Origin: a virus
Length of the DNA stretch: 64,000 bases
Virus record (IMG/VR): IMGVR_UViG_3300045971_000437
Span: 6,515 to 70,514 of that record
Strand: one strand, 5' to 3'
Shown here: positions 1-64,000 of the stretch, piece after piece
How positions within the stretch are numbered: position 1 is the first letter of the stretch
How the letters are laid out: each line of letters starts with the position of its first letter
Program-made: the position numbers and the translations under genes
The notes under the pieces: model-generated
The model's input: only the letters and a program-made list of their open reading frames with translations
Database searches by the model: none
What the model was told of the DNA's origin: nothing

Positions 1-1
1 A

Positions 2-331
2 TCCATTTACTCCATACTTAGCAAGAAGTAATTTAGAGAATCCATCTATCGAAGCTACGTAAGCTAAATAAATTGCAAACATATCCCAGGTAAGTGTTCC
101 TTTAAGAGTTAACTGAACAACTATCCATGTTCCAACTACTCCTCCTATCAACTGCAATATTTTTGTAGTTGATACTTTTGTTCCATCTCTAGTTAGCATA
201 TCAAGCCAATCTAGTTTTTTATTACACTGAGCTCGCCATAATGCGAAAATGAATAGAGTTGCTAATATAAAAATTATTAGCCCATAAACATTTACTGAAT
301 AGCTACCCAAATAAATCATTGAGTGTTCCAT
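2..331 (-). CDS. Membrane protein, holin-like (3' end runs off the window; not in ORF track)
   Basis: Manual translation from ATG at 331: MEHSMIYLGSYSVNVYGLIIFILATLFIFALWRAQCNKKLDWLDMLTRDGTKVSTTKILQLIGGVVGTWIVVQLTLKGTLTWDMFAIYLAYVASIDGFSKLLLAKYGVNG..., open to the edge, three hydrophobic segments. Confidence 0.55.
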   Translation of the reverse strand, partial: MEHSMIYLGSYSVNVYGLIIFILATLFIFALWRAQCNKKLDWLDMLTRDGTKVSTTKILQLIGGVVGTWIVVQLTLKGTLTWDMFAIYLAYVASIDGFSKLLLAKYGVNG

Positions 332-360
332 ATTTTGCCTTTGAATTTCGGTTGTGGTGT

Positions 361-984
361 TCATTTATCGTCCTTTTTATTATCTGTTAATATTGAGTAC
401 TGCTTTCTAATTTTGCATATATTTGATGTTTGCTTTTTTGATGTGTGAATCTGTTTTTGCGTATCCCACTTTCTCCATTTATAACAGACATGTGGAAAAT
501 ATTCCCACTCTGTGAGTAGAGCAACTTCCGCAAAAAATATTTGGTCAAAATAATATGCATCATTATCATCATCTAATTTTCTTATTGCATTTTCTGCTGC
601 AATTATAGCTATTTCTCTATCGATAATAACTAATTGGTGAATTAGAAACTTACCATTTAAAAAATTAGTCCTATTCCATTCATGTTCACTGCTGTATTGC
701 TGACCAATTTTATCTCCTTTTGAATCTATAAAAATAGAATTGGTGTATATTGCTTTGCATTTATGTTCTATTAAATAATTTTTGAGATTATTTAAATTCA
801 CAACGATATCGTCATCATCACAATACGAAACATATTGAGAAGTTGCCTGTCTAAACATTTTCAATCTAGCAATTGCTAAATTGGGACCAGAAGTAAAAAT
901 AATATTTTCACCATTTAAACTATCTACAGCCTCTTCTAAAAATGGTGAACCTTGTGGTCGCAATACAATATTAAAATCTATCAT
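361..984 (-). CDS. GT-A fold (GT2-like) glycosyltransferase
   Basis: YVSYCDDDD DxD-type motif after an N-terminal nucleotide-binding-like strand/helix; ATGA overlap with the upstream tail-fibre gene. Confidence 0.65.
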   Translation of the reverse strand: MIDFNIVLRPQGSPFLEEAVDSLNGENIIFTSGPNLAIARLKMFRQATSQYVSYCDDDDIVVNLNNLKNYLIEHKCKAIYTNSIFIDSKGDKIGQQYSSEHEWNRTNFLNGKFLIHQLVIIDREIAIIAAENAIRKLDDDNDAYYFDQIFFAEVALLTEWEYFPHVCYKWRKWDTQKQIHTSKKQTSNICKIRKQYSILTDNKKDDK

Positions 985-3731
985 GGACCTATAAATGGAG
1001 CTAAGCTTAAAAGTTTAATGAAGCGCACTGATGAACTAGCGCCAACTATAAGAAAATTTCCTACTTCTGAATCTTGCCAAATAGCTAATTTGTATGCATT
1101 ACCCGATCTCATATAATGAGTAAAGGTTAAAGATTTTGAGAATGAACCGTAAAAATCTTTACCATATATTATTTCTGTTTGTTCTGGTCCATCTAAAGAT
1201 GAGTTTCCACCCACTGCAACTAATTTGAATTTTAGAGCTGATAGTGCACCATAAGCAAAACTATTATAATTCGAAATTCTTAAATTAACTTGTACCATAT
1301 ATAAGCCATCATCACCAGGATAAAAACCTACATTGCCGTCTCCATCTATAACTTCAATAATTCCAGCAGGATTTAAATTTGACGCACCAGTCCAAAGTGC
1401 ATTTGGAATTGGATTAGTAGCTTGAAGACTCGGAGCACTAGATTCTGAACCATAAGTTGGTAAATATTGATCGCCAGTAGTTTCCCAATCACAATAAATT
1501 ATAGATGAACCTCCACCGGATGATGGGGCTGGTGCAGTTGAAATCCATCTCTGTTGCGCATTATTCCAAGTTAGTACATCACCCTCGAATGGTCCAGCAG
1601 TTGAATTACCATTTGGCAACACAAATAAATCTACATCACCTAAATCTTCTAAGTATGGGGTTGTCTGCTGAATAAACGTTGCTGGTAATGCTACGTGATT
1701 ATCAATTGCATTATTACTTATGCTATCAATTACTAATAATCCGCTAGCATAATCATAAACTATTGTTATATCATGCATGTGCCCAGCAACATCATCTGAT
1801 GATATAACAAACGTATATGTTTGCGATGTGCCATCATTTGCTGCCATTGCCAGCGTTAAATCATTTAACGTAATTATAGCAGAGTGGGAATGCGTTCCAC
1901 TTGGTATACCAATCTGAAGATGGAATATTGCAGCTGTTCCATTGCCACTTGGAACAGCTGAGTTTACCCACTTCAAGCCATTAAATGTCAATACTTGATT
2001 TGTACTTGGTAATATAATATTCGTATCAGTTAATCCGGAAAGTGCATGCGTATGTGATACATTAGCTTTTCCGTCTAGCGCATCTTGAAGACCTATCACC
2101 GCAGCAATGATATGTCCATGTACCACATTAGCTTTTCCATCTAGTGCATCTTGAAGACCTGTTGTATCAGCAATAACATGCCAATGTCCAACATCAGATT
2201 TATCATTAAGTGCAGTTTGTAAACCGGCAATGTTATTAATTACGTGGCCGTGGCCAACAAATGATTTATCATCTAAAGATGATTGCAATCCTGCAACTTC
2301 GGGAATTGAGTGACCATGTCCAATATCAGATTTGCCATTTAATGTTGTTTGTAATCCAGTAGTATCGGCAATTATGTGACTGTGACTTAGGTCAGCCTTA
2401 TTATCCAATGCGGACTGTAATCCAGAAACTTCGGGAATTGAATGCCCATGACTTATATCAGCCTTATTATCTAATGCAGTCTGTAATCCAGATGTGTCAG
2501 TGATTATATGTCCGTGCCCAACATTAGATTTATCATTAAGCGCAGTCTGCAAGTCAGTAGTATCCGCAATGATATGCATGTGATCAATATTGGATTTCTC
2601 TGGATGAGGATGACCAACATCGGATTTATTTGACAGTATATTTTCTATCGAAGTTATGCGCGCTATATCTGCAGCTGAAATATATCCATCTGTTGAATCA
2701 TCTGCTTTATTAATTCCAATTATTGGAAAATCTGAGCTACCTGATATGCTAAGTGGTAATGTAGTTCCTACTCCACTTAACCCGGACGATGTTACTATAT
2801 CAGTGTCAGTGCTGAATAATAACAAAATACTCTGTGTTCCGACTATTATTCCGACTATAGTTTTCTTGTGAAGATTTGGTTCGACTAAAGTTACTGTTCC
2901 TGTTGATGTGCAATAAACTTTCTTTCCTATTTCGCTTGCACTCCAATTCCATTGTTCATTAGTAACAGATTTACCACCAGTAACTAAAGTCACTGCGTCA
3001 TTTTGATATGCGTCAACAGTTATTAATCCTATTGGTGCCTTAGTTATTTCATCGGGGGCTTGCCCAGATGCTAGAGCTGCTCTACCATTTAGAATATAAA
3101 CTAATGAAAATTTAGGAATGTTTTCATTTGCCTGTAATACTATCTGAGCACCATCTAATTTTACCAATGACCCAGTATCAACTGAACTTAAATCTGTATT
3201 GGTGGTTAAAAATTCGCCTTTTGAATTTTTAAATGCGCCGCCTAATCCATCTGACATTATTGTGCCAGCATCTGTTGGTGTATTTAACCCAACCTGTGAT
3301 TCAAATGGTGCTGGAATTACTGTACTACCGAATCTTAATTCACCAGCAAGAACGCGAAGAGTATTTACCCATCTAGATCCGTTAAAAACCTTCATCAAAT
3401 TACTTGATGTATCCCACCACATTTGATCTATAACTTCAGCTGGCGGATTCGGAGATGTAACAGGGGATAGTGTAGTAAATGATCTTGTTACTATTCCATT
3501 AGCTTGATTTATTTCCCAATATAGATATCTTGTATCTGGACCATAAAACGGCCCCCAAGCATTTGAGACACTTCTCTGTTCAACTATTAAGTAATCTGTA
3601 TCTCCGACTGCAACAGCTGCTGTTACTGGAGTTGGGTTAACGATAATATCAATATAACGATCACCACTTAAATCCTTTAACAAGAAGCTATCTTGAGCTG
3701 AAATCAGTCCTTGTCTATATGCTATTCTCAT
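981..3731 (-). CDS. Tail fibre / virion structural protein with HxH repeat shaft
   Basis: 916 aa; beta-rich N-terminus, 22-aa HxHxIxxxxGLQxALDxK repeats, LxDLxDV-type motifs; late-promoter motif upstream. Confidence 0.75.
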   Translation of the reverse strand: MRIAYRQGLISAQDSFLLKDLSGDRYIDIIVNPTPVTAAVAVGDTDYLIVEQRSVSNAWGPFYGPDTRYLYWEINQANGIVTRSFTTLSPVTSPNPPAEVIDQMWWDTSSNLMKVFNGSRWVNTLRVLAGELRFGSTVIPAPFESQVGLNTPTDAGTIMSDGLGGAFKNSKGEFLTTNTDLSSVDTGSLVKLDGAQIVLQANENIPKFSLVYILNGRAALASGQAPDEITKAPIGLITVDAYQNDAVTLVTGGKSVTNEQWNWSASEIGKKVYCTSTGTVTLVEPNLHKKTIVGIIVGTQSILLLFSTDTDIVTSSGLSGVGTTLPLSISGSSDFPIIGINKADDSTDGYISAADIARITSIENILSNKSDVGHPHPEKSNIDHMHIIADTTDLQTALNDKSNVGHGHIITDTSGLQTALDNKADISHGHSIPEVSGLQSALDNKADLSHSHIIADTTGLQTTLNGKSDIGHGHSIPEVAGLQSSLDDKSFVGHGHVINNIAGLQTALNDKSDVGHWHVIADTTGLQDALDGKANVVHGHIIAAVIGLQDALDGKANVSHTHALSGLTDTNIILPSTNQVLTFNGLKWVNSAVPSGNGTAAIFHLQIGIPSGTHSHSAIITLNDLTLAMAANDGTSQTYTFVISSDDVAGHMHDITIVYDYASGLLVIDSISNNAIDNHVALPATFIQQTTPYLEDLGDVDLFVLPNGNSTAGPFEGDVLTWNNAQQRWISTAPAPSSGGGSSIIYCDWETTGDQYLPTYGSESSAPSLQATNPIPNALWTGASNLNPAGIIEVIDGDGNVGFYPGDDGLYMVQVNLRISNYNSFAYGALSALKFKLVAVGGNSSLDGPEQTEIIYGKDFYGSFSKSLTFTHYMRSGNAYKLAIWQDSEVGNFLIVGASSSVRFIKLLSLAPFIGP
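2046..2612 (-). repeat. Tandem 66-nt (22-aa) coding repeats, 10 HxH motifs
   Basis: HPH, HMH, HGH, HGH, HSH, HGH, HGH, HWH, HGH, HTH; spacers mostly of the IxDTTGLQxALxxKxxV type. Confidence 0.9.
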
Positions 3732-3762
3732 TGCTTATTTCCCTGTTATTAACTATAACAAC

Positions 3763-3770
3763 TATTTATT
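3763..3770 (-). promoter_or_regulatory. T4-like late promoter (AATAAATA)
   Basis: Matches the T4 late TATAAATA core about 30 nt upstream of the fibre gene; the motif recurs before most structural genes. Confidence 0.6.
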
Positions 3771-3780
3771 CCAGCACGTC

Positions 3781-3814
3781 AAAAAGGGCTGTTTAAATTT
3801 ATTTAAACAGCCCT
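3781..3814 (-). terminator. Intrinsic terminator after glutaredoxin
   Basis: 14-bp stem agggctgtttaaat/atttaaacagccct followed by a U-run on the minus strand. Confidence 0.75.
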
Positions 3815-3831
3815 GTATTTTTAAGTTAGTA

Positions 3832-4080
3832 TTAAGCTAACAATGACATTTTTAGTGCATCAAATCCACCAATATGTTCTTCATTTTTAAATATTTGAGG
3901 AACTGTTTTAACTGATGGCAGTCTACTTTTTAGAGTTTCAACAGTAACATATTCTTTAGCAGAATCTTTAACCTGACCCACATCAATAATAAGTTCTGAA
4001 TATTCTAAATTTTTAAGCTGAAGCAAAGCTTTAGCTTGATCACAATAAGTGCAGTTTGGTTTCGAGTATATTGTATACAT
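3832..4080 (-). CDS. Glutaredoxin (NrdC/NrdH-like)
   Basis: CTYC active site, TVPQIF and IGGFD motifs; start moved to MYTIYSKP at 4080 (AAGGA upstream). Confidence 0.9.
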   Translation of the reverse strand: MYTIYSKPNCTYCDQAKALLQLKNLEYSELIIDVGQVKDSAKEYVTVETLKSRLPSVKTVPQIFKNEEHIGGFDALKMSLLA

Positions 4081-4106
4081 AATTTCCTTCATGAAAATGT
4101 TATTTG

Positions 4107-5957
4107 TTAAAGCGCGCATCCATCGCCAGCGCAGGCAGCCTGATCTGATAAAGATGTGTTATCATCTATTTCTACTACTTTTGTTAGGTTAATTTTATGC
4201 AGATGTTTTTCCATTTCTTCGAATACTTCTTTAGTGCAATCTTCAAATGGGGCTTGAACATAAGTTCCACCATTGAAAGGCAACACAGAAATACCTGTAT
4301 AGCTATCACGATTGCTCCACATCCACGGTCTTACTAATTCCCAATCTTCTGGTTTTAGAGAAATAGTACAAGACACATTATGGAAATTTTCTCCAGAATT
4401 GTGTCCAGCTTGTACCCATTCCAAATTGAATCGTTTAACACGTTCAAGAGTATCTAAAGCACTTTCAGTTCTCAAAATAGAACCTTCTGGAGCTTTTTGC
4501 GGGAATGACATTACAGCTTCTAGATGCGGTTTAAACTTGCAATCTTCAATGAGCTCTGGGAATTGCTTAGACATATAACCATATAGAGCTTCATTTTTAC
4601 CAACACGCATTCTACGGATATAATAATCATTATGCCATGCATGAATACCAGATGAAGAACCGACAGCCAATGAAGATGTACCGGAAGGTTTAACCGTTGT
4701 TGTACGAGCGGCTGGATTAATACCAATGATTGAAGCAATACGAATATTTTCCTTGACGACTTCTTTTGCTGCTTCTTTAAGATTCAAAGCAAGTACTTTG
4801 CCAGAACCAATACCTGTCATACCAACACCAATCAATGCTTCACGACGAGTATTGTCTTGCCACTCTGGACGTAGATAATGGAAGTCTGTGTAGCCAGCTT
4901 GGAGTGTTCCAATAAAGGCAGCAGCTCTAGAGATCGCATTCAGTTCTTCTTGAGTGTTACAATCACTTACATTTGTTTCTGTTAGATTACAGAATTGTTG
5001 ATCGTGTAAAGAAATTTCTGCACAAGGATTTGTACCTAAGTTCAAATCATTTGTCCAAAAGATTCCTGGCTCACCAGCATTTGAATCTTTGATGCGTTCC
5101 CAAAGAGCATTAAATTGATCTTCTGTAACGGAATTACGGAGTAACACAACAGAGTTATTAGCACGACCACGTTGAGGATTCAATTCCCACCATTCGCCTG
5201 ACTTGCATGAAATCATATCCATGTCTGTAGCATCGAACAATGTAATTAACGCGGCACGGCGAATACCACCAGATAAAACAGCATCAGCAATGTGACACAT
5301 GATATCATGAACTTCTAAAGATTTAAGTTGACGACCTTTTGCATTTGAAAATATAGAACGTAGATATTCTATACAGATACGAAGTGGATCTGGACCAGGT
5401 GCTTTACCACCAGAGGTAACAAGTCTTGCGCCTTTAGGACGAATATCTCTGAAATCAAATATCGGTTCTGCTTTACCGTTAAAATATGCAGCAACCAAAA
5501 CTTTAATTGCATCTGCCCAACCTTCAATTGAGTCACCAACTAAGAATCGACGTTTACGTTCGCTTACGCCTTGAACGACTGGTAATTTTGAGATGTGATG
5601 ATTTTGTACTGAGTATCCTAAACCAGTTCCACCAAGTAATAAAAACATGGCTTCGCTAAATACTTCAATACTGTGTGCCGCCATAAATGCGCAGTTGAAA
5701 ATTCTGTTGTTTGCTAATTCAATTGGCATTCCACCAAATTGCATTGAGCGCATTGAAGGTAAAACTTTACGTGTGTAAACATATTTCTTGTAAATCTTGC
5801 TGATTTCTTCAGCCAACATTGGGTATTTCTTGATATGCATTTCTTTATTTCTATCGCAAATTTCCTCCCAAGATTCGCGACGATTTATTGCGGGTGAAAA
5901 TTTAGCGTATTTGTTAAAGACTGTAATGTCTGAGAGAATTTTTTGTGAGATATCCAT
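4107..5957 (-). CDS. nrdJ: Class II (adenosylcobalamin-dependent) ribonucleotide reductase
   Basis: FNCAF, TNPCAEISL, FCNLTE, TTVKPSGTSS and C-terminal ACAGDGC motifs; no beta subunit adjacent. Confidence 0.85.
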   Translation of the reverse strand: MDISQKILSDITVFNKYAKFSPAINRRESWEEICDRNKEMHIKKYPMLAEEISKIYKKYVYTRKVLPSMRSMQFGGMPIELANNRIFNCAFMAAHSIEVFSEAMFLLLGGTGLGYSVQNHHISKLPVVQGVSERKRRFLVGDSIEGWADAIKVLVAAYFNGKAEPIFDFRDIRPKGARLVTSGGKAPGPDPLRICIEYLRSIFSNAKGRQLKSLEVHDIMCHIADAVLSGGIRRAALITLFDATDMDMISCKSGEWWELNPQRGRANNSVVLLRNSVTEDQFNALWERIKDSNAGEPGIFWTNDLNLGTNPCAEISLHDQQFCNLTETNVSDCNTQEELNAISRAAAFIGTLQAGYTDFHYLRPEWQDNTRREALIGVGMTGIGSGKVLALNLKEAAKEVVKENIRIASIIGINPAARTTTVKPSGTSSLAVGSSSGIHAWHNDYYIRRMRVGKNEALYGYMSKQFPELIEDCKFKPHLEAVMSFPQKAPEGSILRTESALDTLERVKRFNLEWVQAGHNSGENFHNVSCTISLKPEDWELVRPWMWSNRDSYTGISVLPFNGGTYVQAPFEDCTKEVFEEMEKHLHKINLTKVVEIDDNTSLSDQAACAGDGCAL

Positions 5958-6049
5958 TAATTTATAAAATGAGAAGTATAGTCTGCCGATTATTCTAGTG
6001 AATAATTTAGGGTTGTTAAATTGTTTTTATCCTATTTAGGATTTGAAAC

Positions 6050-6640
6050 TTATAGTTGTGATACAGTGAATTCCGTTACTTCGTTTATTCTACGCATCCA
6101 TCCATTTAAGAATATTCCCTGTGATGGGGTTCTTAGTACAATGTCATTATAGAATTTAGCTCTGATTTTTGATAATGATAATATTAATTCTTTCATGTCG
6201 CAGCTATTAATTTTAGCTAGTGTGCCAGGACCAATTTGACCATCGATCTGATCTAGATTCATTCCTGCTGCTGTTTGAAGAAATTTACAAGCACGGCCAA
6301 CACCATGATTTACGCATCCATCAAAATGGATTATGTTTAATGGGTACGATAATTTATCGCTTGCACTTTTAAGATAATATTTATTATAATAAACATCCAT
6401 GGCTCCTGCTAAATTCAAGTCATGAACATTTGTTTCAGGATTAGAATTTTGTGCAATGCCATATTTAGTTTCGCCGCCTTTATCTGCTGATATGTTTACA
6501 TAGCCGACTTTCTTTCGCTGCGCTGAAGTTGCTATTAAACCTGCGACTGTTTCGGGGTCTTCAGAGTTAAACCCTGCTCCAATTTCGTAAATCATTGCAT
6601 GATTAAAAGCTTTTAGAAATTCAGCAGTAAACTCAGTCAT
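6050..6640 (-). CDS. Endolysin, glycoside hydrolase family 108 with peptidoglycan-binding C-terminus
   Basis: DKGGETKYGI, HFDGCVNHGVGRA, DGQIGPGTL and FLNGWMRR motifs. Confidence 0.85.
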   Translation of the reverse strand: MTEFTAEFLKAFNHAMIYEIGAGFNSEDPETVAGLIATSAQRKKVGYVNISADKGGETKYGIAQNSNPETNVHDLNLAGAMDVYYNKYYLKSASDKLSYPLNIIHFDGCVNHGVGRACKFLQTAAGMNLDQIDGQIGPGTLAKINSCDMKELILSLSKIRAKFYNDIVLRTPSQGIFLNGWMRRINEVTEFTVSQL

Positions 6641-6682
6641 AATATCCCCATAATTTGTTATTTGATTATGGGGATATTTATA
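6641..6682 (-). promoter_or_regulatory. Late promoter TATAAATA inside a 14-bp hairpin that occludes the endolysin RBS
   Basis: Minus strand TATAAATATCCCCATAAT-CAAATAACAA-ATTATGGGGATATT-ATG. Confidence 0.75.
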
Positions 6683-6713
6683 CGTTTGCCGGCGGAAATG
6701 CCATCAGGCGACA

Positions 6714-7229
6714 TCACCAGGAGACTAAATCTCCTACTACTTTTCCAGCTAAGAATTTATATAAGTCATGAGGACCGATAACAACTGATAACTGAAATTG
6801 TTTTCCTAGCCCTTGTGGAGATGGGCCGACTGGATGAACTAGTGCTGTACCTTTGCCGATCATTGGATGAACCAATGAAACATCTTCAGCATAGTCAATA
6901 ACCATAACATCTAAAGTTCTTAATCGCATTTCATCTGGTGAAAAAGAATATGCTAAATGTTTAATCGTTGCACAAGATTGAATACTTACAGTATCAATTT
7001 GATAAGTCTCGAGGTCAGTTACTAGAATTTGCCAATTAGCTGGTACCCAGAATTCTGCATTATTAATTCGAACTTTGATAACCGCGCCAGAAGTTTCTTC
7101 TAAGTAAGTAATGGGAGACAACATAAAATCAACAGATGGTCCATGAAAAATCCAGTTGTGTTTTACTACGACTGGAGCAGTCAAGGAATCTATCAAATAA
7201 GGCCGACCATAGTCAGGTAAAATTTGCAT
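6714..7229 (-). CDS. Hypothetical protein
   Basis: 171-aa ORF downstream of the helicase with an AAGGA RBS; beta-rich. Confidence 0.6.
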   Translation of the reverse strand: MQILPDYGRPYLIDSLTAPVVVKHNWIFHGPSVDFMLSPITYLEETSGAVIKVRINNAEFWVPANWQILVTDLETYQIDTVSIQSCATIKHLAYSFSPDEMRLRTLDVMVIDYAEDVSLVHPMIGKGTALVHPVGPSPQGLGKQFQLSVVIGPHDLYKFLAGKVVGDLVSW

Positions 7230-7284
7230 TATATTTCCTTTAAAAATTTATTATATCATTTTAAGAGCTAATTTAAAACTTGAG

Positions 7285-8703
7285 TCAGCCTTTAATTTTT
7301 ACTGTTTGCTTTTTAAGTACAGGGTAACCCGCTTCAGTATAATGCTTCACTCGTTCCTTGTGATGTTTCTTTGCCCACTTCTGCTTAGAATGTATATCAA
7401 CTACGTGAACAGCATCTTTATCGTGTCCTAATCGCAAACCACGACCAATTGATTGAATTGCTTTAATGAATGATTTGCCTGCATCAACAAGCATCAAACA
7501 AAATATACGATCAATCGAAATACCAGTGGAAGCAATTCCAGAAGAAGCAATAACAATTAAGTCATCCTGATTTTCAAACATATCATAATGTTCTTTCCTC
7601 AAGTCTTTCTTTGACTTACCATATAAGAACACAGCACCCTTAATAAGTGATGCAAGTTTTTCACCGAAAGGAATAGAATTCACAAGAACCAGTGTGTTCC
7701 CGTATGCTGCCGCTTTGGATATGATGAGGTCTGCAATCATTTCCATTCTAGCTGGGGATTTAGATAAAAACGCTTTCTCGGCATCATAATCAGGAAAGTC
7801 TTCATCTACATACATTTCGTGTAACTCGATAGGATCAATTTCAACTTTAGCTAAATATCCATTTTCAATTAACCATGATGCTGGAATCTCTTTAAGAATT
7901 GGACCAAGAGTGGCATGTAGAGTCATTCGCTCTACCTCAGGCTTAGGCATAGTTCCAGTTACACCAAAACGAAATGCTATATGTTTTCCATTATCGTTCA
8001 ATAATTTTTGAGCAACTGTTGACTTTGCTCCATGCATTTCATCCCAAATTACAGCATTGAACTCTAAGAGAATAGTTGGGTTATACTGGAGTGCTTGCCA
8101 GGTTGCTACAACATGCTGATGGTTAATATCTTTTTCTGTACCAGAATAGACACCACAATCCATTCCTAAGGATAAATACCAGTCAGCAGTTTGAGTAACA
8201 AGATCGCCAGATGGAACAATAGTAATAACTTTATTTCCCATCTCAGCATATCGCTGTGATATACCAGCAGTTATAGAAGTTTTACCTGCACCTGTACCAG
8301 CTAAAATAATACCGCAACCATTTTCGATTGCTTTGTCAACACACTCTTGTTGATATGGACGTAGTCTAAAAGGCTTTCCTCCGACTTCAACATCGCCAAA
8401 TAAATCAACTTTGGTCGGAGCAGCTGGAGCAACAGTGGGTTTTCTATTATCTGTTAACTCAATATCGTAATTCCATTTATCAAGATATGGAATTATTTTA
8501 TCTAATAGGCGAACGTATGTTTTACCGGTCTTCTCATAGAATCTTACCTTACCATCCCAACGACCCATTTTATACATAGGCATGAAAAAATAACCATCAA
8601 CAAATATACCAAAATCTTTGTAAAGAGTTTCAGTATGTTCTGGGGATAGTCCAGTAAGATAACACCATACTTCATCCTTAACCGTAATTCGGCATAAACT
8701 CAT
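7285..8703 (-). CDS. uvsW: UvsW-like SF2 DNA helicase
   Basis: LRPYQ Q-motif, GTGAGKT, DEMH, GVTGT, STGISI and QSIGRGLR; lies in the recombination block. Confidence 0.9.
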   Translation of the reverse strand: MSLCRITVKDEVWCYLTGLSPEHTETLYKDFGIFVDGYFFMPMYKMGRWDGKVRFYEKTGKTYVRLLDKIIPYLDKWNYDIELTDNRKPTVAPAAPTKVDLFGDVEVGGKPFRLRPYQQECVDKAIENGCGIILAGTGAGKTSITAGISQRYAEMGNKVITIVPSGDLVTQTADWYLSLGMDCGVYSGTEKDINHQHVVATWQALQYNPTILLEFNAVIWDEMHGAKSTVAQKLLNDNGKHIAFRFGVTGTMPKPEVERMTLHATLGPILKEIPASWLIENGYLAKVEIDPIELHEMYVDEDFPDYDAEKAFLSKSPARMEMIADLIISKAAAYGNTLVLVNSIPFGEKLASLIKGAVFLYGKSKKDLRKEHYDMFENQDDLIVIASSGIASTGISIDRIFCLMLVDAGKSFIKAIQSIGRGLRLGHDKDAVHVVDIHSKQKWAKKHHKERVKHYTEAGYPVLKKQTVKIKG

Positions 8704-9164
8704 AGTATTGTTTCCTGTAATTCAGCTACACGTAACTTGGTAATATGGGATACCATCCAACCGATTTGTTTTATAGAATCAGTAATGGATAGCATGTGGT
8801 TTTTTAACAGCGTGACTTCAATAATAATTTGATTTATTTCAACTATATCTTTTTCACCTGCAATATAAGATGTTATATCTTTAGTGGAAAGAGCGCGAGA
8901 GTATCCCTCATTATATTTTTTCCAAAGCTTAGCAACTTTTTTATCTTTTTGATTTGCGATCCAATCTTCAAGTGATTTTAATTCTTGATATGATTTATCA
9001 TATGAAGCTTGGTGCTGTGGTACGGTGCGGATAATTTCTTCAAGCTTGCGCCCATCTAGATTAAAGATAGCCTCAGCTGCTTTAATTTTCTTTTCGTATT
9101 TTGGAAGCTGATCCACTAAAATACTACCAAGATCATCTTCATTTAATGTAAGTAAAAAACTCAT
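8700..9164 (-). CDS. uvsY: UvsY-like recombination mediator
   Basis: C-terminal ALSTKDITSYIAGE...GWMVSHITKLRVAEL pattern; between uvsX and uvsW; start moved to MSFLL (ATGA overlap). Confidence 0.7.
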   Translation of the reverse strand: MSFLLTLNEDDLGSILVDQLPKYEKKIKAAEAIFNLDGRKLEEIIRTVPQHQASYDKSYQELKSLEDWIANQKDKKVAKLWKKYNEGYSRALSTKDITSYIAGEKDIVEINQIIIEVTLLKNHMLSITDSIKQIGWMVSHITKLRVAELQETIL

Positions 9165-9463
9165 TCTGTATTTCCTCGAGCGATGCAGAAACATTCACTA
9201 TCATATTCATAATCAATACATCTGTCTGTTAAGTGCTTAAAAGTTTTTAAGTCTGTATAAACCATTGGTGTTGTTGAAATGAGAATTTCATAATGCGGAT
9301 TTTGACAATAAGAATCTGTATGAACTGAATATTCAAAAGTTATTAATCCGGTATAATCTCTAGAAAGATAAATGCATGCAACTGTAGTGCTAGAATGGCT
9401 CTCATGTTTTTTAATCATGTCCAAAAGTTTGGCACGCGCACAGAGTGTAATTAAATTGTTCAT
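9161..9463 (-). CDS. Hypothetical protein (weak HesB/IscA-like pattern)
   Basis: 100-aa ORF; ITLCARAK...VYTD...IDY pattern. Confidence 0.45.
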   Translation of the reverse strand: MNNLITLCARAKLLDMIKKHESHSSTTVACIYLSRDYTGLITFEYSVHTDSYCQNPHYEILISTTPMVYTDLKTFKHLTDRCIDYEYDSECFCIARGNTE

Positions 9464-9475
9464 TTGAAATAAAAG

Positions 9476-9505
9476 AAGTGGCGTATAAATTATTATACAC
9501 CACTT
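9476..9505 (-). terminator. Hairpin/terminator with an embedded TATAAT
   Basis: Minus strand AAGTGGTGTATAA-TAA-TTTATACGCCACTT followed by CTTTTATTT. Confidence 0.55.
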
Positions 9506-9515
9506 TGGTTAAAAA

Positions 9516-9680
9516 TTAATCTGTGACCAGACTAATTGAATCAATAACTTCTTTGAGTTTTTGATTTAGCTTGCGCGGGGATACGATTACCTCTGTACAT
9601 ATACCTACAACTTCACCTTTAAAGGTTGGATATGTAAGAATGAAACCGCCGGTTACTACCTTGATAGTAATTTGATCCAT
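9516..9680 (-). CDS. Small hypothetical protein, 54 aa (not in ORF track)
   Basis: MDQITIKVVTGGFILTYPTFKGEVVGICTEVIVSPRKLNQKLKEVIDSISLVTD with GGAG upstream. Confidence 0.65.
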   Translation of the reverse strand: MDQITIKVVTGGFILTYPTFKGEVVGICTEVIVSPRKLNQKLKEVIDSISLVTD

Positions 9681-9683
9681 AGG

Positions 9684-10739
9684 TTACTCCTTGTCTTCAG
9701 ATATTTCTAATTCAGGTTCATCAACCTCATCAGACATAGTTACCGGATTTGCTAATGGATGGGTAAATAATCTAGCACAAATTTCAGCAGTGATTTCTTT
9801 TGCTTTAAATTTAATGTTAGTACCATCTGGGAAATCGCAGCGAACTGAATGTCCATCTTTTACTAAAATACCCATATCAGTCAACATAGCAACAATACCA
9901 CTAAATGGACTCATACCTGAGCTATATGGAACTTCTAATTCAATTTTAGTTCCAAGTTTTGCAAAACGGGATTTGTATGTTTCAAATCTCATTCTAACAC
10001 CAATAACTTCAGTCTCATCTTTCAATTTCAATTTCGTAATAAGACCGATAATTGAGCTACTGAATTTTGTACTGTTAGTAATTGCCCAAGCACCATCACC
10101 CATCATTACGTCTTGAGGATAAACGTGATCAGTACAGATAACTGCCATTGGCAATCTTGCAATTTGACCGATCAACATTCGCAACATACTCTTATTGCGC
10201 TTTGCTCTAATACCTTGATCAGATTTAATCGTACCATCTTTACCGTAATTTTCGAATTCAGTGGTGGTGCTAAGCATTGCCAATGAATCGATTACGATAA
10301 GAACTTTTGGAGAGTCTGGATTATTTTTACCATAAGTCTTAATGTAGCTACCACAGAAATCTGAACAGATACGGTTCACGTCTTCAATAGTAGTAACTTG
10401 GAAGTATGTTAATTTATCTTCGCCAGTATCAATACCGATTTTTTCAAGATATTCAGTATCAATAGCATTCTCAGAATCAAGAACTAGCAAATGAAAACCT
10501 TCATCTTGAGCGCTCTTCATACAATTTGAAGAGATGAAACTTTTACCAGAACCAGAAGGTCCGGCGAAAAGTGTAATACGACCTACAGGGATACCTTTAT
10601 TAAAGTCACCACTTAAAGATCGATTCAATGCATAATTACCTGTAGAAATCCATGCACCTGGACCACCAAGACCACTATTAATTGTATCTACTTTAGCAAT
10701 ACCTTTCTTAAATGCATCGAGGAAACTTAATGATGCCAT
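9684..10739 (-). CDS. uvsX: RecA/UvsX recombinase
   Basis: ISTGNYALN, GPSGSGKS Walker A, LIVIDSL Walker B, KSRF. Confidence 0.95.
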   Translation of the reverse strand: MASLSFLDAFKKGIAKVDTINSGLGGPGAWISTGNYALNRSLSGDFNKGIPVGRITLFAGPSGSGKSFISSNCMKSAQDEGFHLLVLDSENAIDTEYLEKIGIDTGEDKLTYFQVTTIEDVNRICSDFCGSYIKTYGKNNPDSPKVLIVIDSLAMLSTTTEFENYGKDGTIKSDQGIRAKRNKSMLRMLIGQIARLPMAVICTDHVYPQDVMMGDGAWAITNSTKFSSSIIGLITKLKLKDETEVIGVRMRFETYKSRFAKLGTKIELEVPYSSGMSPFSGIVAMLTDMGILVKDGHSVRCDFPDGTNIKFKAKEITAEICARLFTHPLANPVTMSDEVDEPELEISEDKE

Positions 10740-10755
10740 AGAATTGCTCCTTATA

Positions 10756-10785
10756 AAAAGTAGGTACTAGAAATCCAGTACCTAC
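10756..10785 (-). terminator. Intrinsic terminator after the ssb gene
   Basis: gtaggtact/agtacctac stem followed by a U-run on the minus strand. Confidence 0.6.
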
Positions 10786-10793
10786 CATTTTGA

Positions 10794-11693
10794 TTACTCG
10801 TCTGAGGATTCAGCTGCCGCAGCTTTAGCACGAGCACGAAGCTGTTCTAATACTGATGCACCTTTACTTGGTGCAGCTGATTCATCTTTTGGAGTTTCAG
10901 CTGGTGCTGCTTCTTCTTTAGGAGTTGCTGCTGGAGCAGAAGCCTTAGGAGTTGCTGCTGGGGTCTGTGGAGCTGGTGTATCTTCACCGGCTTTGTCATC
11001 CGCAAAAGTCTTACCTGTTTGGTCTGCAAGAAGCATTGCTTCTACAGTTGCCAAATCATAAGCCTTACCACGGTAGTCTGCAAGATTAAACAATTTCAAC
11101 TGAGAGATAACATCATCTTCCAAGTTAGTTTGTTTAGGAGCAAAACTAGAAGTAGCATATGATGCGTACTGACCAGATTTTGTTTTCTTGATACGGAAGT
11201 TGTATCCACCAACCAATTCAAATGGAGCTTCTTCCAAATCACCAGACTGGAATGCAGCTTGGATTTGTGTGAATACTGCTGGACCGAACTCGATCAATTT
11301 AACCAATTGAGTTTGATCATGTTCGATTGGGGATTCGACAACAATAACTTGACCAATGTAAGACTTTTTACGGTAGTATTTCTTACCCATTGTTTCGTTC
11401 TTTTCATCGTAGTATTTACGAGCAAGATTACAAATAGGGCAATCTTCACCATGCATAGCAAGGCAAGGAACTTTTTTCTTCTGACCATTGATCACAAGTT
11501 CATGCGTTAGATTCTCTACTAAGAATCCAAGGTTGTTGTTTTCGTCTAGATCGGGGAGGAAACGAACGATAGCTTGAGTATCATCCGGCATTTTCCAGAA
11601 GGAATAAAATAGTTTCCAAGACTGGTCACCACCAGTGCTTGAAGCTTTTTTATCAAAGGCGCTCTTTAGAGCTTCGAGTTTATTAACTGACAT
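10794..11693 (-). CDS. 32: gp32-like single-stranded DNA-binding protein
   Basis: IVRFLP, PCLAMHGEDCPIC zinc site, GYNFRIKK, YATSSF, acidic tail. Confidence 0.9.
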   Translation of the reverse strand: MSVNKLEALKSAFDKKASSTGGDQSWKLFYSFWKMPDDTQAIVRFLPDLDENNNLGFLVENLTHELVINGQKKKVPCLAMHGEDCPICNLARKYYDEKNETMGKKYYRKKSYIGQVIVVESPIEHDQTQLVKLIEFGPAVFTQIQAAFQSGDLEEAPFELVGGYNFRIKKTKSGQYASYATSSFAPKQTNLEDDVISQLKLFNLADYRGKAYDLATVEAMLLADQTGKTFADDKAGEDTPAPQTPAATPKASAPAATPKEEAAPAETPKDESAAPSKGASVLEQLRARAKAAAAESSDE

Positions 11694-11915
11694 ATAAAAT
11701 TCTCCAAAATGTAAAAATAAATTTAAAATAATTAAAAAGTACGTTTTAATGCGTACATTTTATTTATAGAATACCAACCAAAGTGTTGATCTGTTTAGGA
11801 TCAACTTTAATTTCATCGGAGAAACTTAGTCTGAATAACTAAGTAAGGTCATCATCGTAAATGGCATTGCACCATTTGTTAAAACATTATACCCTGCTTT
11901 CGCAGGGATATAAAC
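11694..11915 (-). promoter_or_regulatory. Structured leader of gp32 with sigma70-like and late promoters
   Basis: GTTTATA-17nt-TATAAT (11915..11886) with a GAAA hairpin in the spacer, three further hairpins, TATAAATA at 11768..11761 and a U-rich tract before GGAGA. Confidence 0.55.
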
Positions 11916-12482
11916 TTAAATCAGGGAAGCAAAATCAGTAAATGATAGCGATTTAGTTCCATCAATATTAATTACTCTATCTACTTCCATACCCTGAATA
12001 ACTTGTTGCTGAGACATGTACATTTTACGAACTGTTTCTACTGGAACAGATTTATCACCGCGTGTAGATTGACGATCAATAACAACTTGAAGTGGTGTAT
12101 CTACTTGAATAGCAGTTATAAACATTTTCTTTTGACGAGCACCTTCAATCCAACGAGCACGAGACTTGCGAGACAGGTTAGTGTTGTCGACAATTAAAAT
12201 GTTTCCTTCTTTTGCTTGGTCAAATTTTGCAGCTACAAAAATTTTAAAATCTTTTTCATTCTCGTTACAAAATTCAAATGCTTTAGCATAAGCCTGCTTC
12301 AAAGAATAATCGCGGTCTGCAGGACCAAACATATTGAAATAATCCATACGGCAGGTATCGAGTGAGAATTCACGCACATCCATACCAGCAGAAATACCTG
12401 CTTTCTTTATGCCTTTTACGATAGATGATTTCCCAGCACCAGAAACACCTACCATTATAAATGCTTGATTTTTAATTGTCAT
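11916..12482 (-). CDS. P-loop polynucleotide kinase (AAA_33 / Pnk kinase domain)
   Basis: MVGVSGAGKS, IVDNTN, RKSRARWI, RQSTRGDKSVP; start moved to MTIKNQ (ATGA overlap). Confidence 0.85.
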   Translation of the reverse strand: MTIKNQAFIMVGVSGAGKSSIVKGIKKAGISAGMDVREFSLDTCRMDYFNMFGPADRDYSLKQAYAKAFEFCNENEKDFKIFVAAKFDQAKEGNILIVDNTNLSRKSRARWIEGARQKKMFITAIQVDTPLQVVIDRQSTRGDKSVPVETVRKMYMSQQQVIQGMEVDRVINIDGTKSLSFTDFASLI

Positions 12483-13075
12483 ACTGTTTCCCAATCTTTC
12501 ATCCATTTATCAATTTCTGCAATGTTAACATCTTTAGCATCTGAAAATCGTCCATGTTGATCTGACAGAAGAAAATCAAGCCATGCTTGATGTCCGCGTT
12601 CGCCCATTCGAACCATGAAAGATTCTTTAAGAGAAGAACGTTTTCTTTTATCTTTCATAGACCAAGGTACATGATATTCCAGCATCAGAGAAATATTAGC
12701 AACATCATCTTGCGTAAAACGCAGAACATCTTTAATCATTGCAGGATTTGACAGAGCATAATCCATCCAAATTCTAGCAGACAACTGTTCATGACCGTGA
12801 AACGCAAAATAATCACCACGAGTTTCAGAATGTTTAGCAACCTTAGCAGCAGGTTTTCCTGTATCATGAAAGAGACAGGCTACCATTGTAAACAAGCGTT
12901 GAGTTGGTGATCGAGCCGAGTACAGGTTTTTCTTATACCAATCAAGAAGCATTTCAGTATGAACTGCAACGTTTGCTTCACGATGCCATGGAGAAGCTTC
13001 TCTAGTGTTAAGCATGTCGCGCCAAAGAGAGGTGCTTTTAAGATCATTAACAAGTATATCGAACCGTTTCTGCAT
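12479..13075 (-). CDS. HD-domain phosphohydrolase
   Basis: WHRE..V.VHT, LFHDTGKP, FHGHEQLSA, YH, SDQHGR. Confidence 0.85.
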   Translation of the reverse strand: MQKRFDILVNDLKSTSLWRDMLNTREASPWHREANVAVHTEMLLDWYKKNLYSARSPTQRLFTMVACLFHDTGKPAAKVAKHSETRGDYFAFHGHEQLSARIWMDYALSNPAMIKDVLRFTQDDVANISLMLEYHVPWSMKDKRKRSSLKESFMVRMGERGHQAWLDFLLSDQHGRFSDAKDVNIAEIDKWMKDWETV

Positions 13076-13100
13076 GTTTATCTTTCGTTATTATTTTATA

Positions 13101-13130
13101 ATTATATCACAGAAACGGTTAAAAGTAAAC
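13101..13130 (-). promoter_or_regulatory. Early (sigma70-type) promoter GTTTACT-17-TGATATAAT
   Basis: T4-early-like -35 GTTTAC with an extended -10. Confidence 0.75.
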
Positions 13131-13490
13131 TTATTTTTTCTTTAGATATAAAACTAAAAAAGGATAAGGAGAACCTTTAATTTCAAATGCATCTATATCG
13201 TATCCTGGTATGTTTAGAGATAATGCATCTTCAAATCTGTTGGTTTTAGTATCGACTTCCAGTACGCACATATTTCGCCGACCGGGGTATTTACGACTTT
13301 CATATGAAAGCTTGCATACTAGAATTTGACCACTTTCAGATAATGCCCAATTATCATAATTAAACAATAATATTCGTGGGTAAACAGCAACACTTATCAA
13401 ATGAGATGGTTCTATTTCTGGTGGCGGTTTTGATGCAGCATTGGCTAAATTAGATACAAGTAATGCCGCAATAAAGAGTAATTTTTTCAT
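13131..13490 (-). CDS. Hypothetical exported protein
   Basis: N-terminal signal peptide MKKLLFIAALLVSNLANAA. Confidence 0.6.
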   Translation of the reverse strand: MKKLLFIAALLVSNLANAASKPPPEIEPSHLISVAVYPRILLFNYDNWALSESGQILVCKLSYESRKYPGRRNMCVLEVDTKTNRFEDALSLNIPGYDIDAFEIKGSPYPFLVLYLKKK

Positions 13491-13493
13491 AGT

Positions 13494-13721
13494 TTAATAA
13501 CAATCATGAGAACAGTTGTGAACTTTAACAAATACTTCGGTGCGATCTGCTGATGTCGCCGGGACATTAATTGTAATTTTCTTTACTTCGTAATAGACAT
13601 GATCGATTTCCATTCTATCACCAATCATCGGGCGCATATGCATTTGCTGACTGTTAGTGTAATGTAACCGATGTAACATTACACCTTTTATGTCATCATA
13701 GAATTCTATAGTTGTTGACAT
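13494..13721 (-). CDS. Hypothetical protein
   Basis: 75-aa ORF in a tightly packed run. Confidence 0.55.
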   Translation of the reverse strand: MSTTIEFYDDIKGVMLHRLHYTNSQQMHMRPMIGDRMEIDHVYYEVKKITINVPATSADRTEVFVKVHNCSHDCY

Positions 13722-14153
13722 TTAAAACTCCGGGTTTTGTTTACGTTCATGTCCAGCAACTAAAGACCAGGTGCCACCAGTTTTTAACCAGTTTCCAGTA
13801 TTCTTTTTTCTGCGATAACAATTACCAGTTGATGTCATAACAGTTAATCTTTTCCCAGAGACACATGTAATTTCGCCATCTGGATATGAGTCACCATTAA
13901 ATGCATATGATACTTTATCACCTAATCGAGGTATAACAATTACATCGAATTGCGGTGATACTGAGCTACCCTCATCAGTTCCAACATGACCAATACCAGT
14001 CATTGCTGTAAGGTATCTAGCAATTCCAGATACTTCTTCAAACGATGTCCAATCCCACCTGGATTGCCAACCACCTTCACGTATCTCAAATTCATTAGGA
14101 TAACTATCGCGAACATTAACCGGCAATCCATTTTTCATTTTAACGAATAACAT
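13722..14153 (-). CDS. Hypothetical protein
   Basis: 143-aa ORF with GGGA RBS; SH3-like C-terminal half (GDKVSY...GEIT). Confidence 0.6.
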   Translation of the reverse strand: MLFVKMKNGLPVNVRDSYPNEFEIREGGWQSRWDWTSFEEVSGIARYLTAMTGIGHVGTDEGSSVSPQFDVIVIPRLGDKVSYAFNGDSYPDGEITCVSGKRLTVMTSTGNCYRRKKNTGNWLKTGGTWSLVAGHERKQNPEF

Positions 14154-14166
14154 AATATTTTCCCTA

Positions 14167-14589
14167 TTAGAAACATTCTTCCAATGTACGTACTAAAATT
14201 TCTTGTTGAGCGAATGCTTGAAGTTCCCATGGACGCTGAAGATAAGGGAGATCATTTGCATCCTTACCCCGCCATTTAACTTGTTCAGTATCCCCAACTA
14301 CTTGATAATTTAAAAGACCTTTTGCAATTTGCTTCACATGAACCATTTCATGGGCAACTGTCAACATCAATTGATTTATAGATAATTTACTATCAAAACA
14401 AACTACAATTTCTTTACCTACATGTGCCGTAACTCCATTACCACCAGTTTCTTTCAATTGACCAGCTTTAACCATCACACTTAAACTGTATTGGCTGGAT
14501 TCAAGCTTCATGTGTTTGATGTAAAATTCAATCATGGCATGAATGAAAGCCCGCTTGTTGCCTTTACGAATAAGATTGATAACTTTCAT
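14167..14589 (-). CDS. Zincin-like metallopeptidase
   Basis: TVAHEMVHVKQ (HExxH) plus a downstream PWELQA glutamate. Confidence 0.75.
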   Translation of the reverse strand: MKVINLIRKGNKRAFIHAMIEFYIKHMKLESSQYSLSVMVKAGQLKETGGNGVTAHVGKEIVVCFDSKLSINQLMLTVAHEMVHVKQIAKGLLNYQVVGDTEQVKWRGKDANDLPYLQRPWELQAFAQQEILVRTLEECF

Positions 14590-14795
14590 TTACATCTTTC
14601 TGCTAATTCTTTGTTTACCAACGATAGAATTTCTTCTGATCTCATAGTAGAATACGGACTTGGCAAACCATCGCCAATATAAAGTCCAAGACCATCACTC
14701 GACTGTTTGTTTCTGTTATTCATTTTTGTTAAAATGTGAAACATTTCGGTGAGGCGTTCTGTAGAAATTTCCAGCATTAATATCTCGCTAAGCAA
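14586..14795 (-). CDS. Hypothetical protein
   Basis: 69-aa ORF overlapping both neighbours. Confidence 0.5.
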   Translation of the reverse strand: MLSEILMLEISTERLTEMFHILTKMNNRNKQSSDGLGLYIGDGLPSPYSTMRSEEILSLVNKELAERCK

Positions 14796-15382
14796 TCAAT
14801 TTGTTTCGGTGACAATGGTGTTGGAAACTTTGATTCCGAAGACAACCATGTCCGTACTTGTTTTGCTAATGATTCACGGAATGCAGATCTAAACTTTTTA
14901 ATTTTCAAAAGCTCGATGATCAAATCAGCGCCATAACAATTTCTAATACGCTTCAGCTGTTTTAAGGTGATACCACATTCATTGGCCTTCACAAACATTT
15001 TAGAACGATATCTGCGTAAATCAAGCAGATCAGTTCTACGATCATCCCTAACTTTCCAAATTGCATATTCAGCCATAAGTTCTGGCGAAGCATCAACAGA
15101 AGAACCAAAGCTAGGACCACACCAAAATCTTGTAGTTGCAAAACATTCTGAATGAGCAGACTTTTTAATTGGATCCCAAACAACCATCATGAAATTACTA
15201 TCTTCGTAATAATTATTTTCATATTCACGAATGCACATACCAATATGTCTGTGATGGATAACGGTAATTGCACCACCGCCAATAGCAATTTTTTCTGCAT
15301 TGTTATAAGAGGTTGAACCGATTGGGCAGTACGCACCTTCTGGAAAATCAGTACCTAAATTGCTGCATTGATCGATTATCAT
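14777..15382 (-). CDS. Hypothetical protein
   Basis: 201-aa ORF with GGAG RBS. Confidence 0.65.
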   Translation of the reverse strand: MIIDQCSNLGTDFPEGAYCPIGSTSYNNAEKIAIGGGAITVIHHRHIGMCIREYENNYYEDSNFMMVVWDPIKKSAHSECFATTRFWCGPSFGSSVDASPELMAEYAIWKVRDDRRTDLLDLRRYRSKMFVKANECGITLKQLKRIRNCYGADLIIELLKIKKFRSAFRESLAKQVRTWLSSESKFPTPLSPKQIDCLARY

Positions 15383-15396
15383 TTTGATTCTCCGAA

Positions 15397-15702
15397 TTAA
15401 GTATTAAAGATGCGAACAGAACAATCTTTTAATTCTAAGTGTTGTTCAATAGTACAATCGGTTGGTGAGAAATCCCAAGAAACTACTTCCTCGTCATCTC
15501 GTACGATATTGGTAATATAAAATAAAGCAAAAGATCCAGTTTTTTCAGACTGCATTACAAAACCTGTAACGAAATCATCTTGCCATAGAGTACGAAGAAC
15601 TTCTGGAACTAGCGAAATGTCACCAATAAACGCATTGAGATTTTTATTGTAGGAAAATAGATTTGAACTATAAACCGTTCCAATTACATTTGATGGTAAC
15701 AT
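15397..15702 (-). CDS. Hypothetical protein
   Basis: 101-aa ORF. Confidence 0.55.
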   Translation of the reverse strand: MLPSNVIGTVYSSNLFSYNKNLNAFIGDISLVPEVLRTLWQDDFVTGFVMQSEKTGSFALFYITNIVRDDEEVVSWDFSPTDCTIEQHLELKDCSVRIFNT

Positions 15703-15717
15703 TTCTATTCCGATCTT

Positions 15718-15921
15718 TTAGGAAACTTTGGAGATTTTACCGGCAACCATCGTTACTGAAGCGAACCATTTTCGCTCAGAAGCAGAAGGACCAACAACAC
15801 AAAAAGTACCATCAGCTTTATATTCTGGACCAAACATACTGGTCTCAGTATAAGTGAATGCTTTTCCAACTGATTCTTTAAGACTCTTTTTAGTCTTATA
15901 TCCTCTGGCTGCTAGAGTCAT
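15718..15921 (-). CDS. Hypothetical protein
   Basis: 67-aa ORF with GGAG RBS. Confidence 0.6.
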   Translation of the reverse strand: MTLAARGYKTKKSLKESVGKAFTYTETSMFGPEYKADGTFCVVGPSASERKWFASVTMVAGKISKVS

Positions 15922-15935
15922 TTTGATTCTCCGAA

Positions 15936-16094
15936 TTAAGCAGTTGCCGTTTTTGAAGTAACAATAACAACTACAGGACCAGATTTTTGGGAATTTTTAC
16001 GATACGAATTTGGACGGTAAGAAACGTTACGCAATTTGCGTTGAGTAGCAGTTAAAGTAGGAACAGAACCTTCAGTTAAGATAACAGATGCCAT
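15936..16094 (-). CDS. Small basic protein, 52 aa (not in ORF track)
   Basis: MASVILTEGSVPTLTATQRKLRNVSYRPNSYRKNSQKSGPVVVIVTSKTATA with AAGGAG RBS, first gene after an early promoter. Confidence 0.65.
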   Translation of the reverse strand: MASVILTEGSVPTLTATQRKLRNVSYRPNSYRKNSQKSGPVVVIVTSKTATA

Positions 16095-16140
16095 TTGAAT
16101 CTCCTTTGATTAATTAATCAGTATGATCAATTTATAAGTA

Positions 16141-16170
16141 ATTATATCATGCAACCTGACGTATGTACAC
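16141..16170 (-). promoter_or_regulatory. Early promoter GTGTACA-17-TGATATAAT
   Basis: Same architecture as the 13101, 17312 and 60659 sites. Confidence 0.7.
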
Positions 16171-16234
16171 AGTTATTTTAGTTATTTTCAAAAGAATTGT
16201 AACAGAAATGTTACTTTTAGTAACAAATGTTACT

Positions 16235-16624
16235 TTATTTTAATGTTTCTATTAACATTTGTGTAATATTATCTTCTACATCTAATCCATGGAGAACCTT
16301 TAAATCTCGCGTAGGTTCAATTTTCCATGTAGAAGGATCAAGCTTCTCTACAATGTTTAATATTTTAAAATAGGATGGTGATTTACCTGGTTTTCCACTT
16401 TGAACAGATTCAAGTGTTATTAGAGGAATATAATCATAAAGAGCTATCGAAATAGTTTTGCGCGAATCGCTATCCAAGACGATTTTAATTAACCCAGCTT
16501 TAGTAATCTTAATAACAGTGCATGGCTGTTTAATAAATGGATCTCTTTCAACATCCATTCCTCTATACGAGATTGTACAAGCATCTCCCGGCTCTATTTG
16601 CCACATTCTAGTTCTCAGTTTCAT
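16235..16624 (-). CDS. Hypothetical protein
   Basis: ORF track; start moved to MKLRT (ATGA overlap). Confidence 0.55.
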   Translation of the reverse strand: MKLRTRMWQIEPGDACTISYRGMDVERDPFIKQPCTVIKITKAGLIKIVLDSDSRKTISIALYDYIPLITLESVQSGKPGKSPSYFKILNIVEKLDPSTWKIEPTRDLKVLHGLDVEDNITQMLIETLK

Positions 16625-16857
16625 ATGCGTCTCTTCTTCCAACCATAATTATCCCCATTGGGAAGTTTACCGTCAACAACAGAATCTGCTCCATGTTTTC
16701 CAACCATGTAAGAATTCTGAACAGACATCGACACATGAAAATTTCCTTCATTACGAAGAACATTACATCGCGTCAATGCTTCTGAAAGTTTATCTTCTTC
16801 CAGAATTTCGTGTTTTGCTGCTAAGGTTAGATCTTCTAACCAGAATATTACAATCAT
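16621..16857 (-). CDS. Hypothetical protein
   Basis: 78-aa ORF. Confidence 0.55.
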   Translation of the reverse strand: MIVIFWLEDLTLAAKHEILEEDKLSEALTRCNVLRNEGNFHVSMSVQNSYMVGKHGADSVVDGKLPNGDNYGWKKRRI

Positions 16858-16868
16858 TTTACTTTTCT

Positions 16869-17288
16869 TTAATTAAAAACTTTTAAACTTCCATCTGATG
16901 GAAATAGTCCACCTACCATTTGAGTATACAGATGACCTTCGTCACTCTCTGCTGGGAGTGGTTCACACATTTCCAGATGACTGCCAACAATAAAAGATTC
17001 GCCTGCATACGTCATTTGAATTATATAAACAGAATGTGTTTTTATCTTAACTTGTTCAATATTCGGATAGTACTTTTCAATTCGCGAGAGTAACGAGCGC
17101 TGTTCTACTACATTCAACCATGTTTCAGGGAATGAAAAATAGCAAGACGTAACAGATGTATCTACTATCATAGTATCAAATAGATTGTCTAGGATATTTC
17201 TACCCATGTACATTTCCATTTCGACTGTGCTATCGCGCAGATTTGGTCTACGATAGATAAGTACTTCTAATTTAAATTTACGTACCAT
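16869..17288 (-). CDS. Hypothetical protein
   Basis: 139-aa ORF with GGAGA RBS after an early promoter. Confidence 0.6.
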   Translation of the reverse strand: MVRKFKLEVLIYRRPNLRDSTVEMEMYMGRNILDNLFDTMIVDTSVTSCYFSFPETWLNVVEQRSLLSRIEKYYPNIEQVKIKTHSVYIIQMTYAGESFIVGSHLEMCEPLPAESDEGHLYTQMVGGLFPSDGSLKVFN

Positions 17289-17293
17289 TAAAT

Positions 17294-17340
17294 CTCTCCA
17301 GGTTATAATGTATTATATCATAACCTGGAGAAAAGTAAAC
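17294..17340 (-). promoter_or_regulatory. Early promoter GTTTAC...TGATATAAT embedded in an RBS-sequestering hairpin
   Basis: Minus strand TCTCCAGGTTAT-GATATAATACATT-ATAACCTGGAGA, then GATTTA-ATG. Confidence 0.7.
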
Positions 17341-17346
17341 TGGTGA

Positions 17347-18909
17347 TTAGAAGAAAGGAACAGGTTCGTTCCCATATTGATCGAAATTTTCTGGTGGTCC
17401 CATATCTGAATCGGGTGCAACTGTTTCATAAACTATCTGTCTAGCTTTATCGTCATATGAAGATAATCTATTCAAAACTTTCATAACAACAGCCATCGCC
17501 ATAACAGCATCATCTGTAGAACCAGGTCTTGCTTGATATGTTCCACCAGCAGCAACAAAGTTTTGTAATTCAAATAGTAAAATGTCTGAATTAATTTTAA
17601 TACCACCAGCAATTTTCTCAACCAAATTTTTAAGCTGCATACAAGAAATAATCTTTGATTTTCCTGTTGTGTAGCAACCTAATCTATTATCTGATTCATT
17701 GTATAATTCAGTACCATCTAAGTAAACACCACCATCGACTGCATCATCATTTTGGATCATAGCAACTAAAGCTTCACCGACACCATTGCGCTCGAATGAC
17801 CAGATGACTTCAGCTCGTCCGCGATTTGCATCAGGCTGACGGAGATGCTTTAGCAACCATTTAATTTTGGAATAGATAAGTGGTATACTTACAGAGTTAA
17901 GACGGAGTTCGGCCACCTGAACTAATGAAGGAAATTCTACTACTTCTATAACAGTAAAGTCATTACCATTTCCAGTAGCAGGATCAACCCCAACAAGATA
18001 TGTTTTGTTTCTTCCGCCAATATCGCTTGACCAAAATTTAAAACCCATATTTTCATTGATGGGTGGGGTAGCCTTAAAATAAGATAGCTTAATAGAATCA
18101 ATAAGCATCGCATCTGAAGAAATGAATTCGCAAAGTACCTCTTGACGGAATTTCTTTTCACCAAGCTGACCCTGCATTTCCTTAAGATAATTTTCTCCAC
18201 GTTCTGGGTGTCTAATCCAAGGGAAGAATAACGGTGTAAAGCTTCCAAGTTCTCCTGGGTGGCTATTTGCGCGTCTCCATAGTTGAGCAAATAAATCTGT
18301 ATCACCATTTGGTGTTGATGAAATAATAGCGGAACCACCAGTAGATAATGTAGGTGCTAAAGATGCCCACATTTCTTCTTGAATACGTGGGTTAATAAAC
18401 GCCAACTCATCTAAGTATAATTTTGAAATTGCAAGACCACGACCAGTTTTAGCAGTAGTTGCTTCTGATTTAATCCGTGAACCGTTATCAAATTCAATAC
18501 TATGTTTGTTGTAATACTTACAGCCAGCCTTTAACCAATGCGGAAGTTCTTCATATGCAAATCGTATACGATCCATAATTTCCATAGCATGACTATTGGA
18601 TTTAGATGCCACTAATATAGTTTGATCTTTTACAAACATCGCATACCATAATAGGTACATTGAAATTGTCTGCGTCTTACCCATTTGCCGAGATAGAAGA
18701 GCAATTACCCAGCGATTTTCCTGAAGCGATCTAATTAATTCTTCTTGATAATCATAGAGATCAAACAACATTTTACCTTTTTTGGGATGCTGAAGGTAAA
18801 CATAATTTCTAATGAAATAGACTGGGTCATTTTTACATTTGACTAATTCCTGAACTGACTCTGGAGAATACTCTGATTCTGCAAATGCACGTTTAATTAA
18901 GTCTGACAT
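17347..18909 (-). CDS. 17: Terminase large subunit (gp17-like)
   Basis: SRQMGKT Walker A, YLDELAF Walker B, SSTPNG, GVDPATG, DDAVMA nuclease motifs. Confidence 0.95.
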   Translation of the reverse strand: MSDLIKRAFAESEYSPESVQELVKCKNDPVYFIRNYVYLQHPKKGKMLFDLYDYQEELIRSLQENRWVIALLSRQMGKTQTISMYLLWYAMFVKDQTILVASKSNSHAMEIMDRIRFAYEELPHWLKAGCKYYNKHSIEFDNGSRIKSEATTAKTGRGLAISKLYLDELAFINPRIQEEMWASLAPTLSTGGSAIISSTPNGDTDLFAQLWRRANSHPGELGSFTPLFFPWIRHPERGENYLKEMQGQLGEKKFRQEVLCEFISSDAMLIDSIKLSYFKATPPINENMGFKFWSSDIGGRNKTYLVGVDPATGNGNDFTVIEVVEFPSLVQVAELRLNSVSIPLIYSKIKWLLKHLRQPDANRGRAEVIWSFERNGVGEALVAMIQNDDAVDGGVYLDGTELYNESDNRLGCYTTGKSKIISCMQLKNLVEKIAGGIKINSDILLFELQNFVAAGGTYQARPGSTDDAVMAMAVVMKVLNRLSSYDDKARQIVYETVAPDSDMGPPENFDQYGNEPVPFF

Positions 18910-18937
18910 GGAGCTCCTATATTTTTATCTGATTAGT

Positions 18938-19008
18938 TATTTATCAGGATGAAGCTTGAACTTCATCAGGTTAGTGATACTACGTAGTATCCCACATCGT
19001 GATAAATA
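18938..19008. promoter_or_regulatory. Divergent late promoters (GATAAATA minus at 18945..18938; plus at 19001..19008)
   Basis: Two late-core motifs pointing to terL and the lipoprotein gene, with short palindromes between them. Confidence 0.55.
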
Positions 19009-19047
19009 TAGTTGTGATTAAATCACTTAATTAATTGGAGGAAATAA

Positions 19048-19794
19048 ATGAATAAGTTGAAAATATTATCAATTACATTATCAATTGCTATTTTATCAGG
19101 ATGCGCATCTGGCGAGTATAAAATGTATGTTGAAAGTGTAACTAAAGTTGAGATGTCTAAATCCTTAGCAGAAGCTGCAAAATATAAGGCAATGTCAGAT
19201 ATTGCTGCATCAGGTTCAGAGAGTGCAAAAATGGCTGCAGTAATGGCACTTGCGCTTGGGGGAAATAATAACAATGGTGGAGGTCAACAGACTCAGCTTA
19301 AACCGCCAACTGATATTGGACAGACTGCTTTACAGTGGGCTGGATTATTTGTTCCTATGTTAACACAAGCATATGGTATCCATGCTAATACTCAATTGGG
19401 AATGGCTAATAGTAATAACTCAGCTAGAATTTCTGAAAGTACTAACGCAGCATTTCTTGGTATTGCTGGTAAAATTCAAGCACCTGTTACTGTATTACCA
19501 CAAGCTAATGTAACGACAACAAGTACTGATAGTCATAACACTGCCACAACATTATCTGGTTCAGGTGTCATTGGAAGTGGAACATATGCCGCTAATCCTA
19601 CTACAACAACTAGCACTTTGTCTGGTACTGGTGTTCTTGGTTCAGGTACATACACAACTGCAGCTAATCCTACTACGACTACTACAACTGACAGTCATAA
19701 TACTGCTAATCCAGTTACGACTACTACAACTACTGGACCTAGCACAACAGGTACCACTACAACGGGTGATGTTACATCAACAATCAATCCGTAA
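19048..19794 (+). CDS. Lipoprotein with Thr-rich repetitive C-terminus
   Basis: Lipobox ILSGC at residue 19; repeats TDSHNTA, LSGxGVxGSGTY and ANPTTTT. Confidence 0.75.
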   Translation: MNKLKILSITLSIAILSGCASGEYKMYVESVTKVEMSKSLAEAAKYKAMSDIAASGSESAKMAAVMALALGGNNNNGGGQQTQLKPPTDIGQTALQWAGLFVPMLTQAYGIHANTQLGMANSNNSARISESTNAAFLGIAGKIQAPVTVLPQANVTTTSTDSHNTATTLSGSGVIGSGTYAANPTTTTSTLSGTGVLGSGTYTTAANPTTTTTTDSHNTANPVTTTTTTGPSTTGTTTTGDVTSTINP

Positions 19795-19814
19795 TTCAGT
19801 TAGTTCAGCACGCC

Positions 19815-19844
19815 AAAAAGCCCTCTTAAAGAGGGCTTTTATTT
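19815..19844. terminator. Bidirectional intrinsic terminator
   Basis: aaaagccctc-ttaaa-gagggctttt between convergent genes. Confidence 0.8.
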
Positions 19845-20231
19845 ACCGTGGTCTTTATCTTGCCAGAATAACTTACCCATAGTCGTTTGAAGTTTAGCTG
19901 GTCTGATATCATTACCCAGCTCTCTTGCAAACTTATACATTTCTGTTGCAATACCTTTTCTACGATGCGCTGGTTGAATAGCTAAATCTAAAGCTTCTAA
20001 TTTGCCATCCACCTCTTCAAAGTTAACCCAACCGCAATCAACACCTTTATCTGTTCTAGCAGTGATTCTAAATTGATCGCTCTTTACTTTTTCACCAAGC
20101 TTAAGATATCCAGGTGATGCATAAAGCGTATATGTGCCATCTAAAATTTCTTTAGTCTGTCGAAAACCCTTCTTAAATAACTTAGCATTAACTTTTTCAG
20201 TTAAGAAAGTTTTAAAATTTAGCTTAGACAT
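19839..20231 (-). CDS. GNAT acetyltransferase with capsid-targeting-like leader
   Basis: LAIQPAHRRKGIATEMY acetyl-CoA motif, QTTMGKLFW; N-terminal FKTFLTE. Confidence 0.8.
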   Translation of the reverse strand: MSKLNFKTFLTEKVNAKLFKKGFRQTKEILDGTYTLYASPGYLKLGEKVKSDQFRITARTDKGVDCGWVNFEEVDGKLEALDLAIQPAHRRKGIATEMYKFARELGNDIRPAKLQTTMGKLFWQDKDHGK

Positions 20232-20448
20232 TTTTAAATTTCTTTATTTCTTCAGCTATTTGTTTTTCAATCTGCTTAGTAGTTTTACCAGTATGTACTG
20301 ATAATACTTTAAATAAAGCAGCTTCATACTGTGATGCAGTGGGTCTAGTGTCATCATTACCCGACATGTAATTATTGCCAATAGATTTCTGCAATGACAT
20401 TGCGGCAATTGTAATTAAATCTTGTCCAGCTGCTTCATATAATTTCAT
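20224..20448 (-). CDS. Small putative internal head protein
   Basis: MKLYEA leader. Confidence 0.5.
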   Translation of the reverse strand: MKLYEAAGQDLITIAAMSLQKSIGNNYMSGNDDTRPTASQYEAALFKVLSVHTGKTTKQIEKQIAEEIKKFKNV

Positions 20449-21272
20449 TTTGATTCCTCATTAAGTGCTTCAATCATTTTCTTCCACATACTTTCAGATA
20501 TTAACATACAAGGTCCACCAACCCATACTTCTGAGTCTAAGTTATGATTTAGTGTTTTAGTTGTCTGACATGTGAATCCCAGAACATATGGACTATAAGC
20601 CCTAAATACTTCCTTTAAGAATCCATTATAATATCTTTTAAATGCAATTGCCTCTTCATCTTCGAAACCTCCAAATGCATTTTCGAAATTTTTAATTGCA
20701 TTTATATCGTTATGTTTTAATTTCTTATCAAATTGTTCCCAATCCTTCCAACTAGTAGCTAGCTTTAATTCTGGAATTCTACTAAATGAAGAATTAACTG
20801 CTTCTATTCTATCGCCAAATTCATCGTCAAATAGGCTAATTCTATGACTCCACATATCACCAGCGGCAACGACACCAATTTTAACCCCATCATATGGAAT
20901 TAATACAAATGCATTATCACCATAACCAGATGCATTTTCTATTTCTGTTGTAGCAATAAATGATCTTGATCTCTTAGGATACTGTTTCATATCTGGATGA
21001 TTATCAAATATTAGTGTATAATAATTCTTTGTGTTTTGACTCTTTCTAACTGTCTTTGATGGATCAACTGTTGCAAATCCAGTTTTATGAACAGGTTTTT
21101 CTGCTTCGTCGTCACCGCGATATAACGGCTTATTTTCAGTCAACATCCATAGCGCATCTTTACAACGAGCATTAAGTAATTTTATAGCTTCTTTAACTTG
21201 TATAGAATTATATGAAGGTTTGCGCAAAATGTTATCTGCTGCTTCATTTATAAATGTTTTAAATGTTATCAT
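20445..21272 (-). CDS. ADP-ribosyltransferase-fold head protein, paralog 1
   Basis: FKTFINE leader; LYRG / RSFIATT..ASGYG / SEVWVGG. Confidence 0.6.
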   Translation of the reverse strand: MITFKTFINEAADNILRKPSYNSIQVKEAIKLLNARCKDALWMLTENKPLYRGDDEAEKPVHKTGFATVDPSKTVRKSQNTKNYYTLIFDNHPDMKQYPKRSRSFIATTEIENASGYGDNAFVLIPYDGVKIGVVAAGDMWSHRISLFDDEFGDRIEAVNSSFSRIPELKLATSWKDWEQFDKKLKHNDINAIKNFENAFGGFEDEEAIAFKRYYNGFLKEVFRAYSPYVLGFTCQTTKTLNHNLDSEVWVGGPCMLISESMWKKMIEALNEESK

Positions 21273-22260
21273 TCTGTTTTCTTTTATTGTTTGTCACCAT
21301 CTTTTGCCACATAGCTAAATGTATCAATAGACATTCTCCGCCTATCCATACTTCTGTGACGTTGGTATGTGGTATTTTTTCGAGCAATGTTTTTGTAGTT
21401 GCAGACTTCATGCCCAAATTTAGAGCACCATAAGCTCTTTTTACCTTTTTAAGAAAATCTGTTGATGCACTGCGAGATTGAGGCGCGTGTAGATAATATC
21501 TTACGGCTTGATTAAATTCAGCTAGAGCCGCCTCATCATTATCTTGCAATCGCTTGTCATAATCTATCCATTTTTGCCAATCATGTTCGGATAAAGAATC
21601 GAACATACTCCAAAACATATTAAAACCATCTAAATCAGATTCTATATCAAATAATTCTATATTATTATCCCAAATATCTTCTTTTCCGACTATCCCAATT
21701 TTAACACCATCATATGGAATAATTATAAATGGGGTTGAATCGCGCGAATAACCATCAGCTCTATCATAAGTATTTGCTGCTATAAATGACCTTGATCGTT
21801 TTGGAAATGAATCATTTAAAACATTATCAAGTATTAAGGTATAGTAGTTTTTTGTATTTTGACTTTCGCGTTGTGTAGCTGATGTATTTACCGTTGCGAA
21901 TCCTTTAGGAAGATCAACGAACCTGTCACCACGAAATAAAGGCTCGTTTCTATCTAACATCCACATAGCATCTTTACAGTGAGTATTAAATATTCTTAAA
22001 GCTTCTTCTTCATTTATGTGTAGATATTCTGGCTGCTTATCTATTGCTCTCTCATTTATAAATTCTTTAAATGATTTAGCTTCTTTTAGACCTAGCATCT
22101 TCTTTAGAACACCAGTAGTTAAAGCCCAAAATGATGGATCATCTTCAGACTTATCATATTGATCTTTAACTATCTTTTTAGCGTGAGCCCACTTGTGCTC
22201 TACATCAGCAAGAGTATGACCAGATTTTTTAGCGAAATGCTTTAATGCAGTAGCTGGCAT
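21259..22260 (-). CDS. ADP-ribosyltransferase-fold head protein, paralog 2, with extra N-terminal helical domain
   Basis: Internal FKEFINE; LFRG / RSFIAAN..ADGYS / TEVWIGG. Confidence 0.6.
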   Translation of the reverse strand: MPATALKHFAKKSGHTLADVEHKWAHAKKIVKDQYDKSEDDPSFWALTTGVLKKMLGLKEAKSFKEFINERAIDKQPEYLHINEEEALRIFNTHCKDAMWMLDRNEPLFRGDRFVDLPKGFATVNTSATQRESQNTKNYYTLILDNVLNDSFPKRSRSFIAANTYDRADGYSRDSTPFIIIPYDGVKIGIVGKEDIWDNNIELFDIESDLDGFNMFWSMFDSLSEHDWQKWIDYDKRLQDNDEAALAEFNQAVRYYLHAPQSRSASTDFLKKVKRAYGALNLGMKSATTKTLLEKIPHTNVTEVWIGGECLLIHLAMWQKMVTNNKRKQNDNI

Positions 22261-22263
22261 GTT

Positions 22264-22899
22264 TTAAATTTTTGTAAGTTGTTTCCAGATAACTAATGGC
22301 ATTGATGTAATCATTTTATCTTCATAGTAGAGACAGACTTCTTCATCGTCATCTAGCATTACAGAATAATCACCAGCTCTGCCAAGAAGTTTAGGTTTAA
22401 CTGGCTCAGCTGGTTCTTGTTCATCTTCTTTAACAGATGGTCTTGGGAAATTTGCAAATTGTGGATCTTTGTTGTCATCTTTAATACGTTGAGCTTGCTT
22501 ATATTCTGCATCTTCTATTTGATCATATAATTCATCACGTAGGAATCCTGACAATCTTTGACCGGATAAATTATCTGGATTAGCTATGTCTATCGATTTT
22601 GGATTTGAGCTTCCTGGAAGAAAATAAAATACACGCCACATATCAACTTGGGTTTTTTCATTCTCATTCAACTCATCGTCATACACAGCTTTGATCATAT
22701 CAATAAGCATATCTGTATCTAAAATCTGTTCATCTGGAGCTGCTATTTCTTTTGCCTTATCAGCAATCGCATCCACAGCATCTTCATAAGTCATTCCTTT
22801 AGCATCTACAAGCTTAATAGCTTTATCAATAACATTTTCAAGGTACTCTTTAGAGCGACTTTCTTTCAGTGTCAATAATTCTTTTAATAAGTTACTCAT
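22264..22899 (-). CDS. Putative internal head/core protein
   Basis: LLKELLTLKE leader, acidic. Confidence 0.55.
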   Translation of the reverse strand: MSNLLKELLTLKESRSKEYLENVIDKAIKLVDAKGMTYEDAVDAIADKAKEIAAPDEQILDTDMLIDMIKAVYDDELNENEKTQVDMWRVFYFLPGSSNPKSIDIANPDNLSGQRLSGFLRDELYDQIEDAEYKQAQRIKDDNKDPQFANFPRPSVKEDEQEPAEPVKPKLLGRAGDYSVMLDDDEEVCLYYEDKMITSMPLVIWKQLTKI

Positions 22900-22907
22900 T
22901 TCATTTC

Positions 22908-24485
22908 CTAGTTTAATGGGACTACAGTTGTTTTCTTAAATTTTAATGTGCCTGATAAGGCTACGCTTGCAGCTTTAACTTTAGATGGAAATTCTACAGC
23001 TTTACCATCTTTCTTCCAAAGCTTACCATCTATTTCAATACCAAATTTCATATCAGATTTAGTATCTTCATGACCTAACTCTTGATCTAATTCATTAGCT
23101 TTGAATGAAGCTTTATTCATTAGGGTACTCACAGCGCCCTTAAGGCCAGCCTCATAAAAATTATCCTCTGAAAGAACAACACCTTTATCATCTTCTTGAT
23201 CCCATACACCATAACAACGATCTTCGCCTTTTATTTCTGCAGAGACAGTCATCTTCTTACCTTGCATTTTACTCATGAAGGTAATTCGTTTAGCTTGTTG
23301 CGGATAAGAATTTTTAACTGCTTGTTTCCAATCTTCAATGTCAGTGTATGTAATAGCTTCTTTAAGTTTTTTGTATTTGTAAAGAATATTTTCTGCATCA
23401 GCATTATGTTTCTTAGCCATATTCATATGGCTAATACCAGCTAAATCTTTTGTTGATTCGTATTTATCCATGCACTCTGCTTCTTGAATTTTTAATCCTA
23501 GATATGTTTGACGATCTTTAGGATCAGTAATAATATCTTCAACTTTGTTTTCATTAAAAGCAATTGCTAATTCGCGCTCTTTAATTTGATGTCTTAGCTG
23601 TTTAATTTCTTTAGCTACAGATGGCTTGATATCGATCTTTTTATCGAGCTCGGCTATTTTCTTTTTAAGCCATTCAATTTCATGCGCAGCATTACTTGAA
23701 ACGGCTTCACCTAGCATAGCTTTTAATTTATCAATATCGGCTTGAGTCTCTGCTTTTTCGTCAGTGTGTTCTATCGGTGCAACTTTTGGATCTGATACTT
23801 CAGATTTATTTCTAAAGTGAGATACAGATGCCTTTAAAACTCCATCTTCATTTCTAAAATAGATAGAAGCAAGACCGTGATTAGCTTTAGCATTTTGTGT
23901 TATAACGTACTCACCATCTTTACTCCATTTTATATCTACATTACTAGATTTAAAATTCTTTCTAATCATATCACGTTGTTCTTTTGTAAGAGGCAACATC
24001 TTTGCTTCTTTTTTCTTAGGAGAAAGAATACCTTTAGCAAATGATTTAATTTTATCTGCTACGCCTTCATCTAATGGACCCCAAGCATGCAGGCTTGTGT
24101 CTTCATTTAATTTACGCTTCTTCATTTCAGCTTTCAATGCTGCTCGAAGCGATGTATATTCTGTGTCCCAACCAGCAACACCCTTATTAATATCCGTACT
24201 ATACTTGATTAAATCGTTATCACTGAGTGCTACAATTTTTCTCATTTTGACACCACCATTAGCTAGAGTATCAAACTTATCGTATCTTTTAAAATGTTTA
24301 GAGGCAGACTTTTCATCTTTATTAACGATAGATGCAGTTGCTGCTTTTTCTATTTCTTGTCTAGCTCTATCTTTTGCTGTTTTACCAGCGAACATACGCT
24401 TAACATCTTTAACAAGTCCTTCGTTAACTTCTGTTATTTCTTTAGCGTCTTCTTCTAATTTAACAAATGATGATAGTAATTTCAT
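22908..24485 (-). CDS. Putative internal head protein with many gp21-type cleavage motifs
   Basis: Repeated [LIVF]xE[AGDN] junctions; late promoter at 24532..24525. Confidence 0.55.
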   Translation of the reverse strand: MKLLSSFVKLEEDAKEITEVNEGLVKDVKRMFAGKTAKDRARQEIEKAATASIVNKDEKSASKHFKRYDKFDTLANGGVKMRKIVALSDNDLIKYSTDINKGVAGWDTEYTSLRAALKAEMKKRKLNEDTSLHAWGPLDEGVADKIKSFAKGILSPKKKEAKMLPLTKEQRDMIRKNFKSSNVDIKWSKDGEYVITQNAKANHGLASIYFRNEDGVLKASVSHFRNKSEVSDPKVAPIEHTDEKAETQADIDKLKAMLGEAVSSNAAHEIEWLKKKIAELDKKIDIKPSVAKEIKQLRHQIKERELAIAFNENKVEDIITDPKDRQTYLGLKIQEAECMDKYESTKDLAGISHMNMAKKHNADAENILYKYKKLKEAITYTDIEDWKQAVKNSYPQQAKRITFMSKMQGKKMTVSAEIKGEDRCYGVWDQEDDKGVVLSEDNFYEAGLKGAVSTLMNKASFKANELDQELGHEDTKSDMKFGIEIDGKLWKKDGKAVEFPSKVKAASVALSGTLKFKKTTVVPLN

Positions 24486-24545
24486 GTTATTTTCTCTTAA
24501 TAAGGTGGTTGTAGCAAGCTACTTTATTTATAGGTCAGGCAGATG

Positions 24546-24848
24546 TTATCTTGGATCTACATCATCATGATAAACTTTCGCGATGATCTTACCCAATCCA
24601 GGAAGTTTGTGTCTTGTTAATCGTTCAGTTAACTTTTCTGAAAGATCAGGTTGAAGACCTTTAGATCTTTCATTATCATTGCAGTCAGCAATAACTTTTA
24701 TAATCGATCTACCATCTTTATTAGATAATAATTTAATTTTAAAAACTTTGCATGCTATAAGCTCTTCCTCTGCAATGTGGTGTAAAATATCTTCCCACTT
24801 CTCAACAGCAACTTCTGCTTTAGTTTCAAATAATTCGCTTAATTTCAT
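24546..24848 (-). CDS. Small putative internal head protein
   Basis: MKLSELFE leader. Confidence 0.5.
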   Translation of the reverse strand: MKLSELFETKAEVAVEKWEDILHHIAEEELIACKVFKIKLLSNKDGRSIIKVIADCNDNERSKGLQPDLSEKLTERLTRHKLPGLGKIIAKVYHDDVDPR

Positions 24849-25513
24849 AATGTGTCCAAAAACGGTTTAACTTCATCTAAAAATATTTCGTGCTTCTCAC
24901 TCCAAGAGATATTGAACGCATAATACTTATCGCACTTCCACATAATTTCGTTTGTACTAGAAAGTAATCTTAAAAAATTGGTATTAAATTCCCAGTCAGA
25001 ATTTTCTATATCGTTAATTAATTCAGTGCTAGTCAACTCATATTTTTCTTTTGTGTTGTTTGCTTGTTTTTCATAGGGCAACTTCCTCTGATTATTTAGC
25101 ATGTCATTCCAAATATCTGAATGTAGTTGTGTTAAGTCACTAAACCTATGATCAAGCGTTCCAAACCATTCAAATTTTCCAATAGGAAAAATGGCAGTTA
25201 AATCACCATATGCACCTGCTACTCCGATGTCTCCAGATCCAAATGTCCAATTTCTAAATGGTTCACCATATTTTTGCCAAAAATATCCATTTAGTACATC
25301 ATGGACTTGAGAGGGCATATCTACAGGTCTTTTACGTTCGTGCCATTCCCTAATATCAAAATCTTTAGGAGCATGCTTATCACCGCGATAAAGTAACTTT
25401 TTACCTTTAGTTCCTTTTAGCAGCTCTAAAAATGGAGCACAGTCTTTTTTAAATTTTTCAAGATTGAATGTTGATTCATCTTCTTCATTTATAAACTGTT
25501 TAAATCCTATCAT
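24845..25513 (-). CDS. ADP-ribosyltransferase-fold head protein, paralog 3
   Basis: FKQFINE leader; LYRG / NWTFGSG..AGAYG / NEIMW; start moved to the ATGA overlap. Confidence 0.55.
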   Translation of the reverse strand: MIGFKQFINEEDESTFNLEKFKKDCAPFLELLKGTKGKKLLYRGDKHAPKDFDIREWHERKRPVDMPSQVHDVLNGYFWQKYGEPFRNWTFGSGDIGVAGAYGDLTAIFPIGKFEWFGTLDHRFSDLTQLHSDIWNDMLNNQRKLPYEKQANNTKEKYELTSTELINDIENSDWEFNTNFLRLLSSTNEIMWKCDKYYAFNISWSEKHEIFLDEVKPFLDTL

Positions 25514-26241
25514 GACTTGTACCATCCAGATATTTTCTTAGCTAGTACTTCTCTTGGAATAATTTCCGGTGAAATGTATTTTTGCTTCTTATTTTTCATT
25601 TCTTCAATCATTCGCTTGCCTACTGGATTTTCAAGAGGCTCAGAGAAAAATGATTGAACAGCTTTAAAAGCATTGTTCATACTCTTATCATCGAGGATAC
25701 CACTGTTATCAACTTGTCTGAAGAAATTAACTTTGCCTTTTAAGAAGGTAGCATTTTCTAAATTTTGTTCGTGTACCTGCTTAATAAAGTCTTCATCGAC
25801 ATGTCTGCCGGTTTTCTCAGCACGATCTTTAGCACGCTTAATAGCTACATCTAGAGGAGCATCTACAAATACAACTCCTATATCGTATCCTAATGATTCT
25901 AATATACCCATGCGATGTAGAATATTAGACACATCATTTGATGTTCCATCTACAAACAATGGTAATATTCCATCTAAATAATTAGTAAGAAGTGTTTCAG
26001 TTATCCGGTGGGCCGTATCTTTAAAGTCTGACCATGAATCAGAATTAATTTGTTTCTTCCACTTAGTAGAAAGAAATTCAGCAGCCTTGTCAGTATTAAC
26101 AACTTTCGGTGATACAGCTCCACTGATTTGTTTTACTGTGTAGCTCTTACCTGCGCCAGGTAAACCTACAACAAAAACCGCTTTCAAAATACCTTTATCA
26201 TTAATTGATTCAGATATAAAATTTTTAAATGTTATGTTCAT
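25510..26241 (-). CDS. Zeta-toxin-like P-loop kinase with capsid-targeting-like leader
   Basis: FKNFISE; VVGLPGAGKS, VNTD, FVDGT, GYDIGVVFV, RAEKTGRHV. Confidence 0.7.
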   Translation of the reverse strand: MNITFKNFISESINDKGILKAVFVVGLPGAGKSYTVKQISGAVSPKVVNTDKAAEFLSTKWKKQINSDSWSDFKDTAHRITETLLTNYLDGILPLFVDGTSNDVSNILHRMGILESLGYDIGVVFVDAPLDVAIKRAKDRAEKTGRHVDEDFIKQVHEQNLENATFLKGKVNFFRQVDNSGILDDKSMNNAFKAVQSFFSEPLENPVGKRMIEEMKNKKQKYISPEIIPREVLAKKISGWYKS

Positions 26242-26243
26242 TA

Positions 26244-26900
26244 TTAAACTACCCAAGGGTCTACTATAATCGGAGTTCCATCATTGCGATGCATAAAATT
26301 GCTACCATGTAAATCAAAATTATAATCTCTCTGATTGGCTATTTTGCATAACGATATTATTGTATCTAATAAGAGATTAAATTTTTCTTCACCAAGCAAT
26401 ATTGCTAATTGATTTATTTCGTCAAAGTCTTTAATGTATAAAGCGGACTCATTTTCTAAATCTTTTTGCTTGCTGCCTAACTGCTTGAGCACTAACTTTT
26501 TAATTTTCTGCGGATCGCCATCTTCAATATAACCAGAAATCATACCAAGTGCATTTGATAATTTAGGTGGAAGTTTTTGTAATTTTTCCATTCTTATTTG
26601 CAAATAATCTTTACCATCTTTACCATACGTAAAGTTAGTCCATCCAGAAAATTTAGGAAGAAATGGATTTTTAGAATGATCTTTACAATACTTTGCCCAA
26701 TAAGCAAACATGTCATGCCCTTCATTATGACCAGAATAATGCGAGCCAAATACTTTTAATACCTGTTCAGTTCCTGGTTCTAAAAATGCAGTTTGATCTA
26801 CACCATTACCTAATTTTTTATATCCCTTAGCTTGAAGATATTTAGTAATACTATCTGGGGTGTGGGACCACTCAGTAATAAATTTTTTAAATGATACCAT
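26244..26900 (-). CDS. Ser/Thr protein kinase-like (T7 gp0.7-type) with capsid-targeting-like leader
   Basis: FKKFITE; LGNG Gly-loop, VLKV, DLHGSNFM catalytic loop, IVDP. Confidence 0.75.
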   Translation of the reverse strand: MVSFKKFITEWSHTPDSITKYLQAKGYKKLGNGVDQTAFLEPGTEQVLKVFGSHYSGHNEGHDMFAYWAKYCKDHSKNPFLPKFSGWTNFTYGKDGKDYLQIRMEKLQKLPPKLSNALGMISGYIEDGDPQKIKKLVLKQLGSKQKDLENESALYIKDFDEINQLAILLGEEKFNLLLDTIISLCKIANQRDYNFDLHGSNFMHRNDGTPIIVDPWVV

Positions 26901-26902
26901 TA

Positions 26903-36159: not shown

Positions 36160-36915
36160 TTATGGACCTCTTGAATCTATTTCTATCTGTGCATATTGAT
36201 AACCGACTTCAAATGGAACTAGCTCACCATTACTATCATATTCATTAACGAGCATCTTATCCAGATCACCAATTTTAATAGTAATTTTTCTAACTACTTC
36301 ATCTCTAACATCTACTGGAGCAGAGATATAAATTGGTATATCAAAATTCATTGACCACATAATAATTCTAGAATCTCCGCCTGGTGGCATATTCTCTTCA
36401 TTATTAATGCTAACAAGTTCAACCTTAGTAATTTTAGTCCAATCAAATGCAGAATCAGATGTCTGAATTTCTAACACTGGATCAAATAACATTAATATCT
36501 GTTCTAACATTTGATGCAGCTGATTAGTATTAGATGCATACATTGATAATTCTGTAGACATAATATACGGTATTGGCATTACTCGTACTAATGTAGTAAG
36601 ATCATCTGGATAAATTCCACCTATAGGCAGAAATACTCTTCTATCAACAACACCCACACCTTTACGATTTGGAGCAAGAGATAAATTCGATATTGATGCA
36701 GCCATTGCTGGTAACGAGAATGGTTTATTTTGAGTATTTCCCGCATTAATAGCAGCAACAACCCTATCTTTACTACCAACCGAAATAGGTACTGTTATAA
36801 ATTCTTTTTCACCACATTCGCCATTACCTGTTTGAACTGATAATCCGGTAAAAATTGAACAAAATTGAAGCAAGTAGCTTCTCAATTGTCCTTCATAAAA
36901 ATGTTCTGTTATCAT
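36160..36915 (-). CDS. 15: Tail sheath stabiliser / tail terminator (gp15-like)
   Basis: HFYEGQLRSY, VPISVGSKD, PIPYIM..EL, QMLEQILMLFDP. Confidence 0.85.
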   Translation of the reverse strand: MITEHFYEGQLRSYLLQFCSIFTGLSVQTGNGECGEKEFITVPISVGSKDRVVAAINAGNTQNKPFSLPAMAASISNLSLAPNRKGVGVVDRRVFLPIGGIYPDDLTTLVRVMPIPYIMSTELSMYASNTNQLHQMLEQILMLFDPVLEIQTSDSAFDWTKITKVELVSINNEENMPPGGDSRIIMWSMNFDIPIYISAPVDVRDEVVRKITIKIGDLDKMLVNEYDSNGELVPFEVGYQYAQIEIDSRGP

Positions 36916-36916
36916 A

Positions 36917-38494
36917 TTATTGTCCTGTCATTTTCTTAAAATCTGCTCTATTTTCTATTTCATTACCAAAGAAGTCATCAATCATTTTAGTAGTTAATCC
37001 GACTTTCTTTGCTTCCATTTTAAAGAATACACGTTCTTTAGGTTCCATAGTTTTATTCATCTTATGAAGAACATTCCTTGAACCATTTATAATATCAAGA
37101 AGCAATTCAGCTTTTCCTGTTCCACCTTCTGGGAATCTTTCATACTGTGTCCAGTCCTGATAAAATCTATCAACCCCATCAACACTCTTGAAGTAGTTAT
37201 AGATTCTTGTTAACTCAACCGGAATAGAACTATTTTTATCTATGGGAGTATTTGCTAATTTATCATTTGCTTTACTAAAAATGGCAGATGCTTTTTTAAG
37301 ATATTCTTTTCTCTCTAGATTAGTATCACAAGCAATTTCGACAACAGCAACAAAACGCATAATTGTTTCTATTACCGTTTCAATTGAAGATTGACTATTA
37401 TAATCCTTACCACCAGTGACTCTAAATTCTAGGTAACCTTGTTCAATTTTTCCCAAATTTACTGTATGATATTTTCCTGTGCTTAGAATACTCCAAGAAG
37501 AATGTAGCATTTCCTTTTCATTTTTTGGTAATTTTCCTTCATTTCCAATAGCTTTTAAAATATAATCAATGTGTTGCTTTGCAAATGTATTTGTTAATCT
37601 GTCAAACTGATTAGCGACATAGCGTTCACCCATAAACAAAACTAATTTAAGCGGATCTATTTTTTCTTTAAGATCTGGAATACTAATATTTATGTGTAGT
37701 CCTGTTGACGAATTAGTTTCAAAATCATTTAACCTCATCCACGTCGCAACTTCTTTTAAGTGCTCAACAGCTTTTGTTAATGGTAATGGCGGTGTAACTA
37801 ATTCTACACCGAAACCATCACCCTCAATTGAAGTATCTTCTTCAACATACCATTGATCAAGTGATTTGTTTGTTGTTTTTGTTCCATTAGCAAAACGTGG
37901 CTTTATATTAAATCTTTTATTAAAGCTGCTAATGACATTTAGAAATGTCTGATTTTTATCATCGTCATTATCAGCTTCTGGAAGCTCTGTGTATACCCGC
38001 GCTGCGGTTGAGTTCTCGTCGTAACCGTATTTCGGTTCTAAATCATACTCATTCACAAAACCTTCAGCATCGTCATATACAGCTTTAATCCAATCGTCAA
38101 GAGTAGTGCTATCGTTTTTGTCGAAGTCTTTGCCAGCCATATCTTCAGCATGATCTTCATTATTCTCGTCTGGATCTAAATAATCATCCATATGATCTGC
38201 AATATAATTATTACGAAGTTCAGATATATAAATGTTAAAATCGCGAGTCATAGCCCGTTCATCACCAGCAGACTGATCAAAATACTCTAGAATCTTATCA
38301 AGAGTTTTTAATGAATCAACTCTTACTGAATCAGTTGACATAAGTGGATCATCTCTATAATAATGAACAGTATCCTCAGGCACAAGCATTTCAAACTCAA
38401 ATCCTACTAAAGCTGTATCTCCATAGCGCTTTGCTATGTCGACATATGTTGCCGAATTCATTGCCTTCTCAATTAAGAAATCTTTAAATCTCAT
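36917..38494 (-). CDS. Putative amidoligase (COOH-NH2 ligase) with capsid-targeting-like leader
   Basis: FKDFLIE; GFEFE, DTSI, GVELVTPP, TGLHINIS, KYHTVN, YLEFR. Confidence 0.75.
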   Translation of the reverse strand: MRFKDFLIEKAMNSATYVDIAKRYGDTALVGFEFEMLVPEDTVHYYRDDPLMSTDSVRVDSLKTLDKILEYFDQSAGDERAMTRDFNIYISELRNNYIADHMDDYLDPDENNEDHAEDMAGKDFDKNDSTTLDDWIKAVYDDAEGFVNEYDLEPKYGYDENSTAARVYTELPEADNDDDKNQTFLNVISSFNKRFNIKPRFANGTKTTNKSLDQWYVEEDTSIEGDGFGVELVTPPLPLTKAVEHLKEVATWMRLNDFETNSSTGLHINISIPDLKEKIDPLKLVLFMGERYVANQFDRLTNTFAKQHIDYILKAIGNEGKLPKNEKEMLHSSWSILSTGKYHTVNLGKIEQGYLEFRVTGGKDYNSQSSIETVIETIMRFVAVVEIACDTNLERKEYLKKASAIFSKANDKLANTPIDKNSSIPVELTRIYNYFKSVDGVDRFYQDWTQYERFPEGGTGKAELLLDIINGSRNVLHKMNKTMEPKERVFFKMEAKKVGLTTKMIDDFFGNEIENRADFKKMTGQ

Positions 38495-39255
38495 TAGTCG
38501 TCCTCATTCCAATCCATCATGCCATTATATAACTTAACAGCACCTTTATAAATTAAACTATCTGTTTTAAACCAAGCTGTTGATTCGACATCCCAGCCAT
38601 CTGTAAACTTATCTGAATCCCTGCTTTGCCAGCCACTATGATGCACACTATCAAAATGTTTAGCCATTGAATCCCATGGAAAATTACCGCGCATCTTCCA
38701 AGTTCCATATTGTGATGCTGCCCACTCAGAATTTTTCTTCGTTAGTTGAGCAGCATCTTCTGCCCATTCATAATATCTATCTAGGTATTCAGAATCATAT
38801 ATAATTGCTGTAGGTTTAATCTCAAACAGAAATCCATAATCAGTCTGCCAATGTGGATATCTTTCTTTAACGAATTGATACCAATCACTTGACCATGTTC
38901 CATCAGGCCTTTTAAATGCACTTGATGTCCAAAATGCATGGTGAGGTTTATTATCGCCTGGTGGAGAGTCATGAAAAGCCGTTAATATTGGTGCCATTTC
39001 TTCTTTTATGGTGTATAAATCATTAACTTCTTTTTTAGCTTGTGCGTATCTCCGCTCACGATCACGTTCAATCTGTACATTTGGATCTCTACGTTTAGGA
39101 ACGAACAATTGAAGTTCTTTATGTACTCTATTATCCGTGAAGGTAGATTGAATACGTCTCAACTCCGCATAGACTTTATCCTCCTCTGGCCACGGAGTTT
39201 CAGGTGGAACCTTTGGTTTTCTAGGAGCTTCTAAAAAGGTTTTAAATCGCATCAT
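38494..39255 (-). CDS. Putative internal head protein of unknown function
   Basis: FKTFLEA leader; HHAFWTSS, FDSVH, WDVES motifs. Confidence 0.55.
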   Translation of the reverse strand: MMRFKTFLEAPRKPKVPPETPWPEEDKVYAELRRIQSTFTDNRVHKELQLFVPKRRDPNVQIERDRERRYAQAKKEVNDLYTIKEEMAPILTAFHDSPPGDNKPHHAFWTSSAFKRPDGTWSSDWYQFVKERYPHWQTDYGFLFEIKPTAIIYDSEYLDRYYEWAEDAAQLTKKNSEWAASQYGTWKMRGNFPWDSMAKHFDSVHHSGWQSRDSDKFTDGWDVESTAWFKTDSLIYKGAVKLYNGMMDWNEDD

Positions 39256-41144
39256 ATTGTTTTCTTTGAAAGGCCCTGCTTAGTTGATGACTCTAAAATA
39301 TTTCTAACAGATGGTTTATGAGAACTATAAACACCGCGTTTATCGGACTCTAAGAATAACCAACGATTTTTAATTACTGAGAATCTAAATAGTCTTGGAG
39401 GAATATTAGTCTCTGGTGGGTAATATAATCTAAAATAATCACCATCAGCAACAGCAGACGGATCTGGCAATTTAAATCCTTCACCATACGGTTGATCTTG
39501 TGGTGGTAAACCATCTTCAATATAAATGTTTTGTTTACCTTTATGTTCAGAAGATGGTGGTTGCCCCTTGAGATTAACCGGTGGTTTAATTGGTGGTAAA
39601 GGTTGACCTACTACATGTCGTTGATCATCCGATCCTCTTTCTGGTACTGCGTTTGCTGCGTCTTTAGCAATTTCTTCTGTGATAGTAAGTGGCGCAGTAT
39701 TTATCTGTTCACCAATCATGTCACCGAGGATTGAATCCGCAATAAGATACTTTTGGGTATCCATAGTTCCAAATATGTCTCTAGTTTCCTGAGACGATAC
39801 AGCTTGCTGTCCAGAGAATCTATATATCGTAGGTCTCCAAGAAGTACTAAATCCTTCAGCAGCCCAGCCAGTGTCTGTTATTTCTACAAATTTTCTAACT
39901 GGCTTTAAATTTTGATCATACTGTAGCTCAGGAGTTACTTCAATAATATCACCAGTAACTAGTGGACGACCCAAAGCATTAACCATAGCAACGAATGATA
40001 TGGTAAAAGAATACTGATCTAAGATGCTTAATCCAAATCTGCTTAAATCTGAAATAGAATCTGCAGGTGCATATTGAACCTTTAACGGTATAGGAGTAAT
40101 AGAATAATCTCTGTCTCTATTTTCATTAAAGAATAAATCCTGTACATTATTAATATCCGTTGGAGCAGAATCTAAGACATCAAATGCTGATACTTCCCAA
40201 CTACCTGTACCAGAAAACAATGTGGGAGTAACTCTAATAGCTTTAACATTAATGCCTGACTGTAAATTTAATGTCTGTGGTAAAGGAGACTGAATTAAAT
40301 TAAAAATACCAGCTCTCTGCCAAACATAATTAACAGGGATAGTAAATTGGTCACCTCCAACAAATGGTACTGTACCAACGTTTATAACGAAATTTGCATA
40401 TGTGCTAAAAAATGGGATGCCTATAGTAGCAGTGTTCAATCCTATAACTGAATTATCTGGCAGAGTTGCATAAACGTTAAACGTTGAAGATGTTATAGCT
40501 ATAACAGTAATTGCACCCTGTGTTATATCTGATCCTAATCCATTTACAGTTATTGTTCCATTGCCTGTACCAGAGAATATTGGTGTAGTATATTCGCACT
40601 CTCCAGTTGCAACCTCAACCTTTACTTGTCTAGCCCATTCATTTGGAGTATTGCCTTGAGTGATAGCGATTGCTGCCACCTTAGTCCATTTAGTTTTTAT
40701 GGGTTCGTATTCAGTAGTACCAGAAGGTAACCGTTTAATACCGAAGTCTATTCCAATATATGCCTGAGATGAAACTACTGAAGAACCAGCCTGAAGACTG
40801 CGCCAAGGTGTCACACCACCATTAACACCAGTAATAGGATATCCAGGAAATGATACAGAATTTACTAATTTTCCTAAAGACAACAATGATCCATTGCCCT
40901 GCTCATGTACACCCAACAATTTAAAAACATTGATTGGAGCACCAGAAATATTTAGCACTTCTGCTATATAGGATTCCTGTCTCTTCTGATCATTGTTAGC
41001 ACATTCATCTGGAGTTAAAGTGGAAATTTCCCACTCACCCATGCATGGCTTAAATGGGGTATAAGGTCCAAGACCTGGAACTGTAGGTGGATTATTAGGG
41101 TTGTTTAAACTACCGCCACCATTTTCGCAAGGTAAAGTTGCCAT
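39252..41144 (-). CDS. 14: Neck protein (gp14-like) with inserted domains
   Basis: EVLNISGAPINVFK start of the core, FFNENRDRDY, DLSRFG, RPLVTGDIIE; discoidin-like insert. Confidence 0.7.
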   Translation of the reverse strand: MATLPCENGGGSLNNPNNPPTVPGLGPYTPFKPCMGEWEISTLTPDECANNDQKRQESYIAEVLNISGAPINVFKLLGVHEQGNGSLLSLGKLVNSVSFPGYPITGVNGGVTPWRSLQAGSSVVSSQAYIGIDFGIKRLPSGTTEYEPIKTKWTKVAAIAITQGNTPNEWARQVKVEVATGECEYTTPIFSGTGNGTITVNGLGSDITQGAITVIAITSSTFNVYATLPDNSVIGLNTATIGIPFFSTYANFVINVGTVPFVGGDQFTIPVNYVWQRAGIFNLIQSPLPQTLNLQSGINVKAIRVTPTLFSGTGSWEVSAFDVLDSAPTDINNVQDLFFNENRDRDYSITPIPLKVQYAPADSISDLSRFGLSILDQYSFTISFVAMVNALGRPLVTGDIIEVTPELQYDQNLKPVRKFVEITDTGWAAEGFSTSWRPTIYRFSGQQAVSSQETRDIFGTMDTQKYLIADSILGDMIGEQINTAPLTITEEIAKDAANAVPERGSDDQRHVVGQPLPPIKPPVNLKGQPPSSEHKGKQNIYIEDGLPPQDQPYGEGFKLPDPSAVADGDYFRLYYPPETNIPPRLFRFSVIKNRWLFLESDKRGVYSSHKPSVRNILESSTKQGLSKKTI

Positions 41145-42109
41145 TATATCTCTTTCCTTGTTCTATAATGTTTCTCATATAATGTATTATCTATTGATAA
41201 TGCTCTAAATCCACTCACAAACTTTCTGTTTATTAGTGTTTTATACATTCGTGATTGAGATATATTTTGTTCAATGCAGAAATTTTTTAGATTTATAATT
41301 TTAAAAATTTCTGCATTTTCTTTCTCAATCGTCCAAGTTTTAGCCTGCCGTGTCTTTATTATAGTTTTAGACGCCAAATTTTTAACTTGGCCTTCGGACA
41401 TTTTAGCAACAGTTTCAGCAGAGCGTTTTTTGCCTCTATGAAAAGATGCGCATTTCTCAATATGTTCCAGTGACATAGGAGGTCTGTTGTTTGCTGCTTT
41501 AATCTGTTTTTGTAGCATTTTATCCTTAGCTTCACTTGACATATTGTTTAATCCAGCTTTTACCTTATCACTTCTAATTTTAGCATAATCTTTATCTGAA
41601 AATAATTTTGCTAAAGCTGCTTTTTGAACCTTAGACATATTTAACTTCTGTTCATCTGTCCGTTTAACATCTCTAATCTTAGCTACTCTTTTTTCTATAT
41701 GTTCTGACGTTTGACTAGGTCGTTGATAGCCACTAGCTAATAAATCAGCCCACATTTTCTTTAATGATGCTGACATCTTTTCTCTTGTTTCTGCTTTTAG
41801 CGCTTTACCTGGTTGATTTCCTGTTCCTCCAGATCTAATGTTCATGCACATTTTATTTAATCGAAGTTCTGGAGTAATTATCTGTTCCTCACGTAATGAT
41901 AATGATTTTCTATCTTGTAAGAGCTCGATTACTTCACACGTATGATTTTCTCTGCCATATTTTTTAATAGACCTAGATAATATTGACCCACTCCCCAAAT
42001 ATCCATCATTTAAGTTATCAGTTGAGTGCATACCTAAATAAAATTTCCCAGTAATAGTACAAGTAGTTTTATAGATTATATGATATTTTCTATATTCAGC
42101 TCTGTTCAT
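41144..42109 (-). mobile_element. Free-standing GIY-YIG (Seg-like) homing endonuclease with NUMOD3-like repeats
   Basis: IIYKTTCTITGKFYLGMHS..DGYLGSG, MNIRSGG, HSxExKxK-type repeats; start moved to MNRAE (GGAG RBS). Confidence 0.85.
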
Positions 42110-42163
42110 AATGATCTCCATTTTATTTGACTATCTATTTATTGATGTCTGCTAAAATGTGTT

Positions 42164-44032
42164 CTACCCAATTAACACTGATGCATTGCCAAATTGTAAG
42201 CCACCATTGCCAACTTCAAAGTCTGTAATTTGACGTAGTAATTCATTTTGCTGTTCTGTAGCCATTGATAATAAGGTATCGCCATTCATTGTAATACCAC
42301 CATTTGGACCAGGAAGATTACCATACTTCGTTCTAATCATACCTAACATTTCCATAAGCTCTGACATAGCCCAACCTTGAAGCCACTGTTTAGCCCATCT
42401 GTCTAAAAGCAATTCTTGTTCAGTTCTTTCCATGACAACTTCTAGAACTACACGCTCTTCATCAGTATTAATTCTTCTTAGAATCATTAACTGTCTAGAA
42501 GCTTCATCCCATGTAAACACTAAATTACCAGCAAATATCTTTTCAAACGTTTCTGATAATTGAGCCATTAAGTGAATAGAAAGTAGATCAACGTTCTGAG
42601 TTTGAAATAATTGATTGAAGAATGCCTGTGCATATAAACCATTCTCTGAAGATAATGAACTGATACCAAGCATATTTACGCGGTGAATTTTAATTATGTC
42701 AACAATCTTATCTGTCTTATCTCTAGGATCATTTAGGTAATAAGTCGATTGTCCACGTACAATTGTAAATGAAATATGTCTGTGCGAGTATGCATTATCA
42801 GCTCGACGTCTAAATTCATCAAGAGCATTATCAATGGCAATATTAAATTGTTCTTCAGATAACTCAACGCAGACTTGCGGGTAACCCATTTGATGCTTTA
42901 AGATTTTCATTAAGCGCAGACGCTCATCATATGAACCATCTGTACCAATACCAATTTTGTCCGATGTTGGTGCACCTTCTTCAGCTGTATCAGCTTTAAC
43001 CCAAACACTTCCATCCCAAACAACCAAATCTTTAGCCGATGAATTATAGAAAAAATCTCCAATTGATGGGATTAAAGGATCAAATTGATTGGCGTATGTA
43101 TCCCCAATGACAATGTTTTCCCATACAGCTGGACCAGTTAAAACTTGAATTAAATCTGGTGTAACTATAAACCAAGAACCCATAGTGAACACACTTAACT
43201 CGAAAGTTGGTGGTGCTGACTGCTGTTGTTTCTTTGTTAAATAAATAAAATCGCCGGCTATTGGGGATAATGGATACGCAGAAGCTAGCACAATGCTGTT
43301 AAACGGTACCCAAGTAGGTCCAAGTTTTACTCTTGTATTTAACGCGCTGCAGTTATTCCAAATACCACCACTAAAATATTTTAAATTCAAATCAATTGAA
43401 TTAAAAAATAGTTGCTTTTTAGAAATAGGTTCTCTTTGTCCAATTGGGACTGTTTTCTGATTAGATTGTACCCAAGCAGTAAGATTATCATTCCACACCA
43501 TTACTTGATTTGTTACTGGATCAAAGTATGCTTGTCCATTAGTTGGATTTTTTGGAACTACTACTGAAGTCGGTATCGATCCAGCATATGAATCTGAACT
43601 TTTTTCGAAGCGTGATGATTCTAACGGATACGATTGAGTACCTATGGTATAATACTGAAGAACATTAGATGCTGCATGAATAGAAGCATAATACACTTTA
43701 TTCGGATCAACATTGGAAACATCAACAGATAGATTTGTTGCAACATTATCACCGAAGAAGCCGTAAGCTGCTGCGATAATATGTGCATGATCAATAGTAT
43801 CAGCTGGTGCAGCCCAATTATTTGAAGCTAAATATTTCGTGCCATCTACTGGAAAATTCGATGCGCTGAATGTTTCTTCGGATAACATAACAACAAAACC
43901 ATTATATGCTTGTGGTGTTGCTGGAATATTCCAAGTAACTCTTAATGTTGTAGAGTCTAATTTGTTTACTGCCACAGCCATACTGCGACCATCTATCCAC
44001 AGTTCATGTGTTGTTAATTGAATATTAGCCAT
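42164..44032 (-). CDS. 13: Neck protein (gp13-like) with long N-terminal extension
   Basis: C-terminal LKHQMGYPQVCVELSEEQ..A, GMIRTKY..LPGPNGGITMNGD. Confidence 0.8.
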   Translation of the reverse strand: MANIQLTTHELWIDGRSMAVAVNKLDSTTLRVTWNIPATPQAYNGFVVMLSEETFSASNFPVDGTKYLASNNWAAPADTIDHAHIIAAAYGFFGDNVATNLSVDVSNVDPNKVYYASIHAASNVLQYYTIGTQSYPLESSRFEKSSDSYAGSIPTSVVVPKNPTNGQAYFDPVTNQVMVWNDNLTAWVQSNQKTVPIGQREPISKKQLFFNSIDLNLKYFSGGIWNNCSALNTRVKLGPTWVPFNSIVLASAYPLSPIAGDFIYLTKKQQQSAPPTFELSVFTMGSWFIVTPDLIQVLTGPAVWENIVIGDTYANQFDPLIPSIGDFFYNSSAKDLVVWDGSVWVKADTAEEGAPTSDKIGIGTDGSYDERLRLMKILKHQMGYPQVCVELSEEQFNIAIDNALDEFRRRADNAYSHRHISFTIVRGQSTYYLNDPRDKTDKIVDIIKIHRVNMLGISSLSSENGLYAQAFFNQLFQTQNVDLLSIHLMAQLSETFEKIFAGNLVFTWDEASRQLMILRRINTDEERVVLEVVMERTEQELLLDRWAKQWLQGWAMSELMEMLGMIRTKYGNLPGPNGGITMNGDTLLSMATEQQNELLRQITDFEVGNGGLQFGNASVLIG

Positions 44033-44076
44033 TTGTTCCCTGCATTAATAAGTTAAAGTATATCTTATATTTATTG

Positions 44077-44970
44077 TTAATCATTTTTATAGCCCTCTTC
44101 TTTCCAAGTAGCTATGTAATCTAATACATTAATGGTTGCTTTCCATTTTCTTGGCCATAATCGTTTATCTGCTTTTGTTCTTACTGGCTCAACACGTCCT
44201 GGTCCATACAAAATCGGAACAATTCCAAAGGCTTCAGCTATATCCTTAACCGAAACAGAATCATCACCAGCTCCTAATTCGTAAGTATGTTTATTAGTTT
44301 GCATAATCATTTCAGATCTGATTAATTTCAAACCATTAACTATATCATCTACATGGGTAAAATCTCTAGTATATGAACCATCACCATTAATAACTATTGG
44401 TGTATATGCTAATAGAGATTTTTTGCACTGCTTAAGAAGTGTAGTTGCGTGTCCATAATCAGCTTCACCTGGACCATATACGTTAAATAGTCTTGCTGCA
44501 ACCGCATTGATATCAAAAGAATTTCTGTATGTTTCAAGCATCTGTTCTCCAATTTTTTTAGATAGGGCATATGGATTACGCGTGGAATCAGCCCACACTG
44601 TAGAGCTACTAGATATAAAAATCAGTTTAGTATTTGGATGTCGTCTACAGTAACCTAATATTTCTATTAACGGATTAATATTATTGCTGAGAACTTCTTC
44701 AGGTTTTTCTAAACCTATAGACATTCTAGGTGTAGCAGCTAAATGATAAATTGTATCAAACTCTTCCGATGTATTATATAAAGATGGAAGAACTTCAATG
44801 CTATGAATTTCCTTCATTAAAATATAAGCATCCTTTATCTCAGTCTTTGACGCGAAGTTTGTCTTATCAACAATGTCACAGCATGTTACCCTATGACCAT
44901 CCTCCATAAATGATTTTACTAGATGAGTGCCAATAAAACCATGTCCACCGGTGATAAGTATATTTGCCAT
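44077..44970 (-). CDS. NAD-dependent epimerase/dehydratase (extended SDR)
   Basis: ITGGHGFIG, HLAA, ISSSS, YALSK, RLFNVYGP, RDFTHVDD. Confidence 0.9.
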   Translation of the reverse strand: MANILITGGHGFIGTHLVKSFMEDGHRVTCCDIVDKTNFASKTEIKDAYILMKEIHSIEVLPSLYNTSEEFDTIYHLAATPRMSIGLEKPEEVLSNNINPLIEILGYCRRHPNTKLIFISSSSTVWADSTRNPYALSKKIGEQMLETYRNSFDINAVAARLFNVYGPGEADYGHATTLLKQCKKSLLAYTPIVINGDGSYTRDFTHVDDIVNGLKLIRSEMIMQTNKHTYELGAGDDSVSVKDIAEAFGIVPILYGPGRVEPVRTKADKRLWPRKWKATINVLDYIATWKEEGYKND

Positions 44971-45021
44971 TTGTCTGATGATTATTAAAATAAATATTGA
45001 TATTACTATTTAAGGATTTTT

Positions 45022-45249
45022 ATGTCAATACCTGATCGAATAAAAGCTAAGCCTCATATGTTCATGCCAGGTCAGACAGTACAGGGTGCTGTCAAACAAT
45101 ACAACCTGTATGATACTACTAAGGAAGAAATAATAGAACTAATGGCGCAGTTTAATAAGATTAACGATAATGCAATACCTAAACCTGGTATGAATATGAT
45201 GATACCGATTTTGTCGAGACACTGTGAAACTGTCTTTGGACAAAAATAA
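45022..45249 (+). CDS. Small LysM-like protein
   Basis: HMFMPGQTVQGAVKQY...FNKIN....KPGMNMMIP. Confidence 0.55.
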   Translation: MSIPDRIKAKPHMFMPGQTVQGAVKQYNLYDTTKEEIIELMAQFNKINDNAIPKPGMNMMIPILSRHCETVFGQK

Positions 45250-45271
45250 AGCTGCTTAAATAAGCAGCTTT
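45248..45271. terminator. Bidirectional terminator
   Basis: aaagctgctta-aa-taagcagcttt between convergent genes. Confidence 0.7.
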
Positions 45272-45276
45272 AAGAA

Positions 45277-45540
45277 CTAATTAAGATATTCCAAAAGAAC
45301 ATCTATTTTACCTTCTAGTTCAACCTTTTTAACAGATAAGCTAGCGATAGCAGCCTGAACTTTATCGTGCCCATGTGTTGATGCATATTTCTTAAAATCA
45401 ACTATTTGTAAATGCGTAATAGTTGCTGATACCAATTTGTGTTCCGCTATCAGCGAGTCACAATATTCTTTAGTGAATATGTCCATGTGCAATTCCTTTT
45501 TCTTATCTGATGTTTTAAATATACGTGAAAATAGTTTCAT
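45277..45540 (-). CDS. Hypothetical protein
   Basis: ORF track; start moved downstream of the late motif at 45552..45545. Confidence 0.5.
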   Translation of the reverse strand: MKLFSRIFKTSDKKKELHMDIFTKEYCDSLIAEHKLVSATITHLQIVDFKKYASTHGHDKVQAAIASLSVKKVELEGKIDVLLEYLN

Positions 45541-45575
45541 AGTATATTTATCCAAACATAATCAGAGAAAAGAAT

Positions 45576-45815
45576 CTATTCTGTATATCCTCTGCTTTTT
45601 GCTCTCATGCCACTTAAAATGATTTGAGATTTTGGATCAGTTACATATTTGGATAATACTGGATCTTTTTCAGGATTATCTCTAAACACGTAACCTGGAC
45701 GTTTAGCACCAATGTTCTTAATAACTTTTTTCGTATTGGCATCTAATAGATAAAAGTCATCATCATTGAATGCTTCCGCTATAACAGCAAATGAATGTAA
45801 TTCAAATAATTTCAT
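45576..45815 (-). CDS. Small putative internal head protein
   Basis: MKLFEL...IAEA leader. Confidence 0.5.
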   Translation of the reverse strand: MKLFELHSFAVIAEAFNDDDFYLLDANTKKVIKNIGAKRPGYVFRDNPEKDPVLSKYVTDPKSQIILSGMRAKSRGYTE

Positions 45816-45827
45816 TTTGTTTCCTCT

Positions 45828-46112
45828 TTACATTTCCTGATCAGCAGGAATAAAATATGTTTGTTTTTCTTCTTTGTTAGGTGGATCGACCCTAGCAAAT
45901 ATCTTATCTGCAACTTTAAACAAGCTGATAATCCAAGGACCAACAGCCGTATCAATTAATTTATGCTGCGTTTCTTTAGCTCGCTGTAATAGTTTATCAT
46001 CGACATCATCAACAACTCTAATGTCTAAAGTTCCTAATAAATCCCTAGCTATTAATGCTGCTTGTTGTCTAATAGCCATTTCTGTTAGAAACTCTTTGAA
46101 TGTTATTTTCAT
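45828..46112 (-). CDS. Small putative internal head protein
   Basis: MKITFKEFLTE leader. Confidence 0.55.
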   Translation of the reverse strand: MKITFKEFLTEMAIRQQAALIARDLLGTLDIRVVDDVDDKLLQRAKETQHKLIDTAVGPWIISLFKVADKIFARVDPPNKEEKQTYFIPADQEM

Positions 46113-47293
46113 AATCTATGTTCGCGATGCTCTAATATTGAATTAATGGCATCACATACAGCAATATAACTTCTCTTATTATATGCATTCAAACCAGTCT
46201 GATTAACATTATGTCGTCCTTCTCTGGAATCTTTAATAGCTACTTCCATCTTGTAAACGATGTCATTTACATTTGTTGGGTCTGCATAATATCTTGATGA
46301 GACCCAATCGATTTCTTTCGATACAACAACTGGTACACCAACTGAAACTGCATCTGCAGATACAATATTGAATGTTTCGCTGAAACTTACTTGCAACGAT
46401 ATATCCATCTTATCCATGAGCTGAATAAATTCTACGTGTGGCATCCATTCATGTTCAATTAAAGTTGCATGCTGAGAATTTTTAAACACGGCTCTAATAT
46501 TCTTAATTGAAGGATTTCCACCATCGCCCTCAACTCGACCAGAGTTAATGTGGAAGTAAACATGAATATCATTTTTCTTAGCATAGCGAACTGCTGCTGT
46601 CGCTTGGACTAATTGATTTTTAAGAAGTCTAATAGCACCGAAGCATCCCACATTGATCTCTTTCTTTGGATCTCTGTGATTATGTTCAATGATTTTTGCA
46701 CAATGAATTCCTAAAAAGTGAAGAACATTTCCAAAGAAGCTATGTTCTACCTGTCTGTGCGGTAGTTCTCCAACAAAATTTTCTGCAATATAATAGTTAG
46801 GGAAATACAAGATTTTCTGTTCTACTTTTCTATCTTGCCTATCAGTGTAATTTTCGAGAACGATATCAGTCAAATCCTCTAATGATGATCTGGTGTTAGT
46901 TGCTATGTAAACATTTTTAATGGCTACATATCGGCTAAGCCAGTCTAAAGCGTTACCTTCGCCAGCTAAAAACGGCATGTTACTATGTCCACGAATTAAC
47001 CACTTAACTTTTGGATGAAGTTTGGTAAGTATTTCAAATTTCTCCGGTACAACCCAAACAGCTTCAATTACAACTAGATCAGGCTTAAATGAATTTACTT
47101 CTCTATCAATATCATTATTATCCTTAACTTGAATCAATTTTGATTCACAATGCTTTCCATCTAATCCATGTATCTCAAGCATCTCAGTTATCATGCTTGC
47201 AGAATTATATAGACCGGACGATAGGCCACCTCCGTGACTATATGGACCATTATTGTTATCACGATATTTTAATATAAAAAGTATTTTTTTCAT
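46109..47293 (-). CDS. GT-B fold (GT4-like) glycosyltransferase
   Basis: NVGCFGAIRLLKNQ, QVSFSETFNIVSADAVSVGVPVV (ExFxxxxxE/D motif); start moved to MKKILF, below the late promoter. Confidence 0.8.
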   Translation of the reverse strand: MKKILFILKYRDNNNGPYSHGGGLSSGLYNSASMITEMLEIHGLDGKHCESKLIQVKDNNDIDREVNSFKPDLVVIEAVWVVPEKFEILTKLHPKVKWLIRGHSNMPFLAGEGNALDWLSRYVAIKNVYIATNTRSSLEDLTDIVLENYTDRQDRKVEQKILYFPNYYIAENFVGELPHRQVEHSFFGNVLHFLGIHCAKIIEHNHRDPKKEINVGCFGAIRLLKNQLVQATAAVRYAKKNDIHVYFHINSGRVEGDGGNPSIKNIRAVFKNSQHATLIEHEWMPHVEFIQLMDKMDISLQVSFSETFNIVSADAVSVGVPVVVSKEIDWVSSRYYADPTNVNDIVYKMEVAIKDSREGRHNVNQTGLNAYNKRSYIAVCDAINSILEHREHRL

Positions 47294-47414
47294 TTTACTG
47301 CTCTTCGGGTTGATGATAGTGGATGTGTGTAACGTTTTTATTATAAATCTATTTATACATCTATCTCCGGAGCAAAAATAAACCTGCAAAAAGAGCAGGC
47401 TTATCAGTGTTTAT

Positions 47415-48080
47415 TTAGGCAGCTTTAATTCCGATTACATGGTATTCTAAACCCAAAGCTTTAGCTAATTTCTTCGCTTTAGATACATGCTTTGCAGTCA
47501 CAGCTCCTTCTAAAGCACCCTTAAACATTTCTAAATCTGAACCATCTTTTGATCCAAATTTATTGCCACGTTTAAAGAATGCTCCAGCAAAAATATCGTC
47601 AATTGCATCTGCAAAATTTTCTTTAGTAGCCTTTAATTTGCCTTCTTTAGCATTTCCAAGTGCATCATATTCAGTTGGAGTTCCATCTGGCTGGGTATGA
47701 TAGTTTGAAGACTTAGAATCAAATCTATCCCAACCACTATTAGCTTCTTTTATATCTGAAGATGAGATTGCAATTTGCCATGGAGTGTCGTGATCTTTCC
47801 CAGTAAAAAGATCTCGTTGAACAACCTTTACTTTCCAACCACCAAAACCAGCTTTTGATAATCTGTTTGCAATTACTTTCGCGGCAGTTTCACTCTGAAG
47901 CGGGGTTGATTCTTGAGTCACCCATTCAACTTCTCTCTTATTTGGAAAAACATCCCAAGATTTAAAACGACTGGCATCTGGAAGAAACTTCTCAGATCCT
48001 CTAACTACTGCTTCAATTGCTTTAGTTTCAGCCTTGATGTCAACAGCTTCATTTATTTGAATTAATTCTTTTAATAACAT
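47415..48080 (-). CDS. Putative internal head protein
   Basis: MLLKELIQINEA leader (start moved to 48080). Confidence 0.55.
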   Translation of the reverse strand: MLLKELIQINEAVDIKAETKAIEAVVRGSEKFLPDASRFKSWDVFPNKREVEWVTQESTPLQSETAAKVIANRLSKAGFGGWKVKVVQRDLFTGKDHDTPWQIAISSSDIKEANSGWDRFDSKSSNYHTQPDGTPTEYDALGNAKEGKLKATKENFADAIDDIFAGAFFKRGNKFGSKDGSDLEMFKGALEGAVTAKHVSKAKKLAKALGLEYHVIGIKAA

Positions 48081-48081
48081 T

Positions 48082-48414
48082 TTAGTCTTCCTTATCCGTG
48101 AAGATTGATTGATCCACATTTACTCCAAAACCACCGGTTAAATCATAGACATTAATATTTTCTACTTTGCTTCCGTGTACATCACAGCTAAATTCTACTG
48201 TTCCTTTTCCATGCTTAGAAGGATTGTCAAGGTTTTCCCAATTGAAAAATCCTTTGTAGTGATTTTGTTCTCTATTATAATTGTCAAGAGATATAAAATC
48301 AAAATCAATTTCTGGAACCAAGTCATTCATATAGCCAGACATTTTATCCATTATAACTTGATGTTGTTTTTCATCAGTAGACTCTTTCAAAGCTAATAAT
48401 TCTTTTAGTAACAT
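48082..48414 (-). CDS. Putative internal head protein
   Basis: MLLKELLALKES leader. Confidence 0.55.
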   Translation of the reverse strand: MLLKELLALKESTDEKQHQVIMDKMSGYMNDLVPEIDFDFISLDNYNREQNHYKGFFNWENLDNPSKHGKGTVEFSCDVHGSKVENINVYDLTGGFGVNVDQSIFTDKED

Positions 48415-48472
48415 TTTAATTTCCTAACCAGGGATTAATTGATAGATCTATTTATACATCCAACTCCGGAGC

Positions 48473-48503
48473 CAAAATAAACCTGCCGAAGCAGGTTTAT
48501 TTT
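48473..48503 (-). terminator. Terminator after the major capsid gene
   Basis: aaaataaacctgc-cgaa-gcaggtttatttt (UUCG loop on the minus strand). Confidence 0.85.
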
Positions 48504-48516
48504 GGAGCTTTTTCGA

Positions 48517-49755
48517 TTAAACGAAAGAAAGATTTGCTACACTTATGCGACCATAATAGTCAGCTGAATTGCCAAGAGATGTTGCGCTAGAGGTAAATGT
48601 TGCTTTACCGTAACGAGTCATCAATGAAACGTGAGGGTTGAACGTATTAGGATCAACAACAACACCAGAAGACATCAATGGTACGTATGGGCAGTAGAAG
48701 TAACCTGAATCCATTTCACCAGAACCACCTTTGTAACCAATCAAGATTGGCTCAGTACCTGCATCGTGGTAGATGTATGTGTAAACTTTGATAGAACCGT
48801 TTAAAGTACCAACAAGTTTAGTGTTGTTTGGACCATCGAAGGAACCAGCAACAGCAGGAGCAAATACTGATTTAGATGCTGACTGCAATACTGATACAAC
48901 TAATGGAGAAACTACGATCCAGTTAGCTGGGCCACGGCGTGTTTTACGTGCGATTTCGTTAGAAATCTTGTTGATAAGAACACCAAGAACTGCATGACGA
49001 TCACCAACATAGTTAGGAACACCAGTGAAGGTACCTGCCATGTCGAAAGAATCAGTAGTACCTGCAAGTGCGATCAAATCATTGATGATTTCATTGTCGA
49101 TTTCAGAAACGATTGCTGAAGATAATGAAGAAGTGATTTCAGCTTCAAGGTCAAGACCATGAGATGCTTTCAAATCTTGCATTGCTTCTGGAGTCCAACG
49201 AGCTTGTAGCTTACGTGAACCAGCAGTAACAGTTTGTTTCAATACTTCAAGTGTTAATGAACGACCACCGAATGCTTCATAGTCAGATGTTGATGCAGCC
49301 ACACCTGTTGAAGTACCTGCAGCTGGACCACCGGAAGGAGCTGGTGCATCAGATGTAGAATAGAAACGTTTAGTCTTCGAATTGTTACCGAAGATTTCAT
49401 CGCCTGTATTGATGTCATCTGCTAAGCCGCCATTTAAAGTACCTGGAAGTGCAGTTGTAACAACGTTATCAGCGAATAAGAAACGCATAGAATACACAAG
49501 ACCTACTGGACCAGACATTGGCTGAACACCTACCAATTCTGTTGCAATAGTTCCAGGGATAATACGTCGAATCATTGGGATTACGATTTTCTGGAAGTTG
49601 CCGATAGCACCTGCAGCATTAGTACCTGCTCCAGCTGTTTCTTTCAAGTGTTGCATTTGGTTTTCTAGTACTGGACCGAGAATACGCTTCTTGTTTTCAG
49701 GCAAACCCTCAAGAAGTGTATCTTTGGTTTCTTGCCAATTTTCAAATAGTTCCAT
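48517..49755 (-). CDS. 23: Major capsid protein (gp23-like)
   Basis: LVGVQPMSGPVG, RKLQARWT.E..QDL...HGLD.E, EIDNEII, YCPYVPL, F.P.V..MTRYG. Confidence 0.95.
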   Translation of the reverse strand: MELFENWQETKDTLLEGLPENKKRILGPVLENQMQHLKETAGAGTNAAGAIGNFQKIVIPMIRRIIPGTIATELVGVQPMSGPVGLVYSMRFLFADNVVTTALPGTLNGGLADDINTGDEIFGNNSKTKRFYSTSDAPAPSGGPAAGTSTGVAASTSDYEAFGGRSLTLEVLKQTVTAGSRKLQARWTPEAMQDLKASHGLDLEAEITSSLSSAIVSEIDNEIINDLIALAGTTDSFDMAGTFTGVPNYVGDRHAVLGVLINKISNEIARKTRRGPANWIVVSPLVVSVLQSASKSVFAPAVAGSFDGPNNTKLVGTLNGSIKVYTYIYHDAGTEPILIGYKGGSGEMDSGYFYCPYVPLMSSGVVVDPNTFNPHVSLMTRYGKATFTSSATSLGNSADYYGRISVANLSFV

Positions 49756-49774
49756 TGAATATCTCCTTGTGGAA

Positions 49775-50656
49775 TTAGTTAGTCATACCAGCAAGTTTTC
49801 TCAAATGAGCAAACTTATCTGATACAGGTGAAGGTTGAACCAATGTTGGTGCATCCCCTGTTAAAACAACCGACTCAGTTAACTGGGCTGGCTTTTCTAC
49901 TGCGATAGCAGCTGGTGCTGAAGCATCTTCTTTCAAAATACGATCGATGAACTGAGCATATGCTTCTTCAAGACGTGCAGTTTTAACTGATTGAAGAACG
50001 AACAACATCTGTTCTTTCTTTTTGCCAGTCAATGGTGCAAGCATTTTTTCTAGTTTAGCTTCACGAACTAAAGTAGCTTGAGATTCCTCTAAAGTACCGA
50101 TAGTCTGTTCTGCATCTTCTAGTTTAGCAATTGCTACAGCCAATTTAGCCTGTACTGAATCTTCATCAGTATGGGACTTATTAAATTCTGTTGCATATGC
50201 TTCGAATATTTTGCGGCCAAACTCATTTTGTTTGACAATTTCTAGGTCTTCGCGAAGTTCTTCGAACTCTTCATTAAGACGTAGCTCAAAGAAAGCGTCC
50301 ATCTTATCGACAAGTTTGTCTAGTTCTTCTGAAAGCGTTGCTGCGATTGAGTGTTTTTCTTCAACGATCTTTTCTGCATATTCTGCTTCGAGGTCGCGGA
50401 AACGTTCAATATCATTTTTAAGTTCTTGAATTTCTTCATCGAGCTTTTTAGATACAAACGATTCAACATTTTCAATCAAAGAATCACGTTCGCTGGTCCA
50501 CTGTTCGGCAATTTCAGCTCGTACTGTCATAGACACTTCTTCGCGAACAATAGTTTTATATTGTTCAACAGAAGCTGTCCACTCGGTAGAAATTGAAGCT
50601 TTTGCTTCTTCACTTAGTAGATCAGAGTTTAGCAATTTCTGAAGGATTTCATCCAT
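49775..50656 (-). CDS. 22: Prohead core scaffold protein (gp22-like)
   Basis: Acidic coiled-coil, FGRKIFEAY, directly upstream of the MCP gene. Confidence 0.85.
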   Translation of the reverse strand: MDEILQKLLNSDLLSEEAKASISTEWTASVEQYKTIVREEVSMTVRAEIAEQWTSERDSLIENVESFVSKKLDEEIQELKNDIERFRDLEAEYAEKIVEEKHSIAATLSEELDKLVDKMDAFFELRLNEEFEELREDLEIVKQNEFGRKIFEAYATEFNKSHTDEDSVQAKLAVAIAKLEDAEQTIGTLEESQATLVREAKLEKMLAPLTGKKKEQMLFVLQSVKTARLEEAYAQFIDRILKEDASAPAAIAVEKPAQLTESVVLTGDAPTLVQPSPVSDKFAHLRKLAGMTN

Positions 50657-50684
50657 GCGTTTCTCCTTTGTTTTAATTGGGAAA

Positions 50685-50716
50685 TTAGAGACTTGAAATA
50701 GCCGCCTCTAACGGCT
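50685..50716 (-). ncRNA. Cis-regulatory RNA motif, copy A (pseudoknot/alternative hairpin)
   Basis: AGCCG-UUAGAG-G-CGGCU-AUUUCAA-GU-CUCUAA; ends 28 nt before the gp22 ATG. Confidence 0.6.
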
Positions 50717-50813
50717 TGAATTTTAACGCATTTGACAAAATAAACTGTACAAACTCGCATTAACCGTACGAATTTATTTATAAGGAAGCGCAAAAATTCA
50801 TTAAAAACTTTAC

Positions 50814-50984
50814 TTATTCGTCATCAGAAGTAATTTCATCATCAGCGGGCGCCTCTTGTGGAGCCAGACCTGCAACATCTTTCATTTTAGCTGAAAGATA
50901 TCCATGCAAATCCATAGATGCTTCTTCCGGTTTATCATTAATAAGATTATTTAGCATATTCTTAAGAGCTTCTCGTTTATCCAT
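50814..50984 (-). CDS. Small acidic prohead core protein, 56 aa (not in ORF track)
   Basis: MDKREALKNMLNNLINDKPEEASMDLHGYLSAKMKDVAGLAPQEAPADDEITSDDE; GAAGGAG RBS; position similar to T4 gp67/68. Confidence 0.75.
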   Translation of the reverse strand: MDKREALKNMLNNLINDKPEEASMDLHGYLSAKMKDVAGLAPQEAPADDEITSDDE

Positions 50985-51012
50985 TATATGTATCTCCTTC
51001 GATTTAAAAAAT

Positions 51013-51040
51013 TTGAGAGACTACCGGCCTCTCAACGGTA
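51013..51040 (-). ncRNA. Cis-regulatory RNA motif, copy B
   Basis: UACCG-UUGAGAG-GC-CGGUA-GU-CUCUCAA; ends 28 nt before the ATG at 50984, just after the late motif GTAAATA. Confidence 0.6.
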
Positions 51041-51050
51041 TATTTACTTA

Positions 51051-51383
51051 TTATTCTTCCTGCTCTTCTGATTCTATTGATGCTTTACCATCTTCAAAAC
51101 CTGCTTCATAAACTTTATTGATAAGATCGGCCAATTCATCACCAGTCTTTCCTTCAACTTTAGCAGCAATTTTTGTTACTATAGATGGAAGTTCTTCCTC
51201 TTCGCCTTCTACTTTTTCTTCATCTGGAGTTTCAGATTCTTCATCATCTTCTTTAACTAATTCTGGAAGACCAGCTAGTTTTCTAAATAAATCCATATCT
51301 TCATTTAATTTAACTGAAGTCTTTTTTACTTTAGCTTTTGTTTCTGATAGTCCAGCTAATTGTCGCAAACGTTGATTATCCAT
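51051..51383 (-). CDS. Acidic prohead core protein
   Basis: Two RQLAGL-type motifs; EGKTGDEL domain shared with the neighbouring gene. Confidence 0.65.
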   Translation of the reverse strand: MDNQRLRQLAGLSETKAKVKKTSVKLNEDMDLFRKLAGLPELVKEDDEESETPDEEKVEGEEEELPSIVTKIAAKVEGKTGDELADLINKVYEAGFEDGKASIESEEQEE

Positions 51384-51838
51384 TATGCTTCTTCCTCTTC
51401 ATTAGGTTGTTCTTCCATAGATGCAGCACCATCTTTAACCGCTTCATCATAAAGATGTTGTATAATTGCAACTAGCTCATCGCCGGTTTTACCTTCTGCA
51501 TCTGCAGCAGCCTTCATAACTGCTTCTGGGAATGCAGGTTTTTCTTCCTCAGCATTATCAGTTGGATCTTCATCCTTCTCATCTACAATTTCTGGTTCCG
51601 GTGTTGCAGGAATTTCTGTTGCTGGTCCAGATGGAGTAACGACTGGCTGGTCTGGCGTCATTGCTGGTGGTCCGCCTGCAGTCGTAGAAGGAATTGCTGG
51701 AAGACCAGCAATTCGTCTAAATTCATCACCCATTGAAACAGTCACTGGACCTGTAGCATGACCAGCTAATGGAGTTAATGCATAATTTTCTCTAACTGTT
51801 GGTAGACCAGCAAGTTGGCGTATTCTATTTTTATTCAT
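51383..51838 (-). CDS. Acidic prohead core protein (paralog of 51051..51383)
   Basis: Two RQLAGL-type motifs; EGKTGDEL domain. Confidence 0.65.
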   Translation of the reverse strand: MNKNRIRQLAGLPTVRENYALTPLAGHATGPVTVSMGDEFRRIAGLPAIPSTTAGGPPAMTPDQPVVTPSGPATEIPATPEPEIVDEKDEDPTDNAEEEKPAFPEAVMKAAADAEGKTGDELVAIIQHLYDEAVKDGAASMEEQPNEEEEA

Positions 51839-51842
51839 AATA

Positions 51843-52424
51843 TTATGATGCCTCTACTAAGTGATCGTACAATGCTTCTAGTGCTTCAATAGCTTCGTCA
51901 AGTTTTTCTTTGACACCCTTAGACATTTCATTTGCTTCTGTACTATAATTAGAATCTGTAACTTTCATGTATTCTATCCATGCATGAGAATCTAATTTAG
52001 CTTGTGCTTGACCTAATAATTTTTCTAATTTATTGAATTCGCTTTCAAATTCAGAAGAGTCCCAAAGATCATCTGAATGACCAAAAGATTCATTTATTGA
52101 TTCTTCTACAGTAATTTCTTCATCTAATGAATATGTAGCAACTTTAACTGATTCAACTATCTTATAGGAGATCATTACCTTCTTAGGAACGAATTTAGAG
52201 AATTGACTCTTCATATCCCATTGATCATTGTTAATTTTAGCATTTGATTCTGCTTTTTTGAAAGCATTATACTTAATTGCTTTGTTTATATCTTGAACTA
52301 AGTCTTGATCATCTGCTGCAAAATAACCCTTAATAGCACCATTGCGATTAACAAGAGCAACAACGTATGTTTCATCTGGAGTTTTACCTTCAGTAAGTGG
52401 TAAAAGTTCTTTTAAAAGATTCAT
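51843..52424 (-). CDS. Putative internal head/core protein
   Basis: MNLLKELLPLTEG leader; multiple [ILV]xES sites. Confidence 0.55.
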   Translation of the reverse strand: MNLLKELLPLTEGKTPDETYVVALVNRNGAIKGYFAADDQDLVQDINKAIKYNAFKKAESNAKINNDQWDMKSQFSKFVPKKVMISYKIVESVKVATYSLDEEITVEESINESFGHSDDLWDSSEFESEFNKLEKLLGQAQAKLDSHAWIEYMKVTDSNYSTEANEMSKGVKEKLDEAIEALEALYDHLVEAS

Positions 52425-52426
52425 AA

Positions 52427-53041
52427 TTATTTTCCAGTTAATGACTTGATAAATTTCTTAACTTCAGCTTCAAAGTATTTTTGAGCTTTAGGATCATGAA
52501 CTACAGCTTCAGCAAGAGTAATAATCTTTGTGTGCTCAAGTGATTCACGAACAACATCTGGATAGCAACCTGGACCTGACGGTTGAGCAACGATATCTAA
52601 AGTAACGAATGCAAAGTCTTCAACTACACCCTCAGAAGTAACGTTACCAGTACCTCGTGAAGATACACCAAGCTTTACACCACCATTAATTAACTGTTGT
52701 ACAATATTTCCAGAAGGTGTATTTAAAATTTTACATTTACCTACCGCATTGTCACCATCCATCCAAGCTTCAGTAATAATGTGAGATACATTTTTAAGAT
52801 CGATTGAAAGATTGTCTGGGTGATTTAATTCACCTAAGATGTATTGCTGTTCTTTAGCTTTTTCAGAAATAAATGCTACTGCACGTTCAATTTCTGATTT
52901 TGGGTAAATTCGCTGATTAAGATTCTTCTGCTCTGCAGTCATAATTCTACCAGCAAGATACAAATTCTTTTCTGCGTCTCGTGATTCCATTAAAGCTGCT
53001 TCTGCTGGATTAAATCTTTCGATTAGTAACTGTTTTTGCAT
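52427..53041 (-). CDS. 21: Prohead protease (gp21-like)
   Basis: NLNQRIYP, LGELNHP, VSHII, GVSSRGTG, D.VAQPS. Confidence 0.95.
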   Translation of the reverse strand: MQKQLLIERFNPAEAALMESRDAEKNLYLAGRIMTAEQKNLNQRIYPKSEIERAVAFISEKAKEQQYILGELNHPDNLSIDLKNVSHIITEAWMDGDNAVGKCKILNTPSGNIVQQLINGGVKLGVSSRGTGNVTSEGVVEDFAFVTLDIVAQPSGPGCYPDVVRESLEHTKIITLAEAVVHDPKAQKYFEAEVKKFIKSLTGK

Positions 53042-53078
53042 CTAATTCTCCTGTTTCATAGATGAGACTATTTATTGC

Positions 53079-53118
53079 GCAAGGGGCAACTATAAACTTA
53101 TTTATAGTTGCCCCTTGC
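53079..53118. repeat. Perfect 18-bp inverted repeat with a 4-nt loop between portal and protease
   Basis: gcaaggggcaactataaa-ctta-tttatagttgccccttgc. Confidence 0.9.
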
Positions 53119-53128
53119 ATTAACTGAC

Positions 53129-54709
53129 TTATTGAGTAGACAGATCAGGTTCCTCTTCTTTAGGAGGTTCTTCATCCGGTACTGGCTCTTCAGGAATTTC
53201 AACTTCTACTTCTTTCCTATTATCGTAAACTGCTGGATCGTAAATCTGTTGAAGTTGATCAACTGCTAATTGATCTTCAATATGTCGCTCTTGTTTAAGG
53301 AGAGCTTCATTCATTTGAATATCATCTTCAGTTAAACCTAAATAACGCTTCATAATGAATCTACGTGATAAGTATTTCACGCCTTCAACAGCATTAAATG
53401 TGTTGATAAGATCGGCATCTAAAGCTGCTTGTTTATAAATTGCAAAATTTTGAGGCTCTGGTAATTTCAATTTAAAAATTTCAGTATCAATATTGATACC
53501 GGTTACTTTTAAGTAGATTTTAAACTGCTCATCAAAAATATTTTCAACTGATGACTGTAAACGTTGAATATAATTCGCAAATCGTTGTTCTTCAACATAA
53601 GCAATACCAACCTTACCATCATTATAAACACCACCACCTGTCTCTTGACCTTTCATATATGAAGTAGGGACACGAAGAGCTCGGAATACCTTGTTCATAA
53701 AGTAATCTAATTCTGGAATTTCCCATGATGCTCCGCCTGGAAGTGTTTCAACTCTTGAACCTCGGCCGGCTGCAGTAGTTGGAAAGAAATAGTCTTCTTG
53801 AATTGATTCTGGATTATAAACTGAATCTGTTTGATTTGCGTTACCCGTATTAGGAGCTCGCTTCTGACGAATATCATTTTTAATCTGTTCGATATGCTGT
53901 TTAACTCGTTGAGGTGGCATATTACCAACGTCAATATAGAACACTCGTCGTTCTGGAGCTCTAACAATCCTATAAATGATTGCTGAATTTTCAAGCATTA
54001 CCAATTTTTGGTAATCGTTAAATGCTGACTGAAGAATAGATAATCCAAATGGTGCTGAGTCTCCCATTTCATTCGACAATGTAAAATGAATTATAGCATT
54101 AACAGGAGAAATTTCAACTGAATCATTTTTACCAGCATTAGAAGTTAATTGGCTGGCAAAACTTGAAGGGCGAATATGATATGCCACGGTCTCACCTTCT
54201 GCATTAACTTCTATTCCTATAACTCTAGTGGGATCAACGTACTCCCATTTTTTAGTATCAGATGTTTTTCTAAAAAAGCAATCACCGTATTTTACTAATG
54301 TTCTAGAAATATTAAACACTTTAGTATTGAGAGAATGGAACGTAGTCCAGTGTCTTAATGCTGAACGAATTGTTGTTGCTGTGGTATCTTCGATATCTTG
54401 ATTTTCTTCAGTTTGATAATCAATAATGAATGGTAAACCTGTTCGTTTATCAGCGGTTGAAATTTCCTCTGCAACAATATCTAGTGCTCTTGATATGTCA
54501 CCACTATCCATACCATCATATTGTTTATAGCGCTGAAGTCTTGCACCGGCACCCTTAAGTAGATTTGAAAACCATGATGTGGAAGAATATGCTGCATGTC
54601 CTGCAGCATTTAAATTTTGACCGTCATCTAGAGTAGCTGTTGGTTTGGCATATGAAGCTTTACGAGTAGCTGGAGTAACTATCCTCCAGTAATTGGTCCA
54701 ATGTGTCAT
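53129..54709 (-). CDS. 20: Portal protein (gp20-like)
   Basis: IYRIVRAPERRVFYIDVGNMP, EDYFFP...GRGSRVETLPGG, ALRVPTS. Confidence 0.95.
   Translation of the reverse strand: MTHWTNYWRIVTPATRKASYAKPTATLDDGQNLNAAGHAAYSSTSWFSNLLKGAGARLQRYKQYDGMDSGDISRALDIVAEEISTADKRTGLPFIIDYQTEENQDIEDTTATTIRSALRHWTTFHSLNTKVFNISRTLVKYGDCFFRKTSDTKKWEYVDPTRVIGIEVNAEGETVAYHIRPSSFASQLTSNAGKNDSVEISPVNAIIHFTLSNEMGDSAPFGLSILQSAFNDYQKLVMLENSAIIYRIVRAPERRVFYIDVGNMPPQRVKQHIEQIKNDIRQKRAPNTGNANQTDSVYNPESIQEDYFFPTTAAGRGSRVETLPGGASWEIPELDYFMNKVFRALRVPTSYMKGQETGGGVYNDGKVGIAYVEEQRFANYIQRLQSSVENIFDEQFKIYLKVTGINIDTEIFKLKLPEPQNFAIYKQAALDADLINTFNAVEGVKYLSRRFIMKRYLGLTEDDIQMNEALLKQERHIEDQLAVDQLQQIYDPAVYDNRKEVEVEIPEEPVPDEEPPKEEEPDLSTQ

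Positions 54710-64000: not shown

Follow-up and report, generated by a model that had tools for sequence, protein, structure and literature searches.

A large set of late genes in an uncultured jumbo phage carries N-terminal leaders that are very probably T4-type capsid-targeting propeptides

Why do late genes for unrelated proteins begin with nearly the same few residues? The question is raised by the window (the whole 64,000-nucleotide stretch analysed here), which belongs to a 71,293-nt contig representing ~22% of the genome of a jumbo phage from the T4 superfamily, where it belongs to the RsoM2USA/XacN1 group. The source phage is uncultured, and only pond metagenomes have yielded it. A sequence-only reading had listed 20 open reading frames with capsid-targeting or prohead-protease leaders, in an F class of 13, an L class of four and a K class of three. 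All 20 were found on the minus strand (as are all genes of this phage described below) with the N-termini described, some start codons having been corrected.

The F-class motif, F[KL]xF[LI]x(0-2)E, has 13 matches in a six-frame translation of the whole contig, as many as claimed, against a chance expectation of 0.15 matches (at most 3) in shuffles of the residues of the 75 window ORFs, and of 0.01 within the first 20 residues. All 13 matches lie inside real minus-strand genes, and none was found outside real genes when the scan was taken beyond the window to the full 71 kb, as had been suggested. Twelve of the 13 are within the first 10 residues, the other being at residue 64 of the gene at 21259-22260. 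The four claimed L-class leaders, LLKEL[LI]x[LI]xE, were likewise recovered, with no occurrence in 2000 shuffles. For the three K-class leaders, MKLxE, the picture is mixed: they are present and recur in relatives, but rise only weakly above chance within the window. The K class is backed by a conserved orthologue in relative L049, and RsoM2USA has ~35 MKLxE starts versus 0 in the control. With the F and L genes removed, the generic [LI]xE motif shows no excess in the first 16 residues (11/58 versus a background of ~17%).

Without their leaders, the F-class genes resolve into one seven-member superfamily and six unrelated proteins, and the tag is present on at least seven unrelated protein families. 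The superfamily consists of ART-like paralogues. Two belong to group 2, at 20445..21272 (leader MITFKTFINE; phrog_12810, 9e-32), where R..S..E-like columns are seen in the paralogue alignment, and at 26903..27868 (MQTFKQFLSE; phrog_12810, 2.8e-22); one belongs to group 1, at 24845..25525 (MIGFKQFINEE; phrog_11975, 2e-17), its start probably being M5 at coordinate 25513. Three more form a tandem trio, at 33271..34101 (first; MRFKTFLKEE), 32372..33274 (second; MRFLEFLNEE; phrog_11975, 4e-23) and 31513..32382 (third; MKFKTFLLQE; phrog_11975, 1.6e-22). The seventh, at 21259..22260, has a 60-residue N-terminal extension followed by LGLKE and FKEFINE (residues 64-70); this extension is real, being kept in relative L049, and is homologous to RsoM2USA ORF381, a 75-residue protein of the head module (33% identity, 5e-12). 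An ART fold is weakly indicated for the seven (Z 3-4).

The six remaining F genes encode a GNAT acetyltransferase at 19839..20231 (leader MSKLNFKTFLTE; Pfam Acetyltransf_1, 22.4 bits, above the cut-off), a zeta-toxin/AAA_33/polynucleotide-kinase-like P-loop kinase at 25510..26241 (MNITFKNFISE; Pfam Zeta_toxin, 3.6e-14), a T7 gp0.7-like protein kinase at 26244..26900 (MVSFKKFITE; phrog_15752, 1.4e-7), an amidoligase-domain protein at 36917..38494 (MRFKDFLIE; Pfam Amidoligase_2, 30.4 bits) and two proteins without assigned function, at 38494..39255 (MMRFKTFLE, with Leu followed directly by Glu; searches gave no family) and 45828..46112 (94 residues; MKITFKEFLTE). Eleven of the 13 are thus enzyme-like, which agrees with the claim that this class sits mostly on such proteins. 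That the motif is mere inherited similarity of duplicated genes, with no function of its own, would suit the seven paralogues among the 13 and the RsoM2USA MKLxEI set, most of which is a single family with at least 24 members. It is scarcely credible, however, since outside the leader no relationship links six of the F genes or any of the four L genes, and since paralogues of 17-33% overall identity differ far less in the leader than in the body, F3 and F6 being invariant.

Conservation extends to other phages. In relative L049 the GNAT and gp0.7-like kinase orthologues begin MTTFKTFITE and MKTFKQFILE, and in relative L051 the orthologue of 45828..46112 begins MSTTFKSFLTE. Metagenome homologues of 33271..34101 at 28-53% identity retain MRFK[ST]FL.E, with MRFKTFL.E at 28-32%. 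The P-loop kinase leader is kept in 117 of the 120 best homologues, which share 55-77% identity and lie on contigs of up to 373 kb; F5 and E11 do not vary among the 117. The start of this gene, corrected from 25510-26256 to the ATG at 26241 (the form on record), agrees with these 117 orthologues. Its AF2 model (pLDDT 87; top Foldseek match the Pnkp kinase, 5e-7) places residues 1-10 (pLDDT 49) outside the core, and residues 1-10 of the 33271..34101 model have pLDDT <50.

The closest known counterpart is the capsid-targeting sequence (CTS) of T4 internal proteins IPII and IPIII, reportedly described by Mullaney and Black in 1996. Read from NC_000866 as a control, ipII and ipIII begin MKTYQEFIAE, just as the sequence-only reading had stated, and the cut in gp23 falls at FLTE|A. 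For packaging in T4, the first 10 residues are sufficient by themselves; targeting needs CTS residues 4 and 7, and processing, in which gp21 cleaves after L/I-X-E, needs residues 8 and 10 (PMC9026906); the CTS of IPII and IPIII is removed by this prohead protease (reviewed in PMC9026906 and PMC3012670). The conserved F-class positions (aromatic, F, L/I, E) in the ~10-residue leaders have the spacing of CTS residues 4, 7, 8 and 10, and the leaders MITFKTFINE and MQTFKQFLSE are in identical register. As in T4, the leader stands on unrelated proteins encoded by late genes.

The machinery for head maturation is encoded in the same window. A gp21-type prohead protease at 52427..53041 (phrog_207, 1.5e-57), the presumed leader-removing enzyme, is 35% identical to T4 gp21 and retains the catalytic motifs GELNHP and GVSSRG; its N-terminal QLLIE corresponds to the T4 LIE-9 site (PMC9026906), and a relative's protease carries Peptidase_S77. 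The gp23-type major capsid protein at 48517..49755 (phrog_138, 1.4e-93; 61% identical to the RsoM2USA capsid protein) has, in its propeptide near residue 41, an (L/I)xE|TA site that is conserved across the clade in the alignment. The scaffold protein at 49775..50656 (N-terminus MDEILQKLLNSDLLSEE; 46% identical to RsoM2USA ORF382) contains 14 [LI]xE sites versus 7.6 in shuffles (p=0.007). At 50814..51838, in a location equivalent to that of T4 gp67/gp68, lie the genes of three prohead-core-like proteins, all small and acidic (151, 110 and 56 residues), in which the motif R-x-L-A-G-L recurs; they are conserved in L051. Protease, scaffold and gp23-type capsid protein thus occur in one genome, as in T4, although the lineage is a distant jumbo one whose capsid protein shares ~31% identity with gp23 in its N-terminal region.

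The tagged genes sit in late operons together with tail and head genes, and the late promoters on the contig are T4-type. The late-promoter box TATAAATA is found on the minus strand at 34132..34139, upstream of the ART-like trio and immediately before 33271..34101, with equivalent boxes at 53099-53106, 50775-50782, 48449-48456 and 24525-24532; seven of the eight minus-strand copies fall in the few intergenic spacers, directly 5' of genes.

The gp21 homologue, the (L/I)xE ends, the CTS positions, the portability of the tag and its conservation all uphold the sequence-only reading in regarding the leaders as capsid-targeting and prohead-protease tags, while its two-code inference found no support in the form given (see below). 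Judged from these sequence comparisons, the leaders are very probably propeptides of the T4 type, for capsid targeting and removal by the prohead protease. The T4-type core-targeting account as a whole, which we consider likely, is that the tagged proteins would be synthesised late from the T4-like promoters; a short amphipathic N-terminal helix would bind the scaffold or core that carries the assembling gp23-type shell; cleavage by the gp21-type protease would take place behind the Glu that completes the closing (L/I)-x-E; and the mature proteins would be kept in the head and exit, together with the DNA, when a cell is infected. The direct counterpart of the internal-protein CTS would then be the F class (M-x-x-F-K-x-F-L/I-x-E), and the L and K classes may correspond to the aliphatic N-termini of the T4 core proteins and Alt (gp22, MLKEQLIAE; gp68, MLLIPE; gp67, MEGLIE; Alt, ITE-6).

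Two other functions for the N-termini were weighed. They might be recognition tags for a non-capsid process, serving as a degron, as a translation-initiation signal or as the target of a modifying enzyme; this would fit the slightly greater uniformity of the first two leader codons than codon usage predicts (TTT 12/13, AAA 12/12). The other leader codons differ synonymously, however, which together with the amino-acid conservation in the 117 orthologues points to protein-level selection; no radical-SAM gene was found on the contig, and such a role, which is very improbable, would explain neither the (L/I)xE ending nor the agreement with CTS positions 4, 7, 8 and 10. It is also improbable, if less so, that the leaders are removable propeptides keeping toxic enzymes inactive until head maturation, with entry set by other parts of the protein. 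Many cargo proteins are indeed toxin-like (ART-like proteins, kinases) and a cleavage motif ends all leaders, but a leader of 9-12 residues outside the fold in the AF2 models is an unlikely active-site mask, small proteins without an enzyme domain carry it too, and the first 10 residues suffice for packaging in T4 (PMC9026906).

If the F leaders target the core, the place of the other two classes is still to be considered. The L-class proteins are mutually unrelated and none of the four has a recognisable domain, as had been claimed. One, an acidic protein at 22264..22899 (leader MSNLLKELLTLKE; MTMLKELLALKE in the L049 orthologue), was placed in no family by the searches. The other three flank the protease and capsid gene: 47415..48080 (MLLKELIQINE; MLLKELFE in the gene at its position in L051), its start corrected from 47415-48119 to M14 of the longest ORF, at 48080, matching a relative; 48082..48414 (110 residues; MLLKELLALKE, MLLKELLSLLE in the L051 orthologue), just 3' of the capsid gene and preceded by a late promoter of its own; and 51843..52424 (193 residues; MNLLKELLPLTE), directly 3' of the protease gene. 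The last is a candidate prohead-core protein: it is rich in cleavage motifs, like the scaffold (seven [LI]xE sites versus 3.0 in shuffles, p=0.017), and its leader is identical in an orthologue of 46% overall identity; searches found neither a family nor an Atlas relative. The K-class genes lie at 20224..20448 (MKLYE, 74 residues; an orthologue was sought and not found), 24546..24848 (MKLSELFE with two nested LxE sites, 100 residues; identical start in the L049 orthologue) and 45576..45815 (MKLFE, 79 residues).

Two or three sorting codes, in which F, L and K leaders address different prohead receptors, places or times matched to cargo, seem unlikely. In their favour, the leader types can be told apart by sequence and each persists among orthologues; enzymes bear most of the F leaders, while the proteins with L leaders have no recognised domain; and three of the four L genes have head genes as neighbours. 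However, the RsoM2USA amidoligase orthologue begins MKLIQKLSE, a leader not of the F class, and RsoM2USA ART-like ORF405, one of three tandem genes, has MKLEDLFE beside neighbours with F leaders, so leader class is not fixed by cargo type. L and K leaders also grade into each other (M-x-L-x-E, then a second LxE), and T4 N-termini are equally varied on proteins that all join one core. The two sorting codes of the sequence-only reading find no support in the form given, in view of this switching of class in orthologous cargo and of the resemblance of the L class to T4 scaffold and core N-termini. The L leader (MLLKELLxLxE) resembles both the gp22 N-terminus and that of the phage's own scaffold, and the L genes adjoin the protease, scaffold and capsid genes; the L-class proteins may belong to the prohead core and not form a second class of cargo, although sequence homology to gp22, gp67 and gp68 is absent beyond the first residues and one L-class gene stands among cargo genes.

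Evidence from other phages bears on packaging itself. Ten gel bands from purified RsoM2USA virions were assigned by LC-MS/MS, one of them, with the wording 'most likely', to ORF89 (28.56 kDa), which begins MKTFKQFLSE (PMC8504454); the assignment concerns the presence of the protein, not its cleavage. T4 gp61.1 (54 residues, primase region, uncharacterised) starts MKTFKEFIKE and its record has no virion annotation, so the motif alone is no proof of packaging; conversely, chitinase ORF272 and lipase ORF279 of XacN1 have been reported in virions although they have no such leader, so other routes of virion entry exist. In two leaders here (FKTFLE) the L/I-x-E site has no spacer residue.

T4 Alt, an ADP-ribosyltransferase, is packaged, injected and trimmed by gp21 at ITE-6 and LTE-619 (PMC5694885). 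It offers a parallel for an ART-type enzyme that is carried in the head and bears a short N-terminal propeptide with (L/I)xE at its end, as the paralogues here would be if packaged, and the K-class leaders are equally short. In contrast to Alt, this phage has seven small ART-like paralogues of ~30 kDa, and no sequence similarity to Alt was detected in any of them. The phiKZ-like giants (phiKZ, 201phi2-1, SPN3US) likewise have many head-internal proteins, propeptides cut after Glu, a gp21-related protease and a large injected protein load, such as we infer here; their propeptides are mostly >100 residues with the motif S/A/G-x-E, whereas the present leaders are 5-13 residues with L/I-x-E. The mechanism would thus be a known one with a new and large set of members: the 71-kb contig holds 13 F-tagged genes, whereas the internal proteins of T4 number three and are small and basic; the mature cargo here is mostly enzyme-like, 25-60 kDa and acidic or neutral. 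With seven ART-like paralogues, two kinases, a GNAT, an amidoligase and several proteins without assigned function, this unusually large cargo may be a host-takeover kit, and since the tags match the T4 head-loading signal position for position, the phage probably injects a ready-made set of enzymes with its DNA.

The leaders fall into three classes, F[KL]xF[LI]x(0-2)E (F), LLKEL[LI]x[LI]xE (L) and MKLxE (K), and the 20 minus-strand ORFs that the sequence-only reading had listed as carrying them were, on checking, all as described, N-termini included. A six-frame motif scan of the whole 71,293-nt contig returned the F motif 13 times and the L motif four times, all in real genes and none elsewhere. 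Residue shuffles of the 75 window ORFs gave an expectation of 0.15 F motifs overall and 0 L motifs, and within the first 20 residues 12 F motifs were observed against 0.01 in the shuffles; the K class is weak by window statistics alone. Genes are referred to here by their window start coordinates. Two starts were corrected, that of the 25510 gene to 26241 (MNITFKNFISE) and that of the 47415 gene to 48080 (MLLKELIQINE), and the start of the 24845 gene is probably 25513. Following correction, the leader ends at residues 9-13 in 12 of the 13 F proteins and all four L proteins. It terminates in the gp21 motif L/I-x-E in 12 of 13 F, four of four L and three of three K leaders, with F-L-E in 38494. 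The F, F, L/I and E residues are spaced i, i+3, i+4, i+6 in 11 of 13 F leaders, the Glu being displaced one residue later in 31513 (FKTFLLQE) and one earlier in 38494 (FKTFLE). Codons for the second Phe, the Leu/Ile and the Glu vary synonymously, indicating that selection acts on the peptide. The tagged genes occupy 13.5 kb of a 32.6-kb stretch. A further candidate leader, MKIAHPLESVFGLEE on 27868-28323, was considered, and MKLLSSFVKLEE on 22908-24485 was not counted because its Glu site is not retained in a close relative (LVNLEQ).

To compare the proteins that bear these leaders, all-against-all BLASTP was performed with the leaders removed. Seven of the F genes form one superfamily, in two groups (20445, 21259 and 26903; 24845, 31513, 32372 and 33271, all on the minus strand), and the other six, also on the minus strand, are mutually unrelated: a GNAT (19839), a zeta-toxin/AAA_33-type P-loop kinase (25510), a T7 gp0.7-like protein kinase (26244), an amidoligase-domain protein (36917) and two unknowns (38494 and 45828). 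The four L proteins have nothing in common outside the leader, and the same type of leader is therefore found on at least seven unrelated F families and on four unrelated L proteins. The one exception to a short N-terminal F leader is 21259-22260, where the sole internal F motif lies at residue 64, after a genuine N-terminal extension of 60 residues, which a close relative retains and which is homologous to a free-standing 75-residue head-module gene of the Ralstonia jumbo phage RsoM2USA, ORF381, which ends ...LGLRESEQITFKDFIIAE. The module common to ORF381 (18734-18961 of the RsoM2USA locus L001) and the window (22051-22260, minus strand) reads MPA..L..AKK....VE..W..AK, then LGL(K/R)E, then an F-type motif; it is a separate gene in RsoM2USA and is fused here in front of an ART-like gene.

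The virus record is linear and 71,293 nt long, with an estimated completeness of 22%, and the window covers most of it; it is present almost wholly in one pond metagenome, and 73% of sampled words were found in a second. Nearly all genes in the window lie on the minus strand. A T4-type head module surrounds the gp23-like major capsid protein gene (48517-49755, minus strand; phrog_138 at 1.4e-93), whose product shares ~61% identity with its counterparts in the jumbo myophages Ralstonia RsoM2USA, Xanthomonas XacN1 and Xoo-sp13, and includes the portal (53129-54709), a gp21-type protease (52427-53041, minus strand; phrog_207 at 1.5e-57), three small acidic core-like proteins and a 293-residue scaffold. 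The phage thus encodes both a gp21-family (Peptidase_S77) protease and a scaffold core, as expected of a CTS (capsid targeting sequence) system. The protease shares 35% identity with T4 gp21, retains the GELNHP and GVSSRG blocks, and carries an N-terminal QLLIE that is the counterpart of the gp21 LIE-9 site (PMC9026906). The scaffold (49775-50656) contains 14 [LI]xE sites, where its own composition predicts 7.6 (p=0.007), and the capsid propeptide has an (L/I)xE site followed by TA near residue 41 that is conserved across the clade in the alignment. For a rival reading of the tags that involves a radical-SAM gene, no such gene was found on the contig, which is ~22% of the genome.

Several further features of this region were recorded. 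An R-x-L-A-G-(L/M) motif (49775-51838, minus strand) occurs twice in the 151-residue and twice in the 110-residue core-like protein and again at the scaffold C-terminus (RKLAGM); it is retained in L051, a relative's locus, and in RsoM2USA ORF380 (LKHLAGV), and may be a common docking motif within the prohead core. A 394-nt 'gap' upstream of the scaffold gene holds a 56-residue ORF (50814-50984, minus strand), below usual ORF length cut-offs, with an acidic tail and an N-terminal helix resembling T4 gp67, conserved in L051 (10466-10636). Two tandem paralogues (28327-29249, minus strand), placed between the tail tube and the tagged cluster, are conserved in RsoM2USA, XacN1 and JGI relatives; a Pfam scan of one of them (28327-28797) showed a TnsA-like endonuclease N-terminal domain, which both counterparts in the JGI relative bear. 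A 325-residue gene between two neck/structural genes (41144-42121, minus strand) matches RsoM2USA only at 85.7 kb, in an unrelated locus, and this points to a mobile, homing-endonuclease-like insert.

The F leaders were compared with the CTS of T4, in which gp21 cleaves after L/I-X-E, the N-terminal 10 residues of IPIII are enough for packaging, and the main determinants are residues 4 and 7 for targeting and residues 8 and 10 for processing (PMC9026906). In the T4 record, MKTYQEFIAE opens both ipII and ipIII, the cut in gp23 falls between ...FLTE and AEIGG, and the N-termini of gp22, gp24, gp67 and gp68 are MLKEQLIAE, MAKINELLRE, MEGLIE and MLLIPE, respectively. Y4, F7, I8 and E10 of the T4 CTS are the same four positions that are conserved, at equal spacing, in the F class, and the register is identical in the leaders MITFKTFINE, MQTFKQFLSE and MVSFKKFITE. 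A relaxed F pattern applied to the T4 genome finds ipII, ipIII, one internal false positive in uvsW, and gp61.1 (NC_000866 18966-19130, minus strand), an uncharacterised 54-residue protein encoded in the primase region that starts MKTFKEFIKE, a near-perfect CTS-like leader; the motif alone is therefore no proof of packaging. The cargo also differs, as T4 internal proteins are small and basic, whereas the mature cargo here is mostly acidic or neutral and spans 8-59 kDa. The [LI]xE content of the mature cargo is neither depleted nor enriched (33 observed against 28.8 expected).

In AF2 models of the kinase and of an ART-like protein the leader is not part of the folded domain. The kinase model (pLDDT 87) has a mean of 49 over residues 1-10, which form a short helix preceding the P-loop strand, and its fold is closest to bacterial polynucleotide kinase and adenylate kinase; in the ART-like model (pLDDT 61 overall) residues 1-10 fall below 50. 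The seven paralogues share the conserved columns LYRG, R..S and NEI/EVW, and were judged against the R-S-E ART criteria of an ART fold, an NAD-binding Arg, S-x-S and a catalytic Glu. A VIA-wide search with the ART-like model gave weak rows (Z 3-4.2) to Arr, cholix toxin, exotoxin A, DarT and PARPs, Foldseek with the same model (pLDDT 61) gave no match at E <0.4, and a profile of the paralogues gave only chance matches to PDB sequences, with no Pfam or PDB sequence match. On these results the ART identity stays a lead. Within the 788 positions of phrog_12810, the ART-like proteins match 9-254 and the kinase 260-467 (window 20445-27868), so that some family members may be fusions elsewhere; here the two pieces are encoded separately, each with its own leader, as expected if the address works per polypeptide. 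The L-class and K-class proteins, 38494 and 45828 had no match in Pfam, PHROGs or the ESM Atlas.

Conservation of the leaders was followed into relatives. The kinase has 374 homologues in a large protein collection, and the leader is carried at residues 3-5 by 117 of the best 120 (55-77% identity, on contigs of up to 373 kb); F5 and E11 are invariant in an alignment of 50 orthologues. ART-like homologues at 28-53% identity retain MRFK[ST]FL.E. Word-based homologue searches gave, beyond the window's own protein, three matches for 33271 (ART-like) and one for 51843 (L class), too few for a profile. The one orthologue found for the latter (51843-52424) is 46% identical and retains LLKELLPLTEGK exactly, and the next 90 residues have diverged. 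In a close JGI relative both clusters are syntenic and every leader is retained, and one K-class member has an orthologue with an identical start. Scanned over its whole genome, RsoM2USA shows 11 clear F-type leaders at N-termini and the control none; among the 11 are those of three tandem ART-like genes adjoining the gp15 homologue and that of the kinase orthologue (MTTFKEYLLE). XacN1, in which ORF117 is tagged, has a single F-type-leader gene, within the terminal repeat. Searched with the strict F pattern, Xoo-sp13, Vibrio phage 2.275.O, Phosso, GAP32 and CBB gave a background level of 0-2 hits against 0-1 in controls, and the exact leader is hence not general to the wider jumbo-phage group. 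MKLxE starts occur in ~35 RsoM2USA genes and in none of the reversed-sequence control. At ~172-214 kb of that genome (MG752970.1, loci L011-L013), at least 24 paralogues of ~200 residues and ~11 more genes all begin MKLxE(I); none has a PHROG match, and together they may form a very large multigene family of tagged proteins in this cultured phage. No published description of CTS-type leaders in the RsoM2USA/XacN1 group was found.

The sequence-only reading had also suggested that there are possibly two sorting codes, the F class being mostly on enzyme-like proteins and the L class on proteins lacking a recognisable enzyme motif. The classes themselves are real, and the cargo does not fix the class: the amidoligase carries an F leader here and MKLIQKLSE in RsoM2USA, and RsoM2USA ORF405, one of the three tandem ART-like genes, starts MKLEDLFE beside neighbors with F leaders. 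Judging from their residues, the L and K leaders appear to be a single series built on M-x-L-x-E, often with a second LxE (MLLKE-LLALKE, MKLSE-LFE). Similar aliphatic N-termini are found in T4 gp22, gp67, gp68 and Alt, the last cleaved at ITE-6 (PMC5694885), and in this phage's own scaffold. Of the four L genes, three lie beside the protease or the capsid gene, and the 51843 protein holds more cleavage motifs than expected (7 against 3.0, p=0.017). The switching of cargo between classes, the likeness to T4 core N-termini, the gene positions and this enrichment together indicate that the L class probably comprises core or scaffold-associated proteins and the F class an internal-protein-type cargo tag. 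Distinct sorting routes for the classes, against which the switching speaks, are unlikely. That aromatic (F) and aliphatic (L/K) leaders form a combinatorial address system is distinctly improbable; if they did, different core partners would set copy number, head position or ejection order, and the staged delivery of more than 20 pre-made effectors would be predictable from sequence alone.

Late expression, during prohead assembly, would be expected of CTS-type cargo; the tagged genes are interleaved with head and tail genes, including those for the tail tube, the sheath and a gp15-like protein. On the minus strand, seven of eight TATAAATA boxes, putative T4-type late promoters, lie in the few intergenic spacers immediately upstream of genes, namely the protease, the scaffold, the L-class gene 48082-48414, the ART-like trio (31513, 32372 and 33271) and the 22908 operon, all on that strand; ATAAATA variants lie upstream of the tube, sheath and neck genes, and tagged genes continue without gaps behind genes led by either box. 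A TATAAATA box also lies at 47350-47357, inside the ORF of a glycosyltransferase-like gene (46109-47389, minus strand), and the RsoM2USA orthologue aligns only from residue 17, which makes the TTG start at 47389 doubtful. RsoM2USA ORF89, a tagged protein of 253 residues, is among the ten virion gel bands assigned by LC-MS/MS in a paper that gives no N-terminal data (PMC8504454), and the mass computed for it, 28.56 kDa, agrees with the 28.57 kDa given there. The chitinase and lipase reported from the XacN1 virion have no leader.

On sequence grounds, the mechanism would be that of the T4 CTS with gp21 processing, already known and found here in a distant uncultured jumbo-phage lineage, and we infer that the tagged proteins are cleaved, packaged and injected. 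What appears new is an unusually large, enzyme-rich tagged set; as the mechanism is textbook T4 biology, the gain is in scope and cargo, not in principle. The T4 CTS rule (positions 4, 7, 8 and 10), extended to this distant lineage, would provide a simple search key for cargo genes, and suggests that other large capsids could be loaded with foreign proteins by means of the tag. Provided that the tags function as they do in T4, the genome of a whole uncultured freshwater jumbo-phage lineage would reveal the proteome that it injects, a ready-made set comprising ART-like enzymes, two kinases, an acetyltransferase and an amidoligase that would be able to act ahead of any phage gene expression.

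Follow-up and report, generated by a model that had tools for sequence, protein, structure and literature searches.

The 5' leader of gene 32 in phages T4 and T2 contains a small H-type pseudoknot that lies tens of nucleotides upstream of the start codon and is followed by an unstructured stretch with the ribosome-binding site. This unstructured tract is A/U-rich, and the leader serves as a translational operator that is bound cooperatively by the gene's own product. In the stabilizing 5' untranslated regions of the Escherichia coli ompA type, a very highly expressed message opens with a 5' hairpin, which is followed by a single-stranded block, another hairpin close to the ribosome-binding site and an accessible Shine-Dalgarno sequence.

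The element described here is found in two leaders of the head module of an uncultured T4-type jumbo phage, one in front of the scaffold gene (copy A) and one in front of a small acidic open reading frame, p56 (copy B). As in gene 32, a small H-type pseudoknot can be drawn in a T4-type phage 5' leader, and in copy A about 1 nt would cross a 7-bp stem and a longer loop the other stem, if 7 bp form. However, there is no sequence relation to the gene 32 element, the tract downstream is rich in C and A instead of A and U, the gene products are head proteins and not a single-strand DNA-binding protein, and stem 1 is dispensable in many relatives. A gene 32-type translational operator was rejected on the grounds of the C/A-rich tract and the head-protein genes. 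The ompA-type layout and the very high expression of the message are shared, but there is no homology, and the phage element has an extra helix between the hairpin loop and the flank. The resemblance to both systems is judged to be one of layout, not of family.

The window, a stretch of 64 kb, is part of a 71-kb IMG/VR viral contig that is estimated to represent about 22% of the genome. A nucleotide search against cultured phages gave no match for the window. By protein comparison, the nearest cultured relative is the Ralstonia jumbo phage RsoM2USA, whose scaffold protein is 46% identical, and Xanthomonas, Stenotrophomonas and 121Q-like jumbo phages come next. The head module is located on the minus strand and consists of the portal, a gp21-type protease, small acidic open reading frames, p56, the scaffold and the Gp23 capsid genes (Table 1). 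An IMG/VR scan with the scaffold protein yielded 69 related viral loci (49 to 79% identity), in which the gene order of the window is kept, and p56 is directly upstream of the scaffold gene in nearly all of them. In the initial annotation, p56 was called a core gene. It is conserved and located next to the scaffold gene, but it has no match to a Pfam or PHROG family, and this designation was not retained.

Several further observations were made in the head module. The 110-aa and 151-aa open reading frames (51051-51838) have a common N-terminal motif, R-x-L-A-G-L, which is repeated inside each protein, and each of them matches homologues of the other. They appear to be paralogous acidic proteins of the head interior, with repeats that may be a protease site. 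Directly after the capsid gene (48472-48505), a perfect palindromic hairpin of 15 bp with a T-run behind it is likely a strong terminator of the scaffold-capsid transcript; the late promoter at 48449-48456 follows next. Downstream of the capsid gene of a complete relative, a near-threshold tRNA match was detected (L047:6745-6817; 28.6 bits, threshold 29). In another locus, the capsid gene was matched in two pieces in different frames with a 4-nt overlap (L064:2056-3269), which points to a frameshift or an assembly error in that contig.

Table 1. Features of the two leader elements and of the surrounding head module (window positions, unless a locus is named). S1a and S1b, arms of stem 1; S2a and S2b, arms of stem 2.
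Feature	Positions	Strand	Remarks
Copy A, scaffold leader element	50684-50716	minus	sequence, predicted fold, homologues, R1 match
Copy A S1a	50716-50712	minus	AGCCG
Copy A S2a	50711-50704	minus	
Copy A S1b	50704-50700	minus	CGGCU, then 7-nt linker
Copy A S2b	50692-50685	minus	
Copy A-to-start spacer	50663-50683	minus	short C-rich, G-poor tract, A-rich stretch, Shine-Dalgarno
Scaffold Shine-Dalgarno	50663-50668	minus	AAGGAG, 6 nt from ATG
Scaffold leader, 5' part	50717-50772	minus	5'-proximal hairpin, then single-stranded block ending GUUCA before copy A
Copy B, p56 leader element	51013-51040	minus	sequence, predicted fold, orthologous elements in 14 relatives
Copy B S1a	51040-51036	minus	UACCG
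Copy B S2a	51035-51027	minus	
Copy B S1b	51026-51022	minus	CGGUA
Copy B S2b	51021-51013	minus	
U-run	51006-51011	minus	six U, one base (A) after copy B hairpin
p56 Shine-Dalgarno	50994-50999	minus	AAGGAG, 9 nt from ATG
TAAATA core	51041-51046	minus	directly 5' of copy B
Second p56-leader hairpin in relatives	L004:3590-3625		same place in L008, L012, L014, L045, L047, L048, L071
T4-type late promoter TATAAATA	50775-50782	minus	scaffold-capsid transcript
TATAAATA sites	6675-6682, 11761-11768, 24525-24532, 34132-34139, 47350-47357, 48449-48456, 50775-50782, 53099-53106	minus	
TATAAATA site	58066-58073	plus	
Portal gene	53129-54709	minus	
Peptidase_S77 (gp21-type) protease gene	52427-53041	minus	
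Three small acidic ORFs	between protease and p56	minus	193, 151 and 110 aa
p56, acidic ORF	50814-50984	minus	56 aa, ATG at 50984
Scaffold protein gene	49775-50656	minus	293 aa, ATG at 50656
Gp23-type capsid gene	48517-49755	minus	19 nt after scaffold gene

The sequences of both copies, the differences between them and the 28-nt gaps were present as previously described. Stem 1 changes from AG/CU in copy A to UA/UA in copy B, with both sides changed, and stem 2 gains one G-C pair in copy B. The common core of the two copies occurs only at these two sites within the 71-kb contig. A strict descriptor of stems 1 and 2 matched both copies and one ordinary terminator in the window, and neither this descriptor nor R1, a covariance model of the scaffold-family element, revealed further copies there. 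Copies A and B are interpreted as paralogous, clade-conserved RNA structures.

In both leaders, 28 nt separate S2b from the start codon (50684-50657 before the scaffold ATG and 51012-50985 before the p56 ATG). This exact spacing, which the initial annotation had treated as a property of the element, is true in the window but not in the relatives, where the stem ends 18 to 40 nt (median, 26) before the scaffold ATG and the p56-family element ends 34 to 45 nt before the p56 ATG. Because the distances from the Shine-Dalgarno sequence to the ATG differ, the two gaps are also not aligned with the ribosome-binding sites. That both gaps have the same length is best read as a coincidence.

Nearly every scaffold leader in the 69 related contigs has a stem-loop shortly before the Shine-Dalgarno sequence. 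Among 46 unique scaffold leaders, the best hairpin was more stable than 95% of dinucleotide shuffles in 32 and than 80% of them in 44, with a median energy of -8.2 kcal/mol versus -2.9 kcal/mol after shuffling. The sole helix recovered by RNAalifold from 24 full scaffold leaders was stem 2, with compensatory changes at six of its seven pairs. Its sequence is variable but the pairing is kept, indicating that stem 2 is a real RNA helix, and the G-U pairs indicate that the fold is specific to the sense strand. In several lineages, an unrelated stem sequence is found at the same position of the leader; this includes L003, although it is the fully supported sister of L004. Replacement by unrelated sequence at the same place argues for a structural rather than a sequence-specific role, and the position of stem 2, rather than its sequence, is what is conserved. 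The combination of a purine-rich 5' arm and a pyrimidine-rich 3' arm persists widely, even in RsoM2USA. A C-rich tract begins 0 to 2 nt past the stem in most of the closer relatives and is missing in the distant, G+C-richer relatives and in RsoM2USA.

In 14 relatives, the p56 leader opens with a copy B-like interleaved architecture, which starts at the stop codon of the preceding gene or immediately beyond it. The layout comprises a 4- to 5-nt S1a, a linker of 2 to 5 nt, a G-rich S2a followed at once by S1b, a linker of 1 to 5 nt, and S2b. Since the linkers vary, MAFFT failed to align these sequences in register, and they were parsed by script. Stem 1 pairs in all 15 p56-family sequences; ten have A-U as the outer pair, four have G-C and one has C-G, and no mismatched intermediates were found among them. 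On the best scaffold-protein tree, this corresponds to at least four switches, two of which separate sister taxa (L047/L048 and L032/L045). These repeated paired switches provide good evidence for pairing between the loop and the 5' flank, and the spacing between the stem 1 arms is nearly constant, at 8 to 10 nt.

Support for stem 1 is weaker in the scaffold family than in the p56 family. In scaffold leaders, stem 1 is confined to a crown clade, is missing in about half of the closer relatives, and was repeatedly lost on the best tree (seven to eight gains or losses, of which two to three are forced by strongly supported branches alone). The pseudoknot is therefore not essential in this family. 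In a scaffold sub-alignment, which is biased because its members were chosen for having stem 1, 85% of stem 1 cells pair and there are two compensatory pairs. The loops measure 9 to 13 nt where stem 1 is present and 3 to 6 nt where it is absent, the longer ones having the length needed by a loop crossing stem 1. Leaders that lost stem 1 still conserve its 5' flank, namely AGCC and the GUUCA block, and this retention of the 5' arm without its partner indicates some further constraint on it.

The minimum-energy fold predicted by ViennaRNA for both copies is a plain extended 9-bp hairpin (copy A, spanning 50684-50712, -10.0 kcal/mol, z = -2.5; copy B, -11.6 kcal/mol, z = -3.3), which is the alternative hairpin mentioned in the initial annotation. 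The pseudoknot was no better than the plain hairpins, at -6.6 to -9.8 kcal/mol versus -9.7 and -11.0 kcal/mol, by a rough estimate that sums the stacking energy of both stems and a pseudoknot penalty from the Dirks-Pierce model. The interleaved arm order S1a-S2a-S1b-S2b is found in both window copies, in 14 p56-family relatives and in about 14 scaffold-family relatives. The geometry of copy A fits a classical pseudoknot if stem 2 uses 7 of its 9 possible base pairs. In copy B and five relatives, merely 1 to 3 nt are available to cross stem 1 (1 to 2 nt in several p56-family members), which is tight, so that stem 1 may form transiently before the 3' arm of stem 2 or alongside a shortened stem 2. 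The proposal of an H-type pseudoknot is supported by the interleaved arms and the covariation of both stems; the rough energies do not favor it over the plain hairpin, and stem 1 is often missing in scaffold leaders. A pseudoknot is plausible but not required, and the pairing of the loop with the 5' flank would represent either a pseudoknot-capable fold or a transient first hairpin during transcription.

R1 matched copy A with 50.6 bits and found one copy per locus and exactly one in each complete genome of 343 to 368 kb. Copy B was not detected by R1 even at E = 10, indicating that the scaffold and p56 families cannot be merged in one model. A loose descriptor of stems 1 and 2 gave 27 matches in a complete 358-kb relative, versus about 34 expected by chance, and only the match in the p56 leader had p56-family flanks. 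Loose descriptors matched at chance rates and were very noisy on the loci, so a single pattern of this kind is not significant; it is the homologous leaders in the 69 related loci that make the element more than chance. A dispersed repeat was rejected, as there are only two copies in the contig, one R1 copy per complete genome and no enrichment of descriptor matches. In the 358-kb relative, a descriptor match at G001:C1:158031 (minus strand) is located about 35 nt before a Shine-Dalgarno sequence and ATG and could be a third instance or chance.

Rfam gave no meaningful match in the window region at E values up to 10 and nothing on the leaders in the loci of seven relatives at E values up to 1. 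The best overlapping scores were 16.8 bits for the S15 leader (threshold, 39.5) and 13 bits for TMV UPD-PK3 (threshold, 34). These results agree with the earlier suggestion that the element is unclassified, and the proposed covarying cis element in two head-gene leaders was borne out by homologous leaders that keep the pairing with compensatory changes. By these searches, it is a phage leader RNA motif without a known class that appears specific to the leaders of two adjacent head genes.

The nine TATAAATA sites in the window are all intergenic and all face the downstream gene. They are no more frequent than expected by chance, but they are positioned far from randomly, indicating that the phage uses T4-type late promoters. 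At the scaffold promoter, the relatives have the same TAAATA core with variable first two bases, and in all 24 close relatives that were examined, this core is 93 to 128 nt upstream of the scaffold ATG. The scaffold leader of the window is 118 nt long and has two hairpins; the other late leaders are 20 to 60 nt long and unstructured. Among relatives, the 5'-proximal hairpin varies in sequence, and the single-stranded block is the best-conserved sequence of the leader. In RsoM2USA, the scaffold leader follows a late promoter and contains a 5' hairpin and, immediately ahead of the ribosome-binding site, a similar purine/pyrimidine hairpin; stem 1 and the C-tract are absent.

Other pairings of the scaffold leader were also considered. 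A 7-nt perfect complement between the block upstream of copy A (50725-50731) and the sequence over the scaffold start codon (50655-50661, both minus strand) is specific to the window. Pairing of the GUUCA block with the spacer after the Shine-Dalgarno sequence was seen by eye in only about half of the relatives and was dropped. An anti-Shine-Dalgarno switch formed by the 3' arm of stem 2 or the C-tract was set aside, the pairing being weak and absent in distant relatives.

In the p56 leader, the TAAATA core next to copy B is a possible weak late promoter. With T4-type spacing, transcription from it would begin at 51035, the first hairpin base, giving a 5'-terminal stem-loop, which fits awkwardly with the U-run that follows. 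The G+C-richer relatives have a late-promoter core at the p56-leader position, often in the loop of an inverted repeat. In L034, L035, L038, L042 and L058, this TAAATA core is about 40 to 60 nt before the ATG; read-through RNA would fold there, and promoter-initiated RNA would be without the 5' arm. A second small hairpin with a conserved CUCAYAG-like loop and a covarying stem is present just before the p56 Shine-Dalgarno sequence in relatives and absent from the window.

A cis-acting leader structure for mRNA stability, processing or framing of the ribosome site is considered the most likely role of the element, at slightly short of an even chance. Its core would be the stem 2 stem-loop, about 10 to 15 nt upstream of the Shine-Dalgarno sequence. 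As a compact structural barrier, it would protect or delimit the message against host ribonucleases; it would also act as a processing boundary between cistrons and frame an unstructured ribosome landing region, and together these functions would help to determine how much product the most highly expressed head genes yield. The proposal of the initial annotation that protein binding, processing or stabilization of the 5' end controls the stoichiometry of core proteins is regarded as hypothetical. The comparison of leaders shows the predicted structure to be real, strand-specific, position-constrained and leader-specific, and we infer an effect on stability or translation. The region from the Shine-Dalgarno sequence to the AUG was predicted to be slightly more exposed in the native than in the upstream-shuffled sequence in 20 of 25 leaders, with a small gain (medians, 0.46 versus 0.42). 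The window's own leader showed the opposite, with a predicted exposure of 0.25 versus 0.40 after shuffling, lower than in 87% of the shuffles. Since copy A is located within the primary transcript rather than at its 5' end, protection of a 5' end would require a processing step. A generic barrier would also leave three features unexplained, namely the compensated stem 1, the conserved 5' flank and the C-rich tract past the stem.

The main rival is a translational operator, since a generic barrier does not readily account for stem 1, the constant distance between its arms or the conserved flanks. In this reading, which resembles the gene 32 leader pseudoknot of T4 or coat-protein operators, stems 1 and 2 of both leaders would be recognized by a phage protein, such as one involved in head assembly or a dedicated RNA binder, that would co-regulate the translation of p56 and scaffold-capsid. 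The two paralogous copies with the same unusual interleaved architecture, the compensatory changes that maintain stem 1, the widespread purine and pyrimidine arms of stem 2, the conserved flanking sequences and the restriction to two adjacent head genes are all consistent with such an operator. It is nevertheless rated as rather unlikely: in several lineages, stem and loop have been exchanged for entirely different sequences, about half of the scaffold leaders have no stem 1, the two families share no conserved loop or bulge residue, and no candidate RNA-binding protein was identified. Quite improbable is an intrinsic terminator or attenuator between cistrons that would halt some of the transcription arriving from the protease promoter and thereby lower downstream expression. 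Copy B does resemble a Rho-independent terminator, with a G+C-containing 9-bp stem, a 5-nt loop and an A followed by six U; it was picked up by a terminator scan and begins 10 nt beyond the stop codon of the upstream gene. However, copy A has no U-tract and was not flagged by the scan, and C-rich sequence instead of a U-tract follows all 14 orthologous p56-leader elements as well as the scaffold-leader hairpins of relatives. The U-run is thus a feature of this window only, and an attenuator would fit only the window's copy B.

RNase P is known to cut hairpins followed by CCC, for example the precursor of 4.5S RNA, as well as tRNA-like structures with a pseudoknot. The stem with CCC or CCA at 0 to 2 nt might mimic such an acceptor-type minihelix, or the conserved A/U-rich block before the element might be an RNase E site; after either cut, the scaffold-capsid message would begin with the hairpin. 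The C-rich tail close behind the stem in most closer relatives and the conserved single-stranded block just 5' of the element would suit a processing signal of this kind, but the tail's absence from the distant relatives and from RsoM2USA, and its irregular distance from the stem in the p56 family, leave little chance for it. A role at the DNA level, as operator-like palindromes for a DNA-binding protein, or no role at all, as neutral remnants of a duplicated leader, is very improbable. The stem 1 arms do form a near-palindrome with fixed spacing, and the G+C-richer relatives have a late promoter inside an inverted repeat at the same intergenic position. Yet the G-U pairs of both stems are A-C mismatches on the other strand, the stem 2 sequence was replaced with the pairing kept, and a binding protein would have had to change its specificity again and again to follow the symmetric, repeated switches of stem 1.

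How giant phages arrive at very different amounts of their scaffold, core and capsid proteins is poorly understood. The element is spread across a large clade of uncultured jumbo phages, with a recognizable counterpart in the cultured Ralstonia phage RsoM2USA; it offers a testable handle on post-transcriptional control of late genes, with RsoM2USA as the experimental entry point. If the element is only a stabilizing hairpin, it would be an ordinary though well-documented example. Recognition of the pseudoknot by a protein or a processing enzyme would make the element a novel means of regulating phage head assembly. It is distinctly unlikely, though conceivable, that stems 1 and 2 together are a dedicated operator for a head-module protein, or a tRNA-acceptor-like handle for RNase P, that couples p56, scaffold and capsid expression to head assembly. 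If true, this would constitute a post-transcriptional feedback loop that sets prohead stoichiometry in giant T4-type phages.
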